In this document: one piece after another, positions 1 to 31,763 of the stretch
How the letters are laid out: every line of letters begins with the position of its first letter
Position numbering within the stretch: the first letter of the stretch is position 1
Assembly (NCBI GenBank): GCA_004321885.1
Contig: SCQK01000015.1
Coordinates: forward strand, 1 to 31,763
Length of the DNA stretch: 31,763 nt
Origin: Patescibacteria group bacterium
GTDB lineage: Bacteria; Patescibacteriota; Patescibacteriia; Magasanikbacterales; GWA2-37-8
Reading direction: 5' to 3'
Made by a program: the position numbers and the translations under genes
Notes under the pieces: generated by a model
The model's input: the letters and a program-made list of their open reading frames with translations, nothing else
Told to the model about the DNA's origin: nothing
The model's database searches: none

Positions 1-1
1 T

Positions 2-1600
2 ACCGAGGGCGGTAGCTGTGTCCAGCCCGGAAACCTGTGTCTGACAGGCCTTTCGTGCCTGTCCGGGTTCTGTGTGAAGCTCCCGCCCACCACCACGGAT
101 GGCGGGATCAAGATCGACGGCCCCAAGCCCGAGGCAGGAAAGACCCCCGGCACCGAGGGAGGCCTGTGCGTTCAGCCAGGCAATCTGTGCCTGTCGGGGC
201 TCAATTGCCTCTCGGGGTTCTGCGTGAAGCTCCCGGCCACGGCGGACAGCGGAGTCAAGACCGACACCGCCAAGACACCGGGGAGTGAGGGTGGGGCATG
301 TGTGAATGGCAATCAGTGCCTGTCTGGGCTGATCTGCCTGTCGCAGATCTGCGTCAAGGCGCCGTCCACGTGCAACACCGACGTGGATTGCAACGACAAC
401 AACGAGTGCACTGCTGACACGTGTGTGAACTTCGGCGGGACGTTCGGCAAGTTGTGTGTGACGTTCCCCGGAGACCCCTCGTGCCGACCATGCACCACGG
501 ACGCGGATTGCGGCGACAGCAACCCCGTCACGACCGACAAGTGCGTCGTCGCGAGCGGGAAGACCATGGGCAAGTGTCAGTACACGGCTTCCGGCGTGAC
601 GAAGTGCACGCCGGGCAACTCGCCCGTGGAGTGCGGCGACGGTATCGCCTGCACCACCGACAACTGCAATCAGGACGGGTCCTGCTCGCACACGTTTGGC
701 GCCAACTGCCCGTGCGCGAAGGACTCGGACTGTAATGATAAGAACTCTTGCACCAGCGACACCTGCAACACGGGGACCGGCAAGTGCGTCTTCACGCCTG
801 CCACGGGGTGCAAGGAGTGCATGAAGCTGGAGGACTGCGGCGGGGCTCTCTCCCGCGTGACTTCGCCCATTAGTTCGTCTGGCGCGGATTGCGCCGCGAA
901 CTCCTGCGTGAAGAACGTTGGGGACGTGGTGGGCAAGTGCGCCACCACGTTGCAGCCGGCGTGTGTGCCCTGCAACAGCCCCACCAACTGGCCCGCGTGT
1001 TCGTACTGGTCCTCGTGTTGGGTTTGCGACCCGACCGGAACCGGCAAGTACGAATGCGGGCCGGACCCAAAGGTGGCCGGGTGCCCGACTGGCCTGCCCT
1101 GGCCCCCGCCTGCCCAGCCCCCGACCCCGTTGTGCTCGTCCAATGCGGACTGCAAGGACTACGCGGGCGGCACGTGCGCGACTGGCGGGTTCTGCGTCTA
1201 CACGCTCGGCGGAGGCAACTCCGTCATCAGCGTGAAGGTGCCGGCCGCCGGCAAGGTGCACCTGTGGGTTGCCAACAAGGAGCTCACGGGTGTCGGGAGC
1301 GCGGGCACGATTCTCAACTTCCAGGTCTCAAGCGCAGACCTTTGCGCCTGGGGCTTTGATGTAAATATTGAAGACGGGTCCAACAAGTGGTGGGGTTGCG
1401 ACCTGCCCAGCCAGTCGAAGTCGAGCACCGACCTTCGGCTGGGTGGCGTGGGGAGCAACTCAAACCTCCTCTGCGTCGGCACGGCAGCCGCTTGCGGACC
1501 AAGCAAGTGCTACCTGTTGACCAGCGACCCGACCGCGTGTGGCGGCAAGGGCGGCGAGGGCAATATCAAGTGCCCCAAGACCGCTCTCGGCTGCCCGTAG
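2..1600 (+). CDS. 5'-truncated, secreted cysteine-rich repeat protein. The reading frame is open from the window edge, so the ATG at 74 is internal. About 150-nt near-identical tandem repeats lie at roughly 2-370, followed by several 'C-x-x-D-x-D-C-x-D-x-N-x-C-T-x-D-x-C' modules resembling Myxococcales-type Cys-rich (disulfide) repeats.
   Basis: The frame is continuous from nt 2 (TEGGSCVQPGNLCLTGLSCLSGFCVKLP...), and the same about 50-aa unit recurs three times at the DNA level. The sequence is very Cys-rich with regularly spaced Cys and Asp. GC is visibly much higher (about 60-65%) than in the rest of the window. The stop is at 1598-1600. Confidence 0.7.
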   Translation, partial: TEGGSCVQPGNLCLTGLSCLSGFCVKLPPTTTDGGIKIDGPKPEAGKTPGTEGGLCVQPGNLCLSGLNCLSGFCVKLPATADSGVKTDTAKTPGSEGGACVNGNQCLSGLICLSQICVKAPSTCNTDVDCNDNNECTADTCVNFGGTFGKLCVTFPGDPSCRPCTTDADCGDSNPVTTDKCVVASGKTMGKCQYTASGVTKCTPGNSPVECGDGIACTTDNCNQDGSCSHTFGANCPCAKDSDCNDKNSCTSDTCNTGTGKCVFTPATGCKECMKLEDCGGALSRVTSPISSSGADCAANSCVKNVGDVVGKCATTLQPACVPCNSPTNWPACSYWSSCWVCDPTGTGKYECGPDPKVAGCPTGLPWPPPAQPPTPLCSSNADCKDYAGGTCATGGFCVYTLGGGNSVISVKVPAAGKVHLWVANKELTGVGSAGTILNFQVSSADLCAWGFDVNIEDGSNKWWGCDLPSQSKSSTDLRLGGVGSNSNLLCVGTAAACGPSKCYLLTSDPTACGGKGGEGNIKCPKTALGCP

Positions 1601-1682
1601 GTAGCTCATTCAATCCCATTCTCAACGCGACTGATGCATCGGTAGAATACGAAAGCATCGCGCGCAGAAAGTGAGGTGAATC

Positions 1683-1730
1683 GCCGAGCCCTTCTCTGTC
1701 CTAAAGAGAACGGCTCGGCAAGTATTTTTA
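1683..1730 (+). terminator. Candidate rho-independent terminator downstream of the Cys-rich protein gene.
   Basis: A nested hairpin is formed by gccgagcc...ggctcggc (8-bp stem) with an inner ttctct/agagaa stem. It is followed by a tatttttA T-run. Confidence 0.45.
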
Positions 1731-1755
1731 CGACATAAACAATACCCCCTCTGCG

Positions 1756-1943
1756 CTCCCCCTTATAAAGGGGGAGAAAAGCGGACGGCCGATGCTTGTG
1801 GAGTGAAAATATTGGCTGACCCCCCCCTCTCCCACCCCCCCTTAAAGTCCCCCTCGGGCAGGGGGACATAAAGAGGAAGTCGGCCGACAAAAAAACCACC
1901 TAACGCATACCCCCTCTTCTGTTCTCCCCCTAAAATGGGGAGA
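1756..1943. repeat. Three GC-rich 'CCCCC-(T/A-rich loop)-GGGGG' hairpin repeats (B-type elements) in the convergent intergenic region.
   Basis: Perfect 21-nt palindromes are seen at 1756-1776 (ctcccccttataaagggggag), 1847-1867 (gtccccctcgggcagggggac) and 1923-1943 (tctccccctaaaatggggaga). The same motif type recurs inside genes elsewhere in the window. Confidence 0.75.
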
Positions 1944-1980
1944 CAAGACGGGGCGTGTTCTCTCTCGGGTGGTTTTTTTG
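1888..1980. terminator. Bidirectional terminator-like inverted repeat between convergent genes.
   Basis: A 13-bp perfect inverted repeat (caaaaaaaccacc / ggtggtttttttg) lies at 1888-1900 and 1968-1980 and encloses one B-type hairpin. The A-run on one side and the T-run on the other would supply U-tracts for transcripts from either direction. Confidence 0.4.
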
Positions 1981-1982
1981 TT

Positions 1983-2342
1983 TTAAGCGGCCGGTTGTAA
2001 GCGCAAGTGCTCTTCTATTCTTTTGATTCGTTGTTCAAGCTTGTCAAAATCGCCGGATATAACACGAATGTCATCCTTGGCCATTTTAGCAATTTTTTGC
2101 ATTTCTGTTTTTAAATAGTCGAGGTCAGCTTTTATGTTACGTAGTTCTTCCTTGATTGCAGCAACATCAAGCGTCAATTCGTTAAAATCTTTTTTTGTAA
2201 CAAGTGTAGCGATTGAATCGTCAAATTCTTTTTTTGCGACCAATCCGCCGATTTTATCATTGAATTCCGTTTTAGTAACAGCGTTATCTTTTATAAAAGA
2301 TACTATTTCTAAAATATCGTCTAATTTTTTTTCGTTTTCCAT
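1983..2342 (-). CDS. Hypothetical coiled-coil protein with internal 'TKxEF...LV.KK.F' repeats.
   Basis: The 119-aa ORF is low-GC and Lys/Glu/Asp-rich with a heptad-like repeat pattern. It lies immediately downstream, on the same strand, of the small zinc-ribbon ORF. No family was recognised. Confidence 0.4.
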   Translation of the reverse strand: MENEKKLDDILEIVSFIKDNAVTKTEFNDKIGGLVAKKEFDDSIATLVTKKDFNELTLDVAAIKEELRNIKADLDYLKTEMQKIAKMAKDDIRVISGDFDKLEQRIKRIEEHLRLQPAA

Positions 2343-2352
2343 ACCCTTTTTG

Positions 2353-2541
2353 TTATTTAAGTAATGCGGCGATTTTCGTAATAATTTTTTTTCCGCACGT
2401 TTCGCAAAGATTAAAAGTATTCCACCAGTTATCTAAACCATTAACTTTAAGACCGCGGGCGTTGATTTCAACGCGAGACCAGTGACCACTGTTTTGTGAA
2501 TTTTGTTTTTTATTACACTTGTCGCAGATTGTGATAGTGGA
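2353..2541 (-). CDS. Small zinc-ribbon protein (C-x2-C ... C-x2-C). The start is taken at the internal Met; the ORF could extend to 2649.
   Basis: The translation is MSTITICDKCNKKQNSQ...NLCETCGKKIITKIAALLK. Two CxxC pairs are spaced about 34 aa apart. It sits 10 nt upstream of the coiled-coil ORF on the same strand. Confidence 0.3.
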   Translation of the reverse strand, partial: STITICDKCNKKQNSQNSGHWSRVEINARGLKVNGLDNWWNTFNLCETCGKKIITKIAALLK

Positions 2542-2631
2542 CATGCGATTGTTTTTTAATGAGTTGAGTGCACCACTTATTATATTGCTCTCTTTTATTG
2601 TTGTCAAATTTGGGGTATAATAGGGGGCGTT

Positions 2632-4053
2632 ATGAGCCAAACCACACAATCACGGGCGTATTATGGGGGGATTGCTTTATTTTTTTTGGCGGTCCTGATT
2701 TTCGCCCTGCCTTCGCAGATTTTTTTTCAAGCCGGCGTTTTGGGTATCATTATTTTTCTCGTCGTTATTTTTCTTTTCAATCTGCGGCTCGGTTTGTACG
2801 CCCTGGCCGCCACTTCTTTTTTTTATGGCTGGGAAGTTGTGCTGGCAAAATATTCTTGGGCCAAAAATATCGCTTATTTGTCTTCTGTTAACGCGCCTAT
2901 GGTGGATATTATCGCATTGGCGCTTTTGTTCGCGGTGGGCGTGGTCCTGGCGACCAGGCGATGGATTCAGGGTCAAGTCCGGAATGACAGATGGCTTAGG
3001 GCGTTAAAAATTCCGGCGATTCTTTACGCGATTTTTCTCGTTTCGGCGGCAGTTTCCGCATATTTCTTCGCCTACGATCACAATATAAATTCCAGCTTAA
3101 AATATTTGGCGCGACCAATGTTTTTTGCTTTCGTCGCGTTTTCGTTTTTGCCTGTTATTTTAATAGACAGTGAAAAAAAATTACTGACGGTTTTAAAAAT
3201 TTGGTTTTGCGTGGGAACGCTGACTGCGATTTTTGGCCTTGCATCGCTCGTCGTCGCGCCCCAGCAGGAATGGTTTCGCGTTACTCCGTTTAGTATCGGC
3301 GGTTTCGCGCCGCTGGGATACAATCACAATCTTATCGCCGAGGTGCTGGTGGCCATTATACCGCTGGGAATTTACTTGGCGGCGCGCGCGCGCCAGCAAG
3401 GCGCTCGGTGCAATTTTTTTGTGTACGCGATTGGAGTTTTGTTAATGCTTTTGGCCGAGTTTTTAACTTTGTCCCGCGCCGGTTGGGTGGCAATTTTCAG
3501 CCAGATAGCAATGACGCTGTTTTTGTTTCGTGGATATCTGCCAGTTTATGTGAGAGAAATTAAAGGCGAAATATTGGCCGCCGGTGTATTGGCGGTTGTC
3601 TTTATCACGCTGTATATGGGCGCATTTCTCACATCTTCAATTGTTTCCAATTCCAATTCTTCGCGCGTTTTTTCCACGAAGATTGTTTTGTTTTACGCGG
3701 CTCGCTCCCCGCTGTTTGGCTATGGACCGGGCATGTATATCAGGGTGCTGGGCGATACCTGGGATTGGTTTTCCGAGTACGGCGACCCCTTGGAAGCGCA
3801 TGGTTTTATGCAGAAAATTTTGCTGGAAGAAGGCCTGGTCGGCCTGACGCTGTTTTTGATTTTTGTATCTTATCTAATTTATTTTCTTTGGAAGCGGGCG
3901 GCGCGAACGCGCGATTTAATGCTTACCGCGACGGTGATTTCAGTTTTTGGAGCGATTATTTTTCAGGTGTTTAATACCTCGTACTTTAACAGCGTGATGT
4001 GGATGCCTATAGGGGTGGCGCTGGCGGCGACGGGGTTGAAGGGAAAGGATTGA
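2632..4053 (+). CDS. O-antigen ligase / Wzy_C-family polytopic membrane protein.
   Basis: The 473-aa protein is very hydrophobic with many predicted TM helices and carries a 'LTLSRAGWVAIF' Wzy_C-like motif in a central loop. It is followed by glycosyltransferase and radical SAM genes. Confidence 0.55.
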   Translation: MSQTTQSRAYYGGIALFFLAVLIFALPSQIFFQAGVLGIIIFLVVIFLFNLRLGLYALAATSFFYGWEVVLAKYSWAKNIAYLSSVNAPMVDIIALALLFAVGVVLATRRWIQGQVRNDRWLRALKIPAILYAIFLVSAAVSAYFFAYDHNINSSLKYLARPMFFAFVAFSFLPVILIDSEKKLLTVLKIWFCVGTLTAIFGLASLVVAPQQEWFRVTPFSIGGFAPLGYNHNLIAEVLVAIIPLGIYLAARARQQGARCNFFVYAIGVLLMLLAEFLTLSRAGWVAIFSQIAMTLFLFRGYLPVYVREIKGEILAAGVLAVVFITLYMGAFLTSSIVSNSNSSRVFSTKIVLFYAARSPLFGYGPGMYIRVLGDTWDWFSEYGDPLEAHGFMQKILLEEGLVGLTLFLIFVSYLIYFLWKRAARTRDLMLTATVISVFGAIIFQVFNTSYFNSVMWMPIGVALAATGLKGKD

Positions 4054-4054
4054 T

Positions 4055-5110
4055 ATGCGAATTTGCCATATTATTCCCAAATTGAGTTACGGCGGGGCCG
4101 AGCGGATGCTGGTGGATTTGATAAATAATTCCTCGCCAAATTTTGAACATTCGGTGATTGTTTTTTTTGATTACAATCCATTGGCCGCGGATTTGAAAGA
4201 GGGAACGTGTGTTGTTGTCGTGCCAAAAAAAGGCAAGTTGAGTTTGGGATTGGTTACCGATATTCGCGACGCGCTGAACGGCTTGAAGCCGGATATCGTG
4301 CACACGCATTTATTTGGCGGCGATTTGTGGGGCCGTTTGGCAGCCAAGCGGCTGGGCTTGCCGGTTGTTACAACCGAACACAATATCAATGTCAGCGAGG
4401 GTTGGTTGAAAAATGAATTACGGCATTGGTTGCGAAAAAAAAGTGATGCCTACGTTTCCTGCTCGGATTTTGTGCGCGGGTACATGGAGAAAAGATGCCA
4501 AATTAAAGGTGCGACAGTAATTAAAAATGGAATTGAATTGGAGCGATTTGTGCATGTTGAACAGAGAAGAATTGATCGCCCGATACAGCTTCTTGTTTTA
4601 GGTCGGCTCACGAAACAAAAAGGCCACGCCGTGGCTCTGCGAGCGCTGGCGAAATTGAAAAATATTGAGTGGCGTTTGAGTGTTTTGGGTGAGGGAGAGT
4701 TGGCAAGCGGTCTGCGAACAGAAGCGCGAGAGTTGGGAATAGGGGATAGGGTGGAATTTTTGCCGGCCACGCGCGAAATTTCCGGGGCGCTGGCGCAACA
4801 CGATATTTTGCTGATGCCGTCTTTGTGGGAAGGGCTGGGCGTGGCCGCGATGGAAGCCATGGCGGCCGGGCGGCTGGTGGTGGCATCAAGGGTGGGCGGG
4901 TTGCCGGAGTTAATTAAAGATGGGGAAACTGGATTATTGGCGCGACCAGGCGACGTGAACGACTGGGTTGAGAAATTGCGCTGGTGTTTTACGCATCCGG
5001 ATGATTGCGAACGTCTTGCCGCATCCGGTCGGGAGTACGCGCGAATGAATTTTGGCGTTGATAAAATGGTGAGAGAATATGAAAAAGTTTATCTGTCGCT
5101 TGCCAATTGA
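4055..5110 (+). CDS. Glycosyltransferase family 4 (GT-B fold).
   Basis: The N-terminus 'MRICHIIPKLSYGGAERMLVDL' is typical of GT4. An E-x7-E motif (EGLGVAAMEAMAAGRLVVASRVGGLPELI) is present. The gene starts 2 nt after the preceding stop. Confidence 0.8.
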   Translation: MRICHIIPKLSYGGAERMLVDLINNSSPNFEHSVIVFFDYNPLAADLKEGTCVVVVPKKGKLSLGLVTDIRDALNGLKPDIVHTHLFGGDLWGRLAAKRLGLPVVTTEHNINVSEGWLKNELRHWLRKKSDAYVSCSDFVRGYMEKRCQIKGATVIKNGIELERFVHVEQRRIDRPIQLLVLGRLTKQKGHAVALRALAKLKNIEWRLSVLGEGELASGLRTEARELGIGDRVEFLPATREISGALAQHDILLMPSLWEGLGVAAMEAMAAGRLVVASRVGGLPELIKDGETGLLARPGDVNDWVEKLRWCFTHPDDCERLAASGREYARMNFGVDKMVREYEKVYLSLAN

Positions 5111-6104
5111 CTGCGTGCTGGCGGTTACGTACAACTGCAACGCGCGGTGCGTGATGTGCGATATTTGGAAAATCAAAAATTTTTCCGAGCTGGCGCCTGA
5201 GCAATTTTTGAAACTGCCCGCCAGCTTGCGCGATGTGAATATCTCCGGCGGCGAGCCGTTTTTGCGGCGCGACTTGCCCCAGATAATTCACAATGTAAAA
5301 AAAGCGTGCCCGGCCGCGCGGCTCGTGATTTCCACAAACGGCTTCGCGACTGGTTTGATTCTGGCGCAGATGCGAAAAATTTTTGAAATAAAACCCAATA
5401 TCGGCATTGCGATTTCCATAGACGGAATAGGGGAGAAGCACGACGAGATGCGCGGCATACGGGGCGGGTTTAATATGGCCATGAAAACCCTTGAAGGGCT
5501 AAAGAGAATGGGCATGAAAAATTTGCGGCTGGGTTTTACGGTGACAGAGAGAAATATCAACGAGTTGGGGCGCGTGTATAATTTGGCGCGCAAAGAAGGC
5601 GTGGAGTTCACCAACAGCTTTGCCCAGAGTTCGGATATTTATTTTGGGGGGAAACAGAATACGGATTTTAAGGATATGGATTCCGGCTCGGGGGCCGGAA
5701 TGACAAAAGAGGTCCTACGCGCGCAATACCGACATCTTATCAGGGCCGAGCTTTCCGGTTGGAATATAAAGCGCTGGGCGCGCGCCTACTACGCGCATGG
5801 GATGTACAATTTTATCACCGGCAAGCAGGCCGAGCTTTCCAGCGCGCCCGGGCGCGACTTTTTCTTTTTGGACCCGTCGGGCGAAATTTATCCCTCGGTG
5901 GTGCATAATTTTAGGATGGGGAATATTCGGGCGGTTCAGGGGTTTGAACAATTTTGGTGTTCAAGCGCCAGCGAGGGTGTGCGGGAAAAAATAGACGCGG
6001 CCAAACTGCCGGTTTGGATGATATGCACCGCGCGCACAGCCATAAAAAAGCACCCCTTCAAAGTGGGGTGGTGGGTTTTGAAAAATAAATTCAGCGTCCG
6101 GTAA
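5079..6104 (+). CDS. Radical SAM domain protein.
   Basis: A CxxxCxxC cluster (CNARCVMCDIW) lies near the N-terminus, and a 'NISGGEPFLRRDL' SAM/Gly-rich motif is present. The 5' end overlaps the glycosyltransferase gene, suggesting an operon. Confidence 0.7.
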   Translation: MKKFICRLPIDCVLAVTYNCNARCVMCDIWKIKNFSELAPEQFLKLPASLRDVNISGGEPFLRRDLPQIIHNVKKACPAARLVISTNGFATGLILAQMRKIFEIKPNIGIAISIDGIGEKHDEMRGIRGGFNMAMKTLEGLKRMGMKNLRLGFTVTERNINELGRVYNLARKEGVEFTNSFAQSSDIYFGGKQNTDFKDMDSGSGAGMTKEVLRAQYRHLIRAELSGWNIKRWARAYYAHGMYNFITGKQAELSSAPGRDFFFLDPSGEIYPSVVHNFRMGNIRAVQGFEQFWCSSASEGVREKIDAAKLPVWMICTARTAIKKHPFKVGWWVLKNKFSVR

Positions 6105-6987
6105 CAAGGCAAACCACAGGCCCGCCAAATTCCCAGCCCGCGGACAGCGCCTGGCGCAGACCCGCCACAGACAAAGCGCTGTTGGCCGAGATTTCAATTC
6201 CGGTCGTTTGCTTGAATAGCTTGATGGCCGACAATATCTCGGCATTCGTCGCTATCCATCCGGAGCCGTTGCTTTTTTTAATGGCGTTTACAACCGCTTC
6301 TTTGCGCCTGGCGATTCTATCCACAATCGCGCCGGCCAAACTAACCTCATCTTTTTTGGCGCTGTCTGGCAGGGGCAAACGTTTGGCCTCGGCCGCCGAG
6401 GCGATAGGGTGGCAGGTGGATGTTTGCACGATATGTATTTGCGGGCAAGCGCCGATTTTTTTGAAGCCTTCGTACAGTCCCTGGGCCGCGGCGCCGCTGG
6501 AAGTGGGCACAAAAATAGCGGACAGATTTTTGACCGCGCTTAATTCCTTGGCCAATTCAAAATAGCCGCTGAGCGCCGAGTCGTCGGTGGACTGGCGCAA
6601 GAGTTTGGCAGTGCCGGCCTTGTCGGCCTGGAAGGCGGACTGGCGCGGATTTTTTACCTGGCGCAGTTCAATATTTGGGCCGGCTAAATCCGTCAGTATT
6701 TTCATTTTCGCCCTATCTATTTTTTCTCCGATAAAGATTTTTAATTTTATCGGTTGCGAGTTGTGATTTTTAATGTGATAAGCCGCGGCCAGCGCCGCGT
6801 TGCCCGACGAAGAAATCACAAAATCCAACCAGCCTTCTTTGGCGTGTTTCTCTATCATCAACGGAATAGAGCGTCCCTTGTGCGAGCCATAGGGGTGCAA
6901 GTCTTCACGTTTCAAGTAAAGCTCTGTTGGCAGTCCCAAGGCCTCTGCCAACCGGCTTGCCTTGATTTGCGGAGTGGGTCTTGTCAC
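6091..6987 (-). CDS. PLP-dependent enzyme, fold type II (threonine synthase / threonine dehydratase / cysteine synthase superfamily).
   Basis: An 'LKREDLHPYGSHKGR' motif (S-x-K-x-R PLP-lysine motif) and a Gly-rich loop 'VPTSSGAAAQG' are present. The protein is 298 aa. Confidence 0.55.
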   Translation of the reverse strand: MTRPTPQIKASRLAEALGLPTELYLKREDLHPYGSHKGRSIPLMIEKHAKEGWLDFVISSSGNAALAAAYHIKNHNSQPIKLKIFIGEKIDRAKMKILTDLAGPNIELRQVKNPRQSAFQADKAGTAKLLRQSTDDSALSGYFELAKELSAVKNLSAIFVPTSSGAAAQGLYEGFKKIGACPQIHIVQTSTCHPIASAAEAKRLPLPDSAKKDEVSLAGAIVDRIARRKEAVVNAIKKSNGSGWIATNAEILSAIKLFKQTTGIEISANSALSVAGLRQALSAGWEFGGPVVCLVTGR

Positions 6988-7009
6988 AGGTGGAAAAATA
7001 TTGTATAAT
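6981..7009 (+). promoter_or_regulatory. Near-consensus sigma70-type promoter (TTGTCA-17 nt-TATAAT) reading into the small zinc-ribbon gene.
   Basis: TTGTCA is at 6981-6986 and TATAAT at 7004-7009 with a 17-nt spacer. An AAGGGG Shine-Dalgarno-like element lies about 20 nt upstream of the ATG at 7044. Confidence 0.5.
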
Positions 7010-7043
7010 GCTTTTTATAAAAGGGGAATAACAGGCGATTTTT

Positions 7044-7208
7044 ATGAAACTAATTTGTCCGGAGTGCAAAAACGACGTGGATTTGACGGCCTATCCCAAT
7101 ATGGCCGCGGGCAATGTCATAGAGTGCAATGTTTGCGGGATTACCCTCATGGTGAAAGACATGGACGGGGAAAATGTTATTGTTGAGGTGGTTGACGAGG
7201 GGAAATAA
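7044..7208 (+). CDS. Small LysW-like zinc-ribbon protein (54 aa). It is shorter than the 60-aa cut-off and so absent from the ORF track.
   Basis: The translation is MKLICPECKNDVDLTAYPNMAAGNVIECNVCGITLMVKDMDGENVIVEVVDEGK. The CPEC...(17)...ECNVCG spacing and the 'L-V-D' acidic C-terminal half resemble the LysW/ArgW amino-group carrier fold. The canonical EDWGE C-terminal tail is absent, as the protein ends in -DEGK. Confidence 0.4.
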   Translation: MKLICPECKNDVDLTAYPNMAAGNVIECNVCGITLMVKDMDGENVIVEVVDEGK

Positions 7209-8727
7209 GCCTGTCAATCATTCCCCTAAACCCACGCGAGCCCAAAAAGACGATGGTGTCTTCTTTTTGGGCTGTCTTTTTTAAATAAGCGACCAGTGCG
7301 TCGTCGTCCGGCATGAATTTCGCGTTGTTGTGCGTTTTGGAAATAATTTTGGCCAGTTTGGCGCCATTCATAAGCTCGTTGGTTGTCTCCCCCTTGATAA
7401 GGGGGAGATTCACTACCACACCAAAATTTTTGGTGTGGTAGTGAAGAGGGGGTAATTTTAATTTCGTAAGCGCGGGAACAATTACTTCGTTGGCATTGGC
7501 AAAAGCGTGAGCGTACGATGGGGCCGAGGCCGCGCTCCGGCCGCCGGTATTGGGTTCAAATACCGCGTAGATTTTTCCCTTATAAATTTGGCGCAAAGTG
7601 GCGAGGGTTGACTTGGCTTTGGCCGGCGAGTGGGCGATGTCGTCGTAGACATCGGCGCCGCTTGCTTGTCCGCGTTTTTCCAGCCGCCGCTTCAAGCCGT
7701 CAAAAGTTTTAATAGCTGAGAGAATTTTTTCCGGCGCGATGCCGATTGCCGAGGCCAGCGCGAACACCCCGCACAAATTTTGCGCCATAAATTCGCCGAG
7801 CATGGGCGAGGAAACTTTATAAATTTTTTTCCCGTGTCGCAGTTCAAATTTTATGCCGCTGCCGCTCTGGCTAATTTTACCGTATTGGTAGTCGCATCGT
7901 TCAGCTTTGCCATACGTTATTGTCATTGCGAGGCCGTTTGCGGCCGAAGCAATCCCATACGTATTATTAGTAGGAGATTGTTTCGCTGCGCTCGCAATGA
8001 CACTTAAAACCTTCTCATCATCAGCGCACGCCACTATTAGTCCATGTTTTGGTATGGAAGCGATCAAATTTTCAAACGCGTCAAAATAGCTTTCTGCGGT
8101 GGGATAAATATCAGCGTGGTCCCAGCTGATGGAAGCGAGGAGCAGGTGAGTGGGGGAGTAGTGGGAAAATTTTGGTCGCGCATCCCAGCGGGCTGATTTG
8201 TACTCGTCGCCTTCTATCACGCTCCACCCCTCTTTTTTTCCGCTGGCTCCATAGTCCCCCGCAGGGGGCTGTGGAGCCAAACTGCCCATACTCGCCGATT
8301 CAAACCCGCTTATCGCCAGACCGCCGAACATGTAACTCGGCGCGAAATTGGCTTGCGTCAAAATCCACGAGAGCAAAGCCGCGATTGTCGTCTTGCCGCA
8401 GGTGCCGGCGCAGACGATGGAGTTTTGTTTCACGAAATATTCAGCCAATACCTCGGGATATGATTTGTATCTCAATTTTTTTTCCTGCGCCGCCAGCCAT
8501 TCAGGGTTTTGCGAACCGGCCACATTACCCACCACCACTAAATCCGGAGAGTCCATGCGCTCCGGATGCCAGCCCGGGTAAAATGCCACACCCGCAGATT
8601 TCAACCTCGTGGAAACCGGCGGGAAAAAGCCAACGTCACTGCCAGTCACTTTCCATCCGGCTTTCTTAAAAGCAACAGCAATCCCGCTCATTCCCACCCC
8701 GCAAATTCCGATAAAGTGAACATGCAT
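7177..8727 (-). CDS. Mur ligase of the MurC/Mpl family (UDP-N-acetylmuramate:L-alanine ligase or murein peptide ligase). It carries an in-frame GC-rich palindromic insert.
   Basis: The N-terminus 'HFIGICGVGMSGIAVAFKKAGWKVTGSD...YPPVST' is MurC/Mpl-like, with the YPPxST pattern resembling Mpl. Mur ligase middle and C-terminal domains follow. Nucleotides 7386-7456 encode 'KLPPLHYHTKNFGVVVNLPLIKGE' from a palindromic element. Confidence 0.8.
   Translation of the reverse strand: MHVHFIGICGVGMSGIAVAFKKAGWKVTGSDVGFFPPVSTRLKSAGVAFYPGWHPERMDSPDLVVVGNVAGSQNPEWLAAQEKKLRYKSYPEVLAEYFVKQNSIVCAGTCGKTTIAALLSWILTQANFAPSYMFGGLAISGFESASMGSLAPQPPAGDYGASGKKEGWSVIEGDEYKSARWDARPKFSHYSPTHLLLASISWDHADIYPTAESYFDAFENLIASIPKHGLIVACADDEKVLSVIASAAKQSPTNNTYGIASAANGLAMTITYGKAERCDYQYGKISQSGSGIKFELRHGKKIYKVSSPMLGEFMAQNLCGVFALASAIGIAPEKILSAIKTFDGLKRRLEKRGQASGADVYDDIAHSPAKAKSTLATLRQIYKGKIYAVFEPNTGGRSAASAPSYAHAFANANEVIVPALTKLKLPPLHYHTKNFGVVVNLPLIKGETTNELMNGAKLAKIISKTHNNAKFMPDDDALVAYLKKTAQKEDTIVFLGSRGFRGMIDRLISPRQPPQQ
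7920..8000. repeat. A 12-bp perfect inverted repeat 'tgtcattgcgag / ctcgcaatgaca' with a 57-nt spacer inside the Mur-ligase gene. The 'gtcattgcga(g)' half-site recurs at about 13332 and 28598.
   Basis: The arms are at 7920-7931 and 7989-8000, and the spacer contains the small hairpin ggccgtttgcggcc. The same 10-11-mer is seen in the intergenic region at 13332-13343 and at the annotated start of the 28597 ORF. Confidence 0.5.
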
Positions 8728-8745
8728 ATTGAGCAGATCGTCTGA

Positions 8746-9498
8746 CTATTGTTTTAGTATCTTCTTTAGCTCCTCCAAATTCCTCTTCCACTCCTTCCCG
8801 TCAAACCATTCCAGTCCATTAAACTGTAATTTATAGACATCGGCCGGGCGCTGGGCCGAGCCGATATACACGTATTTTTTTCCCTCCACCTTCGCGTGCA
8901 AAATCGCTTTTTGCATCATGCCCAGGCCCAGGTCTTTTTGTTTGGATTCAAGGTCGTAAAAAGGATAGCTGTAATGCAAGATATTTTTTGTTTCAAAACA
9001 AATGCAGTAGCCCAATACCCCCTCCCCCGTCCTCCCCCTAAGAGGGAGAGGACTACCAGCGGTATTTCCTTCCCCTTTTAGGGGAGGGGCAGGCCACCAC
9101 ACCAAAGATTTTGGTGTGGTGGCAGGGGGTGGGGTATAAATCAATAACAAATTAAAGTTGCTTTTTGCCGGGTCAGTCAGCATCTCTTTTATTTTTTGTG
9201 CGGAGAAAATTTTCGGTCCAAATTTTTTTTCGTAAAAATCCTTGCCCATCTTGTGCACGCGCCAGTCATAATCAGAGTAGGGGAGAGGGGCCGCGTCCAG
9301 TTCAAAATTTTTCGTATGGCTCAAAATGCGCCGGTTCTCGCTGTTTAGAATAAATTTGCCCAAATCAATGCGCACACTGCGCGTTTGATTCATATCGCCT
9401 TTGCCCGTGCGCGTAAAAACAAAACCCTCACTGTAAAGTTTTTCTACATTTTCATCCGCGAAATCAGAAATTGTTTTCTTGTTCCAAGATAGATACAT
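8746..9498 (-). CDS. ATE/Bpt-family (arginyl-/leucyl-tRNA-protein transferase-like, ATE_C domain) aminoacyl transferase. It carries a large in-frame palindromic-element insert.
   Basis: An 'GFVFTRTGKG...MNQTRSVRIDLGKF' segment resembles the ATE 'GWRRSG...QT..IR...F' region. The C-terminus 'YSYPFYDLESKQKDLGLGMMQKAILHAKVEGKKYVYIGSAQ' matches the ATE_C pattern Y-x-FYD-[PL]...SLG...I..AK..G..Y.Y[IL]G. Nucleotides 9010-9135 encode a Pro/Gly-rich 'TPPPATTPKSLVWWPAPPLKGEGNTAGSPLPLRGRTGEG' stretch. Confidence 0.55.
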   Translation of the reverse strand: MYLSWNKKTISDFADENVEKLYSEGFVFTRTGKGDMNQTRSVRIDLGKFILNSENRRILSHTKNFELDAAPLPYSDYDWRVHKMGKDFYEKKFGPKIFSAQKIKEMLTDPAKSNFNLLLIYTPPPATTPKSLVWWPAPPLKGEGNTAGSPLPLRGRTGEGVLGYCICFETKNILHYSYPFYDLESKQKDLGLGMMQKAILHAKVEGKKYVYIGSAQRPADVYKLQFNGLEWFDGKEWKRNLEELKKILKQ

Positions 9499-9534
9499 AG
9501 GAATAATGGCTAAGTGTTTGGATATGTTTTTACC

Positions 9535-10656
9535 TTAGTTCATTGATATCCAGACAGCCAAAATGACCATAAACGCGTGCATCAGCCAAAAGCGCATCAC
9601 GATTTTTTCCTCGCTCCAGCCCTTGAATTCAAAATGGTGATGAACCGGCGCCATCTTGAACAGCCGCCGTCCCAGCAAGCGCCTAAAACACACCTGCAAA
9701 ATTACCGATACAATTTCCACGTAAAAAATAAATCCAAGCAGGGGAATGAGCAGGGTGCGGTTTATGGCAATGCCGTTTATGGCCACCAGGGCCCCCAGCC
9801 CCAGCGCGCCCACGTCGCCCATCTGAAAACGCGCCGGTTTTACGTTGAAATAAGTATAAGCAATCAAAGCGCCGGCCACCGTGCCGTTTAGGAGTGTAAA
9901 CGATTCGCGTCCGGCTGTCCAGCTCATTACCATCAGGCCCAAAAAGGTGATAATCATGGCGCCGCCGGCCAGACCGTCCAGCCCGTCGGCGATGTTGACC
10001 GCGTTGGCCGTAAACATCACCGCAAAAATCACCAGCGGAATAATCCACCAGCCGATTGGTATCTGCCCCAGCACCGGGGTCCAGATGGAATGCCAGTGCT
10101 CGCCCAGCTTGTAATAAATCCACCAGGCCGGAATGGCGCCGGCTACAAATTGAAAGAGTAGTTTTTCGTGCACCTGGATGCCGCGCCCCGGATGCGAGCC
10201 AAAGGCGGAAACAGCGCGTTTGTAAAAAGCCCAAGGCAAACTTAAAACATACCAAACCCGCGTCCGCCAAAATTTGTGCACCCGTATCAAAGTAAGCGTC
10301 TGTTTCAAAGTGCGCTCCCGCCGTGGCTTGCCGAAAATATTCAGCAAATCATCGGCCGCGCCCAGAAGCGCCGACACGGCCATGGCGCCGATGGGCACAT
10401 AGGTGCTTTCGCGGTTCCAATTCCAAATCAGCGTGATAATCGTAACCGTGGCTATCACCAGCAGTCCGCCCATTATCGGCGTGCCGGCTTTGCATCCGCG
10501 GTCGCCTTTCATTGTAAAATCAAATTCAGCGCGGCGCGTTATTTTATACTTGTACAAAAATTTCGTCAGCAAAGGCGCCCAAATAAACGCGCCCAGCGCC
10601 GAGAATATTAAGTAAAGCAAGGCTGTTTGTATTAAGTCTGGTGAAAACATATTCAC
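9535..10656 (-). CDS. mraY: Phospho-N-acetylmuramoyl-pentapeptide transferase MraY.
   Basis: An 'NAVNIADGLDGLAGG' motif and the 'APVHHHFEFKGWSEEKIV' motif are present, and the protein is a multi-TM. The start as listed is GTG at 10654-10656; an ATG lies 2 codons downstream (10648-10650). Confidence 0.9.
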   Translation of the reverse strand: MNMFSPDLIQTALLYLIFSALGAFIWAPLLTKFLYKYKITRRAEFDFTMKGDRGCKAGTPIMGGLLVIATVTIITLIWNWNRESTYVPIGAMAVSALLGAADDLLNIFGKPRRERTLKQTLTLIRVHKFWRTRVWYVLSLPWAFYKRAVSAFGSHPGRGIQVHEKLLFQFVAGAIPAWWIYYKLGEHWHSIWTPVLGQIPIGWWIIPLVIFAVMFTANAVNIADGLDGLAGGAMIITFLGLMVMSWTAGRESFTLLNGTVAGALIAYTYFNVKPARFQMGDVGALGLGALVAINGIAINRTLLIPLLGFIFYVEIVSVILQVCFRRLLGRRLFKMAPVHHHFEFKGWSEEKIVMRFWLMHAFMVILAVWISMN

Positions 10657-10660
10657 AGTT

Positions 10661-10723
10661 TGTCATGCTGAACTTGTCACCACACCAAAATTTTTTGGTG
10701 GTGGTGACAAGTTCAGGATGACA
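10661..10723. repeat. About 63-nt near-perfect palindrome (extended A-type element) filling the spacer between the NlpC/P60-like stop and the mraY start.
   Basis: The sequence is tgtcatgctgaacttgtcaccacaccaaaa | ttttttggtggtggtgacaagttcaggatgaca. The arms are complementary except for 1-2 positions. The core 'caccacaccaaa-tttggtg(g)tggtg' is shared with 4 intragenic copies. Confidence 0.8.
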
Positions 10724-10724
10724 G

Positions 10725-11564
10725 TTAAAATTTTAGCCGTCTGATTTCCAAAGTTTTCGCTTGCTTGGCTTCCAAAAACGTTTCGTTGGCTTCGCCCGTT
10801 TTGCCCAACTCAACCCACTCCTGCCCCAGCAATCCGGCTTTTGGATTCACGAGCCGGATAAATCCTTCGCTCACCCCGTGCCCGTATTTACCCTCACAGC
10901 CCCAGGCGCGGGCGCAGCCGTATCTAATAAACCCGCCGTCCGTTTCGGTAATAATCAAAATATGGTTGCGGTCGCGCCGCTGACCGGTGCGCAACATCAC
11001 AATCACGTCTCCGGCGCGCGCGTTTTCCAGCTTCACTTTTTCCGTATTCTCGTCGCTCGCGTAGGTACTCACGGAAATATTTTCCATTGGCCGCAATTTG
11101 GCGACAAGCCAGCGCCAAAAACGCGCCGGCGAAACCACGCGCAATCGCTTCAGCAAATTCACGTTTTTCGTTTCCAAAAAATGTTGCGCCAGCACGCGCG
11201 TGACAAAGCCCGAACAGTCCACGCCCAGCCCGTTATCAATCAAAAATTTGCGGATATCGCGCGCGACCTCTTCGCCGGCGCCGTGCTGCTCACCACCGCC
11301 GCCAGGCGGGGCCCCGCTCTGGCGGTGGTGCAAACAACAGCCCTCGTGGTCAAAGAGCTGTTTGTGGTATTGCAAAGAAATAATCTGCGCCTCTTCCGCG
11401 ATATCGCGCGGCGAACCCTTGCCAACAAGCACAGACAGCTGGCCGCGCCGGCCCCGGCGCGCGTTGTTAAAATACGGACAGCGCACATTGCCCGCGCCGC
11501 GAAAAGGCAGAGACAAATAATCATTTATGGTTCTTAGCGCCGACGGCGATAGGGTGTTTGGCAT
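10725..11564 (-). CDS. NlpC/P60-family (papain-like) putative cell-wall hydrolase or amidase with an in-frame GC-rich insert.
   Basis: A 'GVDCSGFV' catalytic-Cys motif is present, and a downstream 'GDVIVM....RNHILII' segment matches the NlpC/P60 'GDLVFF...HVGIY' pattern. Nucleotides 11291-11330 (a C-type palindrome) encode 'GAPPGGGGEQHGAG'. Confidence 0.5.
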   Translation of the reverse strand: MPNTLSPSALRTINDYLSLPFRGAGNVRCPYFNNARRGRRGQLSVLVGKGSPRDIAEEAQIISLQYHKQLFDHEGCCLHHRQSGAPPGGGGEQHGAGEEVARDIRKFLIDNGLGVDCSGFVTRVLAQHFLETKNVNLLKRLRVVSPARFWRWLVAKLRPMENISVSTYASDENTEKVKLENARAGDVIVMLRTGQRRDRNHILIITETDGGFIRYGCARAWGCEGKYGHGVSEGFIRLVNPKAGLLGQEWVELGKTGEANETFLEAKQAKTLEIRRLKF

Positions 11565-11580
11565 AATGTCATTCCCCCGA

Positions 11581-13338
11581 CTAAGTACGGGGGAATCCAG
11601 TACTTATTCGTTTAATCAATTTCGCCTTCAAAGTTTCCGGCAATAGATGAGTCTGCCCCAGTTTCTCCACTTCCACCCATTCCAATTGGTAGGAATTATT
11701 CGGATTATTGCGCGCCTGCTCGGGCCCGCCCAAAAATTCTTTGCCGGAAATATTTTTACCGAAAAAATAATGCTCTCGGCGCGGCGAGGCAATGGCGATA
11801 ATTTTTTTGCTTTCGTCAATTTCAAAATCCAAATTCGTCTCCTCTTTGGTTTCGCGCATGGCCGTGACGCGAAAATTTTCATTCGGCTCCACGGTGCCGC
11901 CGGGCATGGCAAAGTATTCATTGCCGTACTTGTTGCGCTTCATCAGCAAAATTTTGTCGTCTTTAATTAAAATCACGCCGGCGCGCGGCCGGTTCCAAAT
12001 CATATTTTTATGCGCTGAAATAATACCCACTAAAATAGACATCCCGACCTCGTTGAAAATGTTGTGTTTTTCCATCAACCCGCTCTCGCTTTGCACGCGA
12101 ATCAGGTCCGTGCCTAGTTTTACATTCTGGTACATTATGATATTAAAACTTTGCACGGCCTTGATTCTGGGTATTTCCAGTTCGTCTATGTTCAAAGTGA
12201 CCCTCTGCACGATTTGCGCGCCGTTTGTGATGGCCTGCAGGCGGTAGTCGTCCGGCGGCACGTCCAAAAGCGCGGCTACGTGCGCCTGAAAAGTGGTGGC
12301 GGCCGGCCGCGGCTTCATCAGTCCGCCCAGCCGTTTTTTGGGCGCGGCCTTGGCCATGGCCAACTCCTGCAACTGGGATTCAAAACTGGCCGAGGCCGGC
12401 TGGCGCGCGTTTACTTCCACCAGATACACTTGTCCGCCGGCTTCGTCTATCACCGCGTCTATGCCATAAAGCCCCTTCCATCCCTGGCTGGCCAGCCGTT
12501 CGCCTACTTCAATGGCTATTTTTTTGTACTGGGCCGCCTGTTCTTCGGTCAAAATTTTGCGCGGCATAGACCAGTCGTTGCCGATAGTGGCAAAGGGCAT
12601 GTCGGTAAAAGGCTTCAGGCCAGTGATTTGATAGCTGATGTTGCCGACAAACACCCTGTTTCCCCAGACCACGTTGTTGTTGGTAAAAAGCGGCCCCTTG
12701 ATGTACTCGGTTACGCGCACGTCGCGCCGCGGAAATTTTTCCCGTATCTCCTGCAGTTGTTTTTTGGATTCCACTAAAATTGTGCCCAGGCCCGTGTGCG
12801 AGCGGTTGAACTGCACGATAAACGGCTTGCCTTTCCACACCAGGTTGGCGCACAAGTCTATGCGGTGGGAAGGCAAGTGCGATGCCAATGGCCCCAGCCA
12901 ACGCACCTGGGAAATTTTTTCCTCCACTTCGTTGCAAAATTTGGCGCTCGGGTTGAGCAGGGCCCAGCCGTGGTCCGCGCAGAGCTCTTCTATATATATA
13001 TTGTTCTTAAACACCAAAACAAAGTCGCCTTTTTTGAGCAGAGACAAAGTTTTTTTGCGCGTCAGCAGTTCGCGCGTATCCAGCGGCCGCGGGTTGTCTA
13101 TCAAGATGATATTTTTGAAGCGCTTGGCCAGCTTGGACGAGTAGGAATTTTTGTTGGTGATGATATATATGCCGGGCTGGTGAAAATCCAGACCCTCGGC
13201 GCGCTCCACATCGCGGCAAACATAAAACAAACGCCGGCCAACGAGCTTGTTCGCGACTTCTTTGATAATATTTGATAACGGCATAGATTTAGTATATACT
13301 ACCTCAAAATTACCTGTGGCGCAATATCTGTTAGTCAT
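11581..13338 (-). CDS. Fusion protein with an N-terminal ATP-grasp ligase domain and a C-terminal NUDIX hydrolase domain.
   Basis: The ATP-grasp signature 'GLYGIDAVIDEAGGQVYLVEVNARQPASAS' (E-x-N) is present. The Nudix box 'PGGTVEPNENFRVTAMRETKEETNL' (GX5EX7REUXEEXGU) is in the last about 150 aa. A single uninterrupted 585-aa ORF encodes both domains. Confidence 0.7.
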   Translation of the reverse strand: MTNRYCATGNFEVVYTKSMPLSNIIKEVANKLVGRRLFYVCRDVERAEGLDFHQPGIYIITNKNSYSSKLAKRFKNIILIDNPRPLDTRELLTRKKTLSLLKKGDFVLVFKNNIYIEELCADHGWALLNPSAKFCNEVEEKISQVRWLGPLASHLPSHRIDLCANLVWKGKPFIVQFNRSHTGLGTILVESKKQLQEIREKFPRRDVRVTEYIKGPLFTNNNVVWGNRVFVGNISYQITGLKPFTDMPFATIGNDWSMPRKILTEEQAAQYKKIAIEVGERLASQGWKGLYGIDAVIDEAGGQVYLVEVNARQPASASFESQLQELAMAKAAPKKRLGGLMKPRPAATTFQAHVAALLDVPPDDYRLQAITNGAQIVQRVTLNIDELEIPRIKAVQSFNIIMYQNVKLGTDLIRVQSESGLMEKHNIFNEVGMSILVGIISAHKNMIWNRPRAGVILIKDDKILLMKRNKYGNEYFAMPGGTVEPNENFRVTAMRETKEETNLDFEIDESKKIIAIASPRREHYFFGKNISGKEFLGGPEQARNNPNNSYQLEWVEVEKLGQTHLLPETLKAKLIKRISTGFPRT

Positions 13339-13423
13339 TGCGAGCCCCGACGTTACGCCGGAGAGGAATCCCTTTTGGCATTAATAAAATCACAGTAAAT
13401 CGCTAATTTTACTAAATTTTATT

Positions 13424-14023
13424 ATGAAAAACGAAATAAAAGAAATAGAAAAAGACTTAGAATTTGTAAAAAATATTTATATAAAACTTCTAACGATATT
13501 GCCCAGTTTTAATATTACTGATAGCAAAATTTTGCCTTATGGCTTAAAAGCGCACACTAGATCGGTAAGTTGGTTAGTTGAGCAAGTTATTACACAGCAA
13601 ACTAAATTCAATGCAAAGAAACTTGATTTAGATGAAGTTAATTTTGACTTCCCAGATACCTCACTACATGATTGCGAAATTATTTATAAAGGGAGAAGTT
13701 ATTTTATAAATGTTAAAATTCACAATATTGGAAGCAAAGAAAATAAAAATGATATTTCTGCGGTAGAAAAACTTTATTTTCAATACAGTGTTAATAAAAA
13801 TTATACCTTAATATATGCTTGCTTTGGCATTAAATTTGAAAATATAAAAATAAATTTTGTTAAAGATTATTTAGAAGTTTTCTCGCCACAGTTTCTACCA
13901 ATTTATGTGAATCCTCGAAATGACAAAATTCAAGCCACCTATAGACATGATAAAGTATACAGAACGCGAGATGAATTTCTAAAAATGTTAAAAGAAAAAT
14001 CAAAAAGTATTATTTTAAAATAG
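13424..14023 (+). CDS. Putative type II restriction endonuclease, the R subunit of an AT-rich R-M islet.
   Basis: The 199-aa ORF has extremely low GC (about 20%). It lies 2 nt upstream of, and is co-oriented with, a beta-class DNA methyltransferase. No recognisable family motif was found, which is typical for REases. The assignment is by context. Confidence 0.45.
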   Translation: MKNEIKEIEKDLEFVKNIYIKLLTILPSFNITDSKILPYGLKAHTRSVSWLVEQVITQQTKFNAKKLDLDEVNFDFPDTSLHDCEIIYKGRSYFINVKIHNIGSKENKNDISAVEKLYFQYSVNKNYTLIYACFGIKFENIKINFVKDYLEVFSPQFLPIYVNPRNDKIQATYRHDKVYRTRDEFLKMLKEKSKSIILK

Positions 14024-14025
14024 CT

Positions 14026-14847
14026 ATGAATAAAATTTTTAACGAAGATATTTTATTAGGAATAGATAAAATAGAAGACAATTCTATTGATTTAATTTTA
14101 ACTGATCCTCCTTATTGTTTAGGCAAAGATTATGGCAATGATTCTGATCAAAAATCATCTGAGGATTATCTGAACTGGACATATCAATGGATTGATGCGG
14201 TTTTGCCTAAATTAAAAAATAGTGGAAGTTTTTATATTTTTTTAAGCTGGCAATATTCACCAGAAATTTTTTGTTATTTAAAAAAGAAATTACGAATGGT
14301 CAATGAAATTATTTGGGATAGACGAGTGCCAAGCATGGGCGGTTCTACTAGAAAATTTTCATCTGTCCACGACAATATAGGTTTTTTTGTAAAAAATAAT
14401 AATTATTATTTTGATTTAGATAGCATTAGAATTCCCTACGATGAAGAAACTAAAAAAGCAAGAACTCGATCAATTTTTGTTGGAAAAAAATGGTTAGAAA
14501 TGGGCTACAATCCAAAAGATTTATGGAGTACACCAAGAATACACACACAAGACCCTGAAAGAGAAAATCACCCAACCCAAAAACCTTTAGAAATAATTGA
14601 ACGAATGGTAAAAGCAAGTTGTCCTAAAAACGGAATTGTTTTTGATCCATTCATGGGAACCGGAACAACTGCTATCGCTTGCCTATCAAGCAATAGGCAA
14701 TATGTAGGATTTGAAATAAATAAAGATTATCACAAACTAATAACAAATCGAATCAAGAAACATAATAGTTGCCCGACTTTATTTCAACAACAGAAGCAAA
14801 AACAAGGTAATTTGACTCAAGGCATTCACCTATGCACGATAAATTGA
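14026..14847 (+). CDS. DNA methyltransferase, beta-class amino-MTase (N4-cytosine or N6-adenine), type II R-M system M subunit.
   Basis: An N-terminal 'DLILTDPPYCLG' (motif IV, DPPY) precedes a C-terminal 'HPTQKPLEIIERMV...VFDPFMGTGTTAIA' (motif I/SAM binding), giving the circularly permuted beta-class order. The composition is AT-rich. Confidence 0.85.
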   Translation: MNKIFNEDILLGIDKIEDNSIDLILTDPPYCLGKDYGNDSDQKSSEDYLNWTYQWIDAVLPKLKNSGSFYIFLSWQYSPEIFCYLKKKLRMVNEIIWDRRVPSMGGSTRKFSSVHDNIGFFVKNNNYYFDLDSIRIPYDEETKKARTRSIFVGKKWLEMGYNPKDLWSTPRIHTQDPERENHPTQKPLEIIERMVKASCPKNGIVFDPFMGTGTTAIACLSSNRQYVGFEINKDYHKLITNRIKKHNSCPTLFQQQKQKQGNLTQGIHLCTIN

Positions 14848-15758
14848 AACAATTCGGCCGCGTGAAAATCAACGAGCCGCTGGCCAAACATAATACATTT
14901 AGAATCGGCGGCCGGGCCAAGTTTCTTGTCATTGTGGATGACACGAACAAGCTCGTCGGCCTGCTTAATTTTTTGTCCGGGGCCGGAGAAAAATATTTTA
15001 TCGTGGGAGGCGGGTCCAATCTGCTGTTTTCCGACGATGAATTTGACGGGGTTATAATAAAAGTGCAAACATCCAAAATAGCGATAAAGGAAACCATGAT
15101 AGAAGCCGAGGCCGGGGTTTTGCTGTCCTTAGCCGTGAACATGGCCGCGCAAAACAGATTGGCTGGTCTGGAGTGGGGAGTGGGCATACCGGGCACTGTG
15201 GGCGGAGCCGTGCGCGGCAATGCCGGCGCCATGGGCGAGGATATGTCGTGCGTGCTTGACAGCGCGGATGTCTGGAGCGACGGTGAAATTTTGACCTTGA
15301 AAAAAAAAGAGTGCGGCTTTGGCTATCGCGACAGCGCGTTCAAAGCCGGCGGCGTGGTTTTACGCGCGCGTTTGGCTTTGCGCCGCGGCGACAAACAAGA
15401 AATCGCGGCCAAAATGGCGAAAAACGCGGCCCAGCGCGCCAGCCGCATCTCGCGCTTTGCCTCGGCCGGCAGTTTTTTCAAGAACATCAAGACCGAATTG
15501 TGGAAGCACGAAAAAACCGAAATGGATGAAATTTTTCATAAGCGCGGCAAGGTGCCGGCCGGCTGGCTGATAGAACAGGCCGGCTGTGCCAGGCTGGTTA
15601 GGGGCGGGGCGCGCGTTTCCGACGAGCACGCCAACATTATCGTGAATACCGGCGAGGCGACCGCCAAAGATGTTTTGGATTTAGTTGCTGAAATAAAAGA
15701 GAGCGTGTATAATAAATTTGGGGTGGAGTTGGAGGAAGAGGTGGAGATAGTGAGATAA
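14832..15758 (+). CDS. murB: UDP-N-acetylenolpyruvoylglucosamine reductase MurB.
   Basis: Motifs 'NTFRIGGRAKF', 'IVGGGSNLL' and the C-terminal 'SDEHANIIVNTGEATAKDVLDL' are characteristic MurB motifs. The start overlaps the methyltransferase stop by 16 nt. Confidence 0.85.
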   Translation: MHDKLKQFGRVKINEPLAKHNTFRIGGRAKFLVIVDDTNKLVGLLNFLSGAGEKYFIVGGGSNLLFSDDEFDGVIIKVQTSKIAIKETMIEAEAGVLLSLAVNMAAQNRLAGLEWGVGIPGTVGGAVRGNAGAMGEDMSCVLDSADVWSDGEILTLKKKECGFGYRDSAFKAGGVVLRARLALRRGDKQEIAAKMAKNAAQRASRISRFASAGSFFKNIKTELWKHEKTEMDEIFHKRGKVPAGWLIEQAGCARLVRGGARVSDEHANIIVNTGEATAKDVLDLVAEIKESVYNKFGVELEEEVEIVR

Positions 15759-15767
15759 AAAATCATT

Positions 15768-15860
15768 GTGTTTCTGAATGTGTTCTCGCTTTCCTCGGCC
15801 GCGAGGCCTCGGGCGTGGCGCTGTGGCGCCACAAGCCGCTGCGAACACATTCAGAAACAC
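15768..15860. promoter_or_regulatory. Large stem-loop between murB and hpf: an 18-bp perfect inverted repeat enclosing a 57-nt GC-rich self-complementary core. It is a candidate terminator, RNA structure or MITE-like element.
   Basis: The arm gtgtttctgaatgtgttc lies at 15768-15785 and gaacacattcagaaacac at 15843-15860. The core contains the sub-palindromes ggccgcgaggcc and ggcgctgtggcgcc. A T-run (caatttttatg) follows immediately before the hpf ATG. Confidence 0.6.
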
Positions 15861-15871
15861 AAACAATTTTT

Positions 15872-16231
15872 ATGCAAATACAAATAACCGGAAAGGGGAT
15901 AGAGCTGACAGACGCCATAAAGGATTACGTGGAAAAAAAGATGCTGGCTTTGGAAAAATTTTACGGCCGGATAATCCGCGCCGACGTGAGCGTGGGGGTG
16001 GAAAACCACCATCATCAAAAAGGAAAAATTTTCGTGGCCGAGTGCAAGTTGGAAGTGCCGGGCAAAGACTTGTTCGCCGGCAAAAATGAAAAAACTTTGT
16101 ATAAGGCAGTGGATAAAATCCGCGATTATCTGGAGGGCGAGCTGAAAAAACACAAGGTCAGATTGCAGGAAAAAAACCCCAAAGACAAGCGGCTCGTGCG
16201 CGCCAGCAAAGAATATCTTCCAGAAGAATGA
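15872..16231 (+). CDS. hpf: Ribosome hibernation promoting factor (short HPF/YfiA family).
   Basis: The translation 'MQIQITGKGIELTDAIKDYVEKKMLALEKFYGRIIRADVSV...' is the typical HPF N-terminus. The start is placed at the ATG at 15872. The longer track ORF from 15815 would read through the upstream hairpin. Confidence 0.8.
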   Translation: MQIQITGKGIELTDAIKDYVEKKMLALEKFYGRIIRADVSVGVENHHHQKGKIFVAECKLEVPGKDLFAGKNEKTLYKAVDKIRDYLEGELKKHKVRLQEKNPKDKRLVRASKEYLPEE

Positions 16232-18573
16232 AAGAGCAGGCAATAAAATTGATTAGGCGTTTTTGGCCGGCTGGCTATGGCTTGGTCGGCTCTTTTATTA
16301 TTTCCGCCGGCTGGAACTGGTATCACACCGCCCATCGTCCCCACTGGCGCATTATTCTCATCACGCTCGGCGTTTGGGTGGTTGTTTACGCAGGTTTTCG
16401 CGGATTCAAATGGCTTTATGCGTACTTTACGCGGCGCTTCCGCAGGCACGAGTTTTGGCAAAAGAATTTTTACGTTGTTTTAGACCAGCTTTATTTTATT
16501 TTCTCGCTTATTTTTTTGGTTTTTTTCTCGCGCGACGAAATCGTCTCGGCCCTCTACGCGCCCGTGATTTTTTTAATCTTTTATTGGCGCCTTGACCGGT
16601 ACCTCAAAAAGCACCCCGATGGCGGAATGTGGCGCCGCGTCGCGCGCGCGTTTTTTTTGTTCGGCTTTTTTATTTTTCTATTGATGGATGTTTTGCAATA
16701 TTTTGCTTTTCGTTTGTATATACTGGACCCAAACGCCAAAATTTTTAACATTGTTTTTTTCCGCGCTTGGGCCATGGCCATATTTTGGCTGGCTACATTT
16801 GCCGTCTGCGCCATCTGGTATCGCTTCACGCGCAAATGGCATCGCTACGCGCCACTCGGTTTTTGGGCGCTTTGCTTTGTCGTCTATGCCGCGCTGTGGG
16901 CGCTAAATGTAGGCGTGCTCTACTACTCGGGCTTGTACTTAAATCCGGCGCTTTTGGAACACGCCGAGGGCGGCGCCGGCGCCGGTTATCTTTCCACCGG
17001 CGTCAGCTATTTACTTTTCGCGTTATTGGCAGTAATGCTGGGTCTTTTCACTGTGCTATTTAAAAAAATCATGAAAGCGCACGGAAATTCGGCTACGCGC
17101 CACTGGAATTATTACCATTTCGCCCTCATTGCTTTGGCGCTGTTTACTTTTTTGGCCGTGGCCAGCTTCAAAACCACTCCCGAATATCTTATCATCCGTT
17201 CTTTTTATAAATACTTCCGCGGCGAAACCGAAAAAATAGAATTGAACCAGGCGGTCAAGACAAAATTAGAGCGATTTGGTCTGAAATACAACACGGACCA
17301 GTTCTACGTCGCGCACAAGGATACGGTTTATCGCTCAAATCCTCCACTCCTCGCCCCAAAATTCTCTACCAAAAAACCCAACCTCGTCATCGTTTTCCTG
17401 GAGTCCTTTTCCAGTCGCCTCACCGGCGTTTATAATCCCAAATACAAAGAGCTTACCCCGGGCCTCAACAAAATGGCCGCGGACAAAAATACCACTGTTT
17501 TCAAAAACTACTACAATGCCAGCACTCCGTCCATCACTGGCATTATTTCTTTGCTTTGCTCGTACCTCACGCCATTCGGCCACAATGAAATTCAAAACGA
17601 AAACCGCTTGCAAAGAACTGGCCTGATGTGCCTGCCGCGCGCCCTGAAAAAAAACGGCTACAAGGATTTTTTGTATATGACCGCGGTGAGCGAGGAATTC
17701 GCCAACAAGGGCTCCATTGCCAAAAGCATGGGCATAGAAAAAATGCTGGGCCAGGAAGAGCTGAAAAAATACATCAAAGCTCCGCCCCTGGCCTGGGGCT
17801 ACAGCGACCACCAGATGTTTCCGTTGTTTTTTGATTTGATGCCAAAACAGCGCGAACCGTTTTTGATGATGCTGGCCACAGTGGACACGCACCCGCCGTT
17901 TACCACGGCCAAGGATATTTTGAAATATAAAAGCGGGGGCAGCAACATGCTCAACACTTTTCACACCACCGACGACGGCTTCTCCAAATTTTGGGACCAG
18001 TTCAAGGCCAGCCCGTATTACGAGAATACAATTTTGATTGCCGTGGCCGACCACGCGGTTTTTCCGGTGGCCTACGACAAAAAGGGTTTTCCCGACGAGT
18101 ATGGCAAGCGCACTTTTTACGACGAAAATTTGTTCCTGCTCTACGCGCCTGAAAATGTTCTGCCCAAAGAGGTCAAGACGCTTTCGTCGGGGATTGATTT
18201 CACGCCAACGATTTTGCAAATGCTTGGGATAAACAAGGTGCCAAACGCGTTTGAAGGACATTCTATTTTTGACGACCGCGCCAAATTTCCAAACATCCTC
18301 GGCATGCACGAGTTCGGGCTGTATATAAACCAGGCGATTTCTCAAAATCCTACCCCTATTAGGGGGAGGGCGGGCCACCACACCAAAGAATTTGGTGTGG
18401 TGGCAGGGGAGGGGGTTGAACGTCGCACCGACTACGCGGTCCCATCGCATCTGGAATGCGCCGACGCCGAGGTCGGCGCTTCATCCAGCACCCCGCTCAC
18501 CCTTTGCGAATTTTTGCATTTCTACAAATGGAAACGCCAGATGATGGAAGAGGGCCGGTTTTGGGAGAAGTAA
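16228..18573 (+). CDS. LtaS/MdoB-like sulfatase-domain (alkaline-phosphatase superfamily) membrane protein. The N-terminal multi-TM is followed by an extracytoplasmic phosphotransferase domain, with an in-frame GC-rich insert near the C-terminus.
   Basis: About 300 aa of hydrophobic helices precede 'PNLVIVFLESFSS...NASTPSITGIISLLCSY...ATVDTHPPF', which is sulfatase/LtaS-like. Nucleotides 18353-18480 (B and A palindromes plus the gcgccgacgccgaggtcggcgc hairpin) encode 'PTPIRGRAGHHTKEFGVVAGEGVERRTDYAVPSHLECADAEVGASS'. Confidence 0.6.
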   Translation: MKEQAIKLIRRFWPAGYGLVGSFIISAGWNWYHTAHRPHWRIILITLGVWVVVYAGFRGFKWLYAYFTRRFRRHEFWQKNFYVVLDQLYFIFSLIFLVFFSRDEIVSALYAPVIFLIFYWRLDRYLKKHPDGGMWRRVARAFFLFGFFIFLLMDVLQYFAFRLYILDPNAKIFNIVFFRAWAMAIFWLATFAVCAIWYRFTRKWHRYAPLGFWALCFVVYAALWALNVGVLYYSGLYLNPALLEHAEGGAGAGYLSTGVSYLLFALLAVMLGLFTVLFKKIMKAHGNSATRHWNYYHFALIALALFTFLAVASFKTTPEYLIIRSFYKYFRGETEKIELNQAVKTKLERFGLKYNTDQFYVAHKDTVYRSNPPLLAPKFSTKKPNLVIVFLESFSSRLTGVYNPKYKELTPGLNKMAADKNTTVFKNYYNASTPSITGIISLLCSYLTPFGHNEIQNENRLQRTGLMCLPRALKKNGYKDFLYMTAVSEEFANKGSIAKSMGIEKMLGQEELKKYIKAPPLAWGYSDHQMFPLFFDLMPKQREPFLMMLATVDTHPPFTTAKDILKYKSGGSNMLNTFHTTDDGFSKFWDQFKASPYYENTILIAVADHAVFPVAYDKKGFPDEYGKRTFYDENLFLLYAPENVLPKEVKTLSSGIDFTPTILQMLGINKVPNAFEGHSIFDDRAKFPNILGMHEFGLYINQAISQNPTPIRGRAGHHTKEFGVVAGEGVERRTDYAVPSHLECADAEVGASSSTPLTLCEFLHFYKWKRQMMEEGRFWEK

Positions 18574-18579
18574 ATTTTT

Positions 18580-20211
18580 ATGAATCAAGAGCGGGCCCTG
18601 CAAATTTTAAAAACCGGCGCCAATGTTTTTCTGACCGGCGAACCCGGGTCGGGTAAAACGCACACGGTAAACGCTTATGCGCGTTATCTGCGCCAGAGGG
18701 GGATCGCGCCGGCGATTACCGCGTCCACCGGCATAGCCGCCACGCATATCGGCGGTTTTACGATACACTCGTGGAGCGGCATAGGCGTAGCGCCTCGGCT
18801 GGACAGATATTTGCTTGATAAAATTTCCACAAACGAGAGGGTGGTAAAGCGCGCGGGCGCGGCCAAAGTGCTGGTGATAGATGAAGTTTCAATGCTCGGC
18901 CCGGAAACTTTGTCCATGGTTGACGCGGTTTTGCGGGAAATCAAAAGATGCCGCGAGCCGTTTGGCGGCTTGCAAATAATTTTAGTGGGTGATTTTTTTC
19001 AATTGCCGCCGGTGGAAAAAAACCTTCCGGAAATTCAGAATAGTTTACTCCAAGATAGGCCGGCGCGATTCGCCTTTGATTCGCCGGGCTGGAAAAATCT
19101 GCGGCCAATGGTTTGCTATCTCACGGAACAGCATCGGCAGGACGATCCGCAATTTTTGGGTTTGCTTTCCGCCATCCGTGGAAATCGCTTTAGCGACAAT
19201 CATCTATCTTTGATAAACAGCCGTAAAACCGAATCCGCCCAAGCGCCCGATCGCGTTCCCAAACTTTTTTCCCATAACATTGACGTTGGCCGCGTAAACG
19301 ATGAAACATTGTCCAAGCTTCCCGGGCCGGAAAAAACTTTTTTTATGTCATCGCGCGGAAACCCGCGATTGGTTGAATTTTTAATAAAGGGTTGCCTATC
19401 GCCTGAAAAACTTTGTTTAAAAAAGGGCGCGGCCGTGATGTTCACGAAAAATAATCAGGCCGAAGGGTATGTCAACGGCACGCTGGGAGTGGTACAAAAT
19501 TTCAGCGAGTCAGGCGCTCCGATTATAAAAACGCGCGGCGGGCGGTTTATTGATGTGACAGCGGCCGAGTGGGCGCTGGAAGACAACGGACGCGTGCTGG
19601 CGACGATTGAACAATTGCCCCTACGTTTGGCCTGGGCCATTACCGTGCACAAAAGTCAGGGTATGAGTTTGGATGAAGCGACCATGGATTTGAGCCGTGT
19701 TTTTGAATATGGACAGGGATACGTGGCTCTGTCGCGCGTGCGGCGGCTCTCGGGCGTGCATTTGCTGGGCTGGAACGAACGCGCTTTCGCCGTGCACCCG
19801 GAGGTTTTGGAAAAAGATCAGGAGTTTAGAACTTCGTCGTTGGCATCGGAAGAGGCGTTCGCGAAATTGCCGGACGAGGAACTAAAAAAAATGAGCGATA
19901 ATTTTGTCGTGGCCTGCGGAGGCCAGGTCGGTGGCGTCGTGTCCCCCTCCTTTATAAGGAGGGGGCAGGGGGAGGTATTGCAGGGGTCATCGCGGTCGGG
20001 CGGCTTTGATAAAATCCGTCAAGATCACCCAAACGCCTATCGCCCGTGGGAGCCGGAGCAAGACGAAGAATTAAAAAAACTTTTCGCGCGAAAAACATCA
20101 ATCAAGGATATATCAAAAAAACTTGGCCGCAAAAAAGGCGGCATCACTTCGCGCCTGGTGCGTCTGGGCGTTGTTGAAAGCCGCGAGCAAGCCAGGGCAC
20201 AGCGCGGTTAA
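18580..20211 (+). CDS. SF1B PIF1/RecD-like ATP-dependent DNA helicase with a C-terminal HTH-like tail.
   Basis: Walker A 'TGEPGSGKTH', Walker B 'VLVIDEVSMLG' and 'ILVGDFFQLPPV' are present. The C-terminal portion is UvrD_C-like, and the last about 60 aa are 'KKLFARKTSIKDISKKLGRKKGGITSRLVRLGV'. Nucleotides 19943-19965 (B-type palindrome) are in frame, encoding 'VVSPSFIRRGQGE'. Confidence 0.75.
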   Translation: MNQERALQILKTGANVFLTGEPGSGKTHTVNAYARYLRQRGIAPAITASTGIAATHIGGFTIHSWSGIGVAPRLDRYLLDKISTNERVVKRAGAAKVLVIDEVSMLGPETLSMVDAVLREIKRCREPFGGLQIILVGDFFQLPPVEKNLPEIQNSLLQDRPARFAFDSPGWKNLRPMVCYLTEQHRQDDPQFLGLLSAIRGNRFSDNHLSLINSRKTESAQAPDRVPKLFSHNIDVGRVNDETLSKLPGPEKTFFMSSRGNPRLVEFLIKGCLSPEKLCLKKGAAVMFTKNNQAEGYVNGTLGVVQNFSESGAPIIKTRGGRFIDVTAAEWALEDNGRVLATIEQLPLRLAWAITVHKSQGMSLDEATMDLSRVFEYGQGYVALSRVRRLSGVHLLGWNERAFAVHPEVLEKDQEFRTSSLASEEAFAKLPDEELKKMSDNFVVACGGQVGGVVSPSFIRRGQGEVLQGSSRSGGFDKIRQDHPNAYRPWEPEQDEELKKLFARKTSIKDISKKLGRKKGGITSRLVRLGVVESREQARAQRG

Positions 20212-20337
20212 GTCAACTAAAACCGTCCCATTCGAGTCGCCTCAAAAGCGGCTTTTCTTGTAATTTCCGGCGGGGAGGAGTAAAATAAGGTTAAAAACCA
20301 AAATGAATGTCCAATTATAGACATAATAGGATCCAGC

Positions 20338-21171
20338 TTGTCGGGTATGTCAAAAATTTTGGAAAATATTAAGCAGCGACCATATTTTTCGAAGAACAAT
20401 TTTGTCCTGTACAGGGACAACTGTTTAAATATTCTGGGAAAATTACCAGAGAATTCGGTTGACATGATTTTTGCAGATCCTCCTTATTTGCTTTCGAACG
20501 GCGGAATGACGTGCAATGGGGGGAAAATGGTAAGCGTTGATAAAGGGCAGTGGGATGTGAGTAACGGTTTAAAAAAGGACTGGGAATTTCATTTGAGCTG
20601 GATTAAAGCGTGTCATCGAGTATTAAAGCCATGCGGAACAATTTGGATAAGTGGGACCTATCACTCCATTTATCAATGCGGATTCGCTTTGCAGGTCAAC
20701 AAATTTCATATTTTGAATGATATTGCCTGGTTCAAACCGAATGCGTCTCCAAATTTGAGTTGTCGATTTTTTACTGCTAGCCACGAAACGATTATTTGGG
20801 CTCGGAAAGATAAAAAAGGAAAACACAAATTTAATTATGAGCTAATGAAAAACAGAGACTGGACGGGTGATTTTATAAAAAAACCGAATCTTCAAATGCG
20901 AAGTGTTTGGGCTATTTATCCTCCCAAAAAAGAAGAAAAGATTTTTGGTAAGCACCCCACTCAAAAACCGATAGATTTATTGGTTAGGATTATCCTCGCA
21001 AGCACAGATAAGGGCGACATTGTTTTGGACCCATTTACCGGCTCTTCAACTTCAGGGCTGGCGGCATTTTTGAATGAAAGAAAATTCGTTGGTATTGATT
21101 TGGAAAAAAAATATCTAGATATATCCATTAAACGTTTCAGCAGTTTTAAAAAAGAAGCCCCTCATTTATGA
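20338..21171 (+). CDS. Orphan beta-class DNA amino-methyltransferase (N6-adenine or N4-cytosine).
   Basis: An 'DMIFADPPYLL' (DPPY) motif is N-terminal, and 'HPTQKPIDLLVRIILAST..GDIVLDPFTGSSTSG' is C-terminal. The islet is low-GC (about one-third). No intact REase ORF is adjacent. Confidence 0.85.
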   Translation: MSGMSKILENIKQRPYFSKNNFVLYRDNCLNILGKLPENSVDMIFADPPYLLSNGGMTCNGGKMVSVDKGQWDVSNGLKKDWEFHLSWIKACHRVLKPCGTIWISGTYHSIYQCGFALQVNKFHILNDIAWFKPNASPNLSCRFFTASHETIIWARKDKKGKHKFNYELMKNRDWTGDFIKKPNLQMRSVWAIYPPKKEEKIFGKHPTQKPIDLLVRIILASTDKGDIVLDPFTGSSTSGLAAFLNERKFVGIDLEKKYLDISIKRFSSFKKEAPHL

Positions 21172-21282
21172 AAATTGTTACTCGTGCAACGGCGATCGAA
21201 AATTTAAAAAAAGCTTTAGGAAAAAATTTGAGAGCCCTATCAAAAAAATATCAAGTGACCACTTTGGAATTGAGGTAAAATA
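21169..21282 (+). pseudogene. A 37-codon ORF translationally coupled (ATGA overlap) to the orphan methyltransferase. It is a possible 5' remnant of a lost restriction endonuclease gene.
   Basis: The methyltransferase stop TGA overlaps the ATG (ttATGAaaattg). The ORF reads MKIVTRATAIENLKKALGKNLRALSKKYQVTTLELR* and then runs into the transketolase 5' region. Confidence 0.25.
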
Positions 21283-21303
21283 TGGACACTAATAATTTTT
21301 AAT

Positions 21304-23616
21304 ATGGCGCAAAAAGTTTTCACGACGACAAAAACCCCACCCCCTGCCACCGCCGCGAGGCGGGGCCCCGCCGTGGCGGTGGCCCCTCCCCTAAAAGGGG
21401 AGGGGGCCAACTGGATTCCCGCCTCCGCTGGAATGACAACTTTAGAAAAATTAGCCCGGATGTTGCGGGCCCTGATATTCGCCTCGGTGGAAGCCGGCCA
21501 ATCAGGCCATCCGGGCGGCAGCAGTTCCAAGGTGGAGCAATTTTTAACAATGCTCCTCGGCGGTTTTGTGGCTTTTGACCCGGCCAATCCTAAAAATCCC
21601 GGGCGCGACCGCGTGGTGTGGAGCTCTGGCCATTGTACGCCTTTGCTCTACGGCGGTCTGGCCATGCTCTATGAAGCCATGCGGCGCGAGGGCAGGCAAT
21701 TTTCCAAAGCCGCTGTGGGCGCCGTGTTTCCCGAAGACCTGGCCAGCTTTCGCCAGACCCACGGCTTGCCCGGGCATGCTGAAAGCGTGTATCCGCTGGT
21801 GGATGTTTCCACCGCCTCATCAGGCCACGGGCTGTCAGCCGCGGTTGGGATAGCCATGGCACACAAATCCAGTGGTCTTGATACAAAAATTTGGGTGCTC
21901 ATGGGTGATGCCGAAACTGAAGAAGGCATCAGCTACGAAGCGCGCAATGTGGCCGCGGCTTCGGGCCTAAACAATGTTATTGTTTCTTTGGATTACAACG
22001 GCTTTGGCATAGACGGCCCCATCACCGAGGCCATGGTTTCCAGCCCGGGCGCGCAGTGGTCGGCCCTGGGCTGGAATGTGCTCATAGCCGACGGCCATGA
22101 TTTTTCCGCCCTGGCCGCGGCCTACGCTAAAGCACAGCGCGCGGACAAGCCCACGGTGGTGGTTTGCCGCACCATCAAAGGCAAGCATTATGGGGCGCGG
22201 GAAAACAGCCATTCTTCGCACGGCACGCCCTTGCCTCATGACGAGTATGCCGCGGCAGTCAAAAAATTAGGGTTTGATATAAAAGGAGAAAAGGGCAAGG
22301 CCATCGCGGACATAGAAAAAATTATAGACCAGCTGGGCGAACGCGAGGCTGATTTTATTTCCAAAGCGCTCAAAAAATGCGCGGCCAAAATCAAACCCGA
22401 AGAAGAGCTGGTAAAAAAAATGAAAACCGCCCTGCCGGGCAGGCCGTTTAAGGGCGTTCTGAATGTGCAGCGGCCGAAAAAATTGTCGCCCGAACTGGTG
22501 TTTGCTCCGGGCGCCAATGTCAGCGGGCGCAAGGCGGCCCAGGCCTGGTGCAAATGGCTGATGACCCAGAGCGCGTTTGTGTTTGCCGGCGCCGGCGACG
22601 TCAGCAAGTCCGTACTCACTGCCGCGGCGGAAAACGTGTACGGCGTTATCGGACCGGCCAATCCGCTGGGCCGCGGCATTCGCTTTGGCATTGCCGAGGC
22701 CAACATGGGCATGGTTGCCAGCGCGCTGTCGCAGGAAATTTTGCCCGGCGGCATTCGGCCCTCTTGTATTTTTGGCACCTACAGCGTGTTCGCCCCCATG
22801 ATGGCCAACAGCATTCGCATGTCTTTAATTGACAGAAAAATAAATAAAGACCGGCGCGGATTTTTTGTGGCTTTGGCGTCTCACGACGGACCAGAAACAG
22901 GCGAAGACGGCCCCACACATCAGGGTCTTTACTGGATGTCGCTTTTTGACGCCTATCCGGGCATAAAAGTGTACAAGCCCGCCGACGCCAACGAAACAAT
23001 AGAAATGCTTTTTCACGCCCTCCAAATCGGCGAGCCGATAGTTTTGTCTTTGCCGCGCGCGGACTGGCCCGTGATAGACCGCGCTTGCGCGCCGGCGGCC
23101 AGCGAAGCGAATAACGGCGCGTATGTTTTTAAGGATTACACCCCCTCCTCGCCACCACACCAAAGCATTTGGTGTGGTGGCGAGCCTCCCCCTTCTAAAG
23201 GGGGAGGGAAAACGGCTGCTCCACAAATAAGGGGAGGGAAACGTATCGTGCTCGCCGTCTGCGGAGGCCAGCTCTTGCAAAACACGCTGGCCATACTGCC
23301 AGACTTGGAAAAGAAAAAATTGAACGTCAAAATTATCGTGGTAACGGCGCCCGAGCTGTTTGAGGATTTGCGCGCTCGCGACCCGAAAAAAGCGCGCGCT
23401 ATTTTAAGCGACGAAGAACGCGCCGACATAATCACCCTGCACAACGGCTGGCCCGGATTTTTGCGCCGATTTTTACTGCCGGAAAATTACGCCGCGCGCG
23501 AAATCGGAGTCGCGGATTTTTTGGTTTCCTGCAAACCGGCCGACGCCTACGACATCGCCGAACTTTCGCCCAAAGACCTAATAAAAAAAATCCTAAAAAA
23601 TGTCAAAGATAACTAA
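21304..23616 (+). CDS. tkt: Transketolase (TPP-dependent). The likely true start is the ATG at 21433, because the first 43 codons of the long ORF lie in C- and B-type palindromic elements. It also carries an internal in-frame A/B element.
   Basis: Motifs 'SGHPGGSSS', 'GDAETEEGISYEA' and 'GEDGPTHQG' are transketolase hallmark motifs. Nucleotides 21346-21405 are palindromic repeats. Nucleotides 23150-23240 (A plus B elements) encode 'PSSPPHQSIWCGGEPPPSKGGGKTAAPQIRGGK'. Confidence 0.85.
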   Translation: MAQKVFTTTKTPPPATAARRGPAVAVAPPLKGEGANWIPASAGMTTLEKLARMLRALIFASVEAGQSGHPGGSSSKVEQFLTMLLGGFVAFDPANPKNPGRDRVVWSSGHCTPLLYGGLAMLYEAMRREGRQFSKAAVGAVFPEDLASFRQTHGLPGHAESVYPLVDVSTASSGHGLSAAVGIAMAHKSSGLDTKIWVLMGDAETEEGISYEARNVAAASGLNNVIVSLDYNGFGIDGPITEAMVSSPGAQWSALGWNVLIADGHDFSALAAAYAKAQRADKPTVVVCRTIKGKHYGARENSHSSHGTPLPHDEYAAAVKKLGFDIKGEKGKAIADIEKIIDQLGEREADFISKALKKCAAKIKPEEELVKKMKTALPGRPFKGVLNVQRPKKLSPELVFAPGANVSGRKAAQAWCKWLMTQSAFVFAGAGDVSKSVLTAAAENVYGVIGPANPLGRGIRFGIAEANMGMVASALSQEILPGGIRPSCIFGTYSVFAPMMANSIRMSLIDRKINKDRRGFFVALASHDGPETGEDGPTHQGLYWMSLFDAYPGIKVYKPADANETIEMLFHALQIGEPIVLSLPRADWPVIDRACAPAASEANNGAYVFKDYTPSSPPHQSIWCGGEPPPSKGGGKTAAPQIRGGKRIVLAVCGGQLLQNTLAILPDLEKKKLNVKIIVVTAPELFEDLRARDPKKARAILSDEERADIITLHNGWPGFLRRFLLPENYAAREIGVADFLVSCKPADAYDIAELSPKDLIKKILKNVKDN

Positions 23617-26143
23617 ACAATACCCCTCCCCAGCCCTCCCCTTATTAAGGGAAGGGGGGCCTTTTGACTCCCCCTTATTAAGGGGAAGATTAAGCGGGGG
23701 TAATTACCGCGGCTTGTCTTCGGCCGAAGCGGAAAAATTATTGAAACAGTACGGACTCAATGAGCCGCCCAAGCCCAAAAAGAGAGGCGTCATCGGGCGC
23801 GCGCTGAAAATTATTTCCGAGCCCATGATGCTTTTGATTTTGGCCACGGCCGCGATCTATTATTTTGTCGGCGATTTTATTGAGTCGCTGATCTTTGCCG
23901 GCTCGGTCGTCCCCATCGCCATCATGGAATTTTTACAGCAAAGGCGCACGGACCGGGCCCTGGAAGAATTGGATAAGCTGGCGGTTTCCAGCGCGCAGGT
24001 TTACCGCGACAACAAAATTAAAATTATTGATTCCAAATACATTGTGCCCGGCGATTTGGCGCACCTGACCGCCGGAGACAAAATTCCAGCCGACGGCTGG
24101 TTGCTGGAATCGCCCGGTCTGCTCGTGGATGAGTCGTCGCTCACCGGCGAATCGTTGGCCGCGGCCAAGGGCGCGTCGCTAAAAAAAGAGGCGGACGAAA
24201 ACAAGCTCTGGCAAGGCACCATCGTCACTTCGGGTGAAGGCGACATGGTGATTTCGGCCACCGGGTCCGCCACCGAGTATGGCCGGCTCGGTCTTTTGTT
24301 GGGTCAAATCAAAAAAACCAAAACACCCTTGCAGTTCAAAATCAGCCGTTTTCTAAAAATCGTGGCCATAGGCGGCATCGCGGCGGCCGTTATCGCGGGA
24401 TTGTTTTTGTGGCTCACGCGCGGCTGGGCGGCCGGTGTTTTAGGCGGGCTGACCATCGCCATGTCGCTCATTCCCGAAGAAATCCCCATTGTCTTTAGCG
24501 TGTTCTTGATATTGGGAGTATTGCGCATGTCGCGCCGCAACGCCCTGATTAGGGAAATGGTGCTGGTGGAAACCCTGGGTTCGGTAACTGTTATTTGCAC
24601 GGATAAAACCGGCACCCTCACCGAGGGTCGCATGTCTTTGGAAAAAATTTACAGACCCCCGCACATACAGCTTAAAGAATTTATAGAAGCCATGCTGTTG
24701 GCCCTGGAGCGCGTGGCCGTGGACCCTATTGAAGTAGAAGCGCAAAAATTCGCGCGTGAATCGTCTATTGAACCGCACGCCCTCTACGACGAATGCCGGC
24801 TGGCGCAAGACAAGCCGTTTGATTCCAAAAGCAAATCCGTGCACCATCTGTGGCAGAGAAAAAACGGCGAATTTTGGCAATACAGCGCCGGCGCCCCGGA
24901 ATACATCATTGAACAGAGCGCAATGAGTAAAAAAGACAAAGACAAAGCGAGCGGCGCGTACGTCGAAGCCTCGGAGCGCGGCTACCGGGTAGTGGCCGTG
25001 GCGCGAAAAAAAATGAAGGAAAAAGAAAAAATCAGTACCGGCGGGTATGAGTTTGTGGGCCTGATGCTCATGAGCGACCCGCCGCGGGCCGAAGTGAAAG
25101 AAGCGATTGATATTTGCCAGAAAGCCGGCATCCGCGTGGTGATGATTACCGGCGACAACAAACTGACGGCCCACAGCGTGGCCGACAGTATTGGTTTGAT
25201 TCACGACGAGGAAATCATTGACGGCGCGGAAATAGAAAAAATATCGCCCGAAGCCCTGAAAGAACGGGTGAAGCATTGCCATATTTTCGCGCGCGTCAAG
25301 CCCGAACAAAAACACAATATCGTCAGCGCCCTGCAGGAAGCGGGCGAGGTGGTGGCCATGACCGGCGACGGAGTCAACGACGCGCCGGCGCTGAAAAAAG
25401 CCAGCATCGGCGTGGCCATGGGCGTGCGCGGCACCGAGGCGGCGCGCCAGGCCGCGGGCATGGTTTTGCTGGATGACAATTTTTCCACTATCGTCAAAGC
25501 GGTGCGCGAAGGCCGCAGAATCTTTGACAATATGCGTCAGGCTTTTTTGTTTTTGCTTACTTTTCACATTCCGATTGTCGGTTTGGCGTTCGCCCCGCTT
25601 TTTTTCGGCCAGCCTTTGATATTTTCGCCCATTCACATAATTTTTTTGGAATTTATTTGCGACCCGGTTTCGGTGCTGGGCTTTGAGCGCGAGCCGGCGC
25701 GGCATTCGCTGATGAAAGAAGGGCCGCGGCCCGCAGGCGAACCGATTATTGGGCCATGGCACTGGCTGCTCGCGCTGCTGCGCGGCGGAGCCATCTTTTT
25801 GACGAGCTTTGGCTTTTATTATTATTTCGGCGCCCGCCTGGGCGATTACGAGCTTGGCCGCAGCGCAACGTTTTTCGCTTTGGTTTTATCGCAGTCATTG
25901 CTTTTGCTGTTCACGCGCGAGTGGCATCAATTCAAAACAAACAAAGTAATTTTGGGGCTGGCGCTTGGCACGATACTTTTCATATCAATGATTATCGTCT
26001 TGCCGACCCTGCGCGGCCTATTTTATTTTGTGCCGCTGTCCCTGAAAAATTACGGCTTGATTTTCGGCGTGGTGTCGCTGGCCATGATATTTATCGCCGC
26101 GCTGACCGGGCGAATTAAACGGGTGGCCTATGTACAGCGCTGA
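23600..26143 (+). CDS. P-type cation-transporting ATPase (type II/III, Ca2+/Mg2+-like; not CopA-type).
   Basis: Motifs 'ICTDKTGTLT', 'MITGDN', 'TGDGVNDAPALKKASIGVAMG' and the TM4 motif 'IPEEIP' are present, with no CPC or HMA domain. The first about 35 codons (23618-23700) are B-type palindromic repeats, so the start codon is uncertain. A 'GLSSAEAEKLLKQYGLNEP' segment is the usual N-terminus of this class. Confidence 0.85.
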   Translation: MSKITKQYPSPALPLLREGGPFDSPLLRGRLSGGNYRGLSSAEAEKLLKQYGLNEPPKPKKRGVIGRALKIISEPMMLLILATAAIYYFVGDFIESLIFAGSVVPIAIMEFLQQRRTDRALEELDKLAVSSAQVYRDNKIKIIDSKYIVPGDLAHLTAGDKIPADGWLLESPGLLVDESSLTGESLAAAKGASLKKEADENKLWQGTIVTSGEGDMVISATGSATEYGRLGLLLGQIKKTKTPLQFKISRFLKIVAIGGIAAAVIAGLFLWLTRGWAAGVLGGLTIAMSLIPEEIPIVFSVFLILGVLRMSRRNALIREMVLVETLGSVTVICTDKTGTLTEGRMSLEKIYRPPHIQLKEFIEAMLLALERVAVDPIEVEAQKFARESSIEPHALYDECRLAQDKPFDSKSKSVHHLWQRKNGEFWQYSAGAPEYIIEQSAMSKKDKDKASGAYVEASERGYRVVAVARKKMKEKEKISTGGYEFVGLMLMSDPPRAEVKEAIDICQKAGIRVVMITGDNKLTAHSVADSIGLIHDEEIIDGAEIEKISPEALKERVKHCHIFARVKPEQKHNIVSALQEAGEVVAMTGDGVNDAPALKKASIGVAMGVRGTEAARQAAGMVLLDDNFSTIVKAVREGRRIFDNMRQAFLFLLTFHIPIVGLAFAPLFFGQPLIFSPIHIIFLEFICDPVSVLGFEREPARHSLMKEGPRPAGEPIIGPWHWLLALLRGGAIFLTSFGFYYYFGARLGDYELGRSATFFALVLSQSLLLLFTREWHQFKTNKVILGLALGTILFISMIIVLPTLRGLFYFVPLSLKNYGLIFGVVSLAMIFIAALTGRIKRVAYVQR

Positions 26144-26981
26144 GGTTTTAACCCAGGTGCACAAAAAATTGCAGGATATTTTTCCGGGCGGCCTGGTGCT
26201 GCTCGGCGGCAGTTATCTCTACGGCGAGGCTAGCGAAAAAAGCGACGTGGATTTTTACGCCATTATTTCCTGGCGTGATTTTTTTGAGCGCGGCGAATTT
26301 CTGCACCGCATCAAAGCCCTCAAGCTGGATTATCCCGAGCTGAAAGTCACCTTTATGCCGCGCCTGCTCTTCCGGCGCGGTTGGTACTATGTTTATGGCA
26401 AAGACCTCGGCGGCGCCTTGCATTGCTCAAAGATAAACCGCAAGATTATTTTTAGAAACGCCGTCAAGCTGTCGTATTTTCATTACGTTAATTCTTTGTT
26501 GGCCGAAGAGCCGCGCCAGAAAAAAATCAGCGTGCGCAAATCAGCCCAGCAACTGACCCTGGCCGCCTGGGCCGCGTCGGCGCGTGAAATGAAAAGCCCG
26601 CTTTTTCTGGTCGAGAATTTACAACGGGGGATTGGGGATTTGCCGGCCGAAAAAAAAGAAATTTTAAGCGCTATTATCGGCCATAAGTTAAACGACCAGT
26701 GGTGGCAGGACAAAAATTTATCCGAGCTCGGACGCGCGATTTTTAACTGCATTGTTTTTATTTATAATCTGGAAGGGAAGAAATTTTTGAATTTTTCCAT
26801 CGTGAATTATCTGCTGTACAACGCGCGTTTTTTGGCCAAGGGCAATTACAAATTTTTATTCCGCAATCCGGACAAGTACTTGCTCGGCAAAATTTTCAAC
26901 TGTCTTACCTCGCCGGCTTGCGATATTCGCGAACTGTCGGGCCAATTGCGCGAAGTCATCTTTCCAATATATATTGTGTAA
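26130..26981 (+). CDS. Pol-beta-superfamily nucleotidyltransferase-domain protein (ANT/KNTase-like).
   Basis: The N-terminus carries 'LVLLGGSYLYGEASEKSDVDFYAI' (G[SG]x9-13Dh[DE]), with a helical C-terminal domain. The start overlaps the ATPase stop by 14 nt. Confidence 0.55.
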   Translation: MYSAEVLTQVHKKLQDIFPGGLVLLGGSYLYGEASEKSDVDFYAIISWRDFFERGEFLHRIKALKLDYPELKVTFMPRLLFRRGWYYVYGKDLGGALHCSKINRKIIFRNAVKLSYFHYVNSLLAEEPRQKKISVRKSAQQLTLAAWAASAREMKSPLFLVENLQRGIGDLPAEKKEILSAIIGHKLNDQWWQDKNLSELGRAIFNCIVFIYNLEGKKFLNFSIVNYLLYNARFLAKGNYKFLFRNPDKYLLGKIFNCLTSPACDIRELSGQLREVIFPIYIV

Positions 26982-27024
26982 TTCGCAAAAGTGTGCTACG
27001 CTTTTATTATCAAGCGAAGCGAGA

Positions 27025-27051
27025 GAAATGGTCGCCTGAGGCGACCATTTC
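27025..27051. terminator. Perfect 12-bp-stem hairpin between the nucleotidyltransferase gene and the blaI-like gene.
   Basis: The sequence is gaaatggtcgcc tga ggcgaccatttc. No T-tract follows, so it may be a terminator or a regulatory structure. Confidence 0.3.
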
Positions 27052-27092
27052 CGAGCGAGCGCGGATAAAATACCCCGTAGGGTTTATTTACT

Positions 27093-27476
27093 ATGCGGCC
27101 ATCATCGGGTTTGGGAACACTGGAGCGAAAAATAATGGAAACAATCTGGGACGCCGGCGACTCGGCATCGGTGCGCGCTGTTTTTGATTGCCTGAAAACG
27201 AAAAAAAAGATTTGCTATACCACGGTGATGACTATAATGACCCGCTTGTGCGAAAAAAACATGCTTAGGCGCGCCATGGGCGAAGACGGCGCGTATATTT
27301 ACAGCGCCGCGCAAAGCAAAAAAGATTTTTTGAGATCGGTGTTTAAGCGCACCGTGGGCGCCCTGGTGGGGCAATTCGGCGAGCTGGCCGTGGCCCAGTT
27401 TATAGACGCGGTGGAATCCAGCAACCTGAAAAACTTAAAAGAGTGGCGCGAGAAATTGAAGAAGATTCTGAAATAA
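27093..27476 (+). CDS. BlaI/MecI/CopY-family winged-helix transcriptional repressor.
   Basis: An 'LGTLERKIMETIWDAGDSASVRAVFDCL....YTTVMTIMTRLCEKNMLRR' segment matches the Penicillinase_R fold. The protein is 127 aa. An M56-peptidase gene lies immediately downstream. Confidence 0.8.
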   Translation: MRPSSGLGTLERKIMETIWDAGDSASVRAVFDCLKTKKKICYTTVMTIMTRLCEKNMLRRAMGEDGAYIYSAAQSKKDFLRSVFKRTVGALVGQFGELAVAQFIDAVESSNLKNLKEWREKLKKILK

Positions 27477-27500
27477 ATTCAGAATGACAATGAATATTGA

Positions 27501-28529
27501 ATGAGCGAAAATAATTTTAAGGCAAAAGCGAACGCGCTGTTCGCGTTTATAGTTATCGTCGGCCTGATATTTAGCGCCGCGATGTTTAGGCTGGCGCTAA
27601 AATACATTCCAACGTTTGGCAATTTCCTAACCTCGGCCAGGCATGGGTTGGACGCGCTTTGCGGTTGCGGGGCGCATTTAAGTTTTTCCACCCACCCCTA
27701 TATCTGGAGCGGCCTGCTGGCGGTCGGAATTATTATAAGCGGATTCTTTGTGGCGGCCGGAGCGCGCGGGCTAGGGTATTTTTTTAGAAATAGAAAGTAT
27801 TTAAAATCGCGCCTGGCCCGGGCCGTAAAGCCGGCCGGCAAACTATCGCGCGCGGCGCGCGCCCTGACCCTGGAAGACAAGGTCCGGCTGGCGCCCTCCG
27901 CGGCCGTGGAGGCTTTTTGCTGCGGTTTTTGGCGCCCAAAAATTTACGTTAGCGGCGGCCTGGCCGCGCGGCTGAATCTAACGGAGTTGGTATCCGTATT
28001 ATCGCACGAAAAACAGCACCTGCTGTCGCGCGACCCGCTCAAAATTTTTATTGCTAATCTGGCGCGCAAAATATTTTTCTTTGTGCCCGGATTAAAAAGC
28101 CTGGTCAAGCGATTTTCGCTTTACAGCGAACTGTCGGCCGACGCGCGCGCCACCGCCGGTTTTAAGAATAAAATTTATCTGGCCTCGGCCCTGCTCAAAA
28201 TAATTAAAACAAAAGAAAATTTCGCCTGGCAGACCCCGTTTGAAGCATTGCCCCTGTCCGGGTTTGCCAATCTTACCGGAGAACGCATCAGCCAACTGGC
28301 TGATGGAAAAATTGCGCGACACCGCCTTGCTCCAATCAAATCATTCTTCTTATTTTTCGGCGCCGCAGGAACCCTGATTGTGCTGACGTTTGTCCCGATG
28401 CTGTTGCGCGCCGACTGGCTAGACCGCACTGCCAAAGAGACATGCTCGGCTTTTTCGCATACGCACGAGACCCATGCCGCGTCAAAGTCGTGCGCGCAAT
28501 CATCCCGGTACGTGGCAACGAATCCTTAG
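27501..28529 (+). CDS. BlaR1/MecR1-like M56-family membrane metalloprotease (signal transducer), lacking a C-terminal penicillin-binding sensor domain.
   Basis: The N-terminus has TM helices. The zinc motif 'SHEKQHLLSRD' (HExxHxxxxD) is characteristic of BlaR1/M56. The protein is 342 aa with a C-terminal TM and tail only. Confidence 0.75.
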   Translation: MSENNFKAKANALFAFIVIVGLIFSAAMFRLALKYIPTFGNFLTSARHGLDALCGCGAHLSFSTHPYIWSGLLAVGIIISGFFVAAGARGLGYFFRNRKYLKSRLARAVKPAGKLSRAARALTLEDKVRLAPSAAVEAFCCGFWRPKIYVSGGLAARLNLTELVSVLSHEKQHLLSRDPLKIFIANLARKIFFFVPGLKSLVKRFSLYSELSADARATAGFKNKIYLASALLKIIKTKENFAWQTPFEALPLSGFANLTGERISQLADGKIARHRLAPIKSFFLFFGAAGTLIVLTFVPMLLRADWLDRTAKETCSAFSHTHETHAASKSCAQSSRYVATNP

Positions 28530-28546
28530 CTGTGGATAAGTTTCAC

Positions 28547-28584
28547 TTGACAACTTTTCCTGCCTACTACATAATGTAGTAGGC
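28547..28584 (+). promoter_or_regulatory. Promoter (TTGACA-17-CATAAT) with an overlapping 23-nt perfect palindrome containing TACA-N3-TGTA. This is a candidate BlaI/CopY-type operator controlling the downstream redox cluster.
   Basis: TTGACA is at 28547-28552, CATAAT at 28570-28575, and the palindrome gcctactacaTAAtgtagtaggc at 28562-28584. The BlaI/MecI/CopY operators are TACA/TGTA dyads that overlap the -10. Confidence 0.55.
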
Positions 28585-28596
28585 ATTGAATTTTTA

Positions 28597-29355
28597 ATGT
28601 CATTGCGACTATTATATATGGCAAACTTAAATAGGTTAACGCGGCCGCGCCAATACTTGGCGGTCGTAAATATAATTGCTCTAACGGTTTTTCTTTTTGC
28701 GACGGTCACCAATCAGGTGGTTATCGCCTCCACCAGCAGCGCCCTGGGCGGCACGCGTTATATGGCCAAACTGCTTTCCCTGCTTGGCGGAGGGCTGAAA
28801 CTTTCGGGCGACGCGGCCGCGGACGCGATGAAGTTAGTGCTCTCGGCCGGCGTGCCCGCGGTGTACGGCGCGGAAATGGGTGTGGACTTTGAACATGTCC
28901 AGCCGGCGATAGACAAAATGAAAATCTACGACCCGACCTACGGGGCGCAAAAAATCGTTCTCGCCGGCGATGACCTGAAACGTTATATAGAAATCGCCCT
29001 GAAAATTTCCTGCGAATATTGTTGTGGAGCCAAAAGCATTATCCGCGAAAACGGCGAAGCGGCCTGCGGTTGCGCCCACTCGCAAGCCATGCGCGGGTTG
29101 GCCGCTTACCTGCTCAAAAACCACTCGCAAATGAGCAATGATGAAATTTTGCGCGAACTGGCGCGCTGGAAAGGCATGTATTTTCCCAAACAGATGATGC
29201 AGAAAATGAGCGGGCATCTGCAAAGCGGAAGTTTCACGCCCGATACGGCCGCGCTGATTATGGGAATGAAACTGCCCAAGTATGGCCAAACCAACGGCGC
29301 GGCCCCGCTTCCGTCCGAAATTAAAGACATGCCTGGAATGGTGGGGGGATGCTAA
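28597..29355 (+). CDS. Membrane-anchored Cys-cluster protein (CEYCCGAK...CGCAHS) with a flexible C-terminal linker ending in MPGMVGGC. An alternative start lies at 28618.
   Basis: An N-terminal hydrophobic anchor 'YLAVVNIIALTVFLFATV' is present, with central Cys motifs. The C-terminal octapeptide is shared with the next ORF. It is the first gene after the candidate operator. Confidence 0.5.
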   Translation: MSLRLLYMANLNRLTRPRQYLAVVNIIALTVFLFATVTNQVVIASTSSALGGTRYMAKLLSLLGGGLKLSGDAAADAMKLVLSAGVPAVYGAEMGVDFEHVQPAIDKMKIYDPTYGAQKIVLAGDDLKRYIEIALKISCEYCCGAKSIIRENGEAACGCAHSQAMRGLAAYLLKNHSQMSNDEILRELARWKGMYFPKQMMQKMSGHLQSGSFTPDTAALIMGMKLPKYGQTNGAAPLPSEIKDMPGMVGGC

Positions 29356-29378
29356 ACTCAAAAAAATAATTTTATTCT

Positions 29379-29663
29379 ATGGAAAATTTATCGCCAACGC
29401 CAGCAGGGCAAACGGAACTTCAGCAGATAAAGCAGGAAATTTTAAGCGAGCTCGGCGCCAAGCCCAAAGCCGGACCGCTCAACTGGGGCAGTCTGCTGGT
29501 AACGATTATTCTGCTCGCGCTGACGGCGCTGTCCATCGTGCAGGTGGCGCAGTCGTACACAATCATGAACAAGGTGCGCGCGGGCGGAGGCACAGTCGCG
29601 CCAGCGGCGGCCGGGGGTTCCAGCGCCAACAGCGCCATGCCCGACATGGTGGGCGGATGTTAA
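29379..29663 (+). CDS. Small single-TM protein (94 aa) with a Gly/Ala/Ser linker and a C-terminal MPDMVGGC tail.
   Basis: A TM 'LLVTIILLALTALSIV' is preceded by a Lys-rich segment, suggesting N-in/C-out topology. The tail is 'AGGGTVAPAAAGGSSANSAMPDMVGGC*'. At the DNA level it ends catgcccgacatggtgggcggatgttaa, and the previous gene ends catgcctggaatggtggggggatgctaa. Confidence 0.5.
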   Translation: MENLSPTPAGQTELQQIKQEILSELGAKPKAGPLNWGSLLVTIILLALTALSIVQVAQSYTIMNKVRAGGGTVAPAAAGGSSANSAMPDMVGGC

Positions 29664-29672
29664 TTACGGTAT

Positions 29673-30485
29673 ATGCAAATTGAATTTAAGCTCGGGACGC
29701 AAAAATTTTTAATCGCGGCCGTTTTAATGGCAACAAGCCTGGCGGTCGGCATTTTCGTGTCCGCGCGCGCCAATTCTGCTCTGAAAGTCAACATTGCGGC
29801 CAGAACCGAAGCCGCGCGTCCGGCCAAATTAAGTGTAATCGCAGTGGTGGACTATGACTGTAAAGAATGCTCGCAAGCGGATGATTATTGGAAAACGCTT
29901 TCAGCGCTGAATATGGACAGCAACGGCTATAAAACTATTTCCGCCGACATTGACGAGGGCAAAAATTTAATCGCCAAATACAACATTACCAAACTCCCGT
30001 CAGTGATTGTTAGCGGCGAAACCAGCAAAAACGAGGATGTTAAAACTTTTCTGCAAAAAAATGGCGTAACAGCCGGCGACGCCATCGTTCTAAAAACCCG
30101 CGCTCCGTATCAGGAAATAAAAACCGGCGCCGTGCGCGGAATCACACAACTTGCGGAAATAGGGGACAGCCGCTGTAAAAATTGCTACAGCCCCGCGGAG
30201 CATGAAAAGATATTAAAAGGCATGGGAATTTATTTTGGCGAACCGCAAAAGTTGGACTATTGGAGCGGCGCCGGAAAAAATTTAGCCGTCAAATACAAGA
30301 TGAAACAAATTCCCACGATAGTTTTAACCGGCGATCTGGCGGCCTACGACGGCTTTGCCAATATTTGGAAGCAGGTCGGCACTGTGGAAAAAGACGGGGC
30401 TCATATTTTTAGAAACGGCGTCGCCAGCATGGGCGTTTACCGGGATTTGCAAACCGACAAAATCGTTGAGCCGCCCAAGCAATAG
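29673..30485 (+). CDS. Exported tandem thioredoxin-like protein with two CxxC motifs.
   Basis: A signal-anchor 'FLIAAVLMATSLAVGIFV' is present, followed by 'VVDYDCKECSQ' and 'GDSRCKNCYSP' about 100 aa apart, each in Trx/DsbA-like context. Confidence 0.55.
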   Translation: MQIEFKLGTQKFLIAAVLMATSLAVGIFVSARANSALKVNIAARTEAARPAKLSVIAVVDYDCKECSQADDYWKTLSALNMDSNGYKTISADIDEGKNLIAKYNITKLPSVIVSGETSKNEDVKTFLQKNGVTAGDAIVLKTRAPYQEIKTGAVRGITQLAEIGDSRCKNCYSPAEHEKILKGMGIYFGEPQKLDYWSGAGKNLAVKYKMKQIPTIVLTGDLAAYDGFANIWKQVGTVEKDGAHIFRNGVASMGVYRDLQTDKIVEPPKQ

Positions 30486-30486
30486 T

Positions 30487-30918
30487 ATGAATAAAATGCT
30501 AATAGCGATCGGGGCGGTTTTACTGATAGGGCTATCTATTTTTGGCTACTTGAAGGCCGTGCCCAAGCCGGCCAGCGACAACGCGCCGCGGCCCCGGGCA
30601 AAAATAGAAAATCCGGCTTTTGATTTTGGCGAAATCGTTTTTGGCGTGATGGCCACGCACACGTTCAAGCTCTTTAATAATGGCAACGCGCCTTTGGAAA
30701 TAAAGCGGGTGGCCACTTCCTGCTCGTGCACCACGGCCGAGGTGAGCAAAAAAATGATTGAGCCCGGGCAGTCGGCTGAAATAAGCGTGCGCTACGACAC
30801 CAAAGCCATGGGTTCTGGCCCGCATGGCGTCGGATTGCAAGAACGCATTATCTATATAAAGACCAATGACCCCGCAAACCCGCAGGTGGAAGCCAATATT
30901 TCCGCTTTTGTGAAGTAA
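30487..30918 (+). CDS. DUF1573-family protein. The start is at the ATG at 30487; the longer track ORF from 30355 overlaps the preceding gene.
   Basis: An N-terminal TM is present. An 'FDFGEI..G....HTFKLFNNGNAPLEIKRVATSCSCTTAEV....PGQSAEISVRYD' segment matches the DUF1573 consensus (F.F.N.G..L.I..V..SCGCT...PG). Confidence 0.6.
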   Translation: MNKMLIAIGAVLLIGLSIFGYLKAVPKPASDNAPRPRAKIENPAFDFGEIVFGVMATHTFKLFNNGNAPLEIKRVATSCSCTTAEVSKKMIEPGQSAEISVRYDTKAMGSGPHGVGLQERIIYIKTNDPANPQVEANISAFVK

Positions 30919-30921
30919 CTA

Positions 30922-31641
30922 TTGCCGATAATTATGTTCCTCCTCACTGCCATCAACGCCTCAAACCCCAAAATAATGCTGCCGCTCGTGGCCGGCACCG
31001 GATTTTTAGATGGCATCCATCCCTGCGCCATTGCCATTCTGATTTTTTTTATCGCCTTTCTCATCTCCATGCAAAAGGCGTTCAAAAATATCCTGGTAAT
31101 GGGCCTGGTGTATGTGGGCGTGATATTTTTAACCTACCTGGCCGTGGGCGTGGGCCTGCTTTCAGGCATAATGTTTTTCGGCCAGCATCATTTTTTCGCC
31201 AAGGTCGGTTCTTATCTTCTCATTTTGCTGGGTGTTTTGTCTTTGCGTGACGGTTTTTTGCCCCGCTTTCGCTTAGGATTAAAGATGCCGAAATTTTCCA
31301 ATGACAAAATTCGCGCCCTGCTGGAAAAGGCCACGCTCCCGACTGTGGCCGGCGCCGCCTTTCTGGTGGGCCTCTGCTCCATTCCCTGCTCGGGCGGCAT
31401 TTACGCGGCCATCACGTCTCTGCTCGCTTCGCAGACTACTTTCTTCACCGGTTTTTTGTATCTCATTTTGTATAATTTGATGTTTATCGCGCCGCTCGTT
31501 ATACTGCTCCTCGTGGCGGCCAATCCTTTTACGCTTGTAAAATTGGGCGAATGGCAGCAACGCAACCGGCGGCAGCAGCTGATTATTATGGGCATCGCCA
31601 TGCTGGCGCTCGGTATTTTATTTTTAATATTTATAGTATAA
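30922..31641 (+). CDS. CcdA/DsbD-family transmembrane thiol-disulfide electron transporter.
   Basis: The protein is a multi-TM with one Cys in TM1 (GIHPCAIAILIFF) and a Cys pair in a later TM (LCSIPCSGGIYAAI), as in DsbD_2/CcdA proteins. It is the terminal gene of the Trx-like cluster. Confidence 0.55.
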   Translation: MPIIMFLLTAINASNPKIMLPLVAGTGFLDGIHPCAIAILIFFIAFLISMQKAFKNILVMGLVYVGVIFLTYLAVGVGLLSGIMFFGQHHFFAKVGSYLLILLGVLSLRDGFLPRFRLGLKMPKFSNDKIRALLEKATLPTVAGAAFLVGLCSIPCSGGIYAAITSLLASQTTFFTGFLYLILYNLMFIAPLVILLLVAANPFTLVKLGEWQQRNRRQQLIIMGIAMLALGILFLIFIV

Positions 31642-31763
31642 TAATATAAGGGATGATTAAATTAATTCGGTTGAAAAACTTTTGGTTTACAGGCAATGGT
31701 TTTACGCATACGAATTAAGCAGGCGCTCCTTACAATTAAAGATTTAGCCGTTCGCAAGTGCCG

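Follow-up and report, generated by a model that had tools for sequence, protein, structure and literature searches.

A probably native, cysteine-rich gene of high GC content in a variable slot upstream of the Wzy_C operon of Magasanikbacteria-type bacteria

Features of the locus

The window, that is, the whole 31,763-nt stretch of DNA that was analysed, is a complete contig of a Patescibacteria group bacterium MAG and begins with a gene encoding a Cys-rich protein. The features at this end of the window are as follows.

2–1600, + strand: CDS of a putative Cys-rich surface protein, 5′-truncated (532 codons plus the stop codon at 1598–1600)
2–151, + strand: repeat unit 1, consisting of a knot with four Cys (G-x-C-x6-C-x5-C-x4-C) and a linker rich in T, P and K
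152–283, + strand: repeat unit 2, core 75% nt-identical to unit 1
284–370, + strand: repeat unit 3, the knot alone, more diverged (codon-aligned core nt identity 61–68%)
371–1129, + strand: stalk of CTDC-like disulfide modules, from the translation, Cys positions and Dicty_CTDC score
1130–1597, + strand: conserved C-terminal domain, from alignment, leave-one-out HMM and BLASTP
1683–1731, + strand: candidate terminator, 15-bp stem and T-run, from sequence and fold
1739–1982, no strand assigned: GC-rich hairpin array, copies at 1739–1777, 1848–1866 and 1907–1945
1983–2342, − strand: small coiled-coil-like ORF (GC 0.34), converging on the Cys-rich gene
2632–4053, + strand: Wzy_C (O-antigen-ligase-like) membrane protein (Pfam, 3.8e-10)
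4055–5110, + strand: GT4 glycosyltransferase, operon partner downstream, in the same order in L012 and L013
5079–6104, + strand: radical SAM gene, operon partner downstream, in the same order in L012 and L013

Positions 2–1600 form a single ORF that is open from base 2, and its 532-aa product contains 58 Cys residues (10.9%). The GenBank annotation (EPN28_04600) covers only the last 380 aa of this ORF, and an exact-sequence look-up of the 532-aa product returned no record. The GC content of the ORF was 0.649 and its GC3 was 0.84, compared with 0.52–0.66 in core genes. The GC content of bases 1–1500 was 0.636–0.660, while that of the genes downstream in the window was 0.34–0.57, in agreement with the preliminary description of this DNA, which had noted a compositional outlier of about 60–65% GC. 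The codon-usage and tetranucleotide comparisons proposed there gave the same picture. A GC of 0.571 and a GC3 of 0.627 were predicted from the amino-acid sequence and background codon usage; the observed GC3 was 11 sd above this prediction (z=11), and the high GC3 is only partly due to amino-acid content. Lys was encoded by AAG at 32 of 32 positions, against 23% in the background. The GC-normalised tetranucleotide signature was compared between each of 19 chunks and the remaining window: 1–1600 gave the smallest correlation, r=0.07, and the other chunks gave 0.29–0.61.

Repeat units and stalk modules

The three tandem repeat units described previously were present at the 5′ end, but their DNA was not nearly identical. 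The repeat-unit cores (63–89 nt) were 75–78% identical in ungapped comparison and 61–75% identical when codon-aligned, and Tandem Repeats Finder reported no array for this region. Units 1 and 2 had 25 of 29 residues in common and used different synonymous codons at 13 of these 25. Because DNA identity is only 61–78%, the units appear to be old, and their sequences point to a duplication under protein-level constraint with no recent expansion. The recent expansion or contraction that had been suggested was not borne out, the synonymous sites being heavily diverged between units.

In the stalk, two perfect C-x2-D-x-D-C-x-D-x-N-x-C-T-x-D-x-C modules were found at nt 371–424 and 713–766, with degenerate modules of the same pattern at 491–544 and 605–667, followed by additional Cys-rich and Pro-rich segments up to 1129. 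The Cys spacing of the Dicty_CTDC family (C-x5-C-x5-C-x4-C with a D/N/T pattern) was exact at residues 124–141 and 238–255 and degenerate at residues 164–181 and 202–222. The likeness of the window protein to Dicty_CTDC, TIGR02232 and TIGR04201 proteins lies in these modules with conserved D, N and T. For membership in Dicty_CTDC (PF00526), the whole protein had to reach the gathering cut-off of 27 bits in the HMM search. The window protein scored 25.5 bits (E=1.1e-5) in two stretches, the best at residues 243–266, and differs from Dicty_CTDC proteins in being sub-threshold and in having mostly degenerate modules. The cut-off was passed by relatives from the same locus, namely L013, L004a and L006a, with 164.7, 90.5 and 66.3 bits, respectively.

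A resemblance to TIGR02232 had also been proposed, but no NCBIfam family matched the window protein at E<=10, hence neither TIGR02232 nor TIGR04201, and Dicty_CTDC was the closest curated model. TIGR02232 was found in none of eight relatives (NCBIfam, E<=0.01). The 22-residue repeat HMM TIGR04201 (Myxo_Cys_RPT) matched L002b and L004b with 19–23.5 bits, under its threshold of 25 bits. The description of the product as a Cys-rich repeat protein of exported type was upheld, with export supported through relatives only, as the N-terminus of the window protein is beyond the contig edge.

C-terminal domain

The protein ends in LGCP-stop, and a domain with the motif LCxWG ... W[WYF]GC ... GGGEGN ... 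LGC-P-end lies at its extreme C-terminus. The domain is common to six loci (window, L006a, P0011 from L009, P0012 from L011, L012a and L013), and C72, W87, G89, G144, N145, G154 and C155 are invariant in its alignment. An HMM built without the window sequence found the window domain with E=1.1e-17 (61 bits) and had no other match among 1,317 ORFs, and BLASTP of the window domain against L006a gave 8e-8. The domain-bearing genes of the window, L006, L009, L011, L012 and L013 all lie upstream of a Wzy_C orthologue on the same strand. No relative of the domain was found in Pfam, NCBIfam or PDB sequences. When the C-terminal 156 aa (residues 377–532) were searched with HMMER against 1.84e9 representatives, the matches were the query itself, P0011 and two dubious repeat proteins only, and a profile search of a set of 5.8e9 returned only P0012. 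From these single-sequence or shallow-profile searches, the domain appears to be a new family, and this slot is its only location known so far.

A beta-sandwich fold is predicted for the domain. The structure model, built from a three-sequence alignment, was of medium confidence (pLDDT 65) and gave generic beta-sandwich matches only; a model of all 532 aa made by AlphaFold from the single sequence was unusable (pLDDT 36). The matches were to Ig-like (BIg/FN3/PKD) adhesin domains, such as those of MpIBP (5irb/4p99) and SiiE (2yn3), and to CBM-type beta-sandwiches, and are generic matches of a medium-confidence model at 6–17% identity. The Cys-rich tail CGGxGEGN...LGCP has no counterpart in these folds.

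The 3′ flank and the downstream operon

The stem at 1683–1731, in which a C-C mismatch separates an 8-bp from a 6-bp helix, could plausibly terminate transcription of the Cys-rich gene; a terminator scan reported none by its criteria, this stem included. The hairpin array contains a perfect 14-nt inverted repeat (1887–1900/1968–1981), and folding of 1598–1990 gave z=-7.9. The window 3′ flank has a GC content of 0.55 because of this array. Hairpins of the type CTCCCCC-loop-GGGGGAG occur near the gene at 1757, 1848 and 1924 and elsewhere in the window at 7388, 11573, 23187 and 23668, and the exact pattern had 5 matches in the window versus 0 expected, which confirmed that the hairpins just downstream of the gene recur across the window. 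Rfam gave nothing over the whole window. Homology of the small ORF at 1983–2342 to positions 9207–9881 of L012 was considered and rejected (E=0.53).

Wzy_C is conserved and marks the right-hand border of the variable slot described below, and its orthologues carry the name Candidatus Magasanikbacteria. NCBIfam assigned no family to the Wzy_C protein. The order Wzy_C–GT4–rSAM–PALP–Mur ligase–GT family 4 (Glycos_transf_4) in the window is that of L012, L014 and L015. On the left, the slot of L014 and L015 is bordered by dnaB-ybaB-recR.

A conserved slot upstream of Wzy_C

Fourteen loci were informative, that is, Magasanikbacteria-type loci from independent assemblies with an orthologous Wzy_C–GT4 operon, the window included. 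The operon was preceded on the same strand by high-GC genes for exported proteins in 12 of these, with the slot (up to 5 kb upstream of Wzy_C) occupied in the window, L002, L004, L006, L009/L010, L011, L012, L013, L014, L015, L017 and L018; L007 and L016 lacked such genes. Each slot held one to six genes, and the products are exported, mostly lipobox-bearing and often Cys-rich. Of the 13 slot genes that are Cys-rich or adjacent to Wzy_C, 11 encode a lipobox, and the count over all genes examined in these high-GC islands is 11 of 17; by inspection, the N-termini of the remaining two of the 13 and of several more island genes resemble a lipobox or a type I signal. No close relative of the window locus was found, and the Wzy_C proteins of the relatives are only 35–50% identical to that of the window.

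The slot genes exceeded their neighbours in GC content by 0.10–0.30. The GC3 of islands and neighbours in eight comparisons was 0.84/0.57, 0.73/0.55, 0.95/0.39, 0.61/0.22, 0.85/0.46, 0.88/0.44, 0.96/0.58 and 0.76/0.44. Slot genes that are not Cys-rich, including those for lipoproteins of 154–199 aa, were equally GC-rich. The same C-terminal domain was found in only 6 of 12 islands, and therefore the content of the slot turns over, which requires gene flow of some form. The side-by-side paralogues L002a and L002b are 38% identical. Slot genes are under-represented in databases because gene callers miss or misorient them: the L013 orthologue was skipped by JGI, and ENA-derived calls in L017 were on the wrong strand.

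High GC content is confined to the coding sequences

The GC contents of island CDS and island spacers were 0.60/0.36, 0.69/0.39, 0.53/0.36 and 0.65/0.45. In a meta-profile of 26 genes, GC was 0.39–0.45 upstream of the start codons and 0.64–0.67 inside the genes, stayed at 0.63–0.64 up to the stop codon and was 0.40 by +100 nt. All three codon positions were GC-shifted, and in the window gene the region of the C-terminal domain was as GC-rich as the remainder. Across slots, GC3 ranged from 0.6 to 0.96 in genomes with a GC3 of 0.2–0.6, with Lys encoded almost only by AAG. Because the island spacers keep the GC content of the host, the high GC is a conserved CDS-specific trait and neither the fading signature of a recent import nor the result of a misjoin. 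Literature searches returned no report of this phenomenon.

Origin of the gene and of its composition

The Cys-rich ORF is a real gene, and we assign it to a tiny groundwater bacterium of the CPR (Magasanikbacteria type). We consider it likely that it is a native gene for a disulfide-rich surface protein, placed in a variable slot upstream of an envelope-glycan operon and having a conserved, CDS-specific GC content. Its odd composition is no evidence of recent transfer or misassembly, because distant relatives have equally GC-rich genes at the same spot. We infer that the GC content is upheld by selection on both amino-acid choice and synonymous sites (e.g., AAG for every Lys). Tentatively, it is possible that Magasanikbacteria have a dedicated slot in which exported lipoprotein genes are kept at extreme, CDS-confined GC through selection on the coding sequence itself, as a codon or mRNA regime specific to a gene class. 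Export and oxidative folding, the survival of transcripts, or a role of the products as dedicated glycosylation substrates of the adjacent Wzy_C enzyme might underlie such a regime. High expression as the cause of the high GC3 was disfavoured, as rplT and infC beside the L018 island have a GC3 of 0.39–0.41.

We consider it unlikely that recombination drove the GC content, with the slot as a hypervariable surface-antigen locus in which sequence is frequently exchanged or converted between strains and between paralogues, acting through gBGC or repeated replacement from a lineage-wide pool. The loci indeed differ in gene number, N-terminal architectures and C-terminal domains, paralogue pairs adjoin (L002a/b), the GC shift affects all three codon positions, and in four assemblies the contig ends a short distance before Wzy_C, a pattern expected where strains vary; the Cys-rich proteins of Peribacteria have been reported to differ between strains (PMC4736985). 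However, conversion tracts or regional bias should ignore start and stop codons, while the observed plateau tracks the CDS and the spacers are at host GC. The intragenic repeats are strongly diverged at synonymous sites, so they have not been homogenised.

The equally high GC content of the endemic C-terminal domain and of the non-Cys-rich slot genes, together with spacers at host GC, argues against a mosaic import, in which Cys-rich, TSP3, EGF-like and disintegrin-like modules came, possibly repeatedly, from high-GC neighbours or hosts (Myxococcota-like) and were then fused to the endemic domain. This origin is improbable, even though the domain content is eukaryote- or myxobacteria-like, other bacteria, such as Candidatus Binatia, have the CTDC-repeat proteins that match the repeat region most closely in databases, and island proteins gave sub-threshold matches to the Myxococcus TraA, TraB, MtsC and TIGR04201 models. 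The best outside identity was only 33–41% over ~30% of the query, and the window protein is Lys-rich and Arg-poor (K:R 32:3), against a K/(K+R) of 0.10–0.38 in the CTDC proteins of other bacteria.

Conserved slot, domain homology and a GC plateau ending at the CDS boundaries disfavour both a recent transfer and a chimera. That this genome recently received the gene by horizontal transfer from a donor of high GC, as put forward in the preliminary description, is very improbable. In GC, GC3, codon usage and tetranucleotide signature, no other part of the window departs as far from the remainder as this gene, but high-GC genes with the same flank occur in 12 of 14 loci, so that the anomaly recurs in place at 11 further loci, with Wzy_C proteins of just 35–50% identity. 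The presence at these loci and the host-GC spacers (0.36–0.45 versus 0.53–0.69 in CDS) both speak against a recent island, and GC falls at the stop codon. No donor-like homologue and no phage relatives were found, and the genes called at the loci retrieved included no integrase, transposase or other mobility gene, the upstream side of the window being beyond the contig edge. Gene flow into the slot may be ancient or lineage-internal.

The junction of the high-GC gene with the low-GC genes appears genuine, as had been supposed, from the same adjacency in independent JGI, ENA and NCBI assemblies and the fall of GC at the stop codon. Only one independent assembly exists for this strain, Logan SRR8426592 (L001); it matches the window at 100% identity from 1836 on and ends there in a poly-C tract, short of the Cys-rich gene. 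Literature searches turned up no paper that cites SRR8426592. An assembly chimera, in which a fragment of a high-GC organism was joined to a CPR contig, is hardly credible: the gene does lie at a contig edge, the Logan contig does stop within the hairpin/poly-C region and repeats are classic misjoin sites, but a copy of the hairpin family (1739–1777) is on the gene side of that break, spacers between island genes are at host GC, by the leave-one-out HMM the gene belongs to a family whose members, in independent assemblies, all lie beside Wzy_C orthologues, and conserved synteny would not arise from a chance join.

Proposed function and comparison with known systems

If the gene is native, positions 2–1600 would represent its 3′ two-thirds or more, directly followed by the conserved operon for envelope glycans (Wzy_C, GT4, radical SAM, GHL15). 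The protein would have a lipid-anchored N-terminus, a stalk of Cys-knot and CTDC-like modules and a C-terminal beta-sandwich “tip” domain. The lipid anchor is proposed because the relatives begin with a lipoprotein signal peptide, and the window protein would itself be a lipoprotein. The disulfide-stabilised modules would present the tip domain in adhesion or host contact. From this architecture and the structure model (pLDDT 65), the protein is probably a lineage-specific surface lipoprotein acting as an adhesin or host-contact protein.

CPR Peribacteria encode large, strain-variable extracellular Cys-rich proteins with a proposed role in attachment, weak similarity to Myxococcus repeats, signal peptides and clustered genes (Anantharaman et al. 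2016, PMC4736985). The Peribacteria genome has a GC content of 58.5%, and a compositional anomaly was not reported in that paper (PMC4736985). Both groups of proteins have a CPR host, signal peptides, a Cys content from several to >10%, weak Myxococcus similarity, clustering and strain variation; Peribacteria are a different CPR lineage, and the likeness is by description. The C-terminal domain and the position beside Wzy_C are described here only.

The vls surface-lipoprotein genes of Borrelia have a GC content far above that of the AT-rich genome and are tied to surface variation through gene conversion from silent cassettes, with strong GC skew. The genes of the slot resemble them as surface-lipoprotein genes of raised GC, but the window locus has no silent cassettes, no skew and no homogenised repeats. 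In the pilin–TfpO/PilO pairs of Pseudomonas and Acinetobacter, a gene for an exported protein is followed by a Wzy_C-family gene, and the protein is the glycosylation substrate of the enzyme. The window likewise has a Wzy_C-family gene directly downstream of a predicted exported-protein gene; the substrate type differs, and the enzyme is known from its Pfam Wzy_C domain alone.

The slot is a source of candidate adhesins for episymbiotic attachment and defines a new putative C-terminal domain family. Composition-based binning, HGT detectors and gene callers would call such genes foreign or miss them, and the GenBank truncation, the skipped L013 gene and the wrong strand in L017 illustrate how likely host-contact proteins of CPR bacteria become under-represented. 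A CDS-confined GC3 of up to 0.96 persists across deep divergence in AT-biased, reduced genomes, and amelioration after HGT, regional mutation bias and expression-linked codon bias are poor accounts of it. Selection on the coding sequence, if true, would be a new kind of compositional compartment within a reduced bacterial genome, one that binning and gene calling would systematically overlook.

A link of the slot genes to phages was considered and rejected, as IMG/VR held no relative and PHROGs gave no hit except in L004. Positions 1–1131 of L004 encode collagen-like G-x-y repeats that match PHROGs tail-fibre families.

Cysteine-Rich Gene and Encoded Protein

The window spans a whole contig of 31,763 nt; the NCBI MAG to which it belongs is labelled 'Patescibacteria group bacterium'. 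Its Cys-rich ORF was open from base 2 to the stop codon at 1598–1600, with 532 codons and 58 Cys (10.9%); GenBank protein EPN28_04600 starts internally and covers just the final 380 aa of the ORF. The ORF contained the following features:

2–151, plus strand: repeat unit 1, a four-Cys knot (G-x-C-x6-C-x5-C-x4-C) and a T/P/K-rich linker
152–283, plus strand: repeat unit 2, the same knot and a T/P/K-rich linker
284–370, plus strand: repeat unit 3, the same type of four-Cys knot
371–424 and 713–766, plus strand: exact-pattern CTDC-like modules (CTDC, the Pfam Dicty_CTDC repeat)
last 156 aa: C-terminal region with a predicted high content of beta-strands, ending ...CGGKGGEGNIKCPKTALGCP

The Cys pattern of the preliminary description was exact in those two modules, but the others in the CTDC-like stretch were degenerate. 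The repeats had been called nearly identical, but their cores shared 75–78% identity ungapped and 61–75% when codon-aligned, and TRF reported no array. Units 1 and 2 had 25 residues in common, 13 of them with different codons. This is an old duplication, with conservation at protein level.

A TIGR02232-like assignment found no support, as NCBIfam (TIGR02232 included) gave no match at E ≤ 10. The nearest family was Dicty_CTDC at 25.5 bits, just below the cut-off of 27, and Pfam DUF7107 matched weakly. Database search with the protein returned just seven others, all through the CTDC repeats, with identities of 33–41% across some 30% of the query. Its Lys:Arg ratio of 32:3 sets it apart from CTDC proteins elsewhere in bacteria.

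Composition

GC was 0.636–0.660 across bases 1–1500, compared with 0.34–0.57 in the other genes of the window, and GC3 was 0.84, compared with 0.52–0.66 in core genes. Background codon frequencies of the window would give this protein a GC of 0.571 and a GC3 of 0.627, so amino acid composition accounts for about half of the excess. Synonymous usage was 11 sd from expectation: Lys was AAG in 32 of 32 cases (23% in the background), Asp was GAC in 82% (54%), and TTA and CTA were never used. After GC normalisation, the tetranucleotide signature of 1–1600 had a correlation of r = 0.07 with the remainder of the window, the lowest among 19 chunks (others 0.29–0.61), so 'compositionally foreign' is an apt description. 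Low-GC islands were also present at 13424–14847 (GC 0.26–0.31) and 20338–21171 (GC 0.38), with GC3 of 0.20–0.38 overall. They encoded N6/N4 DNA methylases (PF01555, E = 1e-55 to 1e-58) and an unknown 199-aa ORF, and are probably restriction-modification genes. Because of these islands, the window is compositionally heterogeneous in both directions.

Slot Upstream of Wzy_C

Relatives were sought through the neighbouring Wzy_C-like gene (2632–4053), not the Cys-rich gene. GTDB genomes, JGI and ENA metagenomes and NCBI MAGs yielded Wzy_C relatives with 35–50% identity, two of them named Candidatus Magasanikbacteria. The window and its relatives had a common downstream order of Wzy_C, GT4, radical SAM, (GHL15), PALP enzyme, Mur ligase and GT family 4 (Glycos_transf_4). 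Exported-protein genes with strongly raised GC were located at most 5 kb upstream of Wzy_C, in the same orientation, in 12 of the 14 loci with enough sequence, the window included; loci L007 and L016 had none there.

Genes in the upstream slot of the relatives
L002: five; two with 10–12% Cys
L004: at least four; two Cys-rich, GC 0.67–0.68 and GC3 0.90–0.92 (neighbours 0.32–0.41)
L006: at least four; GC3 0.59–0.65 against 0.13–0.23
L009/L010: one visible
L011: at least five called, plus one more high-GC ORF (the sixth) at the edge of the locus; GC 0.61–0.70
L012: two
L013: at least three
L014: 199-aa lipoprotein; GC3 0.96
L015: 154-aa lipoprotein; GC3 0.76
L017: three; GC3 0.82–0.87
L018: one; 11.4% Cys, GC3 0.78

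In L014 and L015 the slot was bordered on the left by dnaB–ybaB–recR, so it is a variable region between core genes. Four short contigs ending less than 1 kb upstream of Wzy_C were left out of the count: L003, L005, L008 and L001, the Logan contig of the window's strain (window 1836–5183). They are independent, and L001 ends in a poly-C tract at 1836; this suggests that assemblers struggle with the slot, because of strain variation, repeats or coverage that changes with GC. L016, otherwise without an island, carried a segment of GC 0.66 (1–650; background 0.35–0.45) about 9 kb upstream of Wzy_C. L004 encoded a collagen-like (G-x-y) membrane protein (1–1131, GC 0.74) and L011 a thrombospondin-type-3-repeat protein (798–2102; TSP_3, E = 6e-14); the slot gathers such eukaryote-like extracellular matrix modules. 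The radical SAM gene (SPASM-like, all matches sub-threshold) was conserved in the Wzy_C operon (window 5079–6104, L012 12547–13551, L013 13478–14470, L018 9110–9988), and in L018 it was located between the Cys-rich gene and Wzy_C. The GTDB-representative MAG of L002 (CAYSPW010000006.1) is labelled 'uncultured Gammaproteobacteria bacterium', probably wrongly, since its locus agrees with Magasanikbacteria-type contigs in gene order and at 42% Wzy_C identity.

Shared C-Terminal Domain and Architecture

The same C-terminal domain (LCxWG ... W[WYF]GC ... GGGEGN ... LGC-end) ended proteins of six loci: the window, L006 (L006a), L009 (P0011), L011 (P0012), L012 (L012a) and L013. BLASTP of the window protein against L006a gave 8e-8. 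A leave-one-out profile of the five relatives matched the window ORF at E = 1.1e-17, its sole match in the 1,317 ORFs taken from every locus. Against 1.84 billion representatives, the 156 aa retrieved themselves, P0011 as a true relative (E = 4.7e-4) and two doubtful matches; they matched nothing in Pfam or among PDB sequences. In these single-sequence and shallow-profile searches the domain was not found beyond the slot.

The N-terminal parts varied, with CTDC repeats in the window, L006a and L013, EGF-like domains and T-D repeats in P0011, and a disintegrin-like region in P0012. PROSITE-type lipoboxes were looked for in 13 slot genes that are Cys-rich or adjacent to Wzy_C, and 11 of them begin with one (11 of 17 with four further L011 island genes); by inspection, the others had near-lipobox or ordinary signal-peptide-like N-termini. 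Given an N-terminal lipid anchor, the conserved domain would be the distal end, and the protein would form a disulfide-stabilised stalk with this domain as its tip. Going by this architecture, the protein may act in adhesion or in contact with a host. CPR Peribacteria have large extracellular Cys-rich proteins proposed to mediate attachment (PMC4736985), and the window protein is of the same broad kind. Cys-rich surface proteins could be served by the product of 29673–30485, a candidate extracytoplasmic thiol-disulfide oxidoreductase: it is membrane-anchored and thioredoxin-like, has two CxxC motifs (CKEC, CKNC) and matches Thioredoxin and PDO weakly. In pilin–TfpO pairs a Wzy_C gene lies directly downstream. 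With the same arrangement here, the slot lipoproteins might, speculatively, be glycosylation substrates.

Confinement of High GC to Coding Sequences and Origin of the Gene

Spacers in multi-gene islands dropped to host GC: CDS and spacer values were 0.60 and 0.36 (L002), 0.69 and 0.39 (L004), 0.53 and 0.36 (L006) and 0.65 and 0.45 (L011), compared with differences of just 0.02–0.13 outside islands. Across 26 island genes, GC was 0.39–0.45 before the starts, 0.64–0.67 from about codon 17 and 0.63–0.64 up to the stop, then fell to 0.54–0.50 within the following 100 nt and to 0.40 after that; control genes were flat (0.40–0.49). The drop in the window gene likewise began at its stop codon. In nine loci, AAG made up 57–100% of Lys codons in island genes and 14–39% in neighbours.

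We take the gene to be native and its product to be a surface lipoprotein specific to the lineage, because the anomaly persists confined to CDS, the domain was found only in the slot, and the protein is Lys-rich and Arg-poor. Recent horizontal transfer, proposed in the preliminary description, is disfavoured: similar high-GC genes share this flank in relatives, and a divergence that leaves Wzy_C at 35–50% identity should have brought neutral synonymous sites to equilibrium, but the CDS-confined anomaly persists in this comparison of distant relatives. An assembly chimera is very unlikely, because a random misjoin could not rebuild synteny conserved across independent assemblies and because one copy of the window's hairpin family separates the gene from the stopping point of the Logan contig.

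Three candidate causes of the CDS-confined GC can be ranked. The plateau follows start and stop codons, which puts selection on coding sequence at the top. Second is a hypervariable surface locus undergoing recombination or gene conversion; this accounts for slot turnover but leaves the host-GC spacers unexplained. The third is a mosaic import in which high-GC bacteria supplied the modules. The genes for ribosomal protein L20 and IF3 adjoining the L018 island had GC3 of 0.39–0.41, which speaks against a high-expression codon set.

Hairpins and Gene Annotation

The GC-rich hairpins noticed downstream of the gene are real, and their family was dispersed across the window (5 exact-pattern matches, 0 expected); the 393-nt 3' flank had a folding z of −7.9. 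Copies of GC-rich palindromic families also occurred inside long ORFs (7386–7454, 9015–9135, 18348–18416, 23150–23214 and 23619–23689). In the Mur ligase gene (7177–8727, minus strand), the palindromic element coincided with a 19-aa in-frame insertion, LHYHTKNFGVVVNLPLIKG, at about residues 427–445, which the 49% identical L012 orthologue lacks. Rickettsia carries in-frame palindromic elements, and this one resembles them.

High-GC genes of low-GC CPR genomes are systematically mis-annotated. GenBank begins the Cys-rich gene internally (380 of at least 532 aa; window 2–461). The JGI gene call skipped the 614-aa orthologue in L013 (7846–9690), and three high-GC genes of L017 (4320–9788) were called on the wrong strand. 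Because gene callers miss slot genes in this way, the rarity of the C-terminal domain in protein databases is in part an artefact.

Follow-up and report, generated by a model that had tools for sequence, protein, structure and literature searches.

To our knowledge, LysW-type carrier proteins are known only from lysine and arginine biosynthesis and from a few natural-product pathways of actinobacteria and Serratia, and we know of none that does not combine an EDWGE/terminal-Glu end with a LysX-type ligase. Among their partners, LysZ is a kinase, LysY a reductase, LysJ an aminotransferase and LysK an M20 hydrolase. Patescibacteria are ultra-small bacteria with a minimal and largely unexplored metabolism. 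The carriers themselves have four (or three) zinc-binding cysteines arranged as a CxxC...CxxC zinc ribbon (PMC10433800), and the Glu that closes their EDWGE motif serves as acceptor; LysX and ArgX are RimK-type ATP-grasp enzymes whose GSWGR motif reads the EDWGE end. In a window of Patescibacteria DNA (the whole 31.7-kb stretch that was analysed) we find a small gene predicted to encode a protein of this fold with a different terminus, beside a different set of enzymes. No published description of the module was found in the literature on Patescibacteria and LysW, on Patescibacteria peptidoglycan and Ddl, in a graspetide survey (PMC8939145), or in a study of pseudomurein pangenomics (PMC11915815). 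The features that concern us are the following.

6091..6987, minus strand: ThrC-like fold-type-II PLP enzyme (PALP), 298 aa (PF00291, E=6e-37)
6981..7009, plus strand: sigma-70-type promoter of the small gene, TTGTCA-17-TATAAT (consensus scan)
7044..7208, plus strand: small gene, 4-Cys zinc-ribbon protein with predicted LysW fold and C-terminal -DEGK (sequence, HMM, fold, conservation)
7177..8727, minus strand: MurC/Mpl-like Mur ligase, 516 aa (three Mur ligase domains)
7239..7283, plus strand: terminator-like hairpin (MFE structure, z = -2.3; sequence read directly)
8746..9498, minus strand: ATE_C-like (arginyl/aminoacyl-tRNA-protein-transferase-like) protein, 250 aa (weak ATE_C and arginyltransferase matches)
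9535..10656, minus strand: MraY-type phospho-MurNAc-pentapeptide transferase (TIGR00445, 186.7 bits, cut-off 192)
10725..11564, minus strand: NlpC/P60-like papain-fold cysteine amidase/peptidase, 279 aa (GxDCSG Cys and conserved His)
11581..13338, minus strand: ATP-grasp_3 amide ligase (residues 1 to ~440) with a C-terminal NUDIX domain (HMM matches)
14832..15758, plus strand: MurB, UDP-N-acetylenolpyruvoylglucosamine reductase (MurB_C and FAD_binding_4)

The small ORF runs from an ATG to a TAA stop over 54 codons, and its exact translation is MKLICPECKNDVDLTAYPNMAAGNVIECNVCGITLMVKDMDGENVIVEVVDEGK; the unannotated 54-aa ORF proposed in a first-pass annotation of this DNA agrees with it exactly in coordinates and translation. 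It is a genuine, strongly conserved coding gene under purifying selection, because an intact ATG ORF of 53-55 codons is kept in all 80 related loci fetched (distinct species genomes, drawn from the 270 with a match), because pN across these loci is 0.24 against a pS of 0.75 (pN/pS ~0.32), and because variability is highest at the third codon position. Conservation in relatives and a dN/dS-type comparison were among the checks that the first-pass annotation had proposed for this ORF, and the undisrupted frames and the pN/pS ratio both speak for coding.

The near-perfect promoter that had been claimed for the gene holds up well. TTGTCA (6981-6986) and TATAAT (7004-7009), separated by 17 nt, agree with 11 of 12 consensus positions, the -35 hexamer overlapping the opening codons of the PLP-enzyme gene that is read divergently; relatives have promoter-like elements, likewise spaced by 17 nt, in a similar position, ending ~27-49 nt upstream of the ATG, and the best score reached at least 10/12 in 30 of 81 upstream regions, as compared to 2 of 81 shuffled ones. 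The AAGGGG element (7021-7026) proposed as SD-like fared otherwise: it ends 17 nt before the ATG and has no counterpart in relatives, none of the 25 listed showing a motif of GGAG/AGGA type within 20 nt upstream of the start, and it is not credible as a Shine-Dalgarno sequence. On the 3' side of the small gene, the terminator-like hairpin has two 12-nt arms, of which the outer 11 pairs (GCCCAAAAAGA/UCUUUUUGGGC) are perfectly complementary, followed by UGUCUUUUUU, all inside the 3'-terminal coding sequence of the Mur ligase gene that converges on it; the consensus scan did not flag it, possibly owing to narrower loop and stem definitions. The 32-nt convergent overlap between the small gene and the Mur ligase ORF, noticed before, is real, and overlaps of a similar kind (20-56 nt) occur in 16 of 74 related loci.

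A profile search against the LysW model, also proposed earlier, places the small protein closest to LysW and below every cut-off: 26.3 bits to Pfam PF21344 Zn_ribbon_LysW (E=5.9e-6; just short of the gathering threshold of 27 bits), of which most relatives have a precomputed match, 26.3 bits to NF041070 carrier_LysW_Arch (E=5.4e-6; NCBIfam cut-off 75), and 18.5 bits to TIGR01206 lysW (cut-off 53.2). A PDB profile search gave only LysW below E=0.01 (3wwl and 5k2m, E~0.005). The AF2 model of the protein (pLDDT 91.1), searched with Foldseek against the PDB, returns LysW at all of ranks 1-5 (3wwl, 3wwn_B, 5eio_C, 5k2m_E/F), with TM 0.65-0.75, rmsd 1.3-4.1 Å, 50-54 of 54 columns aligned and 26-30% identity. 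By its predicted fold, then, the small protein is a LysW homologue; as between the "divergent carrier" and "just a zinc-ribbon protein" offered by the first-pass annotation, homology to LysW is supported by HMM, PDB profile and fold, and orthology to LysW/ArgW is not. Every one of the aligned relatives (36/36 and 20/20) has the zinc ligands C5, C8, C28 and C31, and outside the zinc site N10, E27, E52 and K54 are the residues that vary in neither subfamily. The protein as a whole has a net charge of about -6, and the acidity that had been noted for its C-terminal half is confirmed, but the AF2 model puts a structured beta-hairpin there (residues 34-41 and 44-51) and not a floppy tail, leaving only the last ~3-4 residues free.

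The protein ends in -VDEGK and has no EDWGE motif, as the first-pass annotation had it, and the conservation of this end in relatives is high. Lys is the last residue in 284 of 292 relatives, mostly as -DEGK or -EEEK, and 275 of the 292 match the pattern [DEQ]E[GEDNQ]K$; EDWGE occurs in none of them, and a terminal Glu in only one (P0312, -DVDE). Judged from these alignments, the -DEGK end is a family signature, E-x-K-COOH, and not a degenerate LysW tail. Metagenome scans for more -EEEK loci yielded 0 and 2 loci. The recognition of E-x-K-COOH as a signature goes beyond what had been noted earlier. Relatives are named in the public record as "hypothetical", "sulfonate ABC transporter", "ribosomal protein S27E", "RpoP" or "LysW", and the signature CPECxN...EC..CG...E-x-K-COOH beside a PALP gene would mend their annotation.

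The small gene has one constant companion, the gene of the ThrC-like PLP enzyme. This gene is adjacent and divergent in 79 of 80 close loci, with 56 nt between the two start codons in our window, and it is present in all 11 distant loci (small protein 33-49% identical), adjacent in 10 and, in the remaining one, part of the same operon ~2 kb further downstream. This divergent partner is another point on which the first-pass annotation was silent. The enzyme keeps its catalytic lysine (SHK aligned with the SFK of ThrC; K37 invariant), and its AF2 model (pLDDT 90.9), in which residues ~200-229 form a loop of low confidence, finds its best fold matches in short threonine synthases (TM 0.83), with fold-type-II racemases also among its structural neighbours. 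Two ideas about this pair were rejected: Lys54 does not supply the catalytic lysine of the PALP enzyme, which has its own invariant SHK lysine, and the small protein is not the detached form of a ThrC-like enzyme with a fused LysW-type zinc ribbon, there being no PALP fusion among 88 representatives and the 120 nearest PALP homologues being single-domain. An exhaustive HMMER search with the family profile found the zinc ribbon fused to no partner of any kind in those 88.

The ATP-grasp gene that had been reported 4 kb away is indeed there, ~4.4 kb from the small gene, and occurs in 51/80 close loci (many of the others being cut by contig ends) and 10/11 distant ones; the NlpC-like gene occurs in 52/80 and 9/11. 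The proposed link of the small gene to the ATP-grasp gene gains from other lineages, where the latter adjoins the PLP enzyme gene that itself lies directly beside the small gene. In three loci (L007, L041, L012) the ATP-grasp and NlpC-like proteins are fused, which would fit a pair of enzymes that load and unload. The first-pass annotation had drawn a parallel to substrates of LysX-type ligases, and of this the association with an ATP-grasp enzyme stands and the LysX/RimK type does not: family members match ATP-grasp_3 (19/20) and PRK06524 (20/20), RimK models in only 1-2/20 (rimK_fam in 2/20), and Ddl in 5/20, and a GSWGR-like motif is absent from 20/20. Fourteen of the 20 match the NCBIfam model of the pseudomurein "Ddl_archaea" ATP-grasp, weakly (best E=1.9e-11, below cut-off). 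Homologues are mostly of 400-420 aa and have no NUDIX domain, and a PDB profile search with the family gave no significant match (best E 0.014). In the NlpC/P60-like family C117 and H201 are invariant in the alignment, as is the Cys of GxDCSG; NLPC_P60 is matched by 13/21 members and CHAP by 3/21, and the PDB profile search was not significant (best E 0.55).

The remainder of the neighbourhood belongs to the cell wall. Synteny in the close loci extends to the Mur ligase (74/80), the ATE_C-like gene for an ATE/Fem-like transferase (65/80), MraY (64/80; 5/11 distant loci) and MurB (36/80), which closes the syntenic cell-wall block, and the wider context of the module is a dcw-like cluster with MraY, MurB, MurC, MurG/FtsW and FemAB. 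The Mur ligase scores 248 bits to TIGR01082 murC and 246 bits to TIGR01081 mpl, both below cut-off, and the ATE-like protein has no significant match in a PDB profile search; in one locus (L018) the latter is fused to MurC, and in another (L092) all genes form one co-directional operon headed by the small gene with the ATE_C-like gene directly after it. Genes for LysX, LysZ, LysY, LysJ or LysK are absent from the Pfam-annotated ORFs of the window and from 11 annotated related loci.

This conserved gene set points to what may be an undescribed carrier-protein pathway. We put the probability at roughly one in two that the small protein is a new LysW-type carrier or partner that works through its C-terminal Glu-x-Lys in a cell-wall-linked pathway, and we favor a covalent carrier or scaffold because covalent carrying is the only known function of the LysW fold. 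We infer that attachment is covalent, which atom is the acceptor, what the substrates are and that the pathway is linked to the wall. One could envision the small protein as the dedicated partner of the PLP enzyme, ATP-grasp and NlpC/P60-like amidase set conserved across Patescibacteria, acting through Glu52-x-Lys54-COOH, the C-terminus that protrudes and is invariant. The ATP-grasp enzyme would couple an amino-acid or peptide intermediate to this end in amide linkage, at the carboxylate of Glu52 or Lys54 or at the epsilon-amine of Lys54; the PLP enzyme would make or alter the tethered compound by beta/gamma-replacement or racemisation; and the NlpC/P60-like amidase would free the product, which would probably feed the cell-wall peptide. 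In its fullest form, in which Patescibacteria possess a previously unknown class of carrier with a LysW fold and a Glu-x-Lys acceptor, loaded by an ATP-grasp_3 enzyme, processed by a ThrC-like enzyme, unloaded by an NlpC/P60-like one and supplying a peptidoglycan building block, the proposal is tentative, and we would sooner bet against it than for it. Several observations count against a carrier: the free tail of ~3-4 residues as compared to the long flexible arm of LysW, a terminal Lys in place of Glu, an ATP-grasp enzyme that is not of LysX/RimK type and has no GSWGR, and the failure of the zinc ribbon to appear fused to a partner in any of the 88 representatives. Fold-type-II PLP enzymes require a substrate with a free alpha-amino group, and we know of no amino-group-carrier pathway that uses one.

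Alternatively, the small protein may be a non-covalent subunit or chaperone of the ThrC-like PLP enzyme (or of the ATP-grasp enzyme), binding through its globular domain and Glu-x-Lys with nothing attached, and of the competing explanations this one, to which we would give a minor though real chance, survives best. The tight and constant pairing with the PLP gene (79/80 and 11/11 loci), the very short free tail, the rigid hairpin that forms the C-terminal half of the AF2 model, and the loop at ~200-229 of the PLP enzyme, which a partner could order, are all what one would expect of a subunit. However, the invariance is concentrated in the last three residues, the ligase/amidase pair co-occurs and is sometimes fused, and no fusion of zinc ribbon and PLP enzyme was seen in the 88 representatives, though obligate subunits often fuse. 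Moreover, the characterised members of the LysW fold are all covalent carriers (PMC10433800).

Because the ATP-grasp enzyme resembles cell-wall peptide ligases (pseudomurein 14/20, Ddl 5/20), the enzymes could also be doing ordinary wall chemistry with no carrier at all: the ATP-grasp enzyme as a Ddl-like ligase for dipeptides or side chains, the PLP enzyme as an amino-acid racemase or synthase (racemases rank among its structural neighbours) and the NlpC/P60-like protein as a peptidoglycan peptidase, with the small protein an unrelated or regulatory neighbour, for example a zinc-ribbon factor controlling the divergent operon. The position of the module within the dcw-like cluster is consistent with such roles, and a small divergent gene is a classic regulator arrangement. 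We consider this unlikely, since the invariant E-x-K-COOH end is left unexplained, a protein of 54 aa with a net charge of -6 and no basic surface would be an improbable DNA binder, its best matches are LysW proteins and not regulators, and in L092 the small gene heads the same operon instead of diverging from it.

Somewhat less probable still, and doubtful in our estimation, is a sulfur carrier analogous to CysO/CysM or MetO/MetM. Here the ATP-grasp enzyme would make an acyl phosphate of the C-terminal alpha-carboxylate on the way to a thiocarboxylate, the ThrC-like enzyme would condense this with O-phosphoserine or O-phosphohomoserine, and an S-to-N acyl shift would then let the NlpC/P60-like peptidase free Cys, homocysteine or a thioether diamino acid. 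A ThrC-like enzyme (MetM), a small carrier, a hydrolase and an activating enzyme make up an established four-part scheme (GapMind preprint, 10.1101/2024.10.14.618325). The scheme gives each of the four components here a role, and the PLP enzyme is nearest to threonine synthases. Known sulfur carriers, however, have a beta-grasp fold and end in Gly-Gly where the small protein has a zinc ribbon and E-x-K, the cluster holds no E1-like or rhodanese gene, and the constant cell-wall context goes unexplained. Nor are we aware of any ATP-grasp enzyme that makes a protein thiocarboxylate.

A graspetide precursor consists of a leader and a variable core peptide, modified by a RimK-like ATP-grasp enzyme, and is not a folded conserved protein. 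This candidate was rejected, as the small protein is predicted to be folded throughout and is highly conserved across phyla, the ATP-grasp enzyme is of another type, and the partners in graspetide loci of CPR (TPR proteins, "cluster 23" proteins and metallopeptidases) are unlike those here (PMC8939145). A canonical LysW/ArgW amino-group carrier of lysine or arginine biosynthesis, despite the equal length (54 aa), fold, 4-Cys site and acidity and despite sources that call relatives "lysine biosynthesis protein LysW", is refuted as far as sequence can tell, with neither EDWGE nor a terminal Glu, scores far under the NCBIfam cut-offs (26.3 vs 75; 18.5 vs 53.2), no GSWGR in the ATP-grasp enzyme and no LysX/Z/Y/J/K in the window or the related loci examined, and we regard its chances as negligible.

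Whatever the small protein does, its family appears to be a second large branch of the LysW fold, with hundreds of sequence clusters and occurrences in at least 270 species genomes from many Patescibacteria lineages, with another invariant terminus and a wholly different enzyme set, inside a cell-wall precursor gene cluster. Were it a covalent carrier, the amino-group-carrier principle would be extended to new chemistry, and one might account for how ultra-small bacteria obtain a component of their wall. Were it a new carrier class, the synthesis of cell-wall precursors in bacteria would include a step that depends on a carrier protein, with chemistry and enzymes unlike those of all known amino-group carrier pathways.

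Of the described systems, the LysW/ArgW carriers (AmCP) of Thermus, Sulfolobus, Thermococcus, haloarchaea and the secondary metabolism of Streptomyces and Serratia are the best HMM, PDB-sequence and fold matches. The small protein resembles them in its ~54 aa, its N-terminal 4-Cys zinc ribbon followed by a predicted beta-hairpin, its strong acidity, the conserved and putatively functional residues at its extreme C-terminus, and the association of its gene with those of an ATP-grasp ligase and a candidate releasing hydrolase. It differs in that its family ends in -[DE]-E-[GE]-K, as opposed to -EDWGE (PMC10433800), on a free tail of ~3-4 residues and not a long arm; in that the partner ligase is ATP-grasp_3/PRK06524-like and not a GSWGR-bearing LysX type; in that a fold-type-II PLP enzyme and an NlpC/P60-like amidase stand in place of LysZ/Y/J/K; and in that the genes lie in a cell-wall context in Patescibacteria and not in one of amino-acid biosynthesis. 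With CysO-CysM-Mec and MetO-MetM-Mec-MoeZ the module shares the set of a small carrier (putative here) that works through its C-terminus, a fold-type-II PLP enzyme (MetM being ThrC-like), an activating enzyme and a hydrolase, although the thiocarboxylate systems have beta-grasp and GG where this one has zinc ribbon and E-x-K, E1-like MoeZ where it has ATP-grasp, and JAMM Mec where it has an NlpC/P60-like enzyme, and no sulfur-transfer genes are seen here. Glutathionylspermidine synthetase/amidase combines an amide-forming ATP-grasp-type synthetase with a CHAP/NlpC-P60-type amidase, which undoes the amide again, in one protein acting on a small molecule. The likeness, one of architecture alone, is the pairing of ATP-grasp with a papain-fold amidase, adjacent everywhere here and fused in the three loci named above; the domain order is reversed, and the substrate proposed here is a protein. 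For pseudomurein cluster A of the Methanobacteriales and Methanopyrales, the model matches are weak and PMC11915815 mentions no LysW-like, zinc or PLP component, but there too an atypical ATP-grasp gene lies beside MraY-like and Mur-ligase genes (PMC11915815).

The small gene (7044..7208, plus strand) is an ATG-initiated ORF of 54 codons, and its translation is identical to the 54-aa sequence proposed in the first-pass annotation. Word-indexed searching of 5.8 billion proteins yielded 160 relatives, nearly all of 53–55 aa and from Patescibacteria, chiefly Magasanikbacteria, and when one genome per GTDB species was scanned, 270 genomes proved to encode a relative. Among 80 loci fetched from these 270 species (the close loci), the ORF was intact in 80/80, with an ATG start and 53–55 codons; pairwise pS was 0.75 (saturated) versus a pN of 0.24, variability at codon positions 1, 2 and 3 was 0.22, 0.12 and 0.45, and stops were abundant in the remaining five frames. 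We thus conclude that the small ORF is coding, as that annotation had held, and that it is under purifying selection.

The near-perfect promoter claimed for the gene was also found: TTGTCA (6981–6986), a 17-nt spacer and TATAAT (7004–7009) share 11 of 12 positions with the sigma-70 consensus. A promoter-like hexamer pair with a 17-nt spacer, ending ∼27–49 nt 5′ of the ATG, is present in relatives as well, and pairs scoring at least 10/12 occurred in 30 of 81 upstream regions of relatives versus 2 of 81 shuffled regions. The AAGGGG element (7021–7026) put forward as SD-like is not a credible ribosome-binding site, because it ends 17 nt 5′ of the ATG, too great a distance; the motif is not found in relatives, and none of the 25 relatives listed has a GGAG/AGGA-type motif in the final 20 nt ahead of the start codon. 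As had been noted, and as the ORF coordinates confirm, the 3′ terminal 32 nt of the gene are shared with the 3′ end of the convergent Mur ligase ORF (7177..8727, minus strand, 516 aa). Beginning 31 nt past the stop codon, within the 3′ coding region of this MurC-like gene, lies a plus-strand hairpin (7239–7283; fold z = −2.3) whose two arms, of 12 nt each, match without exception over the outer 11 pairs (GCCCAAAAAGA/TCTTTTTGGGC). The sequence TGTCTTTTTT comes next, and the hairpin looks like a candidate intrinsic terminator of the small gene. On the other side, ATTGTA (7000–7005) overlaps the −10 box and reads TACAAT on the minus strand, 12 nt 5′ of the GTG start (6987) of the neighboring PLP-enzyme gene. 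The arrangement points to divergent promoters that stand back to back and whose −10 boxes overlap, in which case the PLP-enzyme mRNA would be near-leaderless; a promoter scan returned no minus-strand promoter at 7000–7009.

The top Pfam match of the small protein is Zn_ribbon_LysW (PF21344; E = 5.9e-6, 26.3 bits versus a gathering score of 27), and its top NCBIfam matches are LysW/ArgW carrier models, far under their cut-offs (26.3 vs 75 and 18.5 vs 53.2). When a family profile was compared with all PDB sequences, the only matches with E<0.01 were Thermus and Thermococcus LysW. A confident AlphaFold2 model (pLDDT 91.1, with a 36-sequence alignment as input) predicts a zinc knuckle and then a beta-hairpin (residues 34–41 and 44–51), with the last three residues alone protruding, and Foldseek against the PDB placed LysW structures at ranks 1–5 (TM 0.65–0.75, 50–54 of 54 columns, 26–30% identity). 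Because of these HMM, profile, AlphaFold2 and Foldseek results, we conclude that the small protein, as modeled, is in fold and domain a homologue of LysW. The earlier description as LysW-like therefore stands for the best Pfam, PDB and fold match, but the scores are below cut-offs and there is no EDWGE.

LysW and ArgW are marked by cysteines that bind Zn and by an EDWGE motif at the C-terminus. The last Glu of EDWGE is the substrate acceptor, and the motif is read by GSWGR in the ATP-grasp ligase LysX/ArgX (PMC10433800). The small protein, in agreement with the first-pass annotation, ends instead in -VDEGK. E52, G53 and K54 are invariant among 36 close relatives, and the wider family, which comprised only 88 related clusters when 1.84 billion representatives were searched exhaustively with HMMER, consists of zinc ribbons of 53–60 aa ending in -EEEK, -EEGK, -QEEK or -EEDK. 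A C-terminal Lys is found in 284 of 292 collected small relatives and a [DEQ]-E-[GEDNQ]-K end in 275, the commonest ends being DEGK (162) and EEEK (100); beyond the zinc site, the residues that never vary in either subfamily are N10, E27, E52 and K54. Given the invariant E52 and K54 and the terminal-Lys counts, Glu-x-Lys-COOH is, on sequence grounds, the family signature, a motif in its own right rather than an EDWGE that has decayed. Genes for RimK/LysX, an amino-acid kinase, a semialdehyde dehydrogenase, a class-III aminotransferase and an M20 hydrolase are all absent from the 31.7-kb window. Membership tests refuted identity with a true LysW/ArgW. In public records some relatives are called "hypothetical". 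Others (P0053, P0338, P0341 and further database entries) go, depending on the source, by "sulfonate ABC transporter", "ribosomal protein S27E", "L37AE/L43A", "RpoP", "Elf1" or "LysW", and these latter names look like annotation errors spread between small zinc-ribbon proteins.

The genes surrounding the small gene are as follows.
6091..6987, minus strand: fold-type-II PLP enzyme, 298 aa, upstream and divergent, start codons 56 nt apart
Downstream of the small gene: first the convergent MurC/Mpl-like ligase, then genes for an ATE_C-like protein, for MraY, for an NlpC/P60-like protein of 279 aa and for an ATP-grasp fused to NUDIX
After the ATP-grasp-NUDIX fusion, on the other strand: MurB

A PLP-enzyme homologue lies directly upstream and divergent in 79 of the 80 close loci, the one exception having just 235 nt of upstream sequence. 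Downstream, MurC-like genes were found in 74, ATE-like in 65, MraY in 64, NlpC-like in 52 and ATP-grasp in 51, many absences being contig ends. A radical SAM ORF (5079–6104, plus strand), which at its start overlaps a glycosyltransferase ORF (4055–5110, plus strand) by 32 nt and at its end the PLP-enzyme ORF by 14 nt, is placed outside the module because its homologue is syntenic in only 5/80 close loci. In L008, a related locus, a separate 183-aa ORF lies between the small gene and MurC.

More telling for the partnership are the distant loci, whose -EEEK small proteins share 33–49% identity and come from Dojkabacteria, Nomurabacteria, Spechtbacteria and unnamed lineages. Of 11 such loci with DNA, all 11 carry the PLP enzyme, 10 the ATP-grasp and 9 the NlpC-like gene; one further place, known by gene order only, has the same order. 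The link to an ATP-grasp gene 4 kb away, drawn in the first-pass annotation, is thus supported by comparative evidence. The usual distant layout is a small gene divergent from an operon PALP (the PLP enzyme)–ATP-grasp–NlpC-like–(MraY), and in the lineage of the window the ATP-grasp/NlpC/MraY block has simply been relocated to the opposite flank of the small gene. In L092 (7001–14174), a single co-directional operon runs small gene–ATE_C-like–Mur ligase–PALP–DUF4185–ATP-grasp–NlpC-like, the DUF4185 protein (661 aa) being an extra member. The Spechtbacteria locus L084 has no ATP-grasp nearby; a DUF1611 protein (3117–4253, minus strand) follows its Mur ligase and may substitute for the ligase function. 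Several partners are also fused in single ORFs.
L007:9309–11330, L041:14988–16871 and L012:18511–20148, all minus strand: ATP-grasp (N-terminal) and NlpC/P60-like (C-terminal), uninterrupted
L018:10172–12211, minus strand: ATE_C-like (residues 1–216) and MurC/Mpl-like ligase (217–678)
The L018 fusion implies that the ATE_C-like protein and the MurC/Mpl-like ligase probably act together.

The PLP enzyme retains the Schiff-base lysine (SHK aligned to the SFK of ThrC; K37 invariant), and the top structural matches of its AlphaFold2 model (pLDDT 90.9) are short threonine synthases (TM 0.83, ∼23% identity), followed by serine dehydratases, threonine deaminases, Ser/Asp racemases and SbnA. Members of the ATP-grasp family match Pfam ATP-grasp_3 (19/20), NCBIfam PRK06524 (20/20), "putative pseudomurein biosynthesis ATP-grasp" (14/20), Ddl (5/20) and RimK (2/20), and the partner lacks a GSWGR motif. 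The protein in the window (11581–13338, minus strand) has a C-terminal NUDIX domain (residues ∼449–564), a minority form, since the majority of homologues in related loci are of 400–420 aa without NUDIX. In the NlpC-like family the cysteine of G-x-D-C-S-G is invariant and histidines are conserved; Pfam matches are all weak (NLPC_P60 13/21, CHAP 3/21), and these features fit a papain-fold amidase or peptidase.

Other features of the window are listed here.
14026–14847 and 20338–21171, plus strand: two N6_N4-type DNA methylase genes (E = 4e-58 and 2e-55), with no restriction enzyme recognized nearby
13424–14023: 199-aa ORF just upstream of the first methylase, with no Pfam match
18580–20211, plus strand: PIF1-like helicase
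27093–27476, plus strand: BlaI/MecI-type repressor (Penicillinase_R)
27501–28529, plus strand: BlaR1-like M56 peptidase sensor, after the repressor, the two making up a sensing pair of the beta-lactam type, here in a Patescibacteria genome
74–1600, plus strand: 508-aa ORF with only a weak match, below cut-off, to the Dictyostelium Cys-rich repeat PF00526 (25.8 bits)

We regard as established a conserved functional module whose smallest member combines a covalent-carrier-protein fold with an invariant, exposed C-terminal Glu-x-Lys; what lies beyond the module, the LysW fold and the terminus, we infer. With a probability of roughly 0.5, we favor a carrier or scaffold acting through its C-terminus, because of the carrier fold, the invariant exposed terminus and a ligase/hydrolase pair suited to loading and unloading. 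Under such circumstances, the ATP-grasp would form the bond, the ThrC-like enzyme would make or alter the tethered compound, or use it as nucleophile in a beta/gamma-replacement, and the NlpC/P60-like enzyme would release the product. MraY, MurC/Mpl-like, ATE/Fem-like and MurB genes are constantly nearby, which suggests a product destined for the peptidoglycan peptide. However, the protein has a very short tail and ends in Lys where LysW has Glu, the ATP-grasp is similar to ligases of wall peptides, and we know of no precedent for a fold-type-II PLP enzyme in carrier pathways.

Alternatively, one could envision the small protein as a non-covalent subunit of the PLP enzyme, which we consider rather unlikely. 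It is more doubtful still that the enzymes serve ordinary cell-wall functions and that the small gene next to them is unrelated or regulatory; a DNA-binding regulator is made less likely by the net charge of −6 and by the operon seen in L092. Least probable of the three is a sulfur carrier working as in CysO/CysM or MetO/MetM. A ThrC-like enzyme using a protein thiocarboxylate has precedent (10.1101/2024.10.14.618325); the parts here would be non-homologous to those systems.

In the literature open to searching, we came across no account of either the small-protein family or the module. The gene call is solid, and the module is widespread in a poorly understood phylum; the chemistry is only proposed, and the carrier hypothesis is directly testable by mass spectrometry. 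This is a LysW-type small carrier fold with a differing terminus, partner enzymes and context, set in a module that holds an amide-forming ligase and an amide-cleaving hydrolase, fused in some loci, a pair that matches the load/unload logic of LysX and LysK on LysW.

What the first reader, a model, noticed from the sequence alone, without database searches (positions are those of the whole stretch)
7386..23245. Family of GC-rich palindromic mini-elements inserted in frame into protein-coding genes (RPE-like)
Five copies of a 29-33-nt near-perfect palindrome are present at 7411-7443, 9094-9122, 10661-10723, 18374-18404 and 23150-23182. It has the form (g)ccaccacaccaaa-[1-5 nt]-tttggtgtggtgg(c). 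Each copy is flanked within about 40 nt by 'CCCCC-T/A loop-GGGGG' hairpins. One copy is intergenic, in the NlpC-mraY spacer. Four lie inside long uninterrupted ORFs for a Mur ligase, an ATE/Bpt transferase, an LtaS-like protein and transketolase. There they are translated as Pro/Gly/His-rich peptide segments such as ...PPLHYHTKNFGVVVNLPLIKGE..., ...SLVWWPAPPLKGEGNTAGSPLPLRGRTGEG... and ...HHTKEFGVVAGEGVERR.... Elements roughly twice as GC-rich as the local coding sequence, read through without stops in essential enzymes, are the hallmark of Rickettsia palindromic elements. That behaviour is rare outside Rickettsiales.
Basis: seen in the sequence. Interest (0 to 1): 0.85.

Follow-up and report, generated by a model that had tools for sequence, protein, structure and literature searches.

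The report
Tiny in-frame palindromic jumping elements
The window carries nested families of very small palindromic mobile DNA elements, whose core is a 29-base hairpin that lands with a 4-base duplication, adds exactly 11 stop-free codons to essential genes, and recurs almost unchanged in genome bins labelled as many different phyla.

Summary
Four exact copies of CCACACCAAA-NNN-TTTGGTGTGG and one variant sit at the stated coordinates. Four lie in ORFs whose conserved protein sequence continues in frame downstream.

The core ('C') is a 29-nt perfect palindrome flanked by a 4-nt direct repeat, so it adds 33 nt, or 11 codons. It has no stop codon in any of six frames in 124 of 127 copies.

Their labels span CPR groups, Omnitrophota, Deltaproteobacteria, Planctomycetota, Nitrospira and an archaeon. 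There, 65 of 119 copies have perfect 4/4 direct flanks, mostly TTTA. A queA filled/empty comparison shows a clean 33-nt gap.

In the window, C is nested inside a second family ('B', C5/G5 hairpins) that is largely absent from the other C-bearing loci examined. One copy is nested inside a third hairpin family ('D'). Ortholog alignments show that the encoded peptides are private insertions in variable loops.

The RPE analogy holds for behaviour but not for membership. The elements are not twice as GC-rich as their host genes, and intragenic palindromes are already known outside Rickettsiales.

No transposase was found, so the mobilising enzyme is inferred. I found no prior description of this element in the searchable literature.

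The parts
7413..7441 (.). C element, 29-nt palindrome CTACCACACCAAAATTTTTGGTGTGGTAG, inside the Mur ligase gene. Read on the minus strand as ..HYHTKNFGVVV... Its flanks TTCA/TGAA are inverted, not a direct repeat.
7387..7452 (-). Composite B+C unit of 66 nt (22 codons) in the Mur_ligase_C domain. Layout: CCCCCTCTTC terminus, then C, then hairpin CTCCCCCTTATCAAGGGGGAG. It encodes PPLHYHTKNFGVVVNLPLIKGE, which is absent from 17 orthologs.
   Evidence: The AlphaFold model gives pLDDT below 50 and coil for residues 424-449. RNA fold -44 kcal/mol, z -9.3.
9094..9122 (.). C element CCACCACACCAAAGATTTTGGTGTGGTGG with a perfect 4-nt direct repeat, CAGG/CAGG.
9018..9134 (-). Long composite of 117 nt with terminal inverted repeats CCCCACCCCC...GGGGGAGGGGG and flanks TATA/TATT. 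It contains C plus two C/G hairpins (9071-9085, 9032-9048). It encodes about 39 aa in the ORF that has a weak ATE_C match.
   Evidence: RNA fold -82 kcal/mol, z -8.4.
10661..10723 (.). Intergenic hairpin of family D (TGTCATSCTGAACTTG...CAAGTTCAGSATGACA) in the spacer between the NlpC-like gene and mraY. The same family sits in the same spacer of the syntenic contigs L241 and L242.
   Evidence: (I11)
10678..10706 (.). 29-nt C variant CACCACACCAAAATTTTTTGGTGGTGGTG, with one arm mutated, at the apex of the D hairpin.
18375..18403 (.). C element CCACCACACCAAAGAATTTGGTGTGGTGG with flanks CGGG/CAGG (3 of 4 direct).
18348..18416 (+). Composite B+C unit of 69 nt, 88% identical to 9067-9135. It lies in the LtaS/sulfatase-like gene and gives a private 23-aa insert. 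The conserved C-terminus continues in frame.
   Evidence: (D1)
23152..23180 (.). C element CCACCACACCAAAGCATTTGGTGTGGTGG with inverted flanks CTCG/CGAG.
23141..23240 (+). Composite B+C unit of about 100 nt (boundaries approximate), 82% complementary to 7387-7453. It lies in transketolase and encodes about 30 aa, TPSSPPHQSIWCGGEPPPSKGGGKTAAPQIR, in the loop before the KxVLAxCG strand.
   Evidence: (I1)
19943..19975 (+). B element without C, 33 nt: CCCCCTCCTTTATAAGGAGGGGGCAGGGGGAGG. It lies in the C-terminal extension of Pif1 helicase (SPSFIRRGQGE). It serves as a paralogous 'empty site' for the C insertion seen at 9018-9134.
21340..21405 (+). B-type unit with a different, GC-rich central palindrome, CCACCGCCGCGAGGCGGGGCCCCGCCGTGGCGGTGG, followed by hairpin CCCCTCCCCTAAAAGGGGAGGGG. 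It lies in the non-homologous first 44 codons of the transketolase ORF, which may really be 5' leader.
23623..23700 (+). B-type unit with two hairpins, directly after the transketolase stop codon. It overlaps the first ~34 annotated codons of the P-type ATPase ORF, so it is either intergenic or an N-terminal extension. One hairpin matches a terminator-like pattern.
1745..1776 (+). Intergenic B element without C.
1910..1942 (+). Intergenic B element without C, 33 nt.

Best explanation
The finding is a set of nested, non-autonomous mobile palindromes.

**The core (C).** C is a 29-bp foldback mini-transposon made of two 13-bp terminal inverted repeats, 5'-C(C/T)(C/A)CCACACCAAA, separated by 3 nt.
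- It integrates with a 4-bp target-site duplication, preferring RTTTAY.
- Each insertion therefore adds 33 bp, which is 11 codons.
- Because it has no stop codon in any of six frames, an insertion into a gene preserves the frame. It is read through as an 11-residue loop: PHTKxFGVGV, PPHQxxWCGG or TPTPKxLVWG, depending on phase.
- Copies that land in tolerant surface loops persist.

**The window.**
- C inserted into members of a second family (B) that is largely absent from the other C-bearing loci examined. B has an ATACCCCCTC-type terminus plus a CTCCCCC-TWWWWA-GGGGGAG hairpin.
- C also inserted once into a third hairpin family (D).
- The B+C composites were then copied as units, giving two pairs with 82-88% identity.

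**Shown:** the anatomy, the target duplication, the 33-nt filled/empty difference, multi-copy dispersal, nesting, and in-frame continuity of conserved protein sequence.

**Inferred:** that the mRNA is translated straight through, and that movement is catalysed in trans by a transposase recognising the CCCCCACACC termini. The enzyme family is unknown. A DDE-type cut-and-paste enzyme is favoured because of the covarying duplication and the random orientation.
For: **Target duplication**
- Of 119 non-redundant copies, 65 have identical 4-nt flanks in direct orientation and 84 match at 3 or more of 4 positions. Only 8 have inverted flanks, and 5 of those are self-palindromic tetramers.
- TTTA/TAAA accounts for 49 of the 65 perfect duplications, but CAAG, CAGG, CATG, TCAA, TATA, CGAG and others also occur as matched pairs.

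**Filled versus empty sites**
- queA of L092 carries ATTTA[29 nt + TGTA]TCC. Two orthologs with about 80% DNA identity (L239, L240) have ATTTATCC, a gap of exactly 33 nt.
- At the protein level the filled gene reads IFIY-PHTKIFGVGVY-PGYKF. About two dozen of the 34 closest homologs listed show the intact empty site IFIYPGYKF.
- Within the window, B units with and without C differ by exactly 33 nt at ...CCCCCTG|CCCC....

**Shared termini**
- MITE-like elements of about 60-170 nt (and a ~290-nt candidate without matching flanks) have the same termini, (C/T)CCCCACACC...GGTGTGGGG(G/A), and mostly TTTA/TAAA flanks.

**Stop-free sequence**
- 124 of 127 copies have no stop in any of six frames, against 10% of random 29-mers drawn from the same DNA.

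**Insertions in real genes**
- 40 of 108 copies lie at least 50 codons deep in an open frame on both sides.
- In a sample of ten, Pfam domains spanned the insert in PutA, a P-type ATPase, RecJ, a Mur ligase, YjeF and two UvrD genes; two more hosts (PolX, HsdS) had domains on both sides, and one had no Pfam hit.

**Private inserts in the window genes**
- MurC.
- Transketolase.
- LtaS-like and Pif1.
- The ATE-like ORF.
- The MurC insert is modelled as a low-confidence coil between confident elements.

**Orientation**
- Loop orientation is random relative to the asymmetric target: GAT 9 against ATC 8, and AAT 8 against ATT 7. This fits symmetric ends.

**Dispersal**
- At least 108 loci in GTDB genomes, where about 0.5 chance hits are expected for 20 specified bases in 596 Gb. 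Host GC ranges from 0.33 to 0.69.
- The window's CCACC variant occurs in 9 metagenome contigs with the same duplication rule.
Against: - No autonomous element or transposase gene was found. I looked in the window, in about 0.8 Mb of flanking loci, in IMG/VR and in plasmids.
- A 29-bp duplex is too short to loop both ends into a classical synaptic complex. The chemistry may therefore involve the hairpin form, or the 29-mers may be derived products.
- Two of the four window copies have inverted rather than direct flanks.
- The B family's boundaries and any duplication it makes are not resolved.
- The preferred target is not palindromic, which is unusual for DDE enzymes with short duplications.
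- There is no transcript or peptide evidence for read-through.
- Phylum labels are the submitters' own, and MAG binning errors could inflate the apparent host range.
- The sample was collected with a pattern that fixes the loop at 3 nt. The dominance of the 29-nt size class is therefore partly due to how copies were found (one search found 26- and 28-nt relatives).
Confidence: 0.75

Rival explanations
1. REP-type elements moved by an HUH/Y1 transposase (RAYT or IS200/IS605-like) acting on the single-stranded hairpin. The apparent TTTA(C) flank would be a cleavage or target tetranucleotide, as TTAC is for IS608.
For: - The size (20-40 nt), perfect hairpin and intragenic occurrence resemble REPs, which are known inside repair and replication genes (PMC3733652).
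- The 29-mer folds as a stable DNA hairpin, -14 to -15 kcal/mol.
- A hairpin mechanism avoids the problem of looping a 29-bp duplex.
- B units look like a conserved 5' tail plus a hairpin.
- The similarity of the preferred target TTTAC to the IS608 target TTAC is recalled from memory only.
Against: - GTAG or CGTC tags occur at 1 each of 250 element ends.
- The flanking tetramers covary as true duplications at non-TTTA sites. IS200/IS605-type insertion makes no duplication.
- Orientation relative to the asymmetric target is random, whereas Y1 insertion is polar.
- No Y1 transposase domain was seen among the window ORFs.
Confidence: 0.12
2. The hairpins are selected functional structures rather than selfish insertions. 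They would act as mRNA or DNA structural signals such as pause sites, stabilisers, terminators or protein-binding sites. This would explain why the same loops carry hairpins in several related genomes.
For: - A B-type unit sits at the same MurC loop in the syntenic contig L118.
- The spacer between the NlpC-like gene and mraY carries a family-D hairpin in the window, L241 and L242.
- The same sites in the ATE-like ORF, Pif1 and the transketolase loop carry different palindromic inserts in different genomes.
- The folds are very stable, -38 to -82 kcal/mol with z from -5 to -9.
Against: - The inserts at shared sites are unrelated in sequence, which fits tolerant loops better than a conserved signal.
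- Most orthologs have nothing at those sites.
- C copies occur in unrelated genes, in all three phases and in both orientations.
- Terminator-like sites are not enriched: 36 found against 30 +/- 5.5 expected, and only one B hairpin qualifies.
- There is no Rfam match.
Confidence: 0.08
3. The 29-mers are not mobile themselves. They would be in-situ remnants left by repeated excision or internal deletion of longer elements with the same ends.
For: - Longer elements with identical termini and the same duplication coexist in the same genomes.
- Minor size variants of 26 and 28 nt exist.
- A 29-bp duplex is an awkward transposition substrate.
Against: - Independent deletions would not converge on one 13+3+13 architecture with arms that are identical for 13 nt, beyond the 10-nt termini shared with the longer elements.
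- Many copies lie in coding regions, where a longer precursor that is not a multiple of 3 nt would have been lethal.
- Copies are nested inside other small elements.
Confidence: 0.05

Closest known systems
Rickettsia palindromic elements (RPE-1 to RPE-10; Ogata et al. 2000, 2002, as summarised in PMC10969869 and PMC3733652)
   Same: - Palindromic and multi-copy.
- Inserted in frame into unrelated housekeeping genes and read through as extra peptide segments compatible with the fold.
- Also found between genes.
   Different: - RPEs are about 100-150 bp, and RPE-4/-6 are CGTC-tagged REPs. They are confined to Rickettsia.
- Here the unit is 29 bp with a 4-bp target duplication and no CGTC tag.
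- The host is a Patescibacteria bin, and the same unit is found under many phylum labels.
- Sequence similarity to RPE consensus sequences was not tested.
REPs / BIMEs: GTAG- and CGTC-tagged repetitive extragenic palindromes, mobilised by RAYTs (PMC3733652)
   Same: - 20-40 bp GC-containing hairpins in high copy number.
- Sometimes intragenic, including in repair and replication genes, as seen here for UvrD, RecJ and PolX.
- Occur as mosaics of different hairpins, like the B+C+D nesting here.
   Different: - No GTAG or CGTC tag.
- True covarying 4-bp target duplication.
- Random orientation.
- No RAYT gene seen.
- Near-identical sequence in bins labelled as different phyla, whereas REP families are, from my own knowledge, typically specific to a species or genus.
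Bacterial MITEs (for example Correia/NEMIS, RUP, Coxiella QMITE; PMC10969869, PMC5896051)
   Same: - Terminal inverted repeats, a target-site duplication, no coding capacity and many copies.
- Termini shared between size variants.
- Occasional in-frame fusion with host ORFs.
   Different: - MITEs are described as about 70-300 bp with 15-30 bp inverted repeats (PMC3733652).
- This unit is only two 13-bp repeats and a 3-nt loop.
- The cognate insertion sequence is unknown.
- The 33-bp net length makes every insertion frame-neutral, which is not a general MITE property.
piggyBac / IS1380-type DDE transposons (a lead from memory only)
   Same: - A 4-bp target duplication at a T/A-rich tetramer.
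- Ends beginning 5'-CCC...GGG-3'.
   Different: - Nothing was tested. No such transposase was found near any copy.
- The target TTTA is not the palindromic TTAA.

Membership tests
Rickettsia palindromic elements (RPE) | In-frame insertion into functional ORFs, with read-through | tested here: met
   Conserved protein sequence continues in the same frame after each insert, and orthologs lack the segment.
Rickettsia palindromic elements (RPE) | Element length of about 100-150 bp, or a CGTC-tagged short form for RPE-4/-6 | tested here: not met
   The core is 29 nt and the composites are 66-117 nt. CGTC occurs at 1 of 250 ends.
Rickettsia palindromic elements (RPE) | Sequence homology to RPE consensus sequences; Rickettsia host | not tested
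The host is labelled 'Patescibacteria group bacterium', locus tag EPN28_04635.
REP (GTAG/CGTC superfamilies) | A conserved GTAG or CGTC tetranucleotide at one end of the palindrome | tested here: not met
   1 GTAG and 1 CGTC among 250 ends.
REP (GTAG/CGTC superfamilies) | Association with a RAYT (Y1/HUH transposase) gene in the genome | tested here: inconclusive
   No such domain among the window ORFs. The rest of the genome was not available.
MITE (non-autonomous DNA transposon with terminal inverted repeats) | Terminal inverted repeats | tested here: met
   13-nt perfect arms. The 10-nt termini are shared with elements of about 60-170 nt, plus a ~290-nt candidate.
MITE (non-autonomous DNA transposon with terminal inverted repeats) | Target-site duplication of fixed length | tested here: met
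   4-nt direct repeats: 65 of 119 perfect and 84 of 119 matching at 3 or more of 4. A 33-nt filled/empty gap.
MITE (non-autonomous DNA transposon with terminal inverted repeats) | Many dispersed copies and no coding capacity of its own | tested here: met
   At least 108 loci.
MITE (non-autonomous DNA transposon with terminal inverted repeats) | A cognate autonomous insertion sequence with the same ends | tested here: not met
   None found in the window, in 118 loci, in IMG/VR or in PLSDB. The search was limited, so absence is not proven.
MITE (non-autonomous DNA transposon with terminal inverted repeats) | Usual size range of about 50/70-300+ bp | tested here: not met
   29 bp.
Intrinsic terminators | A GC-rich stem followed by a T-run, located at gene ends | tested here: not met
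   Only the hairpin at 23636-23659 fits. There is no enrichment, and most copies lie inside ORFs.
Known structured RNA families (Rfam 15) | A match at the gathering threshold | tested here: not met
   0 matches in the window.

The most novel reading that the evidence does not exclude
The 29-bp unit may be the smallest self-contained transposable element described. It would be two transposase-binding ends and nothing else, with a length plus duplication (33 bp) and a six-frame stop-free sequence that make it invisible to the reading frame. That would let it colonise essential genes. It would spread horizontally, almost unchanged, among bacteria of many phyla (and possibly archaea) in groundwater and sediment communities. 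It would seed 11-residue loops in conserved enzymes and act as a landing pad or cargo in mosaics with other hairpin families.
Probability: 0.35. Interest if true: 0.85.

Novelty: new variant of a known kind. Interest (0 to 1): 0.7.

Why it matters
**If confirmed:**
- In-frame 'selfish DNA in proteins' would stop being a Rickettsia curiosity. It would be common in uncultivated lineages and driven by a definable, extremely small element with a simple rule: 29 + 4 = 33 nt, with no stops.
- It would give a concrete, testable source of lineage-specific loops in conserved enzymes such as Mur ligase, transketolase, QueA, UvrD, RecJ and PutA.
- It would provide a marker for recent horizontal exchange between phyla in subsurface communities.
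- It would pose a mechanistic puzzle: how is a 29-bp duplex or hairpin mobilised?

**Practical consequence:** such inserts lengthen proteins, break domain models and can mislead annotation and structure prediction of MAG proteins.

Tried and rejected
- **Frame selection.** Intragenic copies favour the PHTKxFGVG frame (28:8:7). However, the phase distribution of the target motif TTTAC/GTAAA in long ORFs predicts 53:28:20. My own chi-square from those counts is about 2.9 (p about 0.24, not a tool output), so I make no claim of selection on the peptide.
- **Phage carriage.** The core has 0 hits in IMG/VR. The 14-mer terminus gave at least 120 hits that look like chance. The only paired candidates were a terminase region and a 760-nt stretch with an HTH-containing ORF of unknown family.
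- **Plasmids.** BLAST against PLSDB found nothing relevant.
- **Autonomous element.** I paired exact and fuzzy termini over up to 5 kb in all loci, which yielded only MITE-sized partners. The copies at contig ends in the Nitrospira-labelled MAG turned out to belong to a repeat of about 150 nt, not an insertion sequence.
- **Rfam.** No match.
- **Terminators.** No enrichment.
- **Composite peptide search.** The 40-aa peptide from the ATE-like ORF was searched against 1.84 billion representative proteins. There was one weak hit lacking the motifs. This suggests the B+C composite in that frame is lineage-specific, although bias filters may hide short hits.
- **Loop-codon depletion.** No TAA, TAG or TGA loops were seen. 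I judged this uninformative because loop composition is strongly biased.
- **Assembly artefact.** Rejected. The copies come from several assemblers and studies, including a contig whose name suggests a long-read assembly (an inference from the name only). They are internal to long ORFs and obey a duplication rule.
- **Literature.** Sequence and keyword searches found no description of this element. The library is incomplete, so this is not proof of novelty.

Full report
**1. Observation**

- Near-perfect palindromes lie at 7412-7442, 9093-9123, 18374-18404 and 23151-23181. All share the exact core CCACACCAAA-NNN-TTTGGTGTGG.
- A variant forms the apex of a 30-nt-arm hairpin at 10661-10723.
- The arm 10-mer with up to 1 mismatch occurs 12 times, against 2.4 expected, and no shuffle reaches 12.
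- Short C-run/AT-loop/G-run hairpins are also strongly over-represented: 11 found against 0.38 in shuffles.

The window is about 50% G+C. The elements have 0.41-0.63 G+C against 0.45-0.57 for their host genes, so the 'twice as GC-rich' statement is wrong.

**2. Context**

The window is a contig of a 'Patescibacteria group bacterium' (locus tag EPN28_04635). The nearest homologs are about 53-58% identical, and many are labelled Magasanikbacteria.

Genes in the region (hpf):
- a Mur ligase
- an ORF with a weak ATE_C match
- MraY
- an NlpC-like protein
- an ATP-grasp/NUDIX protein
- a restriction-modification islet
- MurB
- hpf
- a sulfatase/LtaS-like protein
- Pif1
- a DNA methylase
- transketolase
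- a P-type ATPase

No transposase domain is present. Three public contigs (L118, L241, L242) are syntenic with the window and served as comparators.

**3. The core element C**

About 0.5 chance hits would be expected in 596 Gb.
- All hits are in MAGs.
- Their labels include many CPR classes, Omnitrophota, Deltaproteobacteria/Thermodesulfobacteriota, Planctomycetota, Nitrospira, Ratteibacteria, Margulisiibacteriota, Spirochaetia, Clostridia and an archaeon.
- Local G+C ranges from 0.33 to 0.69.
- Lining the copies up shows a 29-nt perfect palindrome, (C/T)C(C/A)CCACACCAAA NNN TTTGGTGTGG(G/T)G(G/A).

*Flanks.* The four bases on either side are a direct repeat, not a continuation of the palindrome.
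- Among CCC/GGG copies, TTTA..TTTA occurs 21 times and TAAA..TAAA 18 times. The two inverted combinations occur once each.
- Over 119 non-redundant copies, 65 have perfect 4/4 direct flanks and 84 match at 3 or more of 4 positions. Eight have inverted flanks, and five of those are self-palindromic tetramers.
- Non-TTTA flanks also come in matched pairs (CAAG, CAGG, CATG, TCAA, TATA, CGAG...). This is therefore a real target-site duplication and not a fixed element end.

*The window's variant.* The CCACC form was found in nine further metagenome contigs with the same rule, with TTTA, TATA, CAAG and CAGG duplications.

**4. Direct filled/empty evidence**

In a Falkowbacteria-labelled MAG (L092), queA reads IFIY-PHTKIFGVGVY-PGYKF.
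- About two dozen of the 34 closest homologs I listed (69-85% identical) read IFIYPGYKF. For the rest my motif pattern did not match, so their site was not read.
- At the DNA level, two orthologs about 80% identical in the flanks have ...ATTTATCC... where L092 has ATTTA[CCCCCACACCAAAATTTTTGGTGTGGGGG TGTA]TCC. The gap is exactly 33 nt.
- A second CPR genome (L082) carries a copy at the same codon, with the loop in the opposite orientation.

Inside the window the same 33-nt difference separates B units with a core from B units without one, at ...CCCCCTG|CCCC....

**5. Consequence for coding**

29 + 4 = 33 nt, so every insertion adds 11 codons.
- 124 of 127 copies have no stop codon in any of six frames, against 10% of random 29-mers from the same DNA.
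- 40 of 108 copies lie at least 50 codons deep in an open frame on both sides. Random positions do so 63% of the time, so genic copies are depleted but far from excluded.
- A sample of ten such ORFs was scanned against Pfam. In seven, a domain spans the insert: PutA, a P-type ATPase, RecJ, a Mur ligase, YjeF-type dehydratase and two UvrD genes. Two more hosts (PolX, HsdS) have domains on both sides of the insert. One had no Pfam hit.
- Frame use is 28:8:7, favouring PHTKxFGVG. The phase of the TTTAC/GTAAA target in ORFs predicts 53:28:20, so I do not claim selection on the peptide.
- Loop orientation is random relative to the asymmetric target RTTTAY.

**6. Relatives of C**

- Elements of about 60-170 nt, plus a ~290-nt candidate without matching flanks, share the 10-nt termini (C/T)CCCCACACC...GGTGTGGGG(G/A). 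They mostly have TTTA/TAAA flanks, and some have a 29-mer nested inside.
- In the Nitrospira-labelled MAG the copies at contig ends belong to a repeat of about 150 nt.
- Rare 26- and 28-nt foldbacks exist.
- This pattern is what a transposase that recognises short termini would produce. However, no autonomous copy was found in the loci, in IMG/VR or in PLSDB.

**7. Anatomy in the window**

Each of the four ORF copies of C sits inside a B unit. B consists of a terminus of the type (A)ATACCCCCTC, a short spacer, and a hairpin CTCCCCC-TWWWWA-GGGGGAG.
- The copy at 9094-9122 has a perfect CAGG/CAGG duplication.
- The copy at 18375-18403 has CGGG/CAGG.
- The other two copies have flanks that extend the palindrome instead.
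- The composites fall into two pairs. 9067-9135 resembles 18348-18416 at 88%. 7387-7453 is 82% complementary to 23140-23206. This shows that B+C was copied as a unit after C had landed.
- The 117-nt unit at 9018-9134 has its own terminal inverted repeats (CCCCACCCCC/GGGGGAGGGGG) and folds into a closed multi-hairpin structure of -82 kcal/mol.
- At 21340-21405 a B unit carries a different, GC-rich palindrome with CCACC...GGTGG ends at the same internal position.
- B hairpins are about 20 times rarer in the other C-bearing loci (0.18 against 3.5 per 10 kb). B therefore appears largely absent from the other loci examined, while C is widespread.
- The fifth, intergenic copy is a 29-nt C variant at the apex of a hairpin of a third family, D: TGTCATSCTGAAC...GTTCAGSATGACA. 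Family D occupies the same spacer between the NlpC-like gene and mraY in L241 and L242.

**8. Are the peptides lineage-specific loops?**

*MurC.*
- A 22-residue private insert lies within Mur_ligase_C and is absent from 17 homologs.
- One homolog (P0057, on L118) has a C-less B unit at the same loop.
- The AlphaFold model has pTM 0.84. It gives pLDDT below 50 and no secondary structure for residues 424-449, between a confident strand and a confident helix.

*Transketolase.*
- About 30 private residues lie in the loop between GAYVxK and KxVLAxCG.
- Most orthologs have nothing there. A few carry other, unrelated repeat-derived inserts.

*LtaS-like.* A 23-residue private insert is followed by a conserved C-terminus.

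*Pif1 and the ATE-like ORF.* Related genomes carry different palindromic-repeat peptides at the same sites, for example VILSEAKNP..LPQDD and VIPSEALADEGSIP.

These loops are therefore recurrent landing or tolerance sites.

*Uncertain N-terminal cases.* The first 44 residues of the transketolase ORF and the start of the ATPase ORF, both of which contain B units, are not supported by homology. They may be untranslated.

**9. Mechanism**

*Shown.*
- The element's structure.
- The duplication.
- The frame-neutral length.
- The six-frame openness.
- The nesting.
- The multi-copy dispersal.
- The persistence in variable loops.

*Inferred.*
- Straight translation through very stable mRNA hairpins.
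- Trans-mobilisation by an unidentified transposase.

I favour a DDE-type enzyme, because the duplication covaries with the site and orientation is random. The resemblance to piggyBac/IS1380 (4-bp duplication, CCC...GGG ends) is from memory only and was not tested.

The main difficulty is physical. A 29-bp duplex cannot loop, so the hairpin form or a longer donor may be the true substrate.

*Rivals.*
- A RAYT/IS200-like single-strand mechanism. Against it: no GTAG/CGTC tags, a true duplication and random polarity.
- Selected structural signals. Against it: unrelated sequences at shared sites, no terminator enrichment and no Rfam match.
- In-situ deletion remnants.

**10. Comparison and novelty**

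In behaviour this is the RPE phenomenon. In structure it lies between REPs and MITEs.
- It fails the defining tags of REP superfamilies and the size and tag of RPEs.
- It meets the MITE criteria except for the usual size and a known parent insertion sequence.
- Intragenic palindromic repeats are documented outside Rickettsiales (PMC3733652, PMC5896051, PMC10969869), so the general behaviour is known.

I could not find the following described: the 29 + 4 = 33 rule, the six-frame openness, or the near-identity of the unit in bins labelled as many phyla.

I rate it a new variant of a known kind, of considerable interest. The caveats:
- The enzyme is unknown.
- Expression is unverified.
- Host labels are unverified.
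- The sample was collected with a fixed-loop pattern.

Noticed in passing
window 15755-15873: A 31-nt inverted repeat (90% complementary) with a 57-nt GC-rich centre lies between the murB stop codon and the start of a Ribosomal_S30AE/hpf-like ORF (about 15873-16231). It looks like another foldback or MITE-like element, or a regulatory hairpin.
   Followed up: partly
window 74-1600 (and 2-240): The ORF has 61-64% G+C, far above the rest of the window. It has about 150-nt tandem-like repeats (2-90 against 152-240, 75% identical) and a sub-threshold Pfam match (25.8 bits against a 27-bit cutoff) to the Dictyostelium CTDC repeat. This may be a secreted repeat protein or foreign DNA.
   Followed up: no
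window 13424-14847 and 20338-21171: Two low-GC islets (0.33-0.41 G+C) carry N4/N6 DNA methylases. The first also has an ORF with a weak (sub-threshold) SwaI-like restriction endonuclease match. The two methylase genes share a 49-nt stretch that is 76% identical. The first islet interrupts the otherwise conserved order from the ATP-grasp gene to murB seen in L118, L241 and L242.
   Followed up: partly
L118, L241, L242 and homologs P0024, P0033, P0043, P0048, P0057, P0077, P0124, P0143: Orthologs in related CPR genomes carry other recurrent repeat-derived peptides inside conserved proteins. Examples are VILSEAKNP...LPQDD, RSEESLSQ, LRSAQND/LRFAQDD, VIPSEA(V/L)ADEGSIP and SPLGRGRGG. Several further families of in-frame palindromic elements therefore appear to exist. 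L241 has the same unit, CCCCGCTTGGGCGGGGTAGGGGTGGG, in both its LtaS-like gene and its transketolase gene.
   Followed up: partly
L082 and L092 (queA); P0272: Two CPR genomes carry a C copy at exactly the same queA codon, in the motif IFIY|PGY encoded by ATTTAYCC, with opposite loop orientation. A third QueA has a copy at a different site. This suggests a target hot spot created by a conserved protein motif.
   Followed up: partly
window 27093-28529: A BlaI-like repressor (Penicillinase_R) is followed by a BlaR1/M56 peptidase-like membrane protein. This is a sensor-repressor pair in a CPR genome.
   Followed up: no
window 11581-13338: The ATP-grasp protein is fused to a C-terminal NUDIX domain (585 aa). 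The syntenic orthologs in L118, L241 and L242 are 418-426 aa and show only the ATP-grasp match.
   Followed up: no

Follow-up and report, generated by a model that had tools for sequence, protein, structure and literature searches.

A compact Bpt/ATE1-like protein encoded among cell-wall precursor genes of Patescibacteria is a candidate aminoacyl-tRNA-dependent transferase

The DNA examined here, which we call the window, is a stretch of 31,763 nucleotides from a Patescibacteria group bacterium. It contains a cluster of genes with predicted roles in peptidoglycan precursor synthesis, and in the middle of this cluster is an open reading frame (NCBI EPN28_04640) that we call BptL. A preliminary description of this DNA placed BptL between a Mur ligase gene and mraY, and both this position and the coordinates of BptL proved exact. 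All three genes lie on the minus strand. The genes and features considered are:

6091..6987, minus strand: PLP-dependent enzyme (PALP; threonine synthase/dehydratase-like) that closes the cluster, in 66 of 80 loci
7044..7208, plus strand: LysW-like Zn-ribbon protein of 54 aa with the C-terminus VVDEGK, between the Mur ligase and PALP, kept in 68 of 80 loci
7177..8727, minus strand: MurC/Mpl-type Mur ligase with three Mur ligase domains, directly downstream of BptL
8746..9498, minus strand: BptL, 250 aa, putative ATE_C-type aminoacyl-tRNA transferase, Bpt/ATE-like (family profiles, predicted structure, conserved residues)
codons 8835-8830, minus strand: predicted catalytic Tyr222-Lys223 of BptL (conserved residues)
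aa 53-61 of BptL, minus strand: basic SENRR helix (predicted structure, conserved residues)
9015..9137, no strand assigned: in-frame palindromic repeat element of 123 nt in a beta-hairpin loop of BptL, aa 121-161 (folding, copies elsewhere, gap in most homologs)
9535..10656, minus strand: MraY-like phospho-MurNAc-pentapeptide transferase (GT4), directly upstream of BptL
10725..11564, minus strand: NlpC/P60-like protein, a weak match with a GVDCSGF Cys motif, in 52 of 80 loci
11581..13338, minus strand: ATP-grasp and NUDIX fusion that opens the co-directional cluster, in 49 of 80 loci
14832..15758, plus strand: MurB, above the NCBIfam equivalog cutoff, beside the cluster in 38 of 80 loci

With NCBIfam models the adjoining Mur ligase scored 248 bits as murC and 246 bits as mpl, both under the cutoff, and the MraY-like protein scored 186.7 bits with TIGR00445 (cutoff 192). 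Searches of PDB sequences with the ATP-grasp/NUDIX, PALP, and NlpC-like neighbors returned generic matches or none. A signal peptide was not obvious by eye in the NlpC/P60-like protein. In related loci MurB adjoins the cluster directly on the opposite strand; here, restriction-modification-like genes (13424-14847) lie in between. No tRNA genes were found within the window and thus no dedicated tRNA is encoded near BptL. A scan of the window for promoters and terminators gave nothing beyond shuffled expectation.

The preliminary description assigned BptL to the ATE/Bpt family and called for a comparison of the Pfam profiles PF04377 (ATE_C) and PF02388 (FemAB). For the single sequence the similarity to ATE_C is weak (17.3 bits, E 0.007) and stays under the gathering score of 25 when the insertion is removed (18.8 bits). 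At the level of the family it is real. ATE_C matched all 32 relatives with a best E of 6.4e-9, and one Patescibacteria relative exceeded the gathering score with 39.3 bits, whereas FemAB matched none of the 32. Acetyltransf_6 was also touched by 11 of these relatives. Using hhalign, the BptL family profile gave 98.4% probability (E 6e-15) against canonical Bpt and 4.3% against a FemAB-family protein. Six or seven NCBIfam Bpt models also matched, with E-values from 3.6e-8 to 1e-17. The best arginyltransferase/Bpt equivalog score of BptL was 32.9 bits, which does not reach the cutoff of 267, and second-tier relatives scored 63.7 bits where the Bpt equivalog cutoff is 170. There was no profile or fold match to the Leu/Phe-tRNA-protein transferase Aat. 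Source annotations of the relatives read 'arginyl-tRNA--protein-N-Asp/Glu arginylyltransferase' or 'leucyl-tRNA--protein transferase'.

Without the insertion BptL is 209 aa long and is predicted to consist of a single GNAT domain and a small N-domain. The structure was predicted with high confidence for this small protein, for which insertion-free orthologs exist. In the comparison of predicted structures that the preliminary description had called for, BptL matched ATE1, the C-domain of MprF, FemX, and Sbb17 before all acyl-CoA GNATs. HMM searches of PDB sequences with the BptL family profiles did not recover ATE1 and yielded only ordinary GNAT acetyltransferases with marginal E-values; the link between BptL and ATE1 is therefore drawn from the fold comparison and the profile-profile comparison. 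By these comparisons, BptL is distantly related to Bpt of bacteria and ATE1 of eukaryotes and lacks the zinc finger. BptL has in common with Bpt (Asp/Glu leucyltransferase; 'arginyltransferase' in NCBIfam PRK01305) and ATE1 the pattern VRI...F...RR(V/I)L, an HY/SxVYxF(Y/F)D strand, an LG loop, YxYLG, and YK, and the use of aminoacyl-tRNA is presumed to be common to them. BptL is about 40-50 residues shorter than these enzymes.

All aminoacyl-tRNA transferases share a basic α3 helix and a catalytic lysine, both of which are missing from other GNATs; the lysine follows an aromatic residue, as in Y303-K304 of klAte1 and F304-K305 of FemX (PMC9351520). Across 37 sequences from three clades (Patescibacteria, Verrucomicrobiota, and Bacteroidota), the invariant residues of BptL in insertion-free numbering are R43, S53-E54-N55, R57, Y170, G172, Y181-K182, and W196. 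The Tyr-Lys pair, which is Y222-K223 in the window protein, aligns with Y229-K230 of Bpt in hhalign. The helix at aa 53-61 reads SENRR(I/V)L(K/R/S)(K/H), includes the invariant S53, E54, N55, and R57, and aligns with RSMRRVL of Bpt. From its residues, this helix is predicted to correspond to the basic α3 helix to which the 3' end of the tRNA binds. In the loop after β4 there is also a conserved G-x-G that recalls the acyl-CoA-binding motif of classical GNATs.

The N-terminal cysteines of canonical enzymes are lacking. The ATE_N domain is marked by four zinc-binding cysteines (C23, C26, C95, and C96 in klAte1; CPYL...CxxCxxC in Bpt) that are present in the canonical Bpt sequences we fetched as comparison. 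By contrast, there is no cysteine among residues 1-120 of BptL in the window, and Pfam ATE_N (PF04376) did not match BptL at E≤10. Given the missing Cys4 zinc finger and scores far under the equivalog cutoffs, we judge that BptL is no canonical Bpt. In klAte1, Arg80 recognizes the acidic N-terminal acceptor (PMC9351520); judging from the spacing, we place it in the G(F/W)RRS motif. The RR dipeptide of ATE_N has no alignable counterpart in BptL, which has GFVFT in its own clade and GFLPx in others. A G-F-x-F-T-R-T-G segment had been likened to the ATE motif 'GWRRSG', an equivalence that is not established, as the confident hhalign region begins just past this segment and ATE_N does not match. 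BptL R30 aligns in hhalign with the arginine of 'YRP' in Bpt and is invariant in the closest clade only.

We surveyed the genomic context within ±10 kb of each gene. The order MraY, BptL, MurC-type ligase occurs in 77 of 80 species-level loci, with the remaining three on each side ending at or near a contig edge, and is found in all related genomes of the 80 that have sufficient flank. Relatives from the closest clade occur in at least 331 GTDB species. BptL lies inside a cell-wall-precursor operon in thousands of genomes of the ultra-small Patescibacteria. Other Patescibacteria show the order MurE, BptL, MurC (L081, L082, and L106), BptL followed by MurC (L086 and L092), or MurE followed by BptL (L088-L091). 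An alanine racemase gene precedes BptL in some 47 of the 61 loci of the Verrucomicrobiota type, often with an ATP-grasp ligase upstream. Thus, the linkage to mur genes raised in the preliminary description is kept well beyond the source contig, with an alanine-racemase echo in Verrucomicrobiota. Abundant Verrucomicrobiota of soil carry a sister clade of the family. In Paraburkholderia, the order is Peptidase_M15, methyltransferase, BptL. A cell-wall context was not seen for the Bacteroidota family members. The LysW-like gene is absent from Dojkabacteria-type and Verrucomicrobiota-type loci, and in Dojkabacteria-type clusters a protein of the FemAB family is encoded next to these same cluster genes. 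A single canonical bpt was examined, that on pSymB of Sinorhizobium meliloti; its neighbors are hemB, an RDD protein, and a DMT transporter, none of them a cell-wall gene. This adjacency to MraY, a MurC-type ligase, MurE, and alanine racemase points to a link between BptL and peptidoglycan precursor synthesis.

Since BptL lies inside a cell-wall-precursor operon, it probably adds an amino acid to a wall building block. We propose, with a probability of roughly 45%, that BptL is an aminoacyl-tRNA-dependent transferase acting on an amine of a peptidoglycan precursor, a member of the ATE/Bpt family that was recruited into precursor synthesis and carries out Fem-like chemistry. The preliminary description had suggested such a modification by a non-Fem family, and this suggestion withstood both the family comparison and the survey of synteny. 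BptL, with its length of about 210 aa when the insertion is left out, would be a compact aminoacyl-tRNA-dependent GNAT transferase of the ATE1/Bpt branch that appears to have lost both the Cys4 zinc finger and the acceptor motif RR. The basic SENRR helix would hold the 3' end of the aminoacyl-tRNA, the invariant Y222-K223 would stabilize the tetrahedral intermediate in the manner of ATE1 K304 and FemX K305, and the aminoacyl group would then pass to the free amine of a Mur-pathway intermediate. In UDP-MurNAc-tri/pentapeptide and lipid I/II, the sole free amine is the side chain of the position-3 diamino acid added by MurE, so that the likeliest outcome is a stem peptide branched as by Fem/MurM. 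Acceptor, donor, and catalytic use of tRNA are what we infer from these comparisons. By alignment, the donor pocket is lined by Met, Ala, and Val/Ile, all of them small, uncharged residues; this lining and the alr and murC linkage are a weak hint of a small donor, for example Ala-tRNA. The chemistry is unfit for aminoacylation of UDP-MurNAc itself, which has no amine nucleophile.

The proposed job is that of FemX, FemA, FemB, MurM, and MurN (PF02388), the tRNA-dependent transfer of an amino acid to an amine on a peptidoglycan precursor, and BptL shares the logic of their catalytic lysine. It differs from them in family and in build. Fem proteins are much longer (335-400 aa), with tandem GNAT domains and a coiled-coil insert in FemA, whereas BptL is predicted to have one GNAT domain. 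In some Patescibacteria clusters BptL stands beside a true FemAB-family gene, and in those of the Dojkabacteria type a Fem-like role of BptL may therefore be redundant. The MurE of L082 is of the mDAP type, and mDAP-type peptidoglycan usually has direct cross-links and no branches. The alanine racemase partner in Verrucomicrobiota is no specific pointer to position 3.

It is conceivable, although we consider it unlikely, that BptL makes a building block and no branch, that the amino acid passes from the tRNA to the α-amine of a free amino acid, a dipeptide, or a carrier-bound intermediate (D-Ala, D-Glu-X, or a product built with the ATP-grasp, PALP, NlpC/P60, and LysW-like neighbors) and that the MurC/Mpl-type ligase then joins the product to UDP-MurNAc. 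ATE/Bpt enzymes do use the α-amine of an N-terminal residue as acceptor (PMC9351520). The constant partner in most Patescibacteria is a MurC/Mpl-type ligase and not MurE, and in the window this ligase fits the models of MurC and of Mpl, which ligates peptides, equally well. Alanine racemase, too, acts on a free amino acid and often has an ATP-grasp ligase upstream, and the cluster conserves a LysW-like carrier-type protein together with an ATP-grasp protein and an NlpC/P60-like protein that has no obvious signal peptide. However, the ligase downstream of BptL in L082 scores higher as MurC (263 bits) than as Mpl (216 bits), and that locus also encodes a genuine MurE together with a MurF-like ligase, the set expected of an ordinary stepwise pathway. 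Dojkabacteria-type and Verrucomicrobiota-type loci do without the LysW-like gene, and our literature searches turned up no precedent. Those on Bpt/ATE-like enzymes in Patescibacteria peptidoglycan, on LysW-like carriers, and on in-frame palindromes of CPR genes gave no relevant results.

It is improbable that BptL is simply the Bpt of Patescibacteria, an N-degron leucyl- or arginyltransferase acting on N-terminal Asp/Glu whose mur neighborhood is an accident of the operon. The nearest sequence family is canonical Bpt and the relatives carry the corresponding annotations, but BptL scores far under every Bpt equivalog cutoff, and lacks the Cys4 zinc finger, and in BptL the GFRRS 'RR' is absent or not alignable. 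Three independent linkages to cell-wall or alanine genes in two phyla also argue against this, since the canonical bpt examined, in its hemB/RDD/DMT-transporter context, has none, while BptL is found within operons of mur or alr genes. Because of these differences in sequence and context, the acceptor is probably not an acidic protein N-terminus. We see only a slim chance that tRNA use was lost altogether, leaving either an acyl-CoA-dependent GNAT N-acyltransferase that modifies a cell-wall precursor or a protein that assists the Mur ligase without being catalytic itself. The G-x-G after β4 recalls GNAT motif A, the PDB-sequence searches lead to classical GNATs with marginal E-values, and some relatives match Acetyltransf_6. 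Yet the predicted structure is closer to aminoacyl-tRNA transferases than to acyl-CoA GNATs, and the basic helix and catalytic lysine specific to those transferases are invariant. The identity of 60-65% among BptL proteins of the closest clade argues for an active enzyme.

Transfer to a precursor amine remains our preferred reading. More tentatively, ATE/Bpt-type enzymes may form a second tRNA-dependent peptidoglycan family besides FemABX, near-universal in the Mur core of large parts of Patescibacteria and with an alr-tied sister clade in Verrucomicrobiota. To our knowledge, tRNA-dependent cell-wall steps are known solely for the Fem/MurM family, where they set cross-bridge structure and β-lactam resistance. 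If our proposal is correct, Patescibacteria and Verrucomicrobiota carry a so far undescribed stem-peptide modification, and largely uncultivated organisms have an unknown peptidoglycan feature made by an enzyme outside the Fem family. It would also tie N-degron transferases to cell-wall chemistry, and Bpt/ATE1 and the cell-wall aminoacyl transferases might have a direct common origin.

The palindromic insertion that the preliminary description noted in the gene, given there as 120 nt, is real and measures 123 nt. It adds 41 codons in frame and is strongly structured, with folding z-scores of -5.8 and -7.8 versus shuffles. Its outer arms are ATACCCCCTCCCC and GGGGGTGGGGTAT, with internal hairpins within. 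Related copies of the repeat lie within open ORFs at 7383-7456 (in the MurC/Mpl-type ligase), 18345-18418, 19946-19980, 21382-21404, 23140-23206, and 23640-23700, and between genes at 1743-1960 and 10661-10723. The closest homolog, P0002 (73% identity), has no insertion, as is the case for most homologs, and this loop is a hot spot that carries insertions in about 20% of homologs. In the predicted structure pLDDT is below 50 for aa 132-157 and the remaining BptL fold is intact. No Rfam match in the window reached the gathering score; permissive scans gave chance matches to hairpins only (miRNA models, and whalefall-1 with 20 bits and an E of 0.64 for the whole window). The insertion corresponds to no known RNA family or intron, and a search of 166 related loci and of IMG/VR returned no copy of the repeat's hairpin B. 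From these data, we consider the palindrome to be a copy of a dispersed repeat in a predicted disordered surface loop, probably a selfish passenger that this loop tolerates. The Rickettsia palindromic elements (RPEs), reportedly described by Ogata et al. in Science in 2000, differ in that the window repeat is of unrelated sequence, occurs in another phylum, is modular (hairpins A and B), and has no hit in the related loci or IMG/VR. In other respects the two are alike. RPEs are short palindromic repeats dispersed in a reduced genome and lie in frame in genes, at surface loops, with the ORF intact, and the element at 9015-9137 is likewise palindromic, multi-copy, frame-keeping, and missing from the closest ortholog.

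BptL, the putative Bpt/ATE-like aminoacyl-tRNA transferase of the window, is encoded by an open reading frame at 8746..9498 (minus strand, 250 aa) that is identical to NCBI protein EPN28_04640. The preliminary description placed this reading frame between a Mur ligase and mraY, and both the frame and its setting are exactly as it stated. BptL is gene 4 in a co-directional minus-strand cluster.

Genes around BptL (coordinates, strand, description)
14832-15758, plus: bona fide MurB (267 bits vs cutoff 259)
11581-13338, minus: ATP-grasp and NUDIX protein
10725-11564, minus: NlpC/P60-like protein
9535-10656, minus: MraY-like GT4 protein (TIGR00445, 186.7 bits vs cutoff 192)
8746-9498, minus: BptL
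7177-8727, minus: three-domain Mur ligase (murC 248 bits, mpl 246 bits; both below cutoff)
6091-6987, minus: PLP enzyme of the threonine synthase/dehydratase type (PALP)

We found that the sole Pfam match of BptL alone is a weak one to ATE_C (17.3 bits, E 0.007; gathering score 25), scoring 18.8 bits when an in-frame palindromic insertion is removed. Six NCBIfam 'arginyltransferase' (Bpt) models also match BptL (E 3.6e-8 to 9e-4; aa 37-200 vs model 71-241 of 247) with scores far under their equivalog cutoffs. Among the BptL relatives tested with Pfam, ATE_C matched 32/32 (best E 6.4e-9) and Acetyltransf_6 11/32, whereas FemAB matched 0/32; remoter Patescibacteria relatives exceed the ATE_C gathering score (39.3 bits). 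Using hhalign, a profile of the whole family (37 sequences, three clades) aligned with three canonical Bpt proteins, from Sinorhizobium meliloti pSymB (annotated 'arginyltransferase'), Shinella and Pseudorhodobacter, at 98.4% probability (E 6e-15; aa 29-198 vs Bpt 59-246), compared with 4.3% for a FemAB-family protein. The AlphaFold2 model of insertion-free BptL is confident (pLDDT 94.2, pTM 0.90). Foldseek ranked human ATE1 first, with TM values of 0.65-0.70 for yeast and K. lactis ATE1 and ~0.48 for FemX. Structural comparison gave scores of 16.0 for human ATE1 (202/209 residues aligned), 14.0 for K. lactis Ate1, 11-14 for MprF C-terminal domains, 11.1 and 9.2 for FemX, 8.3 for FemA, 7.8 for L/F-transferase and <=9 for ordinary GNATs. 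From these sequence matches and this structural ranking, the ATE/Bpt assignment proposed in the preliminary description is right at the superfamily level, and ATE/Bpt is a far better fit than FemAB.

BptL is not a canonical Bpt. The canonical Bpt proteins compared are ~45 residues longer and carry zinc-finger cysteines as CPYL...CETCRAC, corresponding to C23, C26, C95 and C96 of klAte1 (PMC9351520). Residues 1-120 of BptL are free of Cys, which means that ATE_N's Cys4 zinc finger has been lost. The 'RR' of the canonical GFRRS motif likewise has no counterpart in the family, where this stretch reads GFVFT in the BptL clade and GFLPx in other clades. In klAte1, Arg80 is required for acidic N-terminal acceptors (PMC9351520) and, judging by spacing, would sit in the GFRRS motif. 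An equivalence between the GFxFTRTG segment and 'GWRRSG', suggested previously, is not established because hhalign leaves the stretch unaligned and pairs R30 of BptL with the R of Bpt 'YRP'. Residues kept across all three clades are R43, S53-E54-N55, R57, Y170, G172, Y181-K182 and W196 (insertion-free numbering). SENRR(I/V)L is helical in the model; its counterpart in the hhalign alignment is Bpt RSMRRVL, and that of the YK pair is Bpt Y229-K230. A basic alpha3 helix and a catalytic Lys (K304 in klAte1, K305 in FemX) are common to all aminoacyl-tRNA transferases, whereas other GNATs lack both (PMC9351520). Since the helix and YK are conserved while the zinc finger and RR are lost, we conclude that the putative catalytic and tRNA-binding apparatus is retained and that the acceptor site is probably changed. 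The donor pocket was placed by spacing from known pocket residues (klAte1 S255, S273, E277, Y289; Bpt A168, A185, Q189, L201; PMC9351520) onto the hhalign alignment. This suggests a pocket lined by Y/C135-136, M153, A157 and V/I169, which would be small and uncharged and thus points to a donor other than Arg.

Searching 1.84 billion cluster representatives returned only 495 matches at E<=1e-3 and 85 at E<=1e-30, and a word-indexed search returned 1,446 close homologs of ~215 aa and ~60-65% identity (maximum 73%). A BptL relative is encoded in at least 331 GTDB species genomes, and the best 80 of these are mainly Magasanikbacteria, with some labelled Taylorbacteria, Paceibacterota or Parcubacteria. 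Second-tier relatives with ~13 additional N-terminal residues come from non-CPR bacteria as well as from genomes with Dojkabacteria or Nomurabacteria labels, and a Verrucomicrobiota clade is very abundant and tightly conserved (2,824 proteins, 267 aa, 76-80% identity). Database labels for the relatives are 'hypothetical', 'GNAT family N-acetyltransferase' or, by transfer, 'arginyltransferase', and full-text literature searches found neither the family nor any Bpt/ATE-like enzyme with a part in peptidoglycan synthesis described. One homolog (P0263, 809 aa), read by eye, is apparently fused at its C-terminus to a PEP-utilising/pyruvate-phosphate-dikinase-like module.

The synteny survey of the closest 80 loci (best 80 of 331 species) showed conserved linkage to mur genes, with MraY upstream in 77/80 and a MurC-type ligase downstream in 77/80; the three exceptions on each side end at or near a contig end. 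Other neighbours in these loci are PALP (66), NlpC-like (52), ATP-grasp/NUDIX (49) and MurB (38). The linkage extends to Dojkabacteria-type clusters (L081, L082, L106) with the order MurE, BptL homolog, MurC-type ligase. The MurE of L082 exceeds an mDAP-type equivalog cutoff. Near the homolog in L081 and L082 are MurB, MurA, MraZ/MraW, a FemAB-family gene and a DegT aminotransferase, and L082 additionally has a MurF-like ligase. On Patescibacteria-type contigs the homolog precedes MurC in L086 and L092 and follows MurE in L088-L091, and the Magasanikbacteria gene order recurs in L100, L101, L107, L111 and L134. No mur genes were found within 5 kb of Verrucomicrobiota-type homologs. Directly upstream on the same strand, ~47/61 of these loci have a bona fide alanine racemase gene (TIGR00492, 353 bits, cutoff 168), often with a PurD-like ATP-grasp gene (TIGR00877, 116 bits, cutoff 288) ahead of it, and the three genes look like an operon. 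The 267-aa sister-clade gene directly 3' of alanine racemase was seen in L094-L166 (~47 loci), L167 and L168. In Paraburkholderia the order is Peptidase_M15, methyltransferase, BptL homolog. Two Bacteroidota-like contigs, assigned by neighbours, have no cell-wall context around the homolog, and the canonical bpt on pSymB differs in having hemB, an RDD protein and a DMT transporter as neighbours. A chance association of BptL with cell-wall or alanine genes is very unlikely because there are three independent linkages of this kind across two phyla.

The chemistry (tRNA-dependent aminoacyl transfer) and fold family (ATE/Bpt) of BptL are known; what would be new is the cellular role, for which the comparative-genomic support is strong. 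BptL would use aminoacyl-tRNA to acylate an amine on a peptidoglycan precursor. Neither UDP-MurNAc nor its mono- or dipeptide offers a free amine, and the pathway's first nucleophile is the side-chain amine that comes with the MurE-installed diamino acid. Fem/MurM-like branching at position 3 would thus be the most economical model, and in several lineages the gene's place beside MurE agrees with it. Ala may be the donor, judging by the small uncharged pocket and by alr and murC as partner genes. We put the probability that BptL is a Fem/MurM-like branching enzyme acting at stem position 3 at about 0.45, and hold somewhat better than even the broader claim that it is a tRNA-dependent transferase in peptidoglycan precursor synthesis.

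Counting against position-3 branching are the FemAB-family gene in Dojkabacteria-type clusters, the mDAP-type MurE in L082 and a conserved G-x-G reminiscent of acyl-CoA GNATs. BptL could instead make a peptide or amino-acid building block that a MurC/Mpl-type ligase then attaches; the MurC/Mpl ambiguity of the adjacent ligase, alr as a partner gene and the ATP-grasp, PALP, NlpC-like and LysW-like neighbours favour this reading, which we nevertheless consider unlikely. A tRNA-independent GNAT or a non-catalytic partner would suit the G-x-G but not the YK pair and basic helix, which are features of tRNA-dependent enzymes; we judge this quite improbable. We give equally little credence to an ordinary N-degron Bpt, which the 'arginyltransferase' matches would suit and the lost zinc finger and RR would not.

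The LysW-like zinc-ribbon protein (54 aa; CPEC...ECxxCG, C-terminus VVDEGK) is encoded at 7044-7208 on the opposite (plus) strand, between the Mur ligase and PALP genes. Its matches to Pfam Zn_ribbon_LysW (E 5.9e-6) and NCBIfam carrier_LysW (5.4e-6) are both below cutoff. The gene is at the same place in 68/80 related loci, with an almost invariant (V/I)(V/I)DEGK end, and was not found in Dojkabacteria-type or Verrucomicrobiota-type loci. Read with the ATP-grasp/NUDIX and NlpC/P60-like genes, the LysW-like gene may point to a cell-wall-linked pathway in the style of those that use amino-group carrier proteins. L082 (contig labelled Nomurabacteria) has two MraY-like GT4 proteins, at 1029-2120 and 14613-15641; one (363 aa, TIGR00445 180 bits) is beside ATP-grasp and NlpC-like genes and the other (342 aa, 125.6 bits) beside MurA and MraZ. 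In the Dojkabacteria contig L081 two MurB genes lie side by side. These doubled genes possibly reflect parallel precursor pathways.

The palindromic insertion of ~120 nt reported earlier in the BptL gene is real and measures 123 nt (9015-9137; 41 codons in frame). On either strand its predicted folding is far stronger than that of shuffled sequence, and it is built of modules recurring in the window, hairpin B (GCCACCACACCAAA...TTTGGTGTGGTGGC) and hairpin A (CTCCCCCT...AGGGGGAG). It is missing from P0002, the closest homolog (73% identity), and the full-length BptL model has the same fold with residues 132-157 disordered (pLDDT<50) between two beta-hairpin strands. Unrelated repeat-derived peptides of 9-44 additional residues occupy exactly the same loop, after invariant Tyr121, in 21 of ~103 close homologs (including P0004, P0023, P0065, P0070, P0073, P0076, P0081, P0093 and P0113-P0117). 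These peptides vary and resemble translated palindromic repeats (e.g. LPTVILNEVKNPL...RDPSVAELPQDD; CHCEEV...ARNDN). The loop is a recurrent insertion hot spot, and the insertion is a passenger with no part in the putative enzyme function. No Rfam family matches it, and searches of 166 related loci and of IMG/VR turned up no copy of hairpin B.

The contig is dotted with G/C-rich palindromic repeats of modular build (hairpin A CTCCCCCTnnnnAGGGGGAG; hairpin B GCCACCACACCAAAnnnTTTGGTGTGGTGGC), with copies at 1743-1960, 7383-7456, 10661-10723, 18345-18418, 19946-19980, 21382-21404, 23140-23206 and 23640-23700. Most are inside ORFs, which remain open, and others are in two intergenic regions. Besides BptL, five ORFs carry them: those of the Mur ligase, a P-type ATPase, a PIF1-type helicase, a transketolase (two copies) and an LtaS-like protein with a sulfatase domain. 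The repeats, the BptL insertion included, behave like the palindromic elements of Rickettsia, although the host is a member of the Patescibacteria.

Restriction-modification-like genes at 13424-14847 and 20338-21171 encode two N6_N4 DNA methylases and a weak match to a UpaP162-type restriction enzyme. They are probably recent insertions, since they are low in GC (0.33-0.41 vs ~0.5 for most of the contig) and break up the MurB/cluster neighbourhood found in related genomes. The contig's 5' end is GC-rich (0.64) and holds an 89-nt direct repeat (window 2-240, 75% identity, spacing 150 nt) that overlaps an ORF at 74-1600 with a weak match to the Dicty_CTDC Cys-rich repeat; this is a repetitive protein-coding region.

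Follow-up and report, generated by a model that had tools for sequence, protein, structure and literature searches.

The 63-nt near-perfect palindrome in front of mraY in the analyzed window (the whole 31.8-kb stretch of DNA, 31,763 nt) is very probably a selfish, chimeric piece of REP-derived repeat DNA and not a dedicated mraY control element. This reading of the palindrome as a passenger follows from its membership in a repeat family, its non-conservation at the orthologous junction, and the repeated independent gain of such elements. By sequence comparison, its termini are homologous to a REP family and its core to a local repeat, the A-core; because the termini are REP-type and the core A-type, the palindrome is a chimera of two repeat families. 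The same comparison places the element as absent from most orthologous junctions and independently gained at others. As a REP-derived palindrome it is nothing out of the ordinary; its chimeric form is unusual, and such elements were undescribed in its host group. The features of the junction are as follows:

9535 to 10650 (ORF 9535 to 10656), minus strand: mraY, phospho-N-acetylmuramoyl-pentapeptide transferase (Pfam PF00953 and public protein P0001)
10648 to 10650, minus strand: annotated ATG of mraY, 10 nt from the hairpin base
10661 to 10723, no strand assigned: whole 63-nt palindrome, putative chimeric REP-derived insertion (inverted repeat, fold, hairpin scan)
10661 to 10677, no strand assigned: left terminal module TGTCATGCTGAACTTGT, identical to canonical dimer ends in at least 120 metagenome contigs
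10678 to 10706, no strand assigned: central 'A-core' hairpin CACCACACCAAAATTTTTTGGTGGTGGTG, 29 nt, a core that recurs in the window and in other Patescibacteria
10707 to 10723, no strand assigned: right terminal module ACAAGTTCAGGATGACA, reverse complement of TGTCATCCTGAACTTGT ('C-type')
10725 to 10727, minus strand: TAA that ends the upstream gene, 1 nt away from the hairpin base
10725 to 11564, minus strand: conserved upstream gene (279 aa; DCSGF motif; weak match to NlpC/P60)

The gene boundaries given in the initial annotation (stop codon at 10725-10727, mraY starts at GTG 10654-10656 or ATG 10648-10650) agree with the ORFs and with public protein P0001, which is 100% identical to the MraY product and whose length of 371 aa corresponds to the ATG at 10648-10650, leaving GTG 10654-10656 as an alternative start. 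The MraY product matches Pfam Glycos_transf_4 (PF00953, E = 6e-26), and no clear Shine-Dalgarno sequence precedes its gene. For the upstream gene, the position of the stop codon stands, and the name 'NlpC/P60-like' is backed by a single sub-threshold match to Pfam NlpC/P60 (PF00877, E = 0.002, 18.5 bits, below the cut-off of 23); a profile search of this protein against PDB sequences returned nothing meaningful.

An inverted-repeat search and RNA folding both confirmed the palindrome with arms of about 30 nt at 10661-10723. The arms (10661-10690 and 10694-10723) are 30 nt long, lie 3 nt apart, and are 87% complementary without gaps, with pairing nearly end to end once a single 1-nt bulge is allowed. 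The folding-energy check that the initial annotation had called for gave -47.3 kcal/mol for the minus-strand RNA, compared with -17.8 +/- 3.0 for dinucleotide shuffles (z = -9.74), and the stability of the hairpin, whose base is 10 nt from the start codon, was put at about -42 to -47 kcal/mol. A hairpin scan of the whole 31.8-kb window identified it as the longest hairpin, and the arm sequence is unique within the window (0 expected, 100 shuffles). The palindrome had been said to fill the spacer exactly; its position is right, and the fill is less than exact, since it makes up 63 of the 74 nt between stop codon and ATG, so that 1 nt separates it from the stop codon and 10 nt from the ATG.

An intrinsic, possibly bidirectional, transcription terminator between the upstream gene and mraY would take the form of a strong stem-loop at their boundary, yet neither strand carries a T/U-tract in the flanks of the palindrome, and a terminator and promoter scan of positions 10300-11700 did not flag it. 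Furthermore, the same modules occur inside long ORFs, and the two genes are contiguous in relatives and so evidently co-transcribed there, making a terminator highly improbable. Rfam at gathering thresholds, applied to the window and to ten loci with canonical elements, returned tRNAs only and left the palindrome unmatched.

The 17 outermost nucleotides of each arm (TGTCATSCTGAACTTGT) correspond to the termini of a repeat with a very wide distribution, and both ends of the palindrome read TGTCAT[C/G]CTGAACTTGT. A scan of metagenome contigs with the pattern TGTCATSCTGAA-N20-50-TTCAGSATGACA found the dimer pattern in at least 120 contigs with GC contents of 29-66%. Among the matches listed, 79 of 122 copies have the canonical form, in which two inverted units flank a variable spacer and each unit consists of TGTC, ATSCTGAA, a 5-nt loop, TTCAGSAT, and C; the S bases within a unit are compensatory in 79/79 and 77/79 of these canonical copies. 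The two units of a pair are heterotypic in 93 and homotypic in 29 of the 122 listed copies, and the window copy is heterotypic. Its left module TGTCATGCTGAACTTGT is made up of the TGTC tag, the first (5') half of an 8-bp unit stem (ATGCTGAA, 'G-type'), and the loop CTTGT, with the 3' half-stem of the unit absent; together with the C-type module on the right, it forms the heterotypic C/G end pair that is typical of the TGTC-tagged REP family. Positions 13-17, which were not fixed by the search pattern, equal the modal loop CTTGT at both ends of the window copy, and the window sequence departs from the family at position 18.

Family copies are mostly intergenic: the longest spanning ORF is shorter than 60 codons in 77 of 105 copies among the matches listed, with 9 listed copies lying inside ORFs of at least 150 codons. 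Beyond the metagenomes, plasmids of Sphingobium and Novosphingobium carry the 25-nt unit at 100% identity, there with a CGTC tag and a CCA tail (CGTC-ATCCTGAA-CTTGT-TTCAGGAT-CCA), and a full dimer is present in the Treponema replicon pTS1. Tails of the metagenome units read CTN or CCN. Several TGTC-tagged copies were found in relatives L001, L002, L005, and L007, including a textbook CGTC-1-like dimer with a CCA tail at L001:4161-4248. Outer arms around a foreign inner hairpin also occur at L189, L211, L232, L147, and L178, while the exact combination in the window, REP ends with an A-core, has no other copy in the 122 elements among the matches listed. MITEs have terminal inverted repeats of at least 10-15 bp and a flanking target-site duplication of 2-10 bp. 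The window copy has inverted termini of 17 nt, and CTGT flanks both it and the L005 copy; a direct repeat at the flanks is absent in 85 of the 122 listed copies, and the family at large shows neither a consistent target duplication nor a preference for CTGT. Two matches to TGTCATYSYGA elsewhere in the window (27479 and 28598) do not represent palindromic elements. Phages are unlikely vectors, since the dimer was found in just 2 viral contigs and the A-core in none.

CGTC-tagged REPs were described by Di Nocera, De Gregorio and Rocco (2013, BMC Genomics 14:522; PMC3733652). In that description, the tag, CGTC and often TGTC (or CCTC), is unpaired at one end of the unit, which has an 8-9-bp stem with A-T as its first two pairs, a loop of 4-5 nt drawn from a few recurrent sequence types, and a short unpaired CCA-like tail at the untagged end; the units occur predominantly as head-to-head (HH) dimers with the tags outside, and heterodimers prevail in CGTC-2 and CGTC-3 (PMC3733652). 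Some copies are intragenic, with Rickettsia RPE-4 corresponding to CGTC-4 and RPE-6 to CGTC-1, and no dedicated transposase is known (PMC3733652). Judged by its 8-bp stem, 5-nt loop, TGTC tag, and AT stem start, the canonical element found here is CGTC-2-like and belongs to the CGTC superfamily.

The window copy itself is a derivative and not a textbook CGTC REP, having lost the unit-level hairpins and the tails. It carries the tag at both ends (TGTC at 10661-10664 and GACA at 10720-10723), with tags outward in an HH arrangement of a left G-type and a right C-type module, and the family is dispersed in multiple copies (at least 120 contigs, a second window element at 7921-8002, and relatives). 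Of the unit stems, only the 5' half-stems AT[G/C]CTGAA are present, and the partner TTCAGSAT is missing in both units, while L005 and, among the matches listed, 79 of the 122 metagenome copies have unit stems of their own. The loop sequence CTTGT is kept at both ends, where its two copies pair with each other and form no loops, and the position of the tail, which reads CCA in the Sphingobium copy, is taken by the A-core. The window copy thus resembles CGTC-2 REPs in its outer TGTC, A-T stem start, HH heterodimeric layout, and location near the 3' end of an upstream ORF, as well as in the intragenic position of some copies, the lack of a known transposase, and the 25-nt unit identical in sphingomonads, which are among the groups with CGTC families (PMC3733652). 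In contrast, it has lost the inner half-stems, tails, and spacer, with a foreign hairpin in their place, and its host phylum, Patescibacteria, is not one of the five phyla listed for CGTC-tagged REPs (PMC3733652). No prior or later description was found in the literature on REP or MITE elements in Patescibacteria, and a full-text literature search for the DNA strings of the repeat returned unrelated primer matches only.

In the middle of the palindrome lie 29 nt of a different hairpin repeat, the A-core (CACCACACCAAA-loop-TTTGGTGTGGTG), which is abundant in this genome and stands where a REP dimer has its inner half-stems and spacer. The suggestion that the junction is the landing site of an 'A-type' element therefore applies to this central part, whereas the outer 17 nt of each arm are of the TGTC/CGTC-tagged REP type. 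All five of the strongest hairpins in the window carry an A-core, and half-sites number 9 against 0.08 expected. The four further copies all lie in-frame within genes:

7409 to 7445, no strand assigned: A-core copy in the Mur ligase gene, in-frame, within the 69-nt composite repeat 7386-7454
9093 to 9123, no strand assigned: A-core copy in the ATE_C-like gene, in-frame, within a 40-aa insert (about 9015-9135)
18374 to 18404, no strand assigned: A-core copy in the sulfatase-family ORF 16228 to 18573 (hairpin scan)
23148 to 23184, no strand assigned: A-core copy in the transketolase ORF 21304 to 23616, composite repeat inverted

These four gene-internal copies sit in a composite repeat of about 69 nt with G/C-rich CCCCT...AGGGG hairpins. 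Elsewhere, the full palindromic form, CCACCACACCAAA...TTTGGTGTGGTGG, was seen, among the matches listed, only in Patescibacteria and unclassified MAGs; full A-cores were found in Moranbacteria, Saccharibacteria, Paceibacterota, and Giovannonibacteria, mostly in intergenic positions among these matches, and at L075 inside a uvrA-like ORF. The genome scan pattern required one full half-site only and was too loose: most loose matches (Nostoc and others) are unrelated CACCAAA...TTTGGTG hairpins, and matches on both strands alone are real.

A 12-nt half-site conserved over distant Patescibacteria classes and usually intergenic there could be the binding site of a Patescibacteria-wide DNA-binding protein, with the copy here serving as an mraY operator. 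However, four of the five window copies are in-frame in unrelated genes, the L075 copy lies in the uvrA-like ORF, the genes neighboring A-cores have nothing in common, and none of the twelve relatives has an A-core at the mraY junction, so that an operator function is very unlikely.

Extra protein segments of the window genes, as aligned with their orthologues, coincide with hairpins. The ATE_C-like gene has its 40-aa insert (about 9015-9135); the Mur ligase gene has three inserts, at 7386-7454, 7921-8002, and 8244-8279; and the gene upstream of mraY has its own 14-aa in-frame hairpin insert at 11291-11330. The middle insert of the Mur ligase gene is the second window element:

7921 to 8002, no strand assigned: second TGTC-tagged palindrome, TGTCATTGCGAG...CTCGCAATGACA, a 17-aa lineage-specific in-frame insert in Mur ligase

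At the position of the ATE_C insert, other palindromic inserts occur in L001 and L002, and none in L003 and L004. Relative L007 also carries a TGTC element within its ATE_C-like gene (L007:6494), likely at the matching site.

By its MraY homologues, the contig falls within Patescibacteria, close to Magasanikbacteria. The mraY junction was compared in twelve syntenic relatives, the nearest of which has an MraY about 77% identical. All twelve share the gene order [ATP-grasp/NUDIX]-[gene of about 270 aa]-mraY-[ATE_C-like]-[Mur ligase], with the following junctions:

L003, L006, and L008: overlapping genes
L002, L004, L007, L237, L239, and L240: spacer of 1-8 nt
L005: 60-nt palindrome, a canonical dimer
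L001: 380-nt nested palindrome with a different TGTC element
L238: unrelated insert of about 450 nt

In nine of the twelve, the upstream gene thus overlaps mraY or stops 1-8 nt before it, and the palindrome is absent; there is no conserved mraY leader. With the element removed, the window junction reads TTTTAA...AATATG and resembles those of L004 (TTTTTAAAATATG) and L007. The L005 element (TGTCATCCTGAATTTATTTCAGGATC...GATGCTGAAACGAGTTCAGCATGACA) has both termini in common with the window element, including the C/G asymmetry, and the L001 spacer is a palindrome within palindromes. A tree built from the joined sequences of MraY and the upstream protein places L005 with L003 (80% identity), which has overlapping genes and no element, and shows no special closeness of the window to L005 (its nearest neighbor in 7 of 200 bootstraps). 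A single ancestral insertion for the window and L005 was ruled out by this grouping of L005 with element-free L003. The junction therefore appears to have been occupied separately in the window, L005, and L001 lineages, and on this sequence-based evidence the three palindromes are independent acquisitions and the window palindrome is a lineage-specific insertion, not a conserved mraY control element. The flanks C...CTGT are nevertheless common to the window and L005 copies despite their apparently independent origin, a point that counts against this picture.

The initial annotation had proposed that the hairpin is an attenuator or translation-coupling modulator and had staked this idea on closely related genomes with the same mraY context keeping the palindrome; the nine compact junctions run against it. 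In its full form, this alternative would see a selected cis-regulatory RNA that tunes MraY relative to the upstream cell-wall gene, and it can draw on a very stable hairpin placed exactly between stop and start, on the presence of some palindrome at the junction in three of 13 lineages, and on a predicted fold in which the start region opens when a ribosome sits at the stop codon. The three junction palindromes, however, differ in sequence and were gained independently; no U-tract, leader peptide, alternative pairing, terminator-like character, or Rfam match accompanies the window copy; and both of its modules are generic repeats found at unrelated sites, also within genes. Taken with the nine compact or overlapping orthologous junctions, these findings make a selected regulatory role quite unlikely.

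Chimeric reads, such as fold-back chimeras in metagenome assembly, can yield long perfect palindromes, but the two arms here do not match perfectly (a C/G mismatch and a 1-nt indel), the gene order on both sides agrees with 12 independent assemblies, and homologous elements are present at the L005 junction and in at least 120 independent contigs. An artefact is hardly credible.

If the palindrome is REP-derived repeat DNA, an HH dimer of TGTC-tagged REP units would have inserted into the short gap that separated the upstream stop codon from the mraY start, and an A-core would later have replaced the inner half-stems and spacer of the dimer, giving one long nested hairpin; we infer the order of these events, dimer first and A-core second. 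Once folded, the hairpin would bring the stop and start codons, which lie 1 nt and 10 nt from its base, back into proximity. Relatives depend on stop-start adjacency or overlap, and this geometry suggests that the insertion was probably tolerated because the hairpin restores adjacency. A ribosome finishing the upstream gene would melt the stem base and expose the mraY start region, so that the ancestral stop-start coupling could survive the insertion. When the fold was constrained by a ribosome placed at the stop codon, the 20 nt preceding the ATG became more accessible, their mean unpaired probability rising from 0.23 to 0.56.

REPs are known to stabilize mRNA or to undergo cleavage by double-strand RNases. 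By analogy, the palindrome may incidentally stabilize its mRNA or be cut by such an enzyme, and a hairpin of this stability, 10 nt from a start codon, will almost certainly have some effect on expression. Secondary recruitment of the hairpin, or an incidental effect on mraY expression, is conceivable.

Other known systems share some of these properties. REPINs are REP doublets that form hairpins, are of the GTAG type and linked to RAYT transposases, and replicate as a unit, with copies dispersed over extragenic space (Bertels and Rainey 2011; PMC3116915). The window copy is like them in having two inverted units with a spacer that form one long hairpin in ssDNA or mRNA, but unlike the GTAG-type, RAYT-linked REPINs, CGTC-type repeats have no known RAYT; no gene for a RAYT (IS200/IS605-like Y1), another transposase, or an HUH protein was found among the ORFs of the 31.8-kb window. 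Rickettsia palindromic elements (RPE) form in-frame inserts in housekeeping genes of a small-genome bacterium, as do the other window copies, whereas the copy at 10661-10723 is intergenic and the longer RPE-1 family has unrelated sequences. Chunjie-1 is likewise a small, palindromic, non-autonomous element between co-transcribed genes, but measures 235 bp compared with 63 nt here, where there is no consistent target duplication.

A broader and tentative idea, on balance doubtful, is that at least two REP-like families, TGTC/CGTC-tagged repeats and A-cores, are active in Patescibacteria and insert preferentially into hairpins or palindrome centers. If true, such targeting would lie behind the nested palindromes of the window, L001, L189, L211, and L232, the repeated colonization of the mraY junction (three of 13 lineages), and that of one loop of the ATE_C-like protein in at least three lineages (with L007 as a likely fourth); the many in-frame inserts found in essential cell-wall genes would be accounted for as well. 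A hairpin-targeted mobilization, for which no enzyme is known, would also be implied.

The genome-wide behavior of REP-like repeats in Patescibacteria is a better lead than the palindrome itself. Reading the hairpin ahead of an essential peptidoglycan gene as repeat DNA, and not as a riboregulator, removes a tempting lead, and would extend CGTC-type REPs to the ultra-small, gene-dense Patescibacteria, a host group undescribed for them. There, such repeats lie between translationally coupled genes and in-frame in Mur ligase, transketolase, P-type ATPase, and other genes, much like RPEs in Rickettsia. Given the recurrent sites and the lack of a known CGTC transposase, these compact genomes should be useful for finding the mobilizing mechanism, and annotators of Patescibacteria MAGs should be prepared for peptide inserts encoded by REPs and for spurious small ORFs.

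The palindromes in front of mraY in the window (63 nt, 10661-10723) and in its syntenic relative L005 (60 nt) are both preceded by a C (window 10724, with flank 10651-10660 on the other side; L005:1085, with flank L005:1146-1149), and in each case CTGT comes 0-2 nt after the palindrome. Despite these common C...CTGT flanks, the two elements appear to be independent insertions. The gene upstream of the L005 element now runs into it, ending at a TGA within the palindrome. In another relative, the entire 380-nt pre-mraY spacer (L001:2517-2908) is a palindrome, nested in longer AT-rich palindromes.

Three more lineage-specific hairpin inserts lie in-frame within genes of the window, together with four copies of a composite repeat of ~69 nt, each in-frame within a different gene:

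Lineage-specific hairpin inserts and composite repeat copies in the window
7386-7454: composite repeat copy, Mur ligase gene
7921-8002: insert, TGTC-tagged (REP-type) element, Mur ligase gene
8244-8279: insert, GC hairpin, Mur ligase gene
9067-9135: composite repeat copy, ATE_C-like gene
11291-11330: insert of 14 aa, hairpin, gene upstream of mraY
18348-18416: composite repeat copy, sulfatase-family gene
23140-23206: composite repeat copy, transketolase gene

The composite repeat combines three parts: a CCCCTnnnAGGGG hairpin, the hairpin of the A-core (the 29-nt repeat at the centre of the window's pre-mraY palindrome), and a G-rich tail. Additional CCCCT...AGGGG hairpins occur at 1756-1776, 19943-19965, 21383-21405, and 23637-23686; three of these four are inside ORFs (PIF1-like helicase, transketolase, and P-type ATPase). 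The A-core is also found within a uvrA-like ORF of a Giovannonibacteria genome (L075:4973-4994); REPs within repair genes were remarked upon by Di Nocera et al. (PMC3733652).

The ATE_C-like genes of the window (8746-9498; insert at about 9015-9135), L001 (L001:4774-4841), and L002 (L002:6571-6670) carry differing palindromic in-frame inserts at an identical alignment position, at which L003 and L004, aligned with these three, have no palindromic insert. The shared position could be a hot spot, a product of nested-palindrome turnover, or the sole tolerated loop. The ATE_C-like gene of L007, outside this alignment, contains a TGTC element at L007:6494.

Other repeats in the window include a 31-nt inverted repeat (15755-15785/15843-15873; 90% complementary, arms 57 nt apart), which flanks the start of an hpf/S30AE-family gene (15815..16231) on both sides, and repeats of about 150 nt (2-240; 75% identical) that encode Cys-rich Dicty_CTDC-like modules at the beginning of a 508-aa ORF (74..1600).

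An AT-rich cassette (13424-14847), comprising an ORF without a Pfam match and an N6/N4 DNA methylase, separates the ATP-grasp/NUDIX gene from murB; these genes adjoin in relatives. The cassette probably represents the insertion of a restriction-modification unit. Another methylase gene is located at 20338..21171.

Two further palindromic features accompany BlaR1/BlaI-like genes and are likely BlaI/MecI-type operators:

Putative operators
27025-27051: hairpin, 13-bp arms, upstream of a BlaI-like repressor gene (27093..27476)
28561-28585: perfect palindrome TGCCTACTACATAATGTAGTAGGCA, TACA..TGTA core, just past the BlaR1-like gene (27501..28529), ahead of ORF 28597..29355

What the first reader, a model, noticed from the sequence alone, without database searches (positions are those of the whole stretch)
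11291..21383. Third palindromic element type (C-type) shared by the NlpC/P60-like gene and the transketolase 5' region
The sequence caccaccgccgccaggcggggccccgctctggcggtggtg at 11291-11330 lies in frame in the NlpC/P60-like gene, where it encodes GAPPGGGGEQHGAG. The sequence gccaccgccgcgaggcggggccccgccgtggcggtggc at 21346-21383 lies at the tkt 5' end. Both are imperfect palindromes around the same cggggccccg centre. Two different genes on opposite strands therefore share about 38 nt of GC-rich palindrome that is alien to their local composition, which supports mobility or templated spread.
Basis: seen in the sequence. Interest (0 to 1): 0.5.

Follow-up and report, generated by a model that had tools for sequence, protein, structure and literature searches.

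The report
Tiny GC-rich hairpin insertion element
Two copies of a 36-base GC-rich hairpin sit in this ultra-small (CPR/Patescibacteria) bacterium's DNA, one adding 12 amino acids to an enzyme and one upstream of transketolase, and the same hairpin is scattered through many other CPR genomes, so it behaves like a very small mobile insertion element.

Summary
Window 11293-11328 and 21347-21382 share 33 of 36 nt in the same orientation. The best pair in 30 shuffles had at least 7 mismatches.

Copy 2 is not in the transketolase coding sequence. It lies 51-86 nt upstream of the canonical start (M44). It fills the central slot of a three-part repeat whose other window copies carry a different hairpin there.

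Pattern scans found the hairpin in about 40 further contexts, almost all in CPR genomes. It is nearly always 36 nt and 74-89% GC, against 31-61% GC flanks. In-frame copies lie in SecA, PilM, a glycosyltransferase and other genes. In seven loci it interrupts a partial tRNA copy. Removing it restores the adjacent tRNA's sequence with no target duplication.

Related hairpins precede small GIY-YIG nuclease genes next to tRNA genes in 9 of 9 loci sampled without regard to the hairpin.

The mobility reading is supported. The mobilising enzyme is unknown. I found no published description.

The parts
11293..11328 (+). C-type hairpin copy 1. It is subtype C1, with a 4-nt/2-nt internal loop: CCACCGCC-GCCA-GGCGGGGCCCCGCT-CT-GGCGGTGG. 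It is a 36-nt insertion in the minus-strand gene, inside the His79 codon (CA^T), and adds residues 80-91, HRQSGAPPGGGG.
   Evidence: Sequence. Insert absent from 18 of 19 aligned orthologues. Covariance model R1 scores 55.6 bits. Hairpin fold.
10725..11564 (-). Host gene of copy 1. It encodes a 279-aa protein conserved in CPR. The C-terminal domain has an NlpC/P60 papain-like fold (DCSGF with Cys117, His201). The insert lies in the low-confidence N-terminal part, before the catalytic Cys.
21347..21382 (+). C-type hairpin copy 2, subtype C1: CCACCGCC-GCGA-GGCGGGGCCCCGCC-GT-GGCGGTGG. A flanking G and C extend the stem to GCCACC...GGTGGC (21346-21383).
   Evidence: Sequence. R1 scores 56.6 bits. 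Fold.
21334..21345 (+). Left module of the composite scaffold, ACCCCACCCCCT. With the following GCCACC it is identical over 18 nt to the left side of the A-type composite at 9067-9135 (reverse complement).
   Evidence: Alignment A3. Sequences.
21383..21406 (+). Right module of the composite scaffold: the B-type hairpin CCCCTCCCC-TAAAA-GGGGAGGGGG.
21433..23616 (+). Transketolase gene from its canonical start (M44 of the long ORF that begins at 21304). Copy 2 lies 51-86 nt upstream of this start.
   Evidence: Pfam Transketolase_N from residue 49. M44 aligns with residue 1 of 8r3o_A.

Best explanation
Both copies belong to a dispersed family of 36-bp (rarely 35-38 bp) GC-rich, near-perfect palindromes. 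The family is spread across the Candidate Phyla Radiation (Patescibacteria) and behaves as a tiny non-autonomous insertion element.

Anatomy. The unit has an 8-9-bp outer stem (G)CCACCGCC/GGCGGTGG(C), internal loops that vary in sequence but sum to 6 nt (4+2 or 3+3), an inner stem GGCGG/CCGC(C/T), and an apex GGCC (rarely GTCC or GACC). It reads as a head-to-tail dimer of an 18-nt unit: CCACCGCC-N3-4-GGCGGGG | CCCCGCY-N2-3-GGCGGTGG.

Shown. The unit is added to pre-existing sequence with exact ends and no target-site duplication. No frame on either strand of the two window copies holds a stop codon. Because the length is 12 codons, copies landing in tolerant loops or linkers of genes keep the reading frame and survive. 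Copy 1 is such an event in an NlpC/P60-fold gene. Copy 2 sits in the leader of tkt, between two other repeat modules, in the slot that carries the A-type hairpin in the other window composites.

Inferred. Spread depends on an enzyme acting in trans on the hairpin or cruciform. The best lead is the family of small (about 80-aa) GIY-YIG nucleases. Their genes sit beside tRNA genes and are consistently preceded by a partial tRNA copy that carries this hairpin or its 16-17-nt half-unit. Under this model, solo hairpins such as the two in the window arise by break repair or gene conversion templated from such cassettes. I put GIY-YIG involvement at about 0.35. A REP/RAYT-like single-strand (HUH transposase) route is the main alternative.
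For: - Pair identity is 33 of 36 nt, far beyond shuffles.
- Orthologue alignment shows a 12-aa insert unique to the window protein. P0092 has a different insertion in the same loop.
- The genome-contig scan gave 16 loci. 12 are labelled CPR. 3 come from two MAGs not labelled CPR, with 45-50% GC over the whole loci (40-46% in the 500-nt flanks). One is a 69% GC Arenimonas locus whose inner stem does not pair, so it is a chance hit.
- The metagenome scan gave 33 loci, mostly groundwater. Two of them (65% and 78% GC) look like chance hits.
- The flanking C...G outside the first search pattern is conserved in all CPR hits but one.
- About 85% of copies are exactly 36 nt, although the patterns allowed 33-41 nt.
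- Removing the hairpin restores the first 16-30 nt of the adjacent intact tRNA in 7 loci, each p<0.002. The joints are exact and there is no duplication.
- In-frame copies lie in real genes: SecA, PilM, a TraG/TrwB-like protein, an LCP protein, a GT2 glycosyltransferase and a CAP-domain protein.
- An orthologous copy is kept in three diverged genomes, L016, L040 and L044.
- Covariance model R1 finds diverged relatives, including one with a compensated outer pair (C-G to T-A) at L012:5012.
- The composite-scaffold alignment shows the central hairpin swapped. In L025 the hairpin sits inside a B-type hairpin, and in L036 inside a GGATTCCCG...CGGGAAT hairpin.
- GIY-YIG link: the GIY-YIG ORF starts 17-20 nt after the hairpin in L009, L030 and L047 (Pfam).
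Against: - No mobilising gene is in the window: no GIY-YIG (tblastn) and no tRNA. The rest of this genome was not available.
- Copy number per genome looks low. There are 2 copies in 31.7 kb here and usually 1 per 8-kb locus elsewhere.
- No closely related genome exists to show an empty site at either window position. The nearest orthologue is 58% identical (57% by BLASTP local alignment).
- The search patterns fixed the stem sequences, so the apparent invariance of the stems is partly imposed. Covariation cannot be assessed from those hits.
- Strong stem conservation across distant CPR classes, and frequent placement near gene 5' ends, could instead point to a selected cis-function.
- The GIY-YIG association is correlative. 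It could mean only that partial tRNA copies are preferred or tolerated landing sites.
- No clear target consensus emerged.
Confidence: 0.75

Rival explanations
1. The hairpin is mainly a selected cis-acting signal: an RNA 5' stabiliser or processing hairpin, or a binding site for a conserved CPR protein. On this view it is kept where it is useful, and the tkt-leader copy regulates or stabilises the tkt transcript.
For: - Stem sequence is conserved across distant CPR classes while the internal loops drift.
- Many copies lie near gene starts: 51 nt upstream of tkt, 18 nt upstream of rpmE in L045, 17-20 nt upstream of GIY-YIG ORFs, and 24-60 nt upstream of tRNAs.
- An orthologous copy is retained in three diverged genomes with very well conserved flanks.
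Against: - Copies in the middle of coding sequences (the NlpC/P60-fold gene, SecA, GT2, a TraG-like tail) and in both orientations relative to the host gene cannot share one cis-function.
- There is no T-run, so the hairpin is not an intrinsic terminator.
- No Rfam family matches.
- A cis-function would explain retention of a copy, not how the copy arrived.
Confidence: 0.15
2. It is a REP/REPIN-like element mobilised as single-stranded DNA by a RAYT or IS200/IS605-type HUH (Y1) transposase encoded elsewhere in the genome.
For: - The size and imperfect-palindrome form are those of REPs.
- Insertion is exact with no target duplication.
- The conserved asymmetric internal loop (NNGA / GT in subtype C1) resembles the mismatches that HUH transposases read. 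That comparison rests on established knowledge of IS608/RAYT, not on a test here.
Against: - There is no conserved GTAG or other fixed flanking tetranucleotide.
- There are no inverted doublets (REPINs).
- Several copies are intragenic.
- No Y1 transposase was seen. However, only about 8 kb per genome was available, so this is weak evidence.
Confidence: 0.2
3. The similarity is coincidental low-complexity GC-rich coding sequence (Gly/Pro/Ala codons), or an assembly or library artefact.
For: The sequence is GC-rich and encodes Gly/Pro/Ala-rich peptides. One contig (L019) ends inside a copy.
Against: - The best pair in shuffles has at least 7 mismatches, against 3 observed.
- The same 36-mer occurs in non-coding contexts, inside tRNA fragments, and in all three reading frames.
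- It was found in assemblies from many independent studies.
- Reading frames are preserved, and an orthologous copy has diverged flanks.
Confidence: 0.01

Closest known systems
Rickettsia palindromic elements (RPEs)
   Same: [quoted passage not shown] No transposase lies within the element.
   Different: RPEs are about 100-150 bp, are confined to Rickettsia and have unrelated sequence. The C-type unit is 36 bp and is shared across many CPR lineages.
REP / REPIN elements mobilised by RAYT (IS200/IS605-like Y1 transposases)
   Same: About 20-40-nt imperfect palindromes, dispersed, with no target duplication, often arranged with other modules into composite (BIME-like) arrays, as at the tkt leader.
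   Different: REPs are extragenic, carry a conserved 5' GTAG, usually number in the hundreds per genome, and form inverted doublets. None of these features was seen here.
Mobile GC clusters of yeast and fungal mitochondrial genomes
   Same: 30-60-bp GC-rich palindromes foreign to AT-richer surroundings. They occur in intergenic DNA and in frame inside genes, in genomes that also carry GIY-YIG or LAGLIDADG homing endonuclease genes.
   Different: They occur in organelles and have unrelated sequence. Several classes show short target duplications. There is no tRNA-fragment context.
Free-standing GIY-YIG homing endonuclease genes in tRNA regions (e.g. phage T4 SegB, PMC2330249)
   Same: A small GIY-YIG gene embedded among tRNA genes and spreading by break repair. 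This is a precedent for the GIY-YIG/tRNA cassettes that carry the hairpin.
   Different: SegB has no associated conserved hairpin and no interrupted partial tRNA copy. The CPR proteins are only about 80 aa, with no obvious DNA-binding domain.
MITEs (e.g. Neisseria Correia elements)
   Same: Small non-autonomous repeats with inverted ends. In one Vogelbacteria genome the hairpin is the core of a MITE-like unit of about 190 bp with roughly 30-nt inverted ends.
   Different: MITEs have terminal inverted repeats plus target-site duplications. The bare 36-mer shows exact joints without duplication.

Membership tests
REP/REPIN (RAYT-mobilised) | Short (about 20-40 nt) imperfect palindrome | tested here: met
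   A 36-nt hairpin with internal loops.
REP/REPIN (RAYT-mobilised) | Conserved 5' GTAG (or other fixed) flanking tetranucleotide | tested here: not met
   Flank tabulation of 16 C1 and 23 C2 orientations shows only a weak T-rich left flank and no fixed motif.
REP/REPIN (RAYT-mobilised) | Extragenic location; inverted doublets (REPINs) | tested here: not met
   Several copies are intragenic and in frame. No inverted doublets of the unit occur in any locus.
REP/REPIN (RAYT-mobilised) | Cognate RAYT (Y1 transposase) gene in the genome, flanked by REPs | not testable with these tools
   Only one 31.7-kb contig of this genome, and about 8 kb per related genome, were available.
Rickettsia palindromic elements | In-frame insertion into protein-coding genes, absent from orthologues | tested here: met
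   A 12-aa insert is absent from 18 of 19 aligned orthologues. In-frame copies occur in SecA, PilM, GT2 and other genes.
Rickettsia palindromic elements | Length about 100-150 bp and sequence homology to RPE-1 to RPE-8 | tested here: not met
   The unit is 36 bp. Homology to RPE sequences was not tested; that the sequence is unrelated rests on recall.
MITE | Terminal inverted repeats plus target-site duplication | tested here: not met
   The whole unit is one palindrome. Healed flanks equal the adjacent tRNA sequence with no duplicated bases.
Intrinsic (Rho-independent) terminator | GC-rich stem-loop followed by a T-run | tested here: not met
   No T-run follows either window copy. The terminator scan of 21100-21500 does not call the hairpin.
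Known structured RNA family (Rfam) | Match at or above a family's gathering score | tested here: not met
   No matches in the window. In 18 related loci only tRNA, rRNA and a SAM riboswitch matched, none overlapping the hairpin.
NlpC/P60 (host gene of copy 1) | Papain-like alpha+beta fold with catalytic Cys (DCSG motif) and His | tested here: met
GIY-YIG/tRNA cassette (candidate parent system) | Small GIY-YIG ORF abutting a tRNA gene, preceded by a hairpin-bearing partial tRNA copy | tested here: not met
   The window has no tRNA and no GIY-YIG homologue. The two window copies are solo hairpins. The cassette architecture was seen in 12 of 12 other loci.

The most novel reading that the evidence does not exclude
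The 36-nt hairpin and its 16-18-nt half-unit CCCCGCC-N2-3-GGCGGGG are the cis-element of a previously undescribed, very small mobile system. Its autonomous form would be an approximately 80-aa GIY-YIG nuclease gene lodged in a duplicated tRNA gene. The partial tRNA copy always has a loop or arm interrupted or replaced by the hairpin. The system occurs across CPR and in at least one Bacteroidota genome. Solo hairpins, including 12-codon in-frame insertions in essential genes such as SecA, would be its non-autonomous by-products, made by nuclease-triggered, template-directed repair.
Probability: 0.3. Interest if true: 0.8.

Novelty: new variant of a known kind. Interest (0 to 1): 0.62.

Why it matters
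CPR bacteria have very small, streamlined genomes and are thought to carry few mobile elements. A conserved 36-bp hairpin that inserts into coding sequences, including essential genes, would be a source of protein-loop variation. It also causes annotation errors, such as spurious N-terminal extensions like the 43-residue one on tkt here. It may break assemblies too: one contig (L019) ends inside a copy.

If the link to small GIY-YIG genes beside tRNA genes holds, it suggests a testable function for an abundant class of about 80-aa 'GIY-YIG nuclease family' genes, as structure- or tRNA-gene-directed selfish nucleases. It would also give a bacterial parallel to the pairing of mobile GC clusters with homing endonucleases in fungal mitochondria.

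Tried and rejected
- **Insertion into hairpin loops.** I tested whether the element inserts into loops of pre-existing DNA hairpins. After removing the element and folding 24+24 nt of flank, the junction lay in a hairpin loop with at least 4 spanning pairs in 12 of 40 contexts, against 28% at random positions of the same loci. There is no enrichment, although individual nested cases exist (L005, L025, L036).
- **Target consensus and target-site duplication.** I found none beyond a weak T-rich left flank.
- **Rfam.** Nothing matched in the window or at the hairpins in 18 related loci.
- **Viral contigs.** There were no hits for the C-type or the A-type hairpin.
- **Host protein by sequence.** Pfam and a PDB sequence search gave nothing for the 279-aa protein. 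Only fold comparison identified it.
- **Promoter and terminator scan around tkt.** It was uninformative.
- **Literature.** Searches on palindromic elements, MITEs or REPs in CPR, and on GIY-YIG with tRNA, hairpin or pseudo-tRNA, found no description.
- **Covariation statistics.** I did not pursue them, because the stems were fixed by the search patterns. Only anecdotal compensated changes were read, in pattern-independent copies at L012:5012 and L055.
- **SecA insert boundaries.** I could not show that the peptide in L031 is an exact 12-aa insert. It lies in a region that varies among solved SecA structures.
Full report
**1. Observation**

The quoted sequences are present. The shared core is CCACCGCCGC[C/G]AGGCGGGGCCCCGC[TC/CG]TGGCGGTGG at 11293-11328 and 21347-21382. 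It matches at 33 of 36 nt, in the same orientation on the + strand. In 30 dinucleotide-preserving shuffles of the window, the best pair of 36-mers had at least 7 mismatches. Both copies fold as hairpins. Their GC content is 86-89%, against 48-53% in the flanks. The window contains no third copy, either by pattern with mismatches or by covariance model.

**2. Source and host genes**

The 279-aa product of 10725-11564(-) is identical to a protein from a 'Patescibacteria group bacterium' contig of 31,763 bp.

The long ORF 21304-23616 is a transketolase. Pfam coverage begins at residue 49, and M44 aligns with residue 1 of a solved transketolase. The canonical start is therefore nt 21433, and the second hairpin lies 51-86 nt upstream of it. 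It is leader or intergenic DNA. An in-frame ATG at 21304 makes it look like coding sequence.

**3. Copy 1 is an insertion**

In an alignment of the window protein with 19 orthologues (52-58% identity, mostly about 265 aa), 18 have nothing where the window protein has 12 extra residues.

Read on the minus strand, the DNA is ...TGT TGT TTG CA|C CAC CGC CAG AGC GGG GCC CCG CCT GGC GGC GGT GG|T GAG CAG CAC... Removing the 36-nt unit CCACCGCC...GGCGGTGG restores CAT GAG CAG CAC GGC, which encodes H-E-Q-H-G. This matches the conserved H-x-E-H-x-G of the orthologues. The insertion therefore lies within a His codon, keeps the frame and adds HRQSGAPPGGGG.

The nineteenth orthologue, P0092, has a different insertion in the same loop. 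Its DNA (L050) shows two other small hairpin modules there, TGTCATCCCCGCGAAAGCGGGG and TGTCATCCTGACGAAAGTCGGGAT. This loop has therefore accepted hairpin modules at least twice independently.

**4. Copy 2 sits in a composite repeat**

I aligned 21326-21416 with the four other composite repeats of the window: 7383-7454, 9067-9135 and 18348-18416 (all reverse complement), and 23143-23209. All share one scaffold: ACCCC(A/C)(C/T)CCCCT, then a central hairpin, then CCCCTCCCC-TAAAA-GGGGAGGGG.

The four others carry GCCACCACACCAAA-NNN-TTTGGTGTGGTGGC (the A-type hairpin) in the centre. The tkt-leader copy carries the C-type hairpin instead. The two central hairpins share only the ends GCCACC...GGTGGC. 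The C-type is thus a separate module that can occupy the same slot. It is not an isolated third kind of element.

**5. Further copies elsewhere**

A scan of one genome per species (185,579 species) with CACCGCC-N3-5-GNCGGGGCCCCGNY-N1-3-GGCGGTG returned 16 loci:
- Twelve are labelled CPR: Vogelbacteria (six contigs of one MAG), Saccharibacteria, Uhrbacteria and 'Patescibacteria'.
- Three come from two MAGs not labelled CPR, with 45-50% GC over the whole loci (40-46% in the 500-nt flanks).
- One is a 69% GC Arenimonas hit whose inner stem does not pair, so it is a chance match.

A looser metagenome scan returned 33 loci, mostly from groundwater. Two high-GC loci look like chance hits. After removing duplicates there are about 40 distinct contexts.

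Several features were not imposed by the patterns:
- The flanking C...G that extends the outer stem is present in all CPR hits but one.
- The apex is GGCC, or a single change from it.
- Length is exactly 36 nt in about 85% of copies, although 33-41 nt was allowed.
- The two internal loops vary in sequence but sum to 6 nt.

There are two subtypes: C1 (NNGA...GT, 4+2; both window copies) and C2 (3+3). Viral contigs gave nothing. Rfam gave nothing.

A covariance model built from 35 copies finds diverged relatives that the patterns missed. One, at L012:5012, has the outermost pair changed from C-G to T-A.

**6. Evidence that the unit is added to pre-existing sequence**

(a) In seven loci from different genomes (L003, L009, L010, L013, L022, L030, L047) the hairpin interrupts a partial 5' copy of a tRNA, located 24-442 nt from the intact gene. 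Deleting exactly CCACCGCC...GGCGGTGG restores the tRNA sequence. For example, L009 gives 30 of 30 nt. Each case has p<0.002 against shuffles. The joints are exact and no bases are duplicated.

(b) In-frame copies lie inside real genes: SecA (L031), PilM (L017), a TraG/TrwB-like ATPase (L034), an LCP protein (L016, L040 and L044, an orthologous site in three diverged genomes), a GT2 glycosyltransferase (L012) and a CAP-domain protein (L032). All three reading frames and both orientations are used.

(c) The hairpin is nested inside other palindromes. It forms the centre of a MITE-like unit of about 190 nt in Vogelbacteria. It sits inside a B-type hairpin in L025 and inside a GGATTCCCG...CGGGAAT hairpin in L036.

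**7. Mechanism**

No enzyme can be assigned from the window. It has no tRNA and no GIY-YIG homologue.

A lead came from the related loci. In L009, L030 and L047 a small GIY-YIG ORF (Pfam PF01541) starts 17-20 nt after the hairpin, and the intact tRNA follows the ORF. To avoid the bias of having found those loci through the hairpin, I searched for homologues of the protein.

All nine abut an intact tRNA gene (Ser five times, Tyr, Gly, Thr, Pro). All nine have, next to the cassette (upstream of the ORF in eight; ahead of the intact tRNA in L059), a partial copy of that tRNA (in L062 a diverged tRNA-like copy) carrying a GC-rich hairpin:
- The hairpin is in the D-loop in L051, L053, L055, L064 and L066.
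- It is in the anticodon loop or replaces the anticodon arm in L057, L065, L059 and L062.
- It is in the T-loop in the second pseudo-tRNA copy of L066.

The hairpin is either a C-type relative or a 16-17-nt mini-hairpin, CCCCGCC-N2-3-GGCGGGG. Model R1 scores for the relatives run from 36.6 bits (L057) down to 17.4 bits (L053).

The 36-mer itself reads as two such units head to tail (18+18 nt). It can fold as twin hairpins at about -12 kcal/mol, against about -19 kcal/mol for the single long hairpin. One of the nine loci, L066, is from Bacteroidota.

I therefore propose, as inference, that the hairpin is the cis-element of these GIY-YIG/tRNA cassettes. Solo copies like those in the window would arise in trans, by break repair or gene conversion templated on a cassette. 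A REP/RAYT-like single-strand route is the main alternative. The exact, duplication-free joints fit either route.

A purely functional reading, such as a 5' stabiliser or a protein-binding site, could explain why leader copies are retained. It does not explain mid-gene copies.

**8. Comparison with known kinds**

In behaviour the element is closest to Rickettsia palindromic elements, because of the in-frame insertions, and to REPs and BIMEs, because of its size and its modular arrays. It fails the defining tests of each:
- It is far too short to be an RPE.
- It has no GTAG, no doublets and no extragenic restriction, so it does not fit REP/REPIN.
- It has no target duplication, so it does not fit a MITE.
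- It has no T-run, so it is not an intrinsic terminator.

The nearest analogy to the whole picture is the combination of mobile GC clusters and homing endonuclease genes in fungal mitochondria. T4 SegB is a precedent for a GIY-YIG gene among tRNA genes (PMC2330249).

Eight full-text searches found no description of this hairpin, or of the GIY-YIG/partial-tRNA/hairpin arrangement.

**9. Verdict**

I file the element as a new variant of a known kind, the small palindromic insertion elements. They deserve follow-up.

Noticed in passing
L009:147-433, L030:2358-2652, L047:8242-8529, and L051, L053, L055, L057, L059, L062, L064, L065, L066 (about 780-1320 in each): Small GIY-YIG genes (78-107 aa) sit directly beside an intact tRNA gene. 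Next to each cassette (upstream of the ORF in most; ahead of the intact tRNA in L059) is a partial copy of that tRNA (in L062 a diverged tRNA-like copy). In that copy the D-loop, anticodon loop or arm, or T-loop is interrupted or replaced by a GC-rich hairpin: a C-type relative or the mini-hairpin CCCCGCC-N2-3-GGCGGGG. This held in 12 of 12 loci, 9 of them chosen without reference to the hairpin and one from Bacteroidota. I found no paper describing it.
   Followed up: partly
window 7383-7454, 9015-9135, 18348-18416, 23143-23209: Composite A-type plus B-type palindromic repeats lie inside long ORFs in frame: a Mur ligase, an unannotated 250-aa ORF, a sulfatase-domain protein, and the C-terminal part of transketolase, where they encode PPHQSIWCGGEPPPSKGGG. 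In the Mur ligase, the Mur_ligase_C match spans 152 residues for a 127-position model.
   Followed up: partly
window 21413-21438: A further small hairpin, GGATTCC-CGCCTCCGCT-GGAATGACA, overlaps the canonical tkt start codon (ATG at 21433). A close relative (GGATTCCCG...CGGGAATGACA) flanks the C-type hairpin in L036. This motif resembles 'ATTCCC-N8-GGGAAT'-type repeats that I recall from other bacteria; that recollection was not tested.
   Followed up: no
window 10661-10723: A 63-nt palindrome (TGTCATGCTGAACTTGTCACCACACCAAAA / TTTGGTGGTGGTGACAAGTTCAGGATGACA) fills the gap between the glycosyltransferase-4 gene and the NlpC/P60-fold gene. Its inner part resembles the A-type hairpin. Its outer part resembles the TGTCATCCTGA modules seen in L050.
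   Followed up: no
L001, L002, L004, L006, L008 (Vogelbacteria PCYI01), e.g. L006:3000-3330: In one Vogelbacteria genome the C-type hairpin is the core of a MITE-like unit of about 190 nt with roughly 30-nt inverted ends (TAGGACnTACGCAAAA...GTCTTTGC) and a second internal hairpin. A short form lacking the second hairpin occurs in L005. At least six copies have identical hairpins.
   Followed up: partly
L050:262-318: The P0092 orthologue of the NlpC/P60-fold protein carries two different small hairpin modules in the same protein loop that holds the C-type insert in the window. The loop is therefore a repeatedly used permissive site.
   Followed up: yes
window 1-1600: The stretch has 64-66% GC (55% in its last 100 nt), far above the rest of the window. 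It has diverged tandem repeats of about 120-150 nt (families D2, D3, D8) within ORF 74-1600, and the repeat units contain many Cys codons (TGC/TGT).
   Followed up: no
window 13400-14900: An AT-rich island (27-39% GC) holds two ORFs (13424-14023 and 14026-14847) between genes of about 50% GC. It may be foreign DNA.
   Followed up: no
L019:1-35: A metagenome contig ends inside a C-type hairpin copy, which suggests that the repeat breaks short-read assemblies.
   Followed up: no
L003:7346-7382, L013:990-1026: The hairpin-interrupted partial tRNA copies are not limited to class II tRNAs. Fragments of tRNA-Gln and tRNA-Glu carry the hairpin in the D-loop, 60 and 25 nt upstream of the intact genes, with no GIY-YIG ORF between.
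   Followed up: partly

Follow-up and report, generated by a model that had tools for sequence, protein, structure and literature searches.

MITEs such as the Correia, ERIC, RUP and BOX elements are non-coding, shorter than 500 bp and typically AT-rich, carry inverted ends of 4-30 bp, lie in AT-rich intergenic spacers and give transcripts that fold stably; the direct repeats flanking them may decay with age (PMC10969869). REPs, BIMEs and REPINs are a second group of small repeats, in which REPINs are REP doublets that form hairpins and are mobilised by RAYT tyrosine transposases (PMC3116915, PMC3337134). RAYTs are typically single-copy (PMC5581495). Rickettsia palindromic elements (RPEs), of about 150 bp, are palindromic repeats found in frame in unrelated conserved genes, to which they add peptide segments (PMC10969869). 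Here we compare these systems with palindromes on one contig of a Patescibacteria MAG. All 31,763 nucleotides of this stretch were analysed and are referred to as the window.

The first palindrome lies between murB (UDP-N-acetylmuramate dehydrogenase; 14832-15758, plus strand), assigned by the Pfam domains MurB_C and FAD_binding_4, and hpf/raiA (ribosome hibernation factor; 15872-16231, plus strand), assigned by Ribosomal_S30AE. The first-pass annotation had placed it between the murB stop and the hpf start, and this position and both gene identities are borne out. The HPF N-terminus, MQIQITGKG, agrees with its homologues. A gene for a sulfatase-like membrane protein follows (16228-18573, plus strand; Pfam). 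The lineage is isolated, as the nearest other MurB among 5.8 billion proteins is 64% identical and the nearest HPF 78%. A MurB-based search for related loci in GTDB genomes returned no relatives, and exact look-ups of the HPF and the sulfatase-like protein found none on record. The window holds no tRNA or tmRNA genes, and Pfam searches of its large ORFs detected neither a transposase nor a RAYT gene.

The murB-hpf palindrome had been described as an 18-bp perfect inverted repeat around a 57-nt spacer. The 18-mer (GTGTTTCTGAATGTGTTC) is found exactly at 15768-15785 with its reverse complement at 15843-15860, and the perfect repeat is in fact 20 bp long. The left arm (TTGTGTTTCTGAATGTGTTC, 15766-15785) pairs with the right arm (GAACACATTCAGAAACACAA, 15843-15862) around a core of 57 nt (15786-15842), so that the whole palindrome is about 97 bp. 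The pairing continues imperfectly outward, from ATAAAAAATCA (15755-15765) on the left to ACAATTTTTAT (15863-15873) on the right, to give arms of 31 nt with 90% complementarity (15755-15785/15843-15873). In this extended form the structure runs from the murB stop codon TAA (15756-15758), which is included in the left extension, to the hpf ATG (15872-15874), of which the first two bases are included in the right. No other perfect inverted repeat in the window is as long; arms of at least 14 bp arose in 0 of 30 shuffles.

GC content is 35% in the arms and 75% in the core. A GC-rich, self-complementary core had been proposed, and folding confirmed it as two small perfect hairpins, CCTCG-GCCG-CGAGG and GTGGCGC-TGTG-GCGCCAC, set on a short CGC/GCG base in both the RNA and the DNA folds. 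The RNA fold is Y-shaped, consisting of the 20-bp stem, the base and the two hairpins (-59.8 kcal/mol, z -7.15), and the DNA fold is also stable (-40.1 kcal/mol, z -8.85). All 20 arm pairs are Watson-Crick with no G-U pairs, as expected for a palindrome at the DNA level. An assembly artefact is unlikely, given that different genes lie on each side and that the Logan assembly of run SRR8426592, made independently, contains the same murB, left arm and initial 24 nt of core, at which point its contig ends. We also considered an integron attC site, which was dropped for want of RYYYAAC/GTTRRRY ends, and a 6S RNA or riboswitch, dropped given the perfect stem, the lack of conservation and the lack of an Rfam match.

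The gene order around the palindrome, a NUDIX gene on the minus strand and then murB-hpf-sulfatase on the plus strand, is common to seven related lineages. The murB-hpf spacer is 113 nt in the window, as compared with AT-rich spacers of 14, 26, 26, 30 and 34 nt in five of the seven and spacers of 63 nt (L045, the closest relative) and 77 nt (L046) in the other two. Neither of the two longer spacers is more stably folded than shuffles (z -1.07 for L045 and +0.68 for L046). If 15766-15862 is taken out, what remains is AAAATCA|ACAATTTTT, 16 nt, which is like the usual spacer of the relatives. The 14 nt up to and including the hpf ATG are identical in L045, and the A/T tracts of the left outer extension resemble the ancestral AT-rich spacer of the relatives. 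Thus, since most relatives have spacers of 14-34 nt and the longer two lack a significant hairpin, the palindrome is a recent lineage-specific addition to the murB-hpf spacer.

Further copies were sought at several scales. There is no second copy within the 31.8-kb window. The 20-mer arm has 0 exact matches in GTDB (one genome per species). The 18-mer has 44 matches in JGI metagenomes and 7 in IMG/VR, all of them single-arm chance matches with no partner arm or core, and the core hairpin has 0 matches in IMG/VR. A concatenate of its six-frame translations had no match among 5.8 billion predicted proteins, and blastn against plasmid records gave only short GC-rich chance matches. The flanks, ...AAAATCA and ACAATTTTT..., contain no direct repeat at any plausible boundary. 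The absence of a direct repeat is not decisive, since such repeats can decay with age (PMC10969869).

The MITE-like character suggested by the first-pass annotation therefore stands in part. The palindrome is extra DNA relative to the related lineages and, like MITEs, it is small and non-coding with terminal inverted repeats (97 bp with perfect 20-bp ends), lies in an AT-rich intergenic spacer and has a transcript predicted to fold stably. It differs in the two main supports of a MITE reading, as no second copy was found in the collections searched and no direct repeat flanks it, and no parent IS was identified. Its 75% GC core is also unlike the AT-rich sequence of typical MITEs. The likeness to REPINs is one of overall shape only, namely a hairpin at a gene junction made of two inverted arms and a spacer; the arms are not themselves hairpins, and the palindrome is single-copy in the data searched.

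The palindrome is one of many in the window. Perfect inverted repeats with arms of at least 12 bp number 11, many of them in frame in genes, as compared with 0.5 in shuffles; for arms of at least 14 bp the counts are 7 and 0. About 33 kb of DNA from the relatives contains 2 and 1, respectively. When 120-nt segments are ranked by GC-corrected folding energy, the murB-hpf palindrome comes only fifth, and three of the four stronger structures are inside genes. A double-hairpin element of about 70 nt, in which a CTCCCCCT..AGGGGGAG hairpin precedes GCCACCACACCAAA-nnn-TTTGGTGTGGTGGC, occurs in four genes. The sulfatase-like protein has a matching insertion of 23 residues that five relatives lack, and a Mur ligase has one of 19 residues that ten homologues lack. 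This Mur ligase (7177-8727, minus strand; Pfam), whose closest structures are Mpl/MurC, carries three in-frame palindromic insertions in all, including one at 8244-8279 that coincides with another insertion in the protein and one that is the second repeat of the original description (below). Perfect hairpins have clearly been added in this lineage by some process, and are tolerated in frame within genes.

The second repeat had been reported as a 12-bp inverted repeat at 7920-7931 and 7989-8000 around 57 nt. Its arms are real, TGTCATTGCGAG and CTCGCAATGACA, and are located at 7921-7932 and 7991-8002, so that the spacer is 58 nt. As proposed, it is in frame inside the Mur ligase, whose ORF is uninterrupted from 7177 to 8727. 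The site folds at -37.1 kcal/mol (z -4.7). A 12-bp arm would by itself be weak evidence, as repeats with arms this long or longer average 0.5 per shuffle; the site is judged real because of the repeat units of which it consists. Both arms are 5′ ends of short hairpin units. The first unit (7922-7954, plus strand; GTCATTGCGAG-GCCGTTTGCGGCC-GAAGCAATC) forms the left arm, and the second, in inverted orientation (7976-8001, minus strand; GTCATTGCGAG-CGCAGC-GAAACAATC), forms the right. The first unit is bracketed by a direct repeat, CCATACGT, at 7910-7917 and 7955-7962. The two copies are 45 nt apart, an interval that makes the addition in-frame. In the alignment, a 16-residue insertion in the Mur ligase (NNTYGIASAANGLAMT) falls exactly at this unit and is absent from 10 homologues.

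Units of this kind recur along the window. The pattern GTCATTS-N(6-36)-SAATC occurs 9 times as compared with 0.45 expected, a count reached in 0 of 100 shuffles, and the loci of the relatives have none. Of the units, at least five (2964, 5679, 7922, 7976 and 21414) are wholly within Pfam-supported genes. The sequence GTCATTGCGA, which had been noted as a half-site reappearing near 13332 and 28598, is present exactly at 13334-13343 and 28599-28608. Only the latter is a half-site. The former begins a third full unit (13334-13370, plus strand; GTCATTGCGAG...GAGGAATC) at the start of a NUDIX/ATP-grasp gene. Variant forms include GTCATTCCGAG...GAGGAATC and GTCATTCTGAG...GAAGAATC.

The strict form of the unit, GTCATTGCGAG-N(4-30)-GAAGCAATC, is present on at least 120 IMG/VR contigs in at least 181 units. 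Among the IMG/VR matches listed, the commonest inner sequence is CGAAGC and the second is CGCAGC, contigs bearing the strict unit span 38-68% GC, and many contigs carry several units, many of these as outward-facing inverted doublets of 66-119 nt. Ten of the retrieved loci have outward-facing doublets like the one in the Mur ligase. Direct repeats around the IMG/VR units show at most a slight excess over controls, and thus no systematic target-site duplication. Three of the five longest direct-repeat matches at these units are array or low-complexity artefacts. We did not find a published description or name for the unit in literature searches by DNA string, translated peptide and topic.

The GTCATTSC...GSAATC units resemble REPs and REPINs in several respects. 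They are hairpins of 24-38 nt with conserved ends and a top that varies, their number is far above expectation (9 as compared with 0.45), they occur both as singlets and as inverted doublets that make a larger hairpin, and they have no systematic target-site duplication. There are also differences. REPs are extragenic by definition, whereas these units are mostly within ORFs in the window. REPs carry a conserved 5′ GTAG motif, which is absent from the units. REPs are also usually species-specific, whereas this consensus recurs, among the IMG/VR matches listed, across contigs of 38-68% GC. Judged by its units, the Mur ligase site belongs to a widespread family of REP/REPIN-like hairpin units, of which it is an inverted doublet; its position in frame within a gene is unusual. 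The original view of it as a repeated palindromic element with inverted ends was thus essentially right, although the element is of a different kind, a doublet of short units with a variable spacer. A comparison by description also suggests a likeness between RPEs and both this site and the 70-nt double-hairpin element in four genes. The elements of the window are 25-70 nt and are from a Patescibacteria MAG, in contrast to the RPEs of about 150 bp from Rickettsia (PMC10969869), and the murB-hpf palindrome differs further from RPEs in being intergenic.

For the murB-hpf palindrome we give about an even chance to an orphan, lineage-specific insertion of a nested hairpin, DNA of the non-autonomous REP/REPIN or MITE kind that did not evolve as a regulatory RNA. 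A nested palindrome with 20-bp AT-rich arms and a GC-rich double-hairpin core would have been added to a short spacer of about 16 nt, as one product of the process that has peppered the contig with perfect hairpins in conserved genes and at co-directional junctions. It most likely arrived, or grew by nesting, as non-autonomous hairpin DNA.

Because the palindrome is single-copy and without a target-site duplication, an origin in place by inverted duplication is a serious alternative, albeit an unlikely one. Template switching or inverted duplication during replication (quasi-palindrome correction) would have used the ancestral spacer as one arm, and the result would never have been mobile and would have no function. 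The perfect Watson-Crick arms, the absence of a second copy wherever one was sought and the lack of a target-site duplication are all consistent with such an event. The comparison with L045 also provides some support. The sequence AAACAATTTTTATG, just 3′ of the right arm, is identical in L045. GCCGYTGCGAA and CAT(T)CAG are found in both spacers in the same order. The overall similarity to the L045 spacer is suggestive but not significant (p about 0.03-0.07). An origin in place also leaves the source of a 75% GC core within an AT-rich spacer unaccounted for, and the families of hairpins dispersed in multiple copies on the contig indicate that an insertion process is present.

A selected cis-acting RNA is comparably improbable. 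The structure would then be a terminator or attenuator for murB placed between the cistrons, or a leader that covers the start region of hpf so that HPF synthesis has to await opening of the helix, or both. It is very stable and spans the whole spacer, and it resembles an intrinsic terminator in being a stable, GC-containing hairpin past a stop codon with a tract of A6 upstream and T5 downstream. Between the end of the main helix and the hpf AUG downstream there are 9 nt, and the outer A/U helix takes in the first two bases of that codon. A nested hairpin of similar build, flanked by A7 and T7, lies at 1887-1981 between convergent genes, where a terminator is expected. This hairpin and the geometry of A tract, hairpin and T tract at the murB-hpf junction may leave room for a terminator-like role there. 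In intrinsic terminators a short GC-rich stem carries a small loop and runs directly into a U tract. The murB-hpf structure is instead a 97-nt stem-loop with a three-way junction, far larger than canonical terminators, and its TTTTT begins 4 nt past the perfect stem. A consensus terminator scan leaves it uncalled. The operon is conserved and the next start codon follows after 9 nt, so that full termination would leave no room for a promoter for hpf and the downstream gene.

The relatives also argue against such an RNA. The structure is not conserved, with spacers of 14-34 nt in five of seven related lineages and no significant fold in the longer two. Conserved structure was not found at the murB-hpf locus of these relatives, of which the nearest MurB is 64% identical, and the comparative data thus give no support to a selected RNA structure. 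A perfect stem without G-U pairs is typical of young DNA palindromes. Structured RNAs are known upstream of hpf/raiA, and the palindrome is likewise immediately upstream of this gene, but no Rfam family matches it. Rfam 15 gave no family at the gathering score across the window, a local scan of 15600-16000 gave only three meaningless matches at E-values up to 10, and a local E-value scan at the Mur ligase site gave nothing meaningful. The role as terminator or hpf leader raised in the first-pass annotation is possible from the arrangement of tracts and hairpin, but conservation and the terminator scan lend it no support, and the 9 nt left before hpf make it awkward.

Two other structures at gene junctions may be kin of the murB-hpf palindrome. 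The first, at 10660-10724, has arms (TTGTCATGCTGAACTTGT) that enclose a CACCACACCAAA...TTTGGTGGTGGTG palindrome, nested as in the murB-hpf structure. Two co-directional minus-strand genes flank it, and it takes up the whole of their spacer, which is 1-4 nt in the relatives. Its arms are about 68% identical to TTGTGTTTCTGAATGTGT of the murB-hpf palindrome, as judged by eye on the alignment. The second is a unit, GTCATTCTGAATTTATTTCAGAATC, at 27464-27490 (minus strand) between blaI-like and blaR1-like genes, which has an arm motif, TTGTCATTCTGAAT, in common with the other two. With up to one mismatch, the motif TTGTNNTNCTGAANNTGT, common to the murB-hpf palindrome and the 10660-10724 hairpin, has a fifth site at 27473-27490, within the GTCATTCTGAAT...TTCAGAATC unit between the two bla-like genes, as compared with 0.03 sites expected in all; the motif was derived from the data themselves and the arm similarity is short. 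In all three structures TTCAG.A..ACAA ends 9-10 nt before the downstream ATG. Their kinship is suggestive on these motifs.

It is conceivable, and in our view distinctly improbable, that the three represent a dedicated junction-hairpin element with the arm motif TTGT..T.CTGAA. Each being a near-perfect hairpin, the upstream stop and downstream start codons would meet at the base of the helix, so that translational coupling by termination and reinitiation could be kept across 60-100 inserted nt. Palindromy would then let selfish DNA colonise the tight operons of a reduced CPR genome, as in-frame insertion does for sister elements in coding sequence.

The original proposal was that the murB-hpf and Mur ligase repeats, from their equal spacers and inverted ends, are MITE-like elements of a further type. 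Taken as two copies of one IS-derived MITE type with a 57-nt core, it can be set aside as very improbable. Both are inverted repeats with similar spacers, and the left flank and arm start of the murB-hpf palindrome read TCATTG, which recalls the GTCATTG at the ends of the Mur ligase site, but the spacers are one base apart (57 and 58 nt), the arms share nothing, the murB-hpf palindrome has no direct repeats, each Mur ligase arm is simply where a short hairpin unit ends, doublets of that family total 66-119 nt among the IMG/VR matches listed and thus have no characteristic spacer length, and the window yielded no IS whose ends match. The first-pass annotation had itself made similarity of the cores the measure of this proposal, and the aligned cores are no more alike than shuffled sequence (the fraction of shuffles scoring at least as high as the real pair is 0.46 forward and 0.76 in reverse complement). 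The near-equal spacers are a near-coincidence.

Returning to the insertion of non-autonomous hairpin DNA as our preferred reading, we infer the following for its effect on the operon. When transcribed in the murB-hpf-sulfatase unit, the palindrome would fold as a Y-shaped stem-loop of about -60 kcal/mol. With the extra 97 nt looped out, the base of the helix would lie 7 nt from the murB stop and 9 nt from the hpf start. That the palindrome persists would be best explained by its lying structurally out of the way, and possible side effects include a barrier to 3′ exonucleases or an attenuator.

By itself, the murB-hpf palindrome, an orphan insert where two genes of an operon meet, is no more than a modest curiosity, and its value is in its context. 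The load of in-frame and junction hairpin insertions across the contig is more notable than the palindrome alone, with several perfect hairpins inserted in frame in essential genes of the cell wall and of central metabolism. For annotation, inserts of this kind make spurious peptides and break assemblies. If they are mobile, these hairpins would show selfish DNA entering highly compact genomes while leaving genes and operons unbroken.

Beyond the inverted doublet inside the Mur ligase gene (site 2; units at 7922-7954 and 7976-8001), hairpin units of the form GTCATTS...SAATC occur at 2964-88, 5679-5704, 11568-97, 13334-70, 21414-37, 27464-88 and 30833-70. The window holds nine members of the family, whereas the expected number is 0.45, and five or more of them are contained in Pfam-supported genes. 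Three units immediately precede start codons, and in the sense of the mRNA these read GAUU...AAUGAC, followed by the start. The family is widespread in IMG/VR, where it includes GC, CC and CT variants, and the contigs among the matches listed range from 38 to 68% GC. Literature searches returned no published name for these hairpins. Both ends of a Logan contig from the same organism (L063, an independent assembly of run SRR8426592) also fall within hairpins. One end, near window position ~11573, breaks within a GTCATTCCCCCG...CGGGGGAATC unit, and the other, near ~15807, breaks within the CCTCGGCCGCGAGG sub-hairpin of site 1, the nested palindrome of the murB-hpf spacer. These breaks could result from repeat-induced branching of the assembly graph or from poor coverage of the hairpins.

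Four genes of the window, namely the Mur ligase (7380-7450), a hypothetical gene (9015-9135), the sulfatase-like gene (18340-18425) and the transketolase (23130-23220), each contain a composite double-hairpin element some 70 nt long. In this element a CTCCCCCT..AGGGGGAG hairpin precedes GCCACCACACCAAA-nnn-TTTGGTGTGGTGGC, and the palindrome had no match in IMG/VR or in the syntenic loci of related lineages. The composite element contributes 19 amino acids (PPLHYHTKNFGVVVNLPLI) to the Mur ligase and 23 amino acids (AISQNPTPIRGRAGHHTKEFGVV) to the sulfatase-like protein, both of which are missing in all aligned homologues. The Mur ligase gene carries a further, near-perfect palindrome at 8244-8279, TGGCTCCATAGTCCCC-CGCA-GGGGGCTGTGGAGCCA. 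It corresponds to the protein insertion LAPQPPAGDYGASGKK. Of ten homologues, nine lack this insertion and one has a shorter version. Perfect palindromes are also present inside the transketolase gene (21347-21405; GCCACCGCCGCGAGGCGGGGCCCCGCCGTGGCGGTGGC and CCCCTCCCCTAAAAGGGGAGGGG) and in intergenic spacers at 27025-27051 (GAAATGGTCGCCT/AGGCGACCATTTC) and 28561-28585 (TGCCTACTACAT/ATGTAGTAGGCA).

Two gene blocks of the window are missing from the syntenic loci of the relatives. The first (13424-14847), between the NUDIX gene and murB, encodes a 199-aa hypothetical protein and an N6/N4 DNA methylase and is low in GC (33%). The second (18580-21171), between the sulfatase-like gene and the transketolase, encodes a Pif1-like helicase and a second N6/N4 methylase. 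The first 2000 nt of the window (1-2000) have a GC content of 61-64%, compared with ~50% contig-wide; the sole Pfam match of a 508-aa ORF at 74-1600 is a weak, sub-threshold repeat.

The murB-hpf spacer of the closest relative (L045, 1116-1178) contains a tandem duplication of about 15 nt from the hpf start region, AAACAATTTTCATCA then AAACAATTTTTATGCA. An 8-bp stem, TGATGAAA/TTTCATCA, is present in this spacer, the fold of which is not significant. In the window itself, a nested hairpin at 1887-1981 separates two convergent genes. The outer stem is a perfect 14 bp (ACAAAAAAACCACC/GGTGGTTTTTTTGT) and encloses a core of 67 nt that includes a CTCCCCC...GGGGGAG hairpin; the structure folds at -57 kcal/mol (z -6.4). 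It looks like a bidirectional terminator whose architecture resembles that of site 1.
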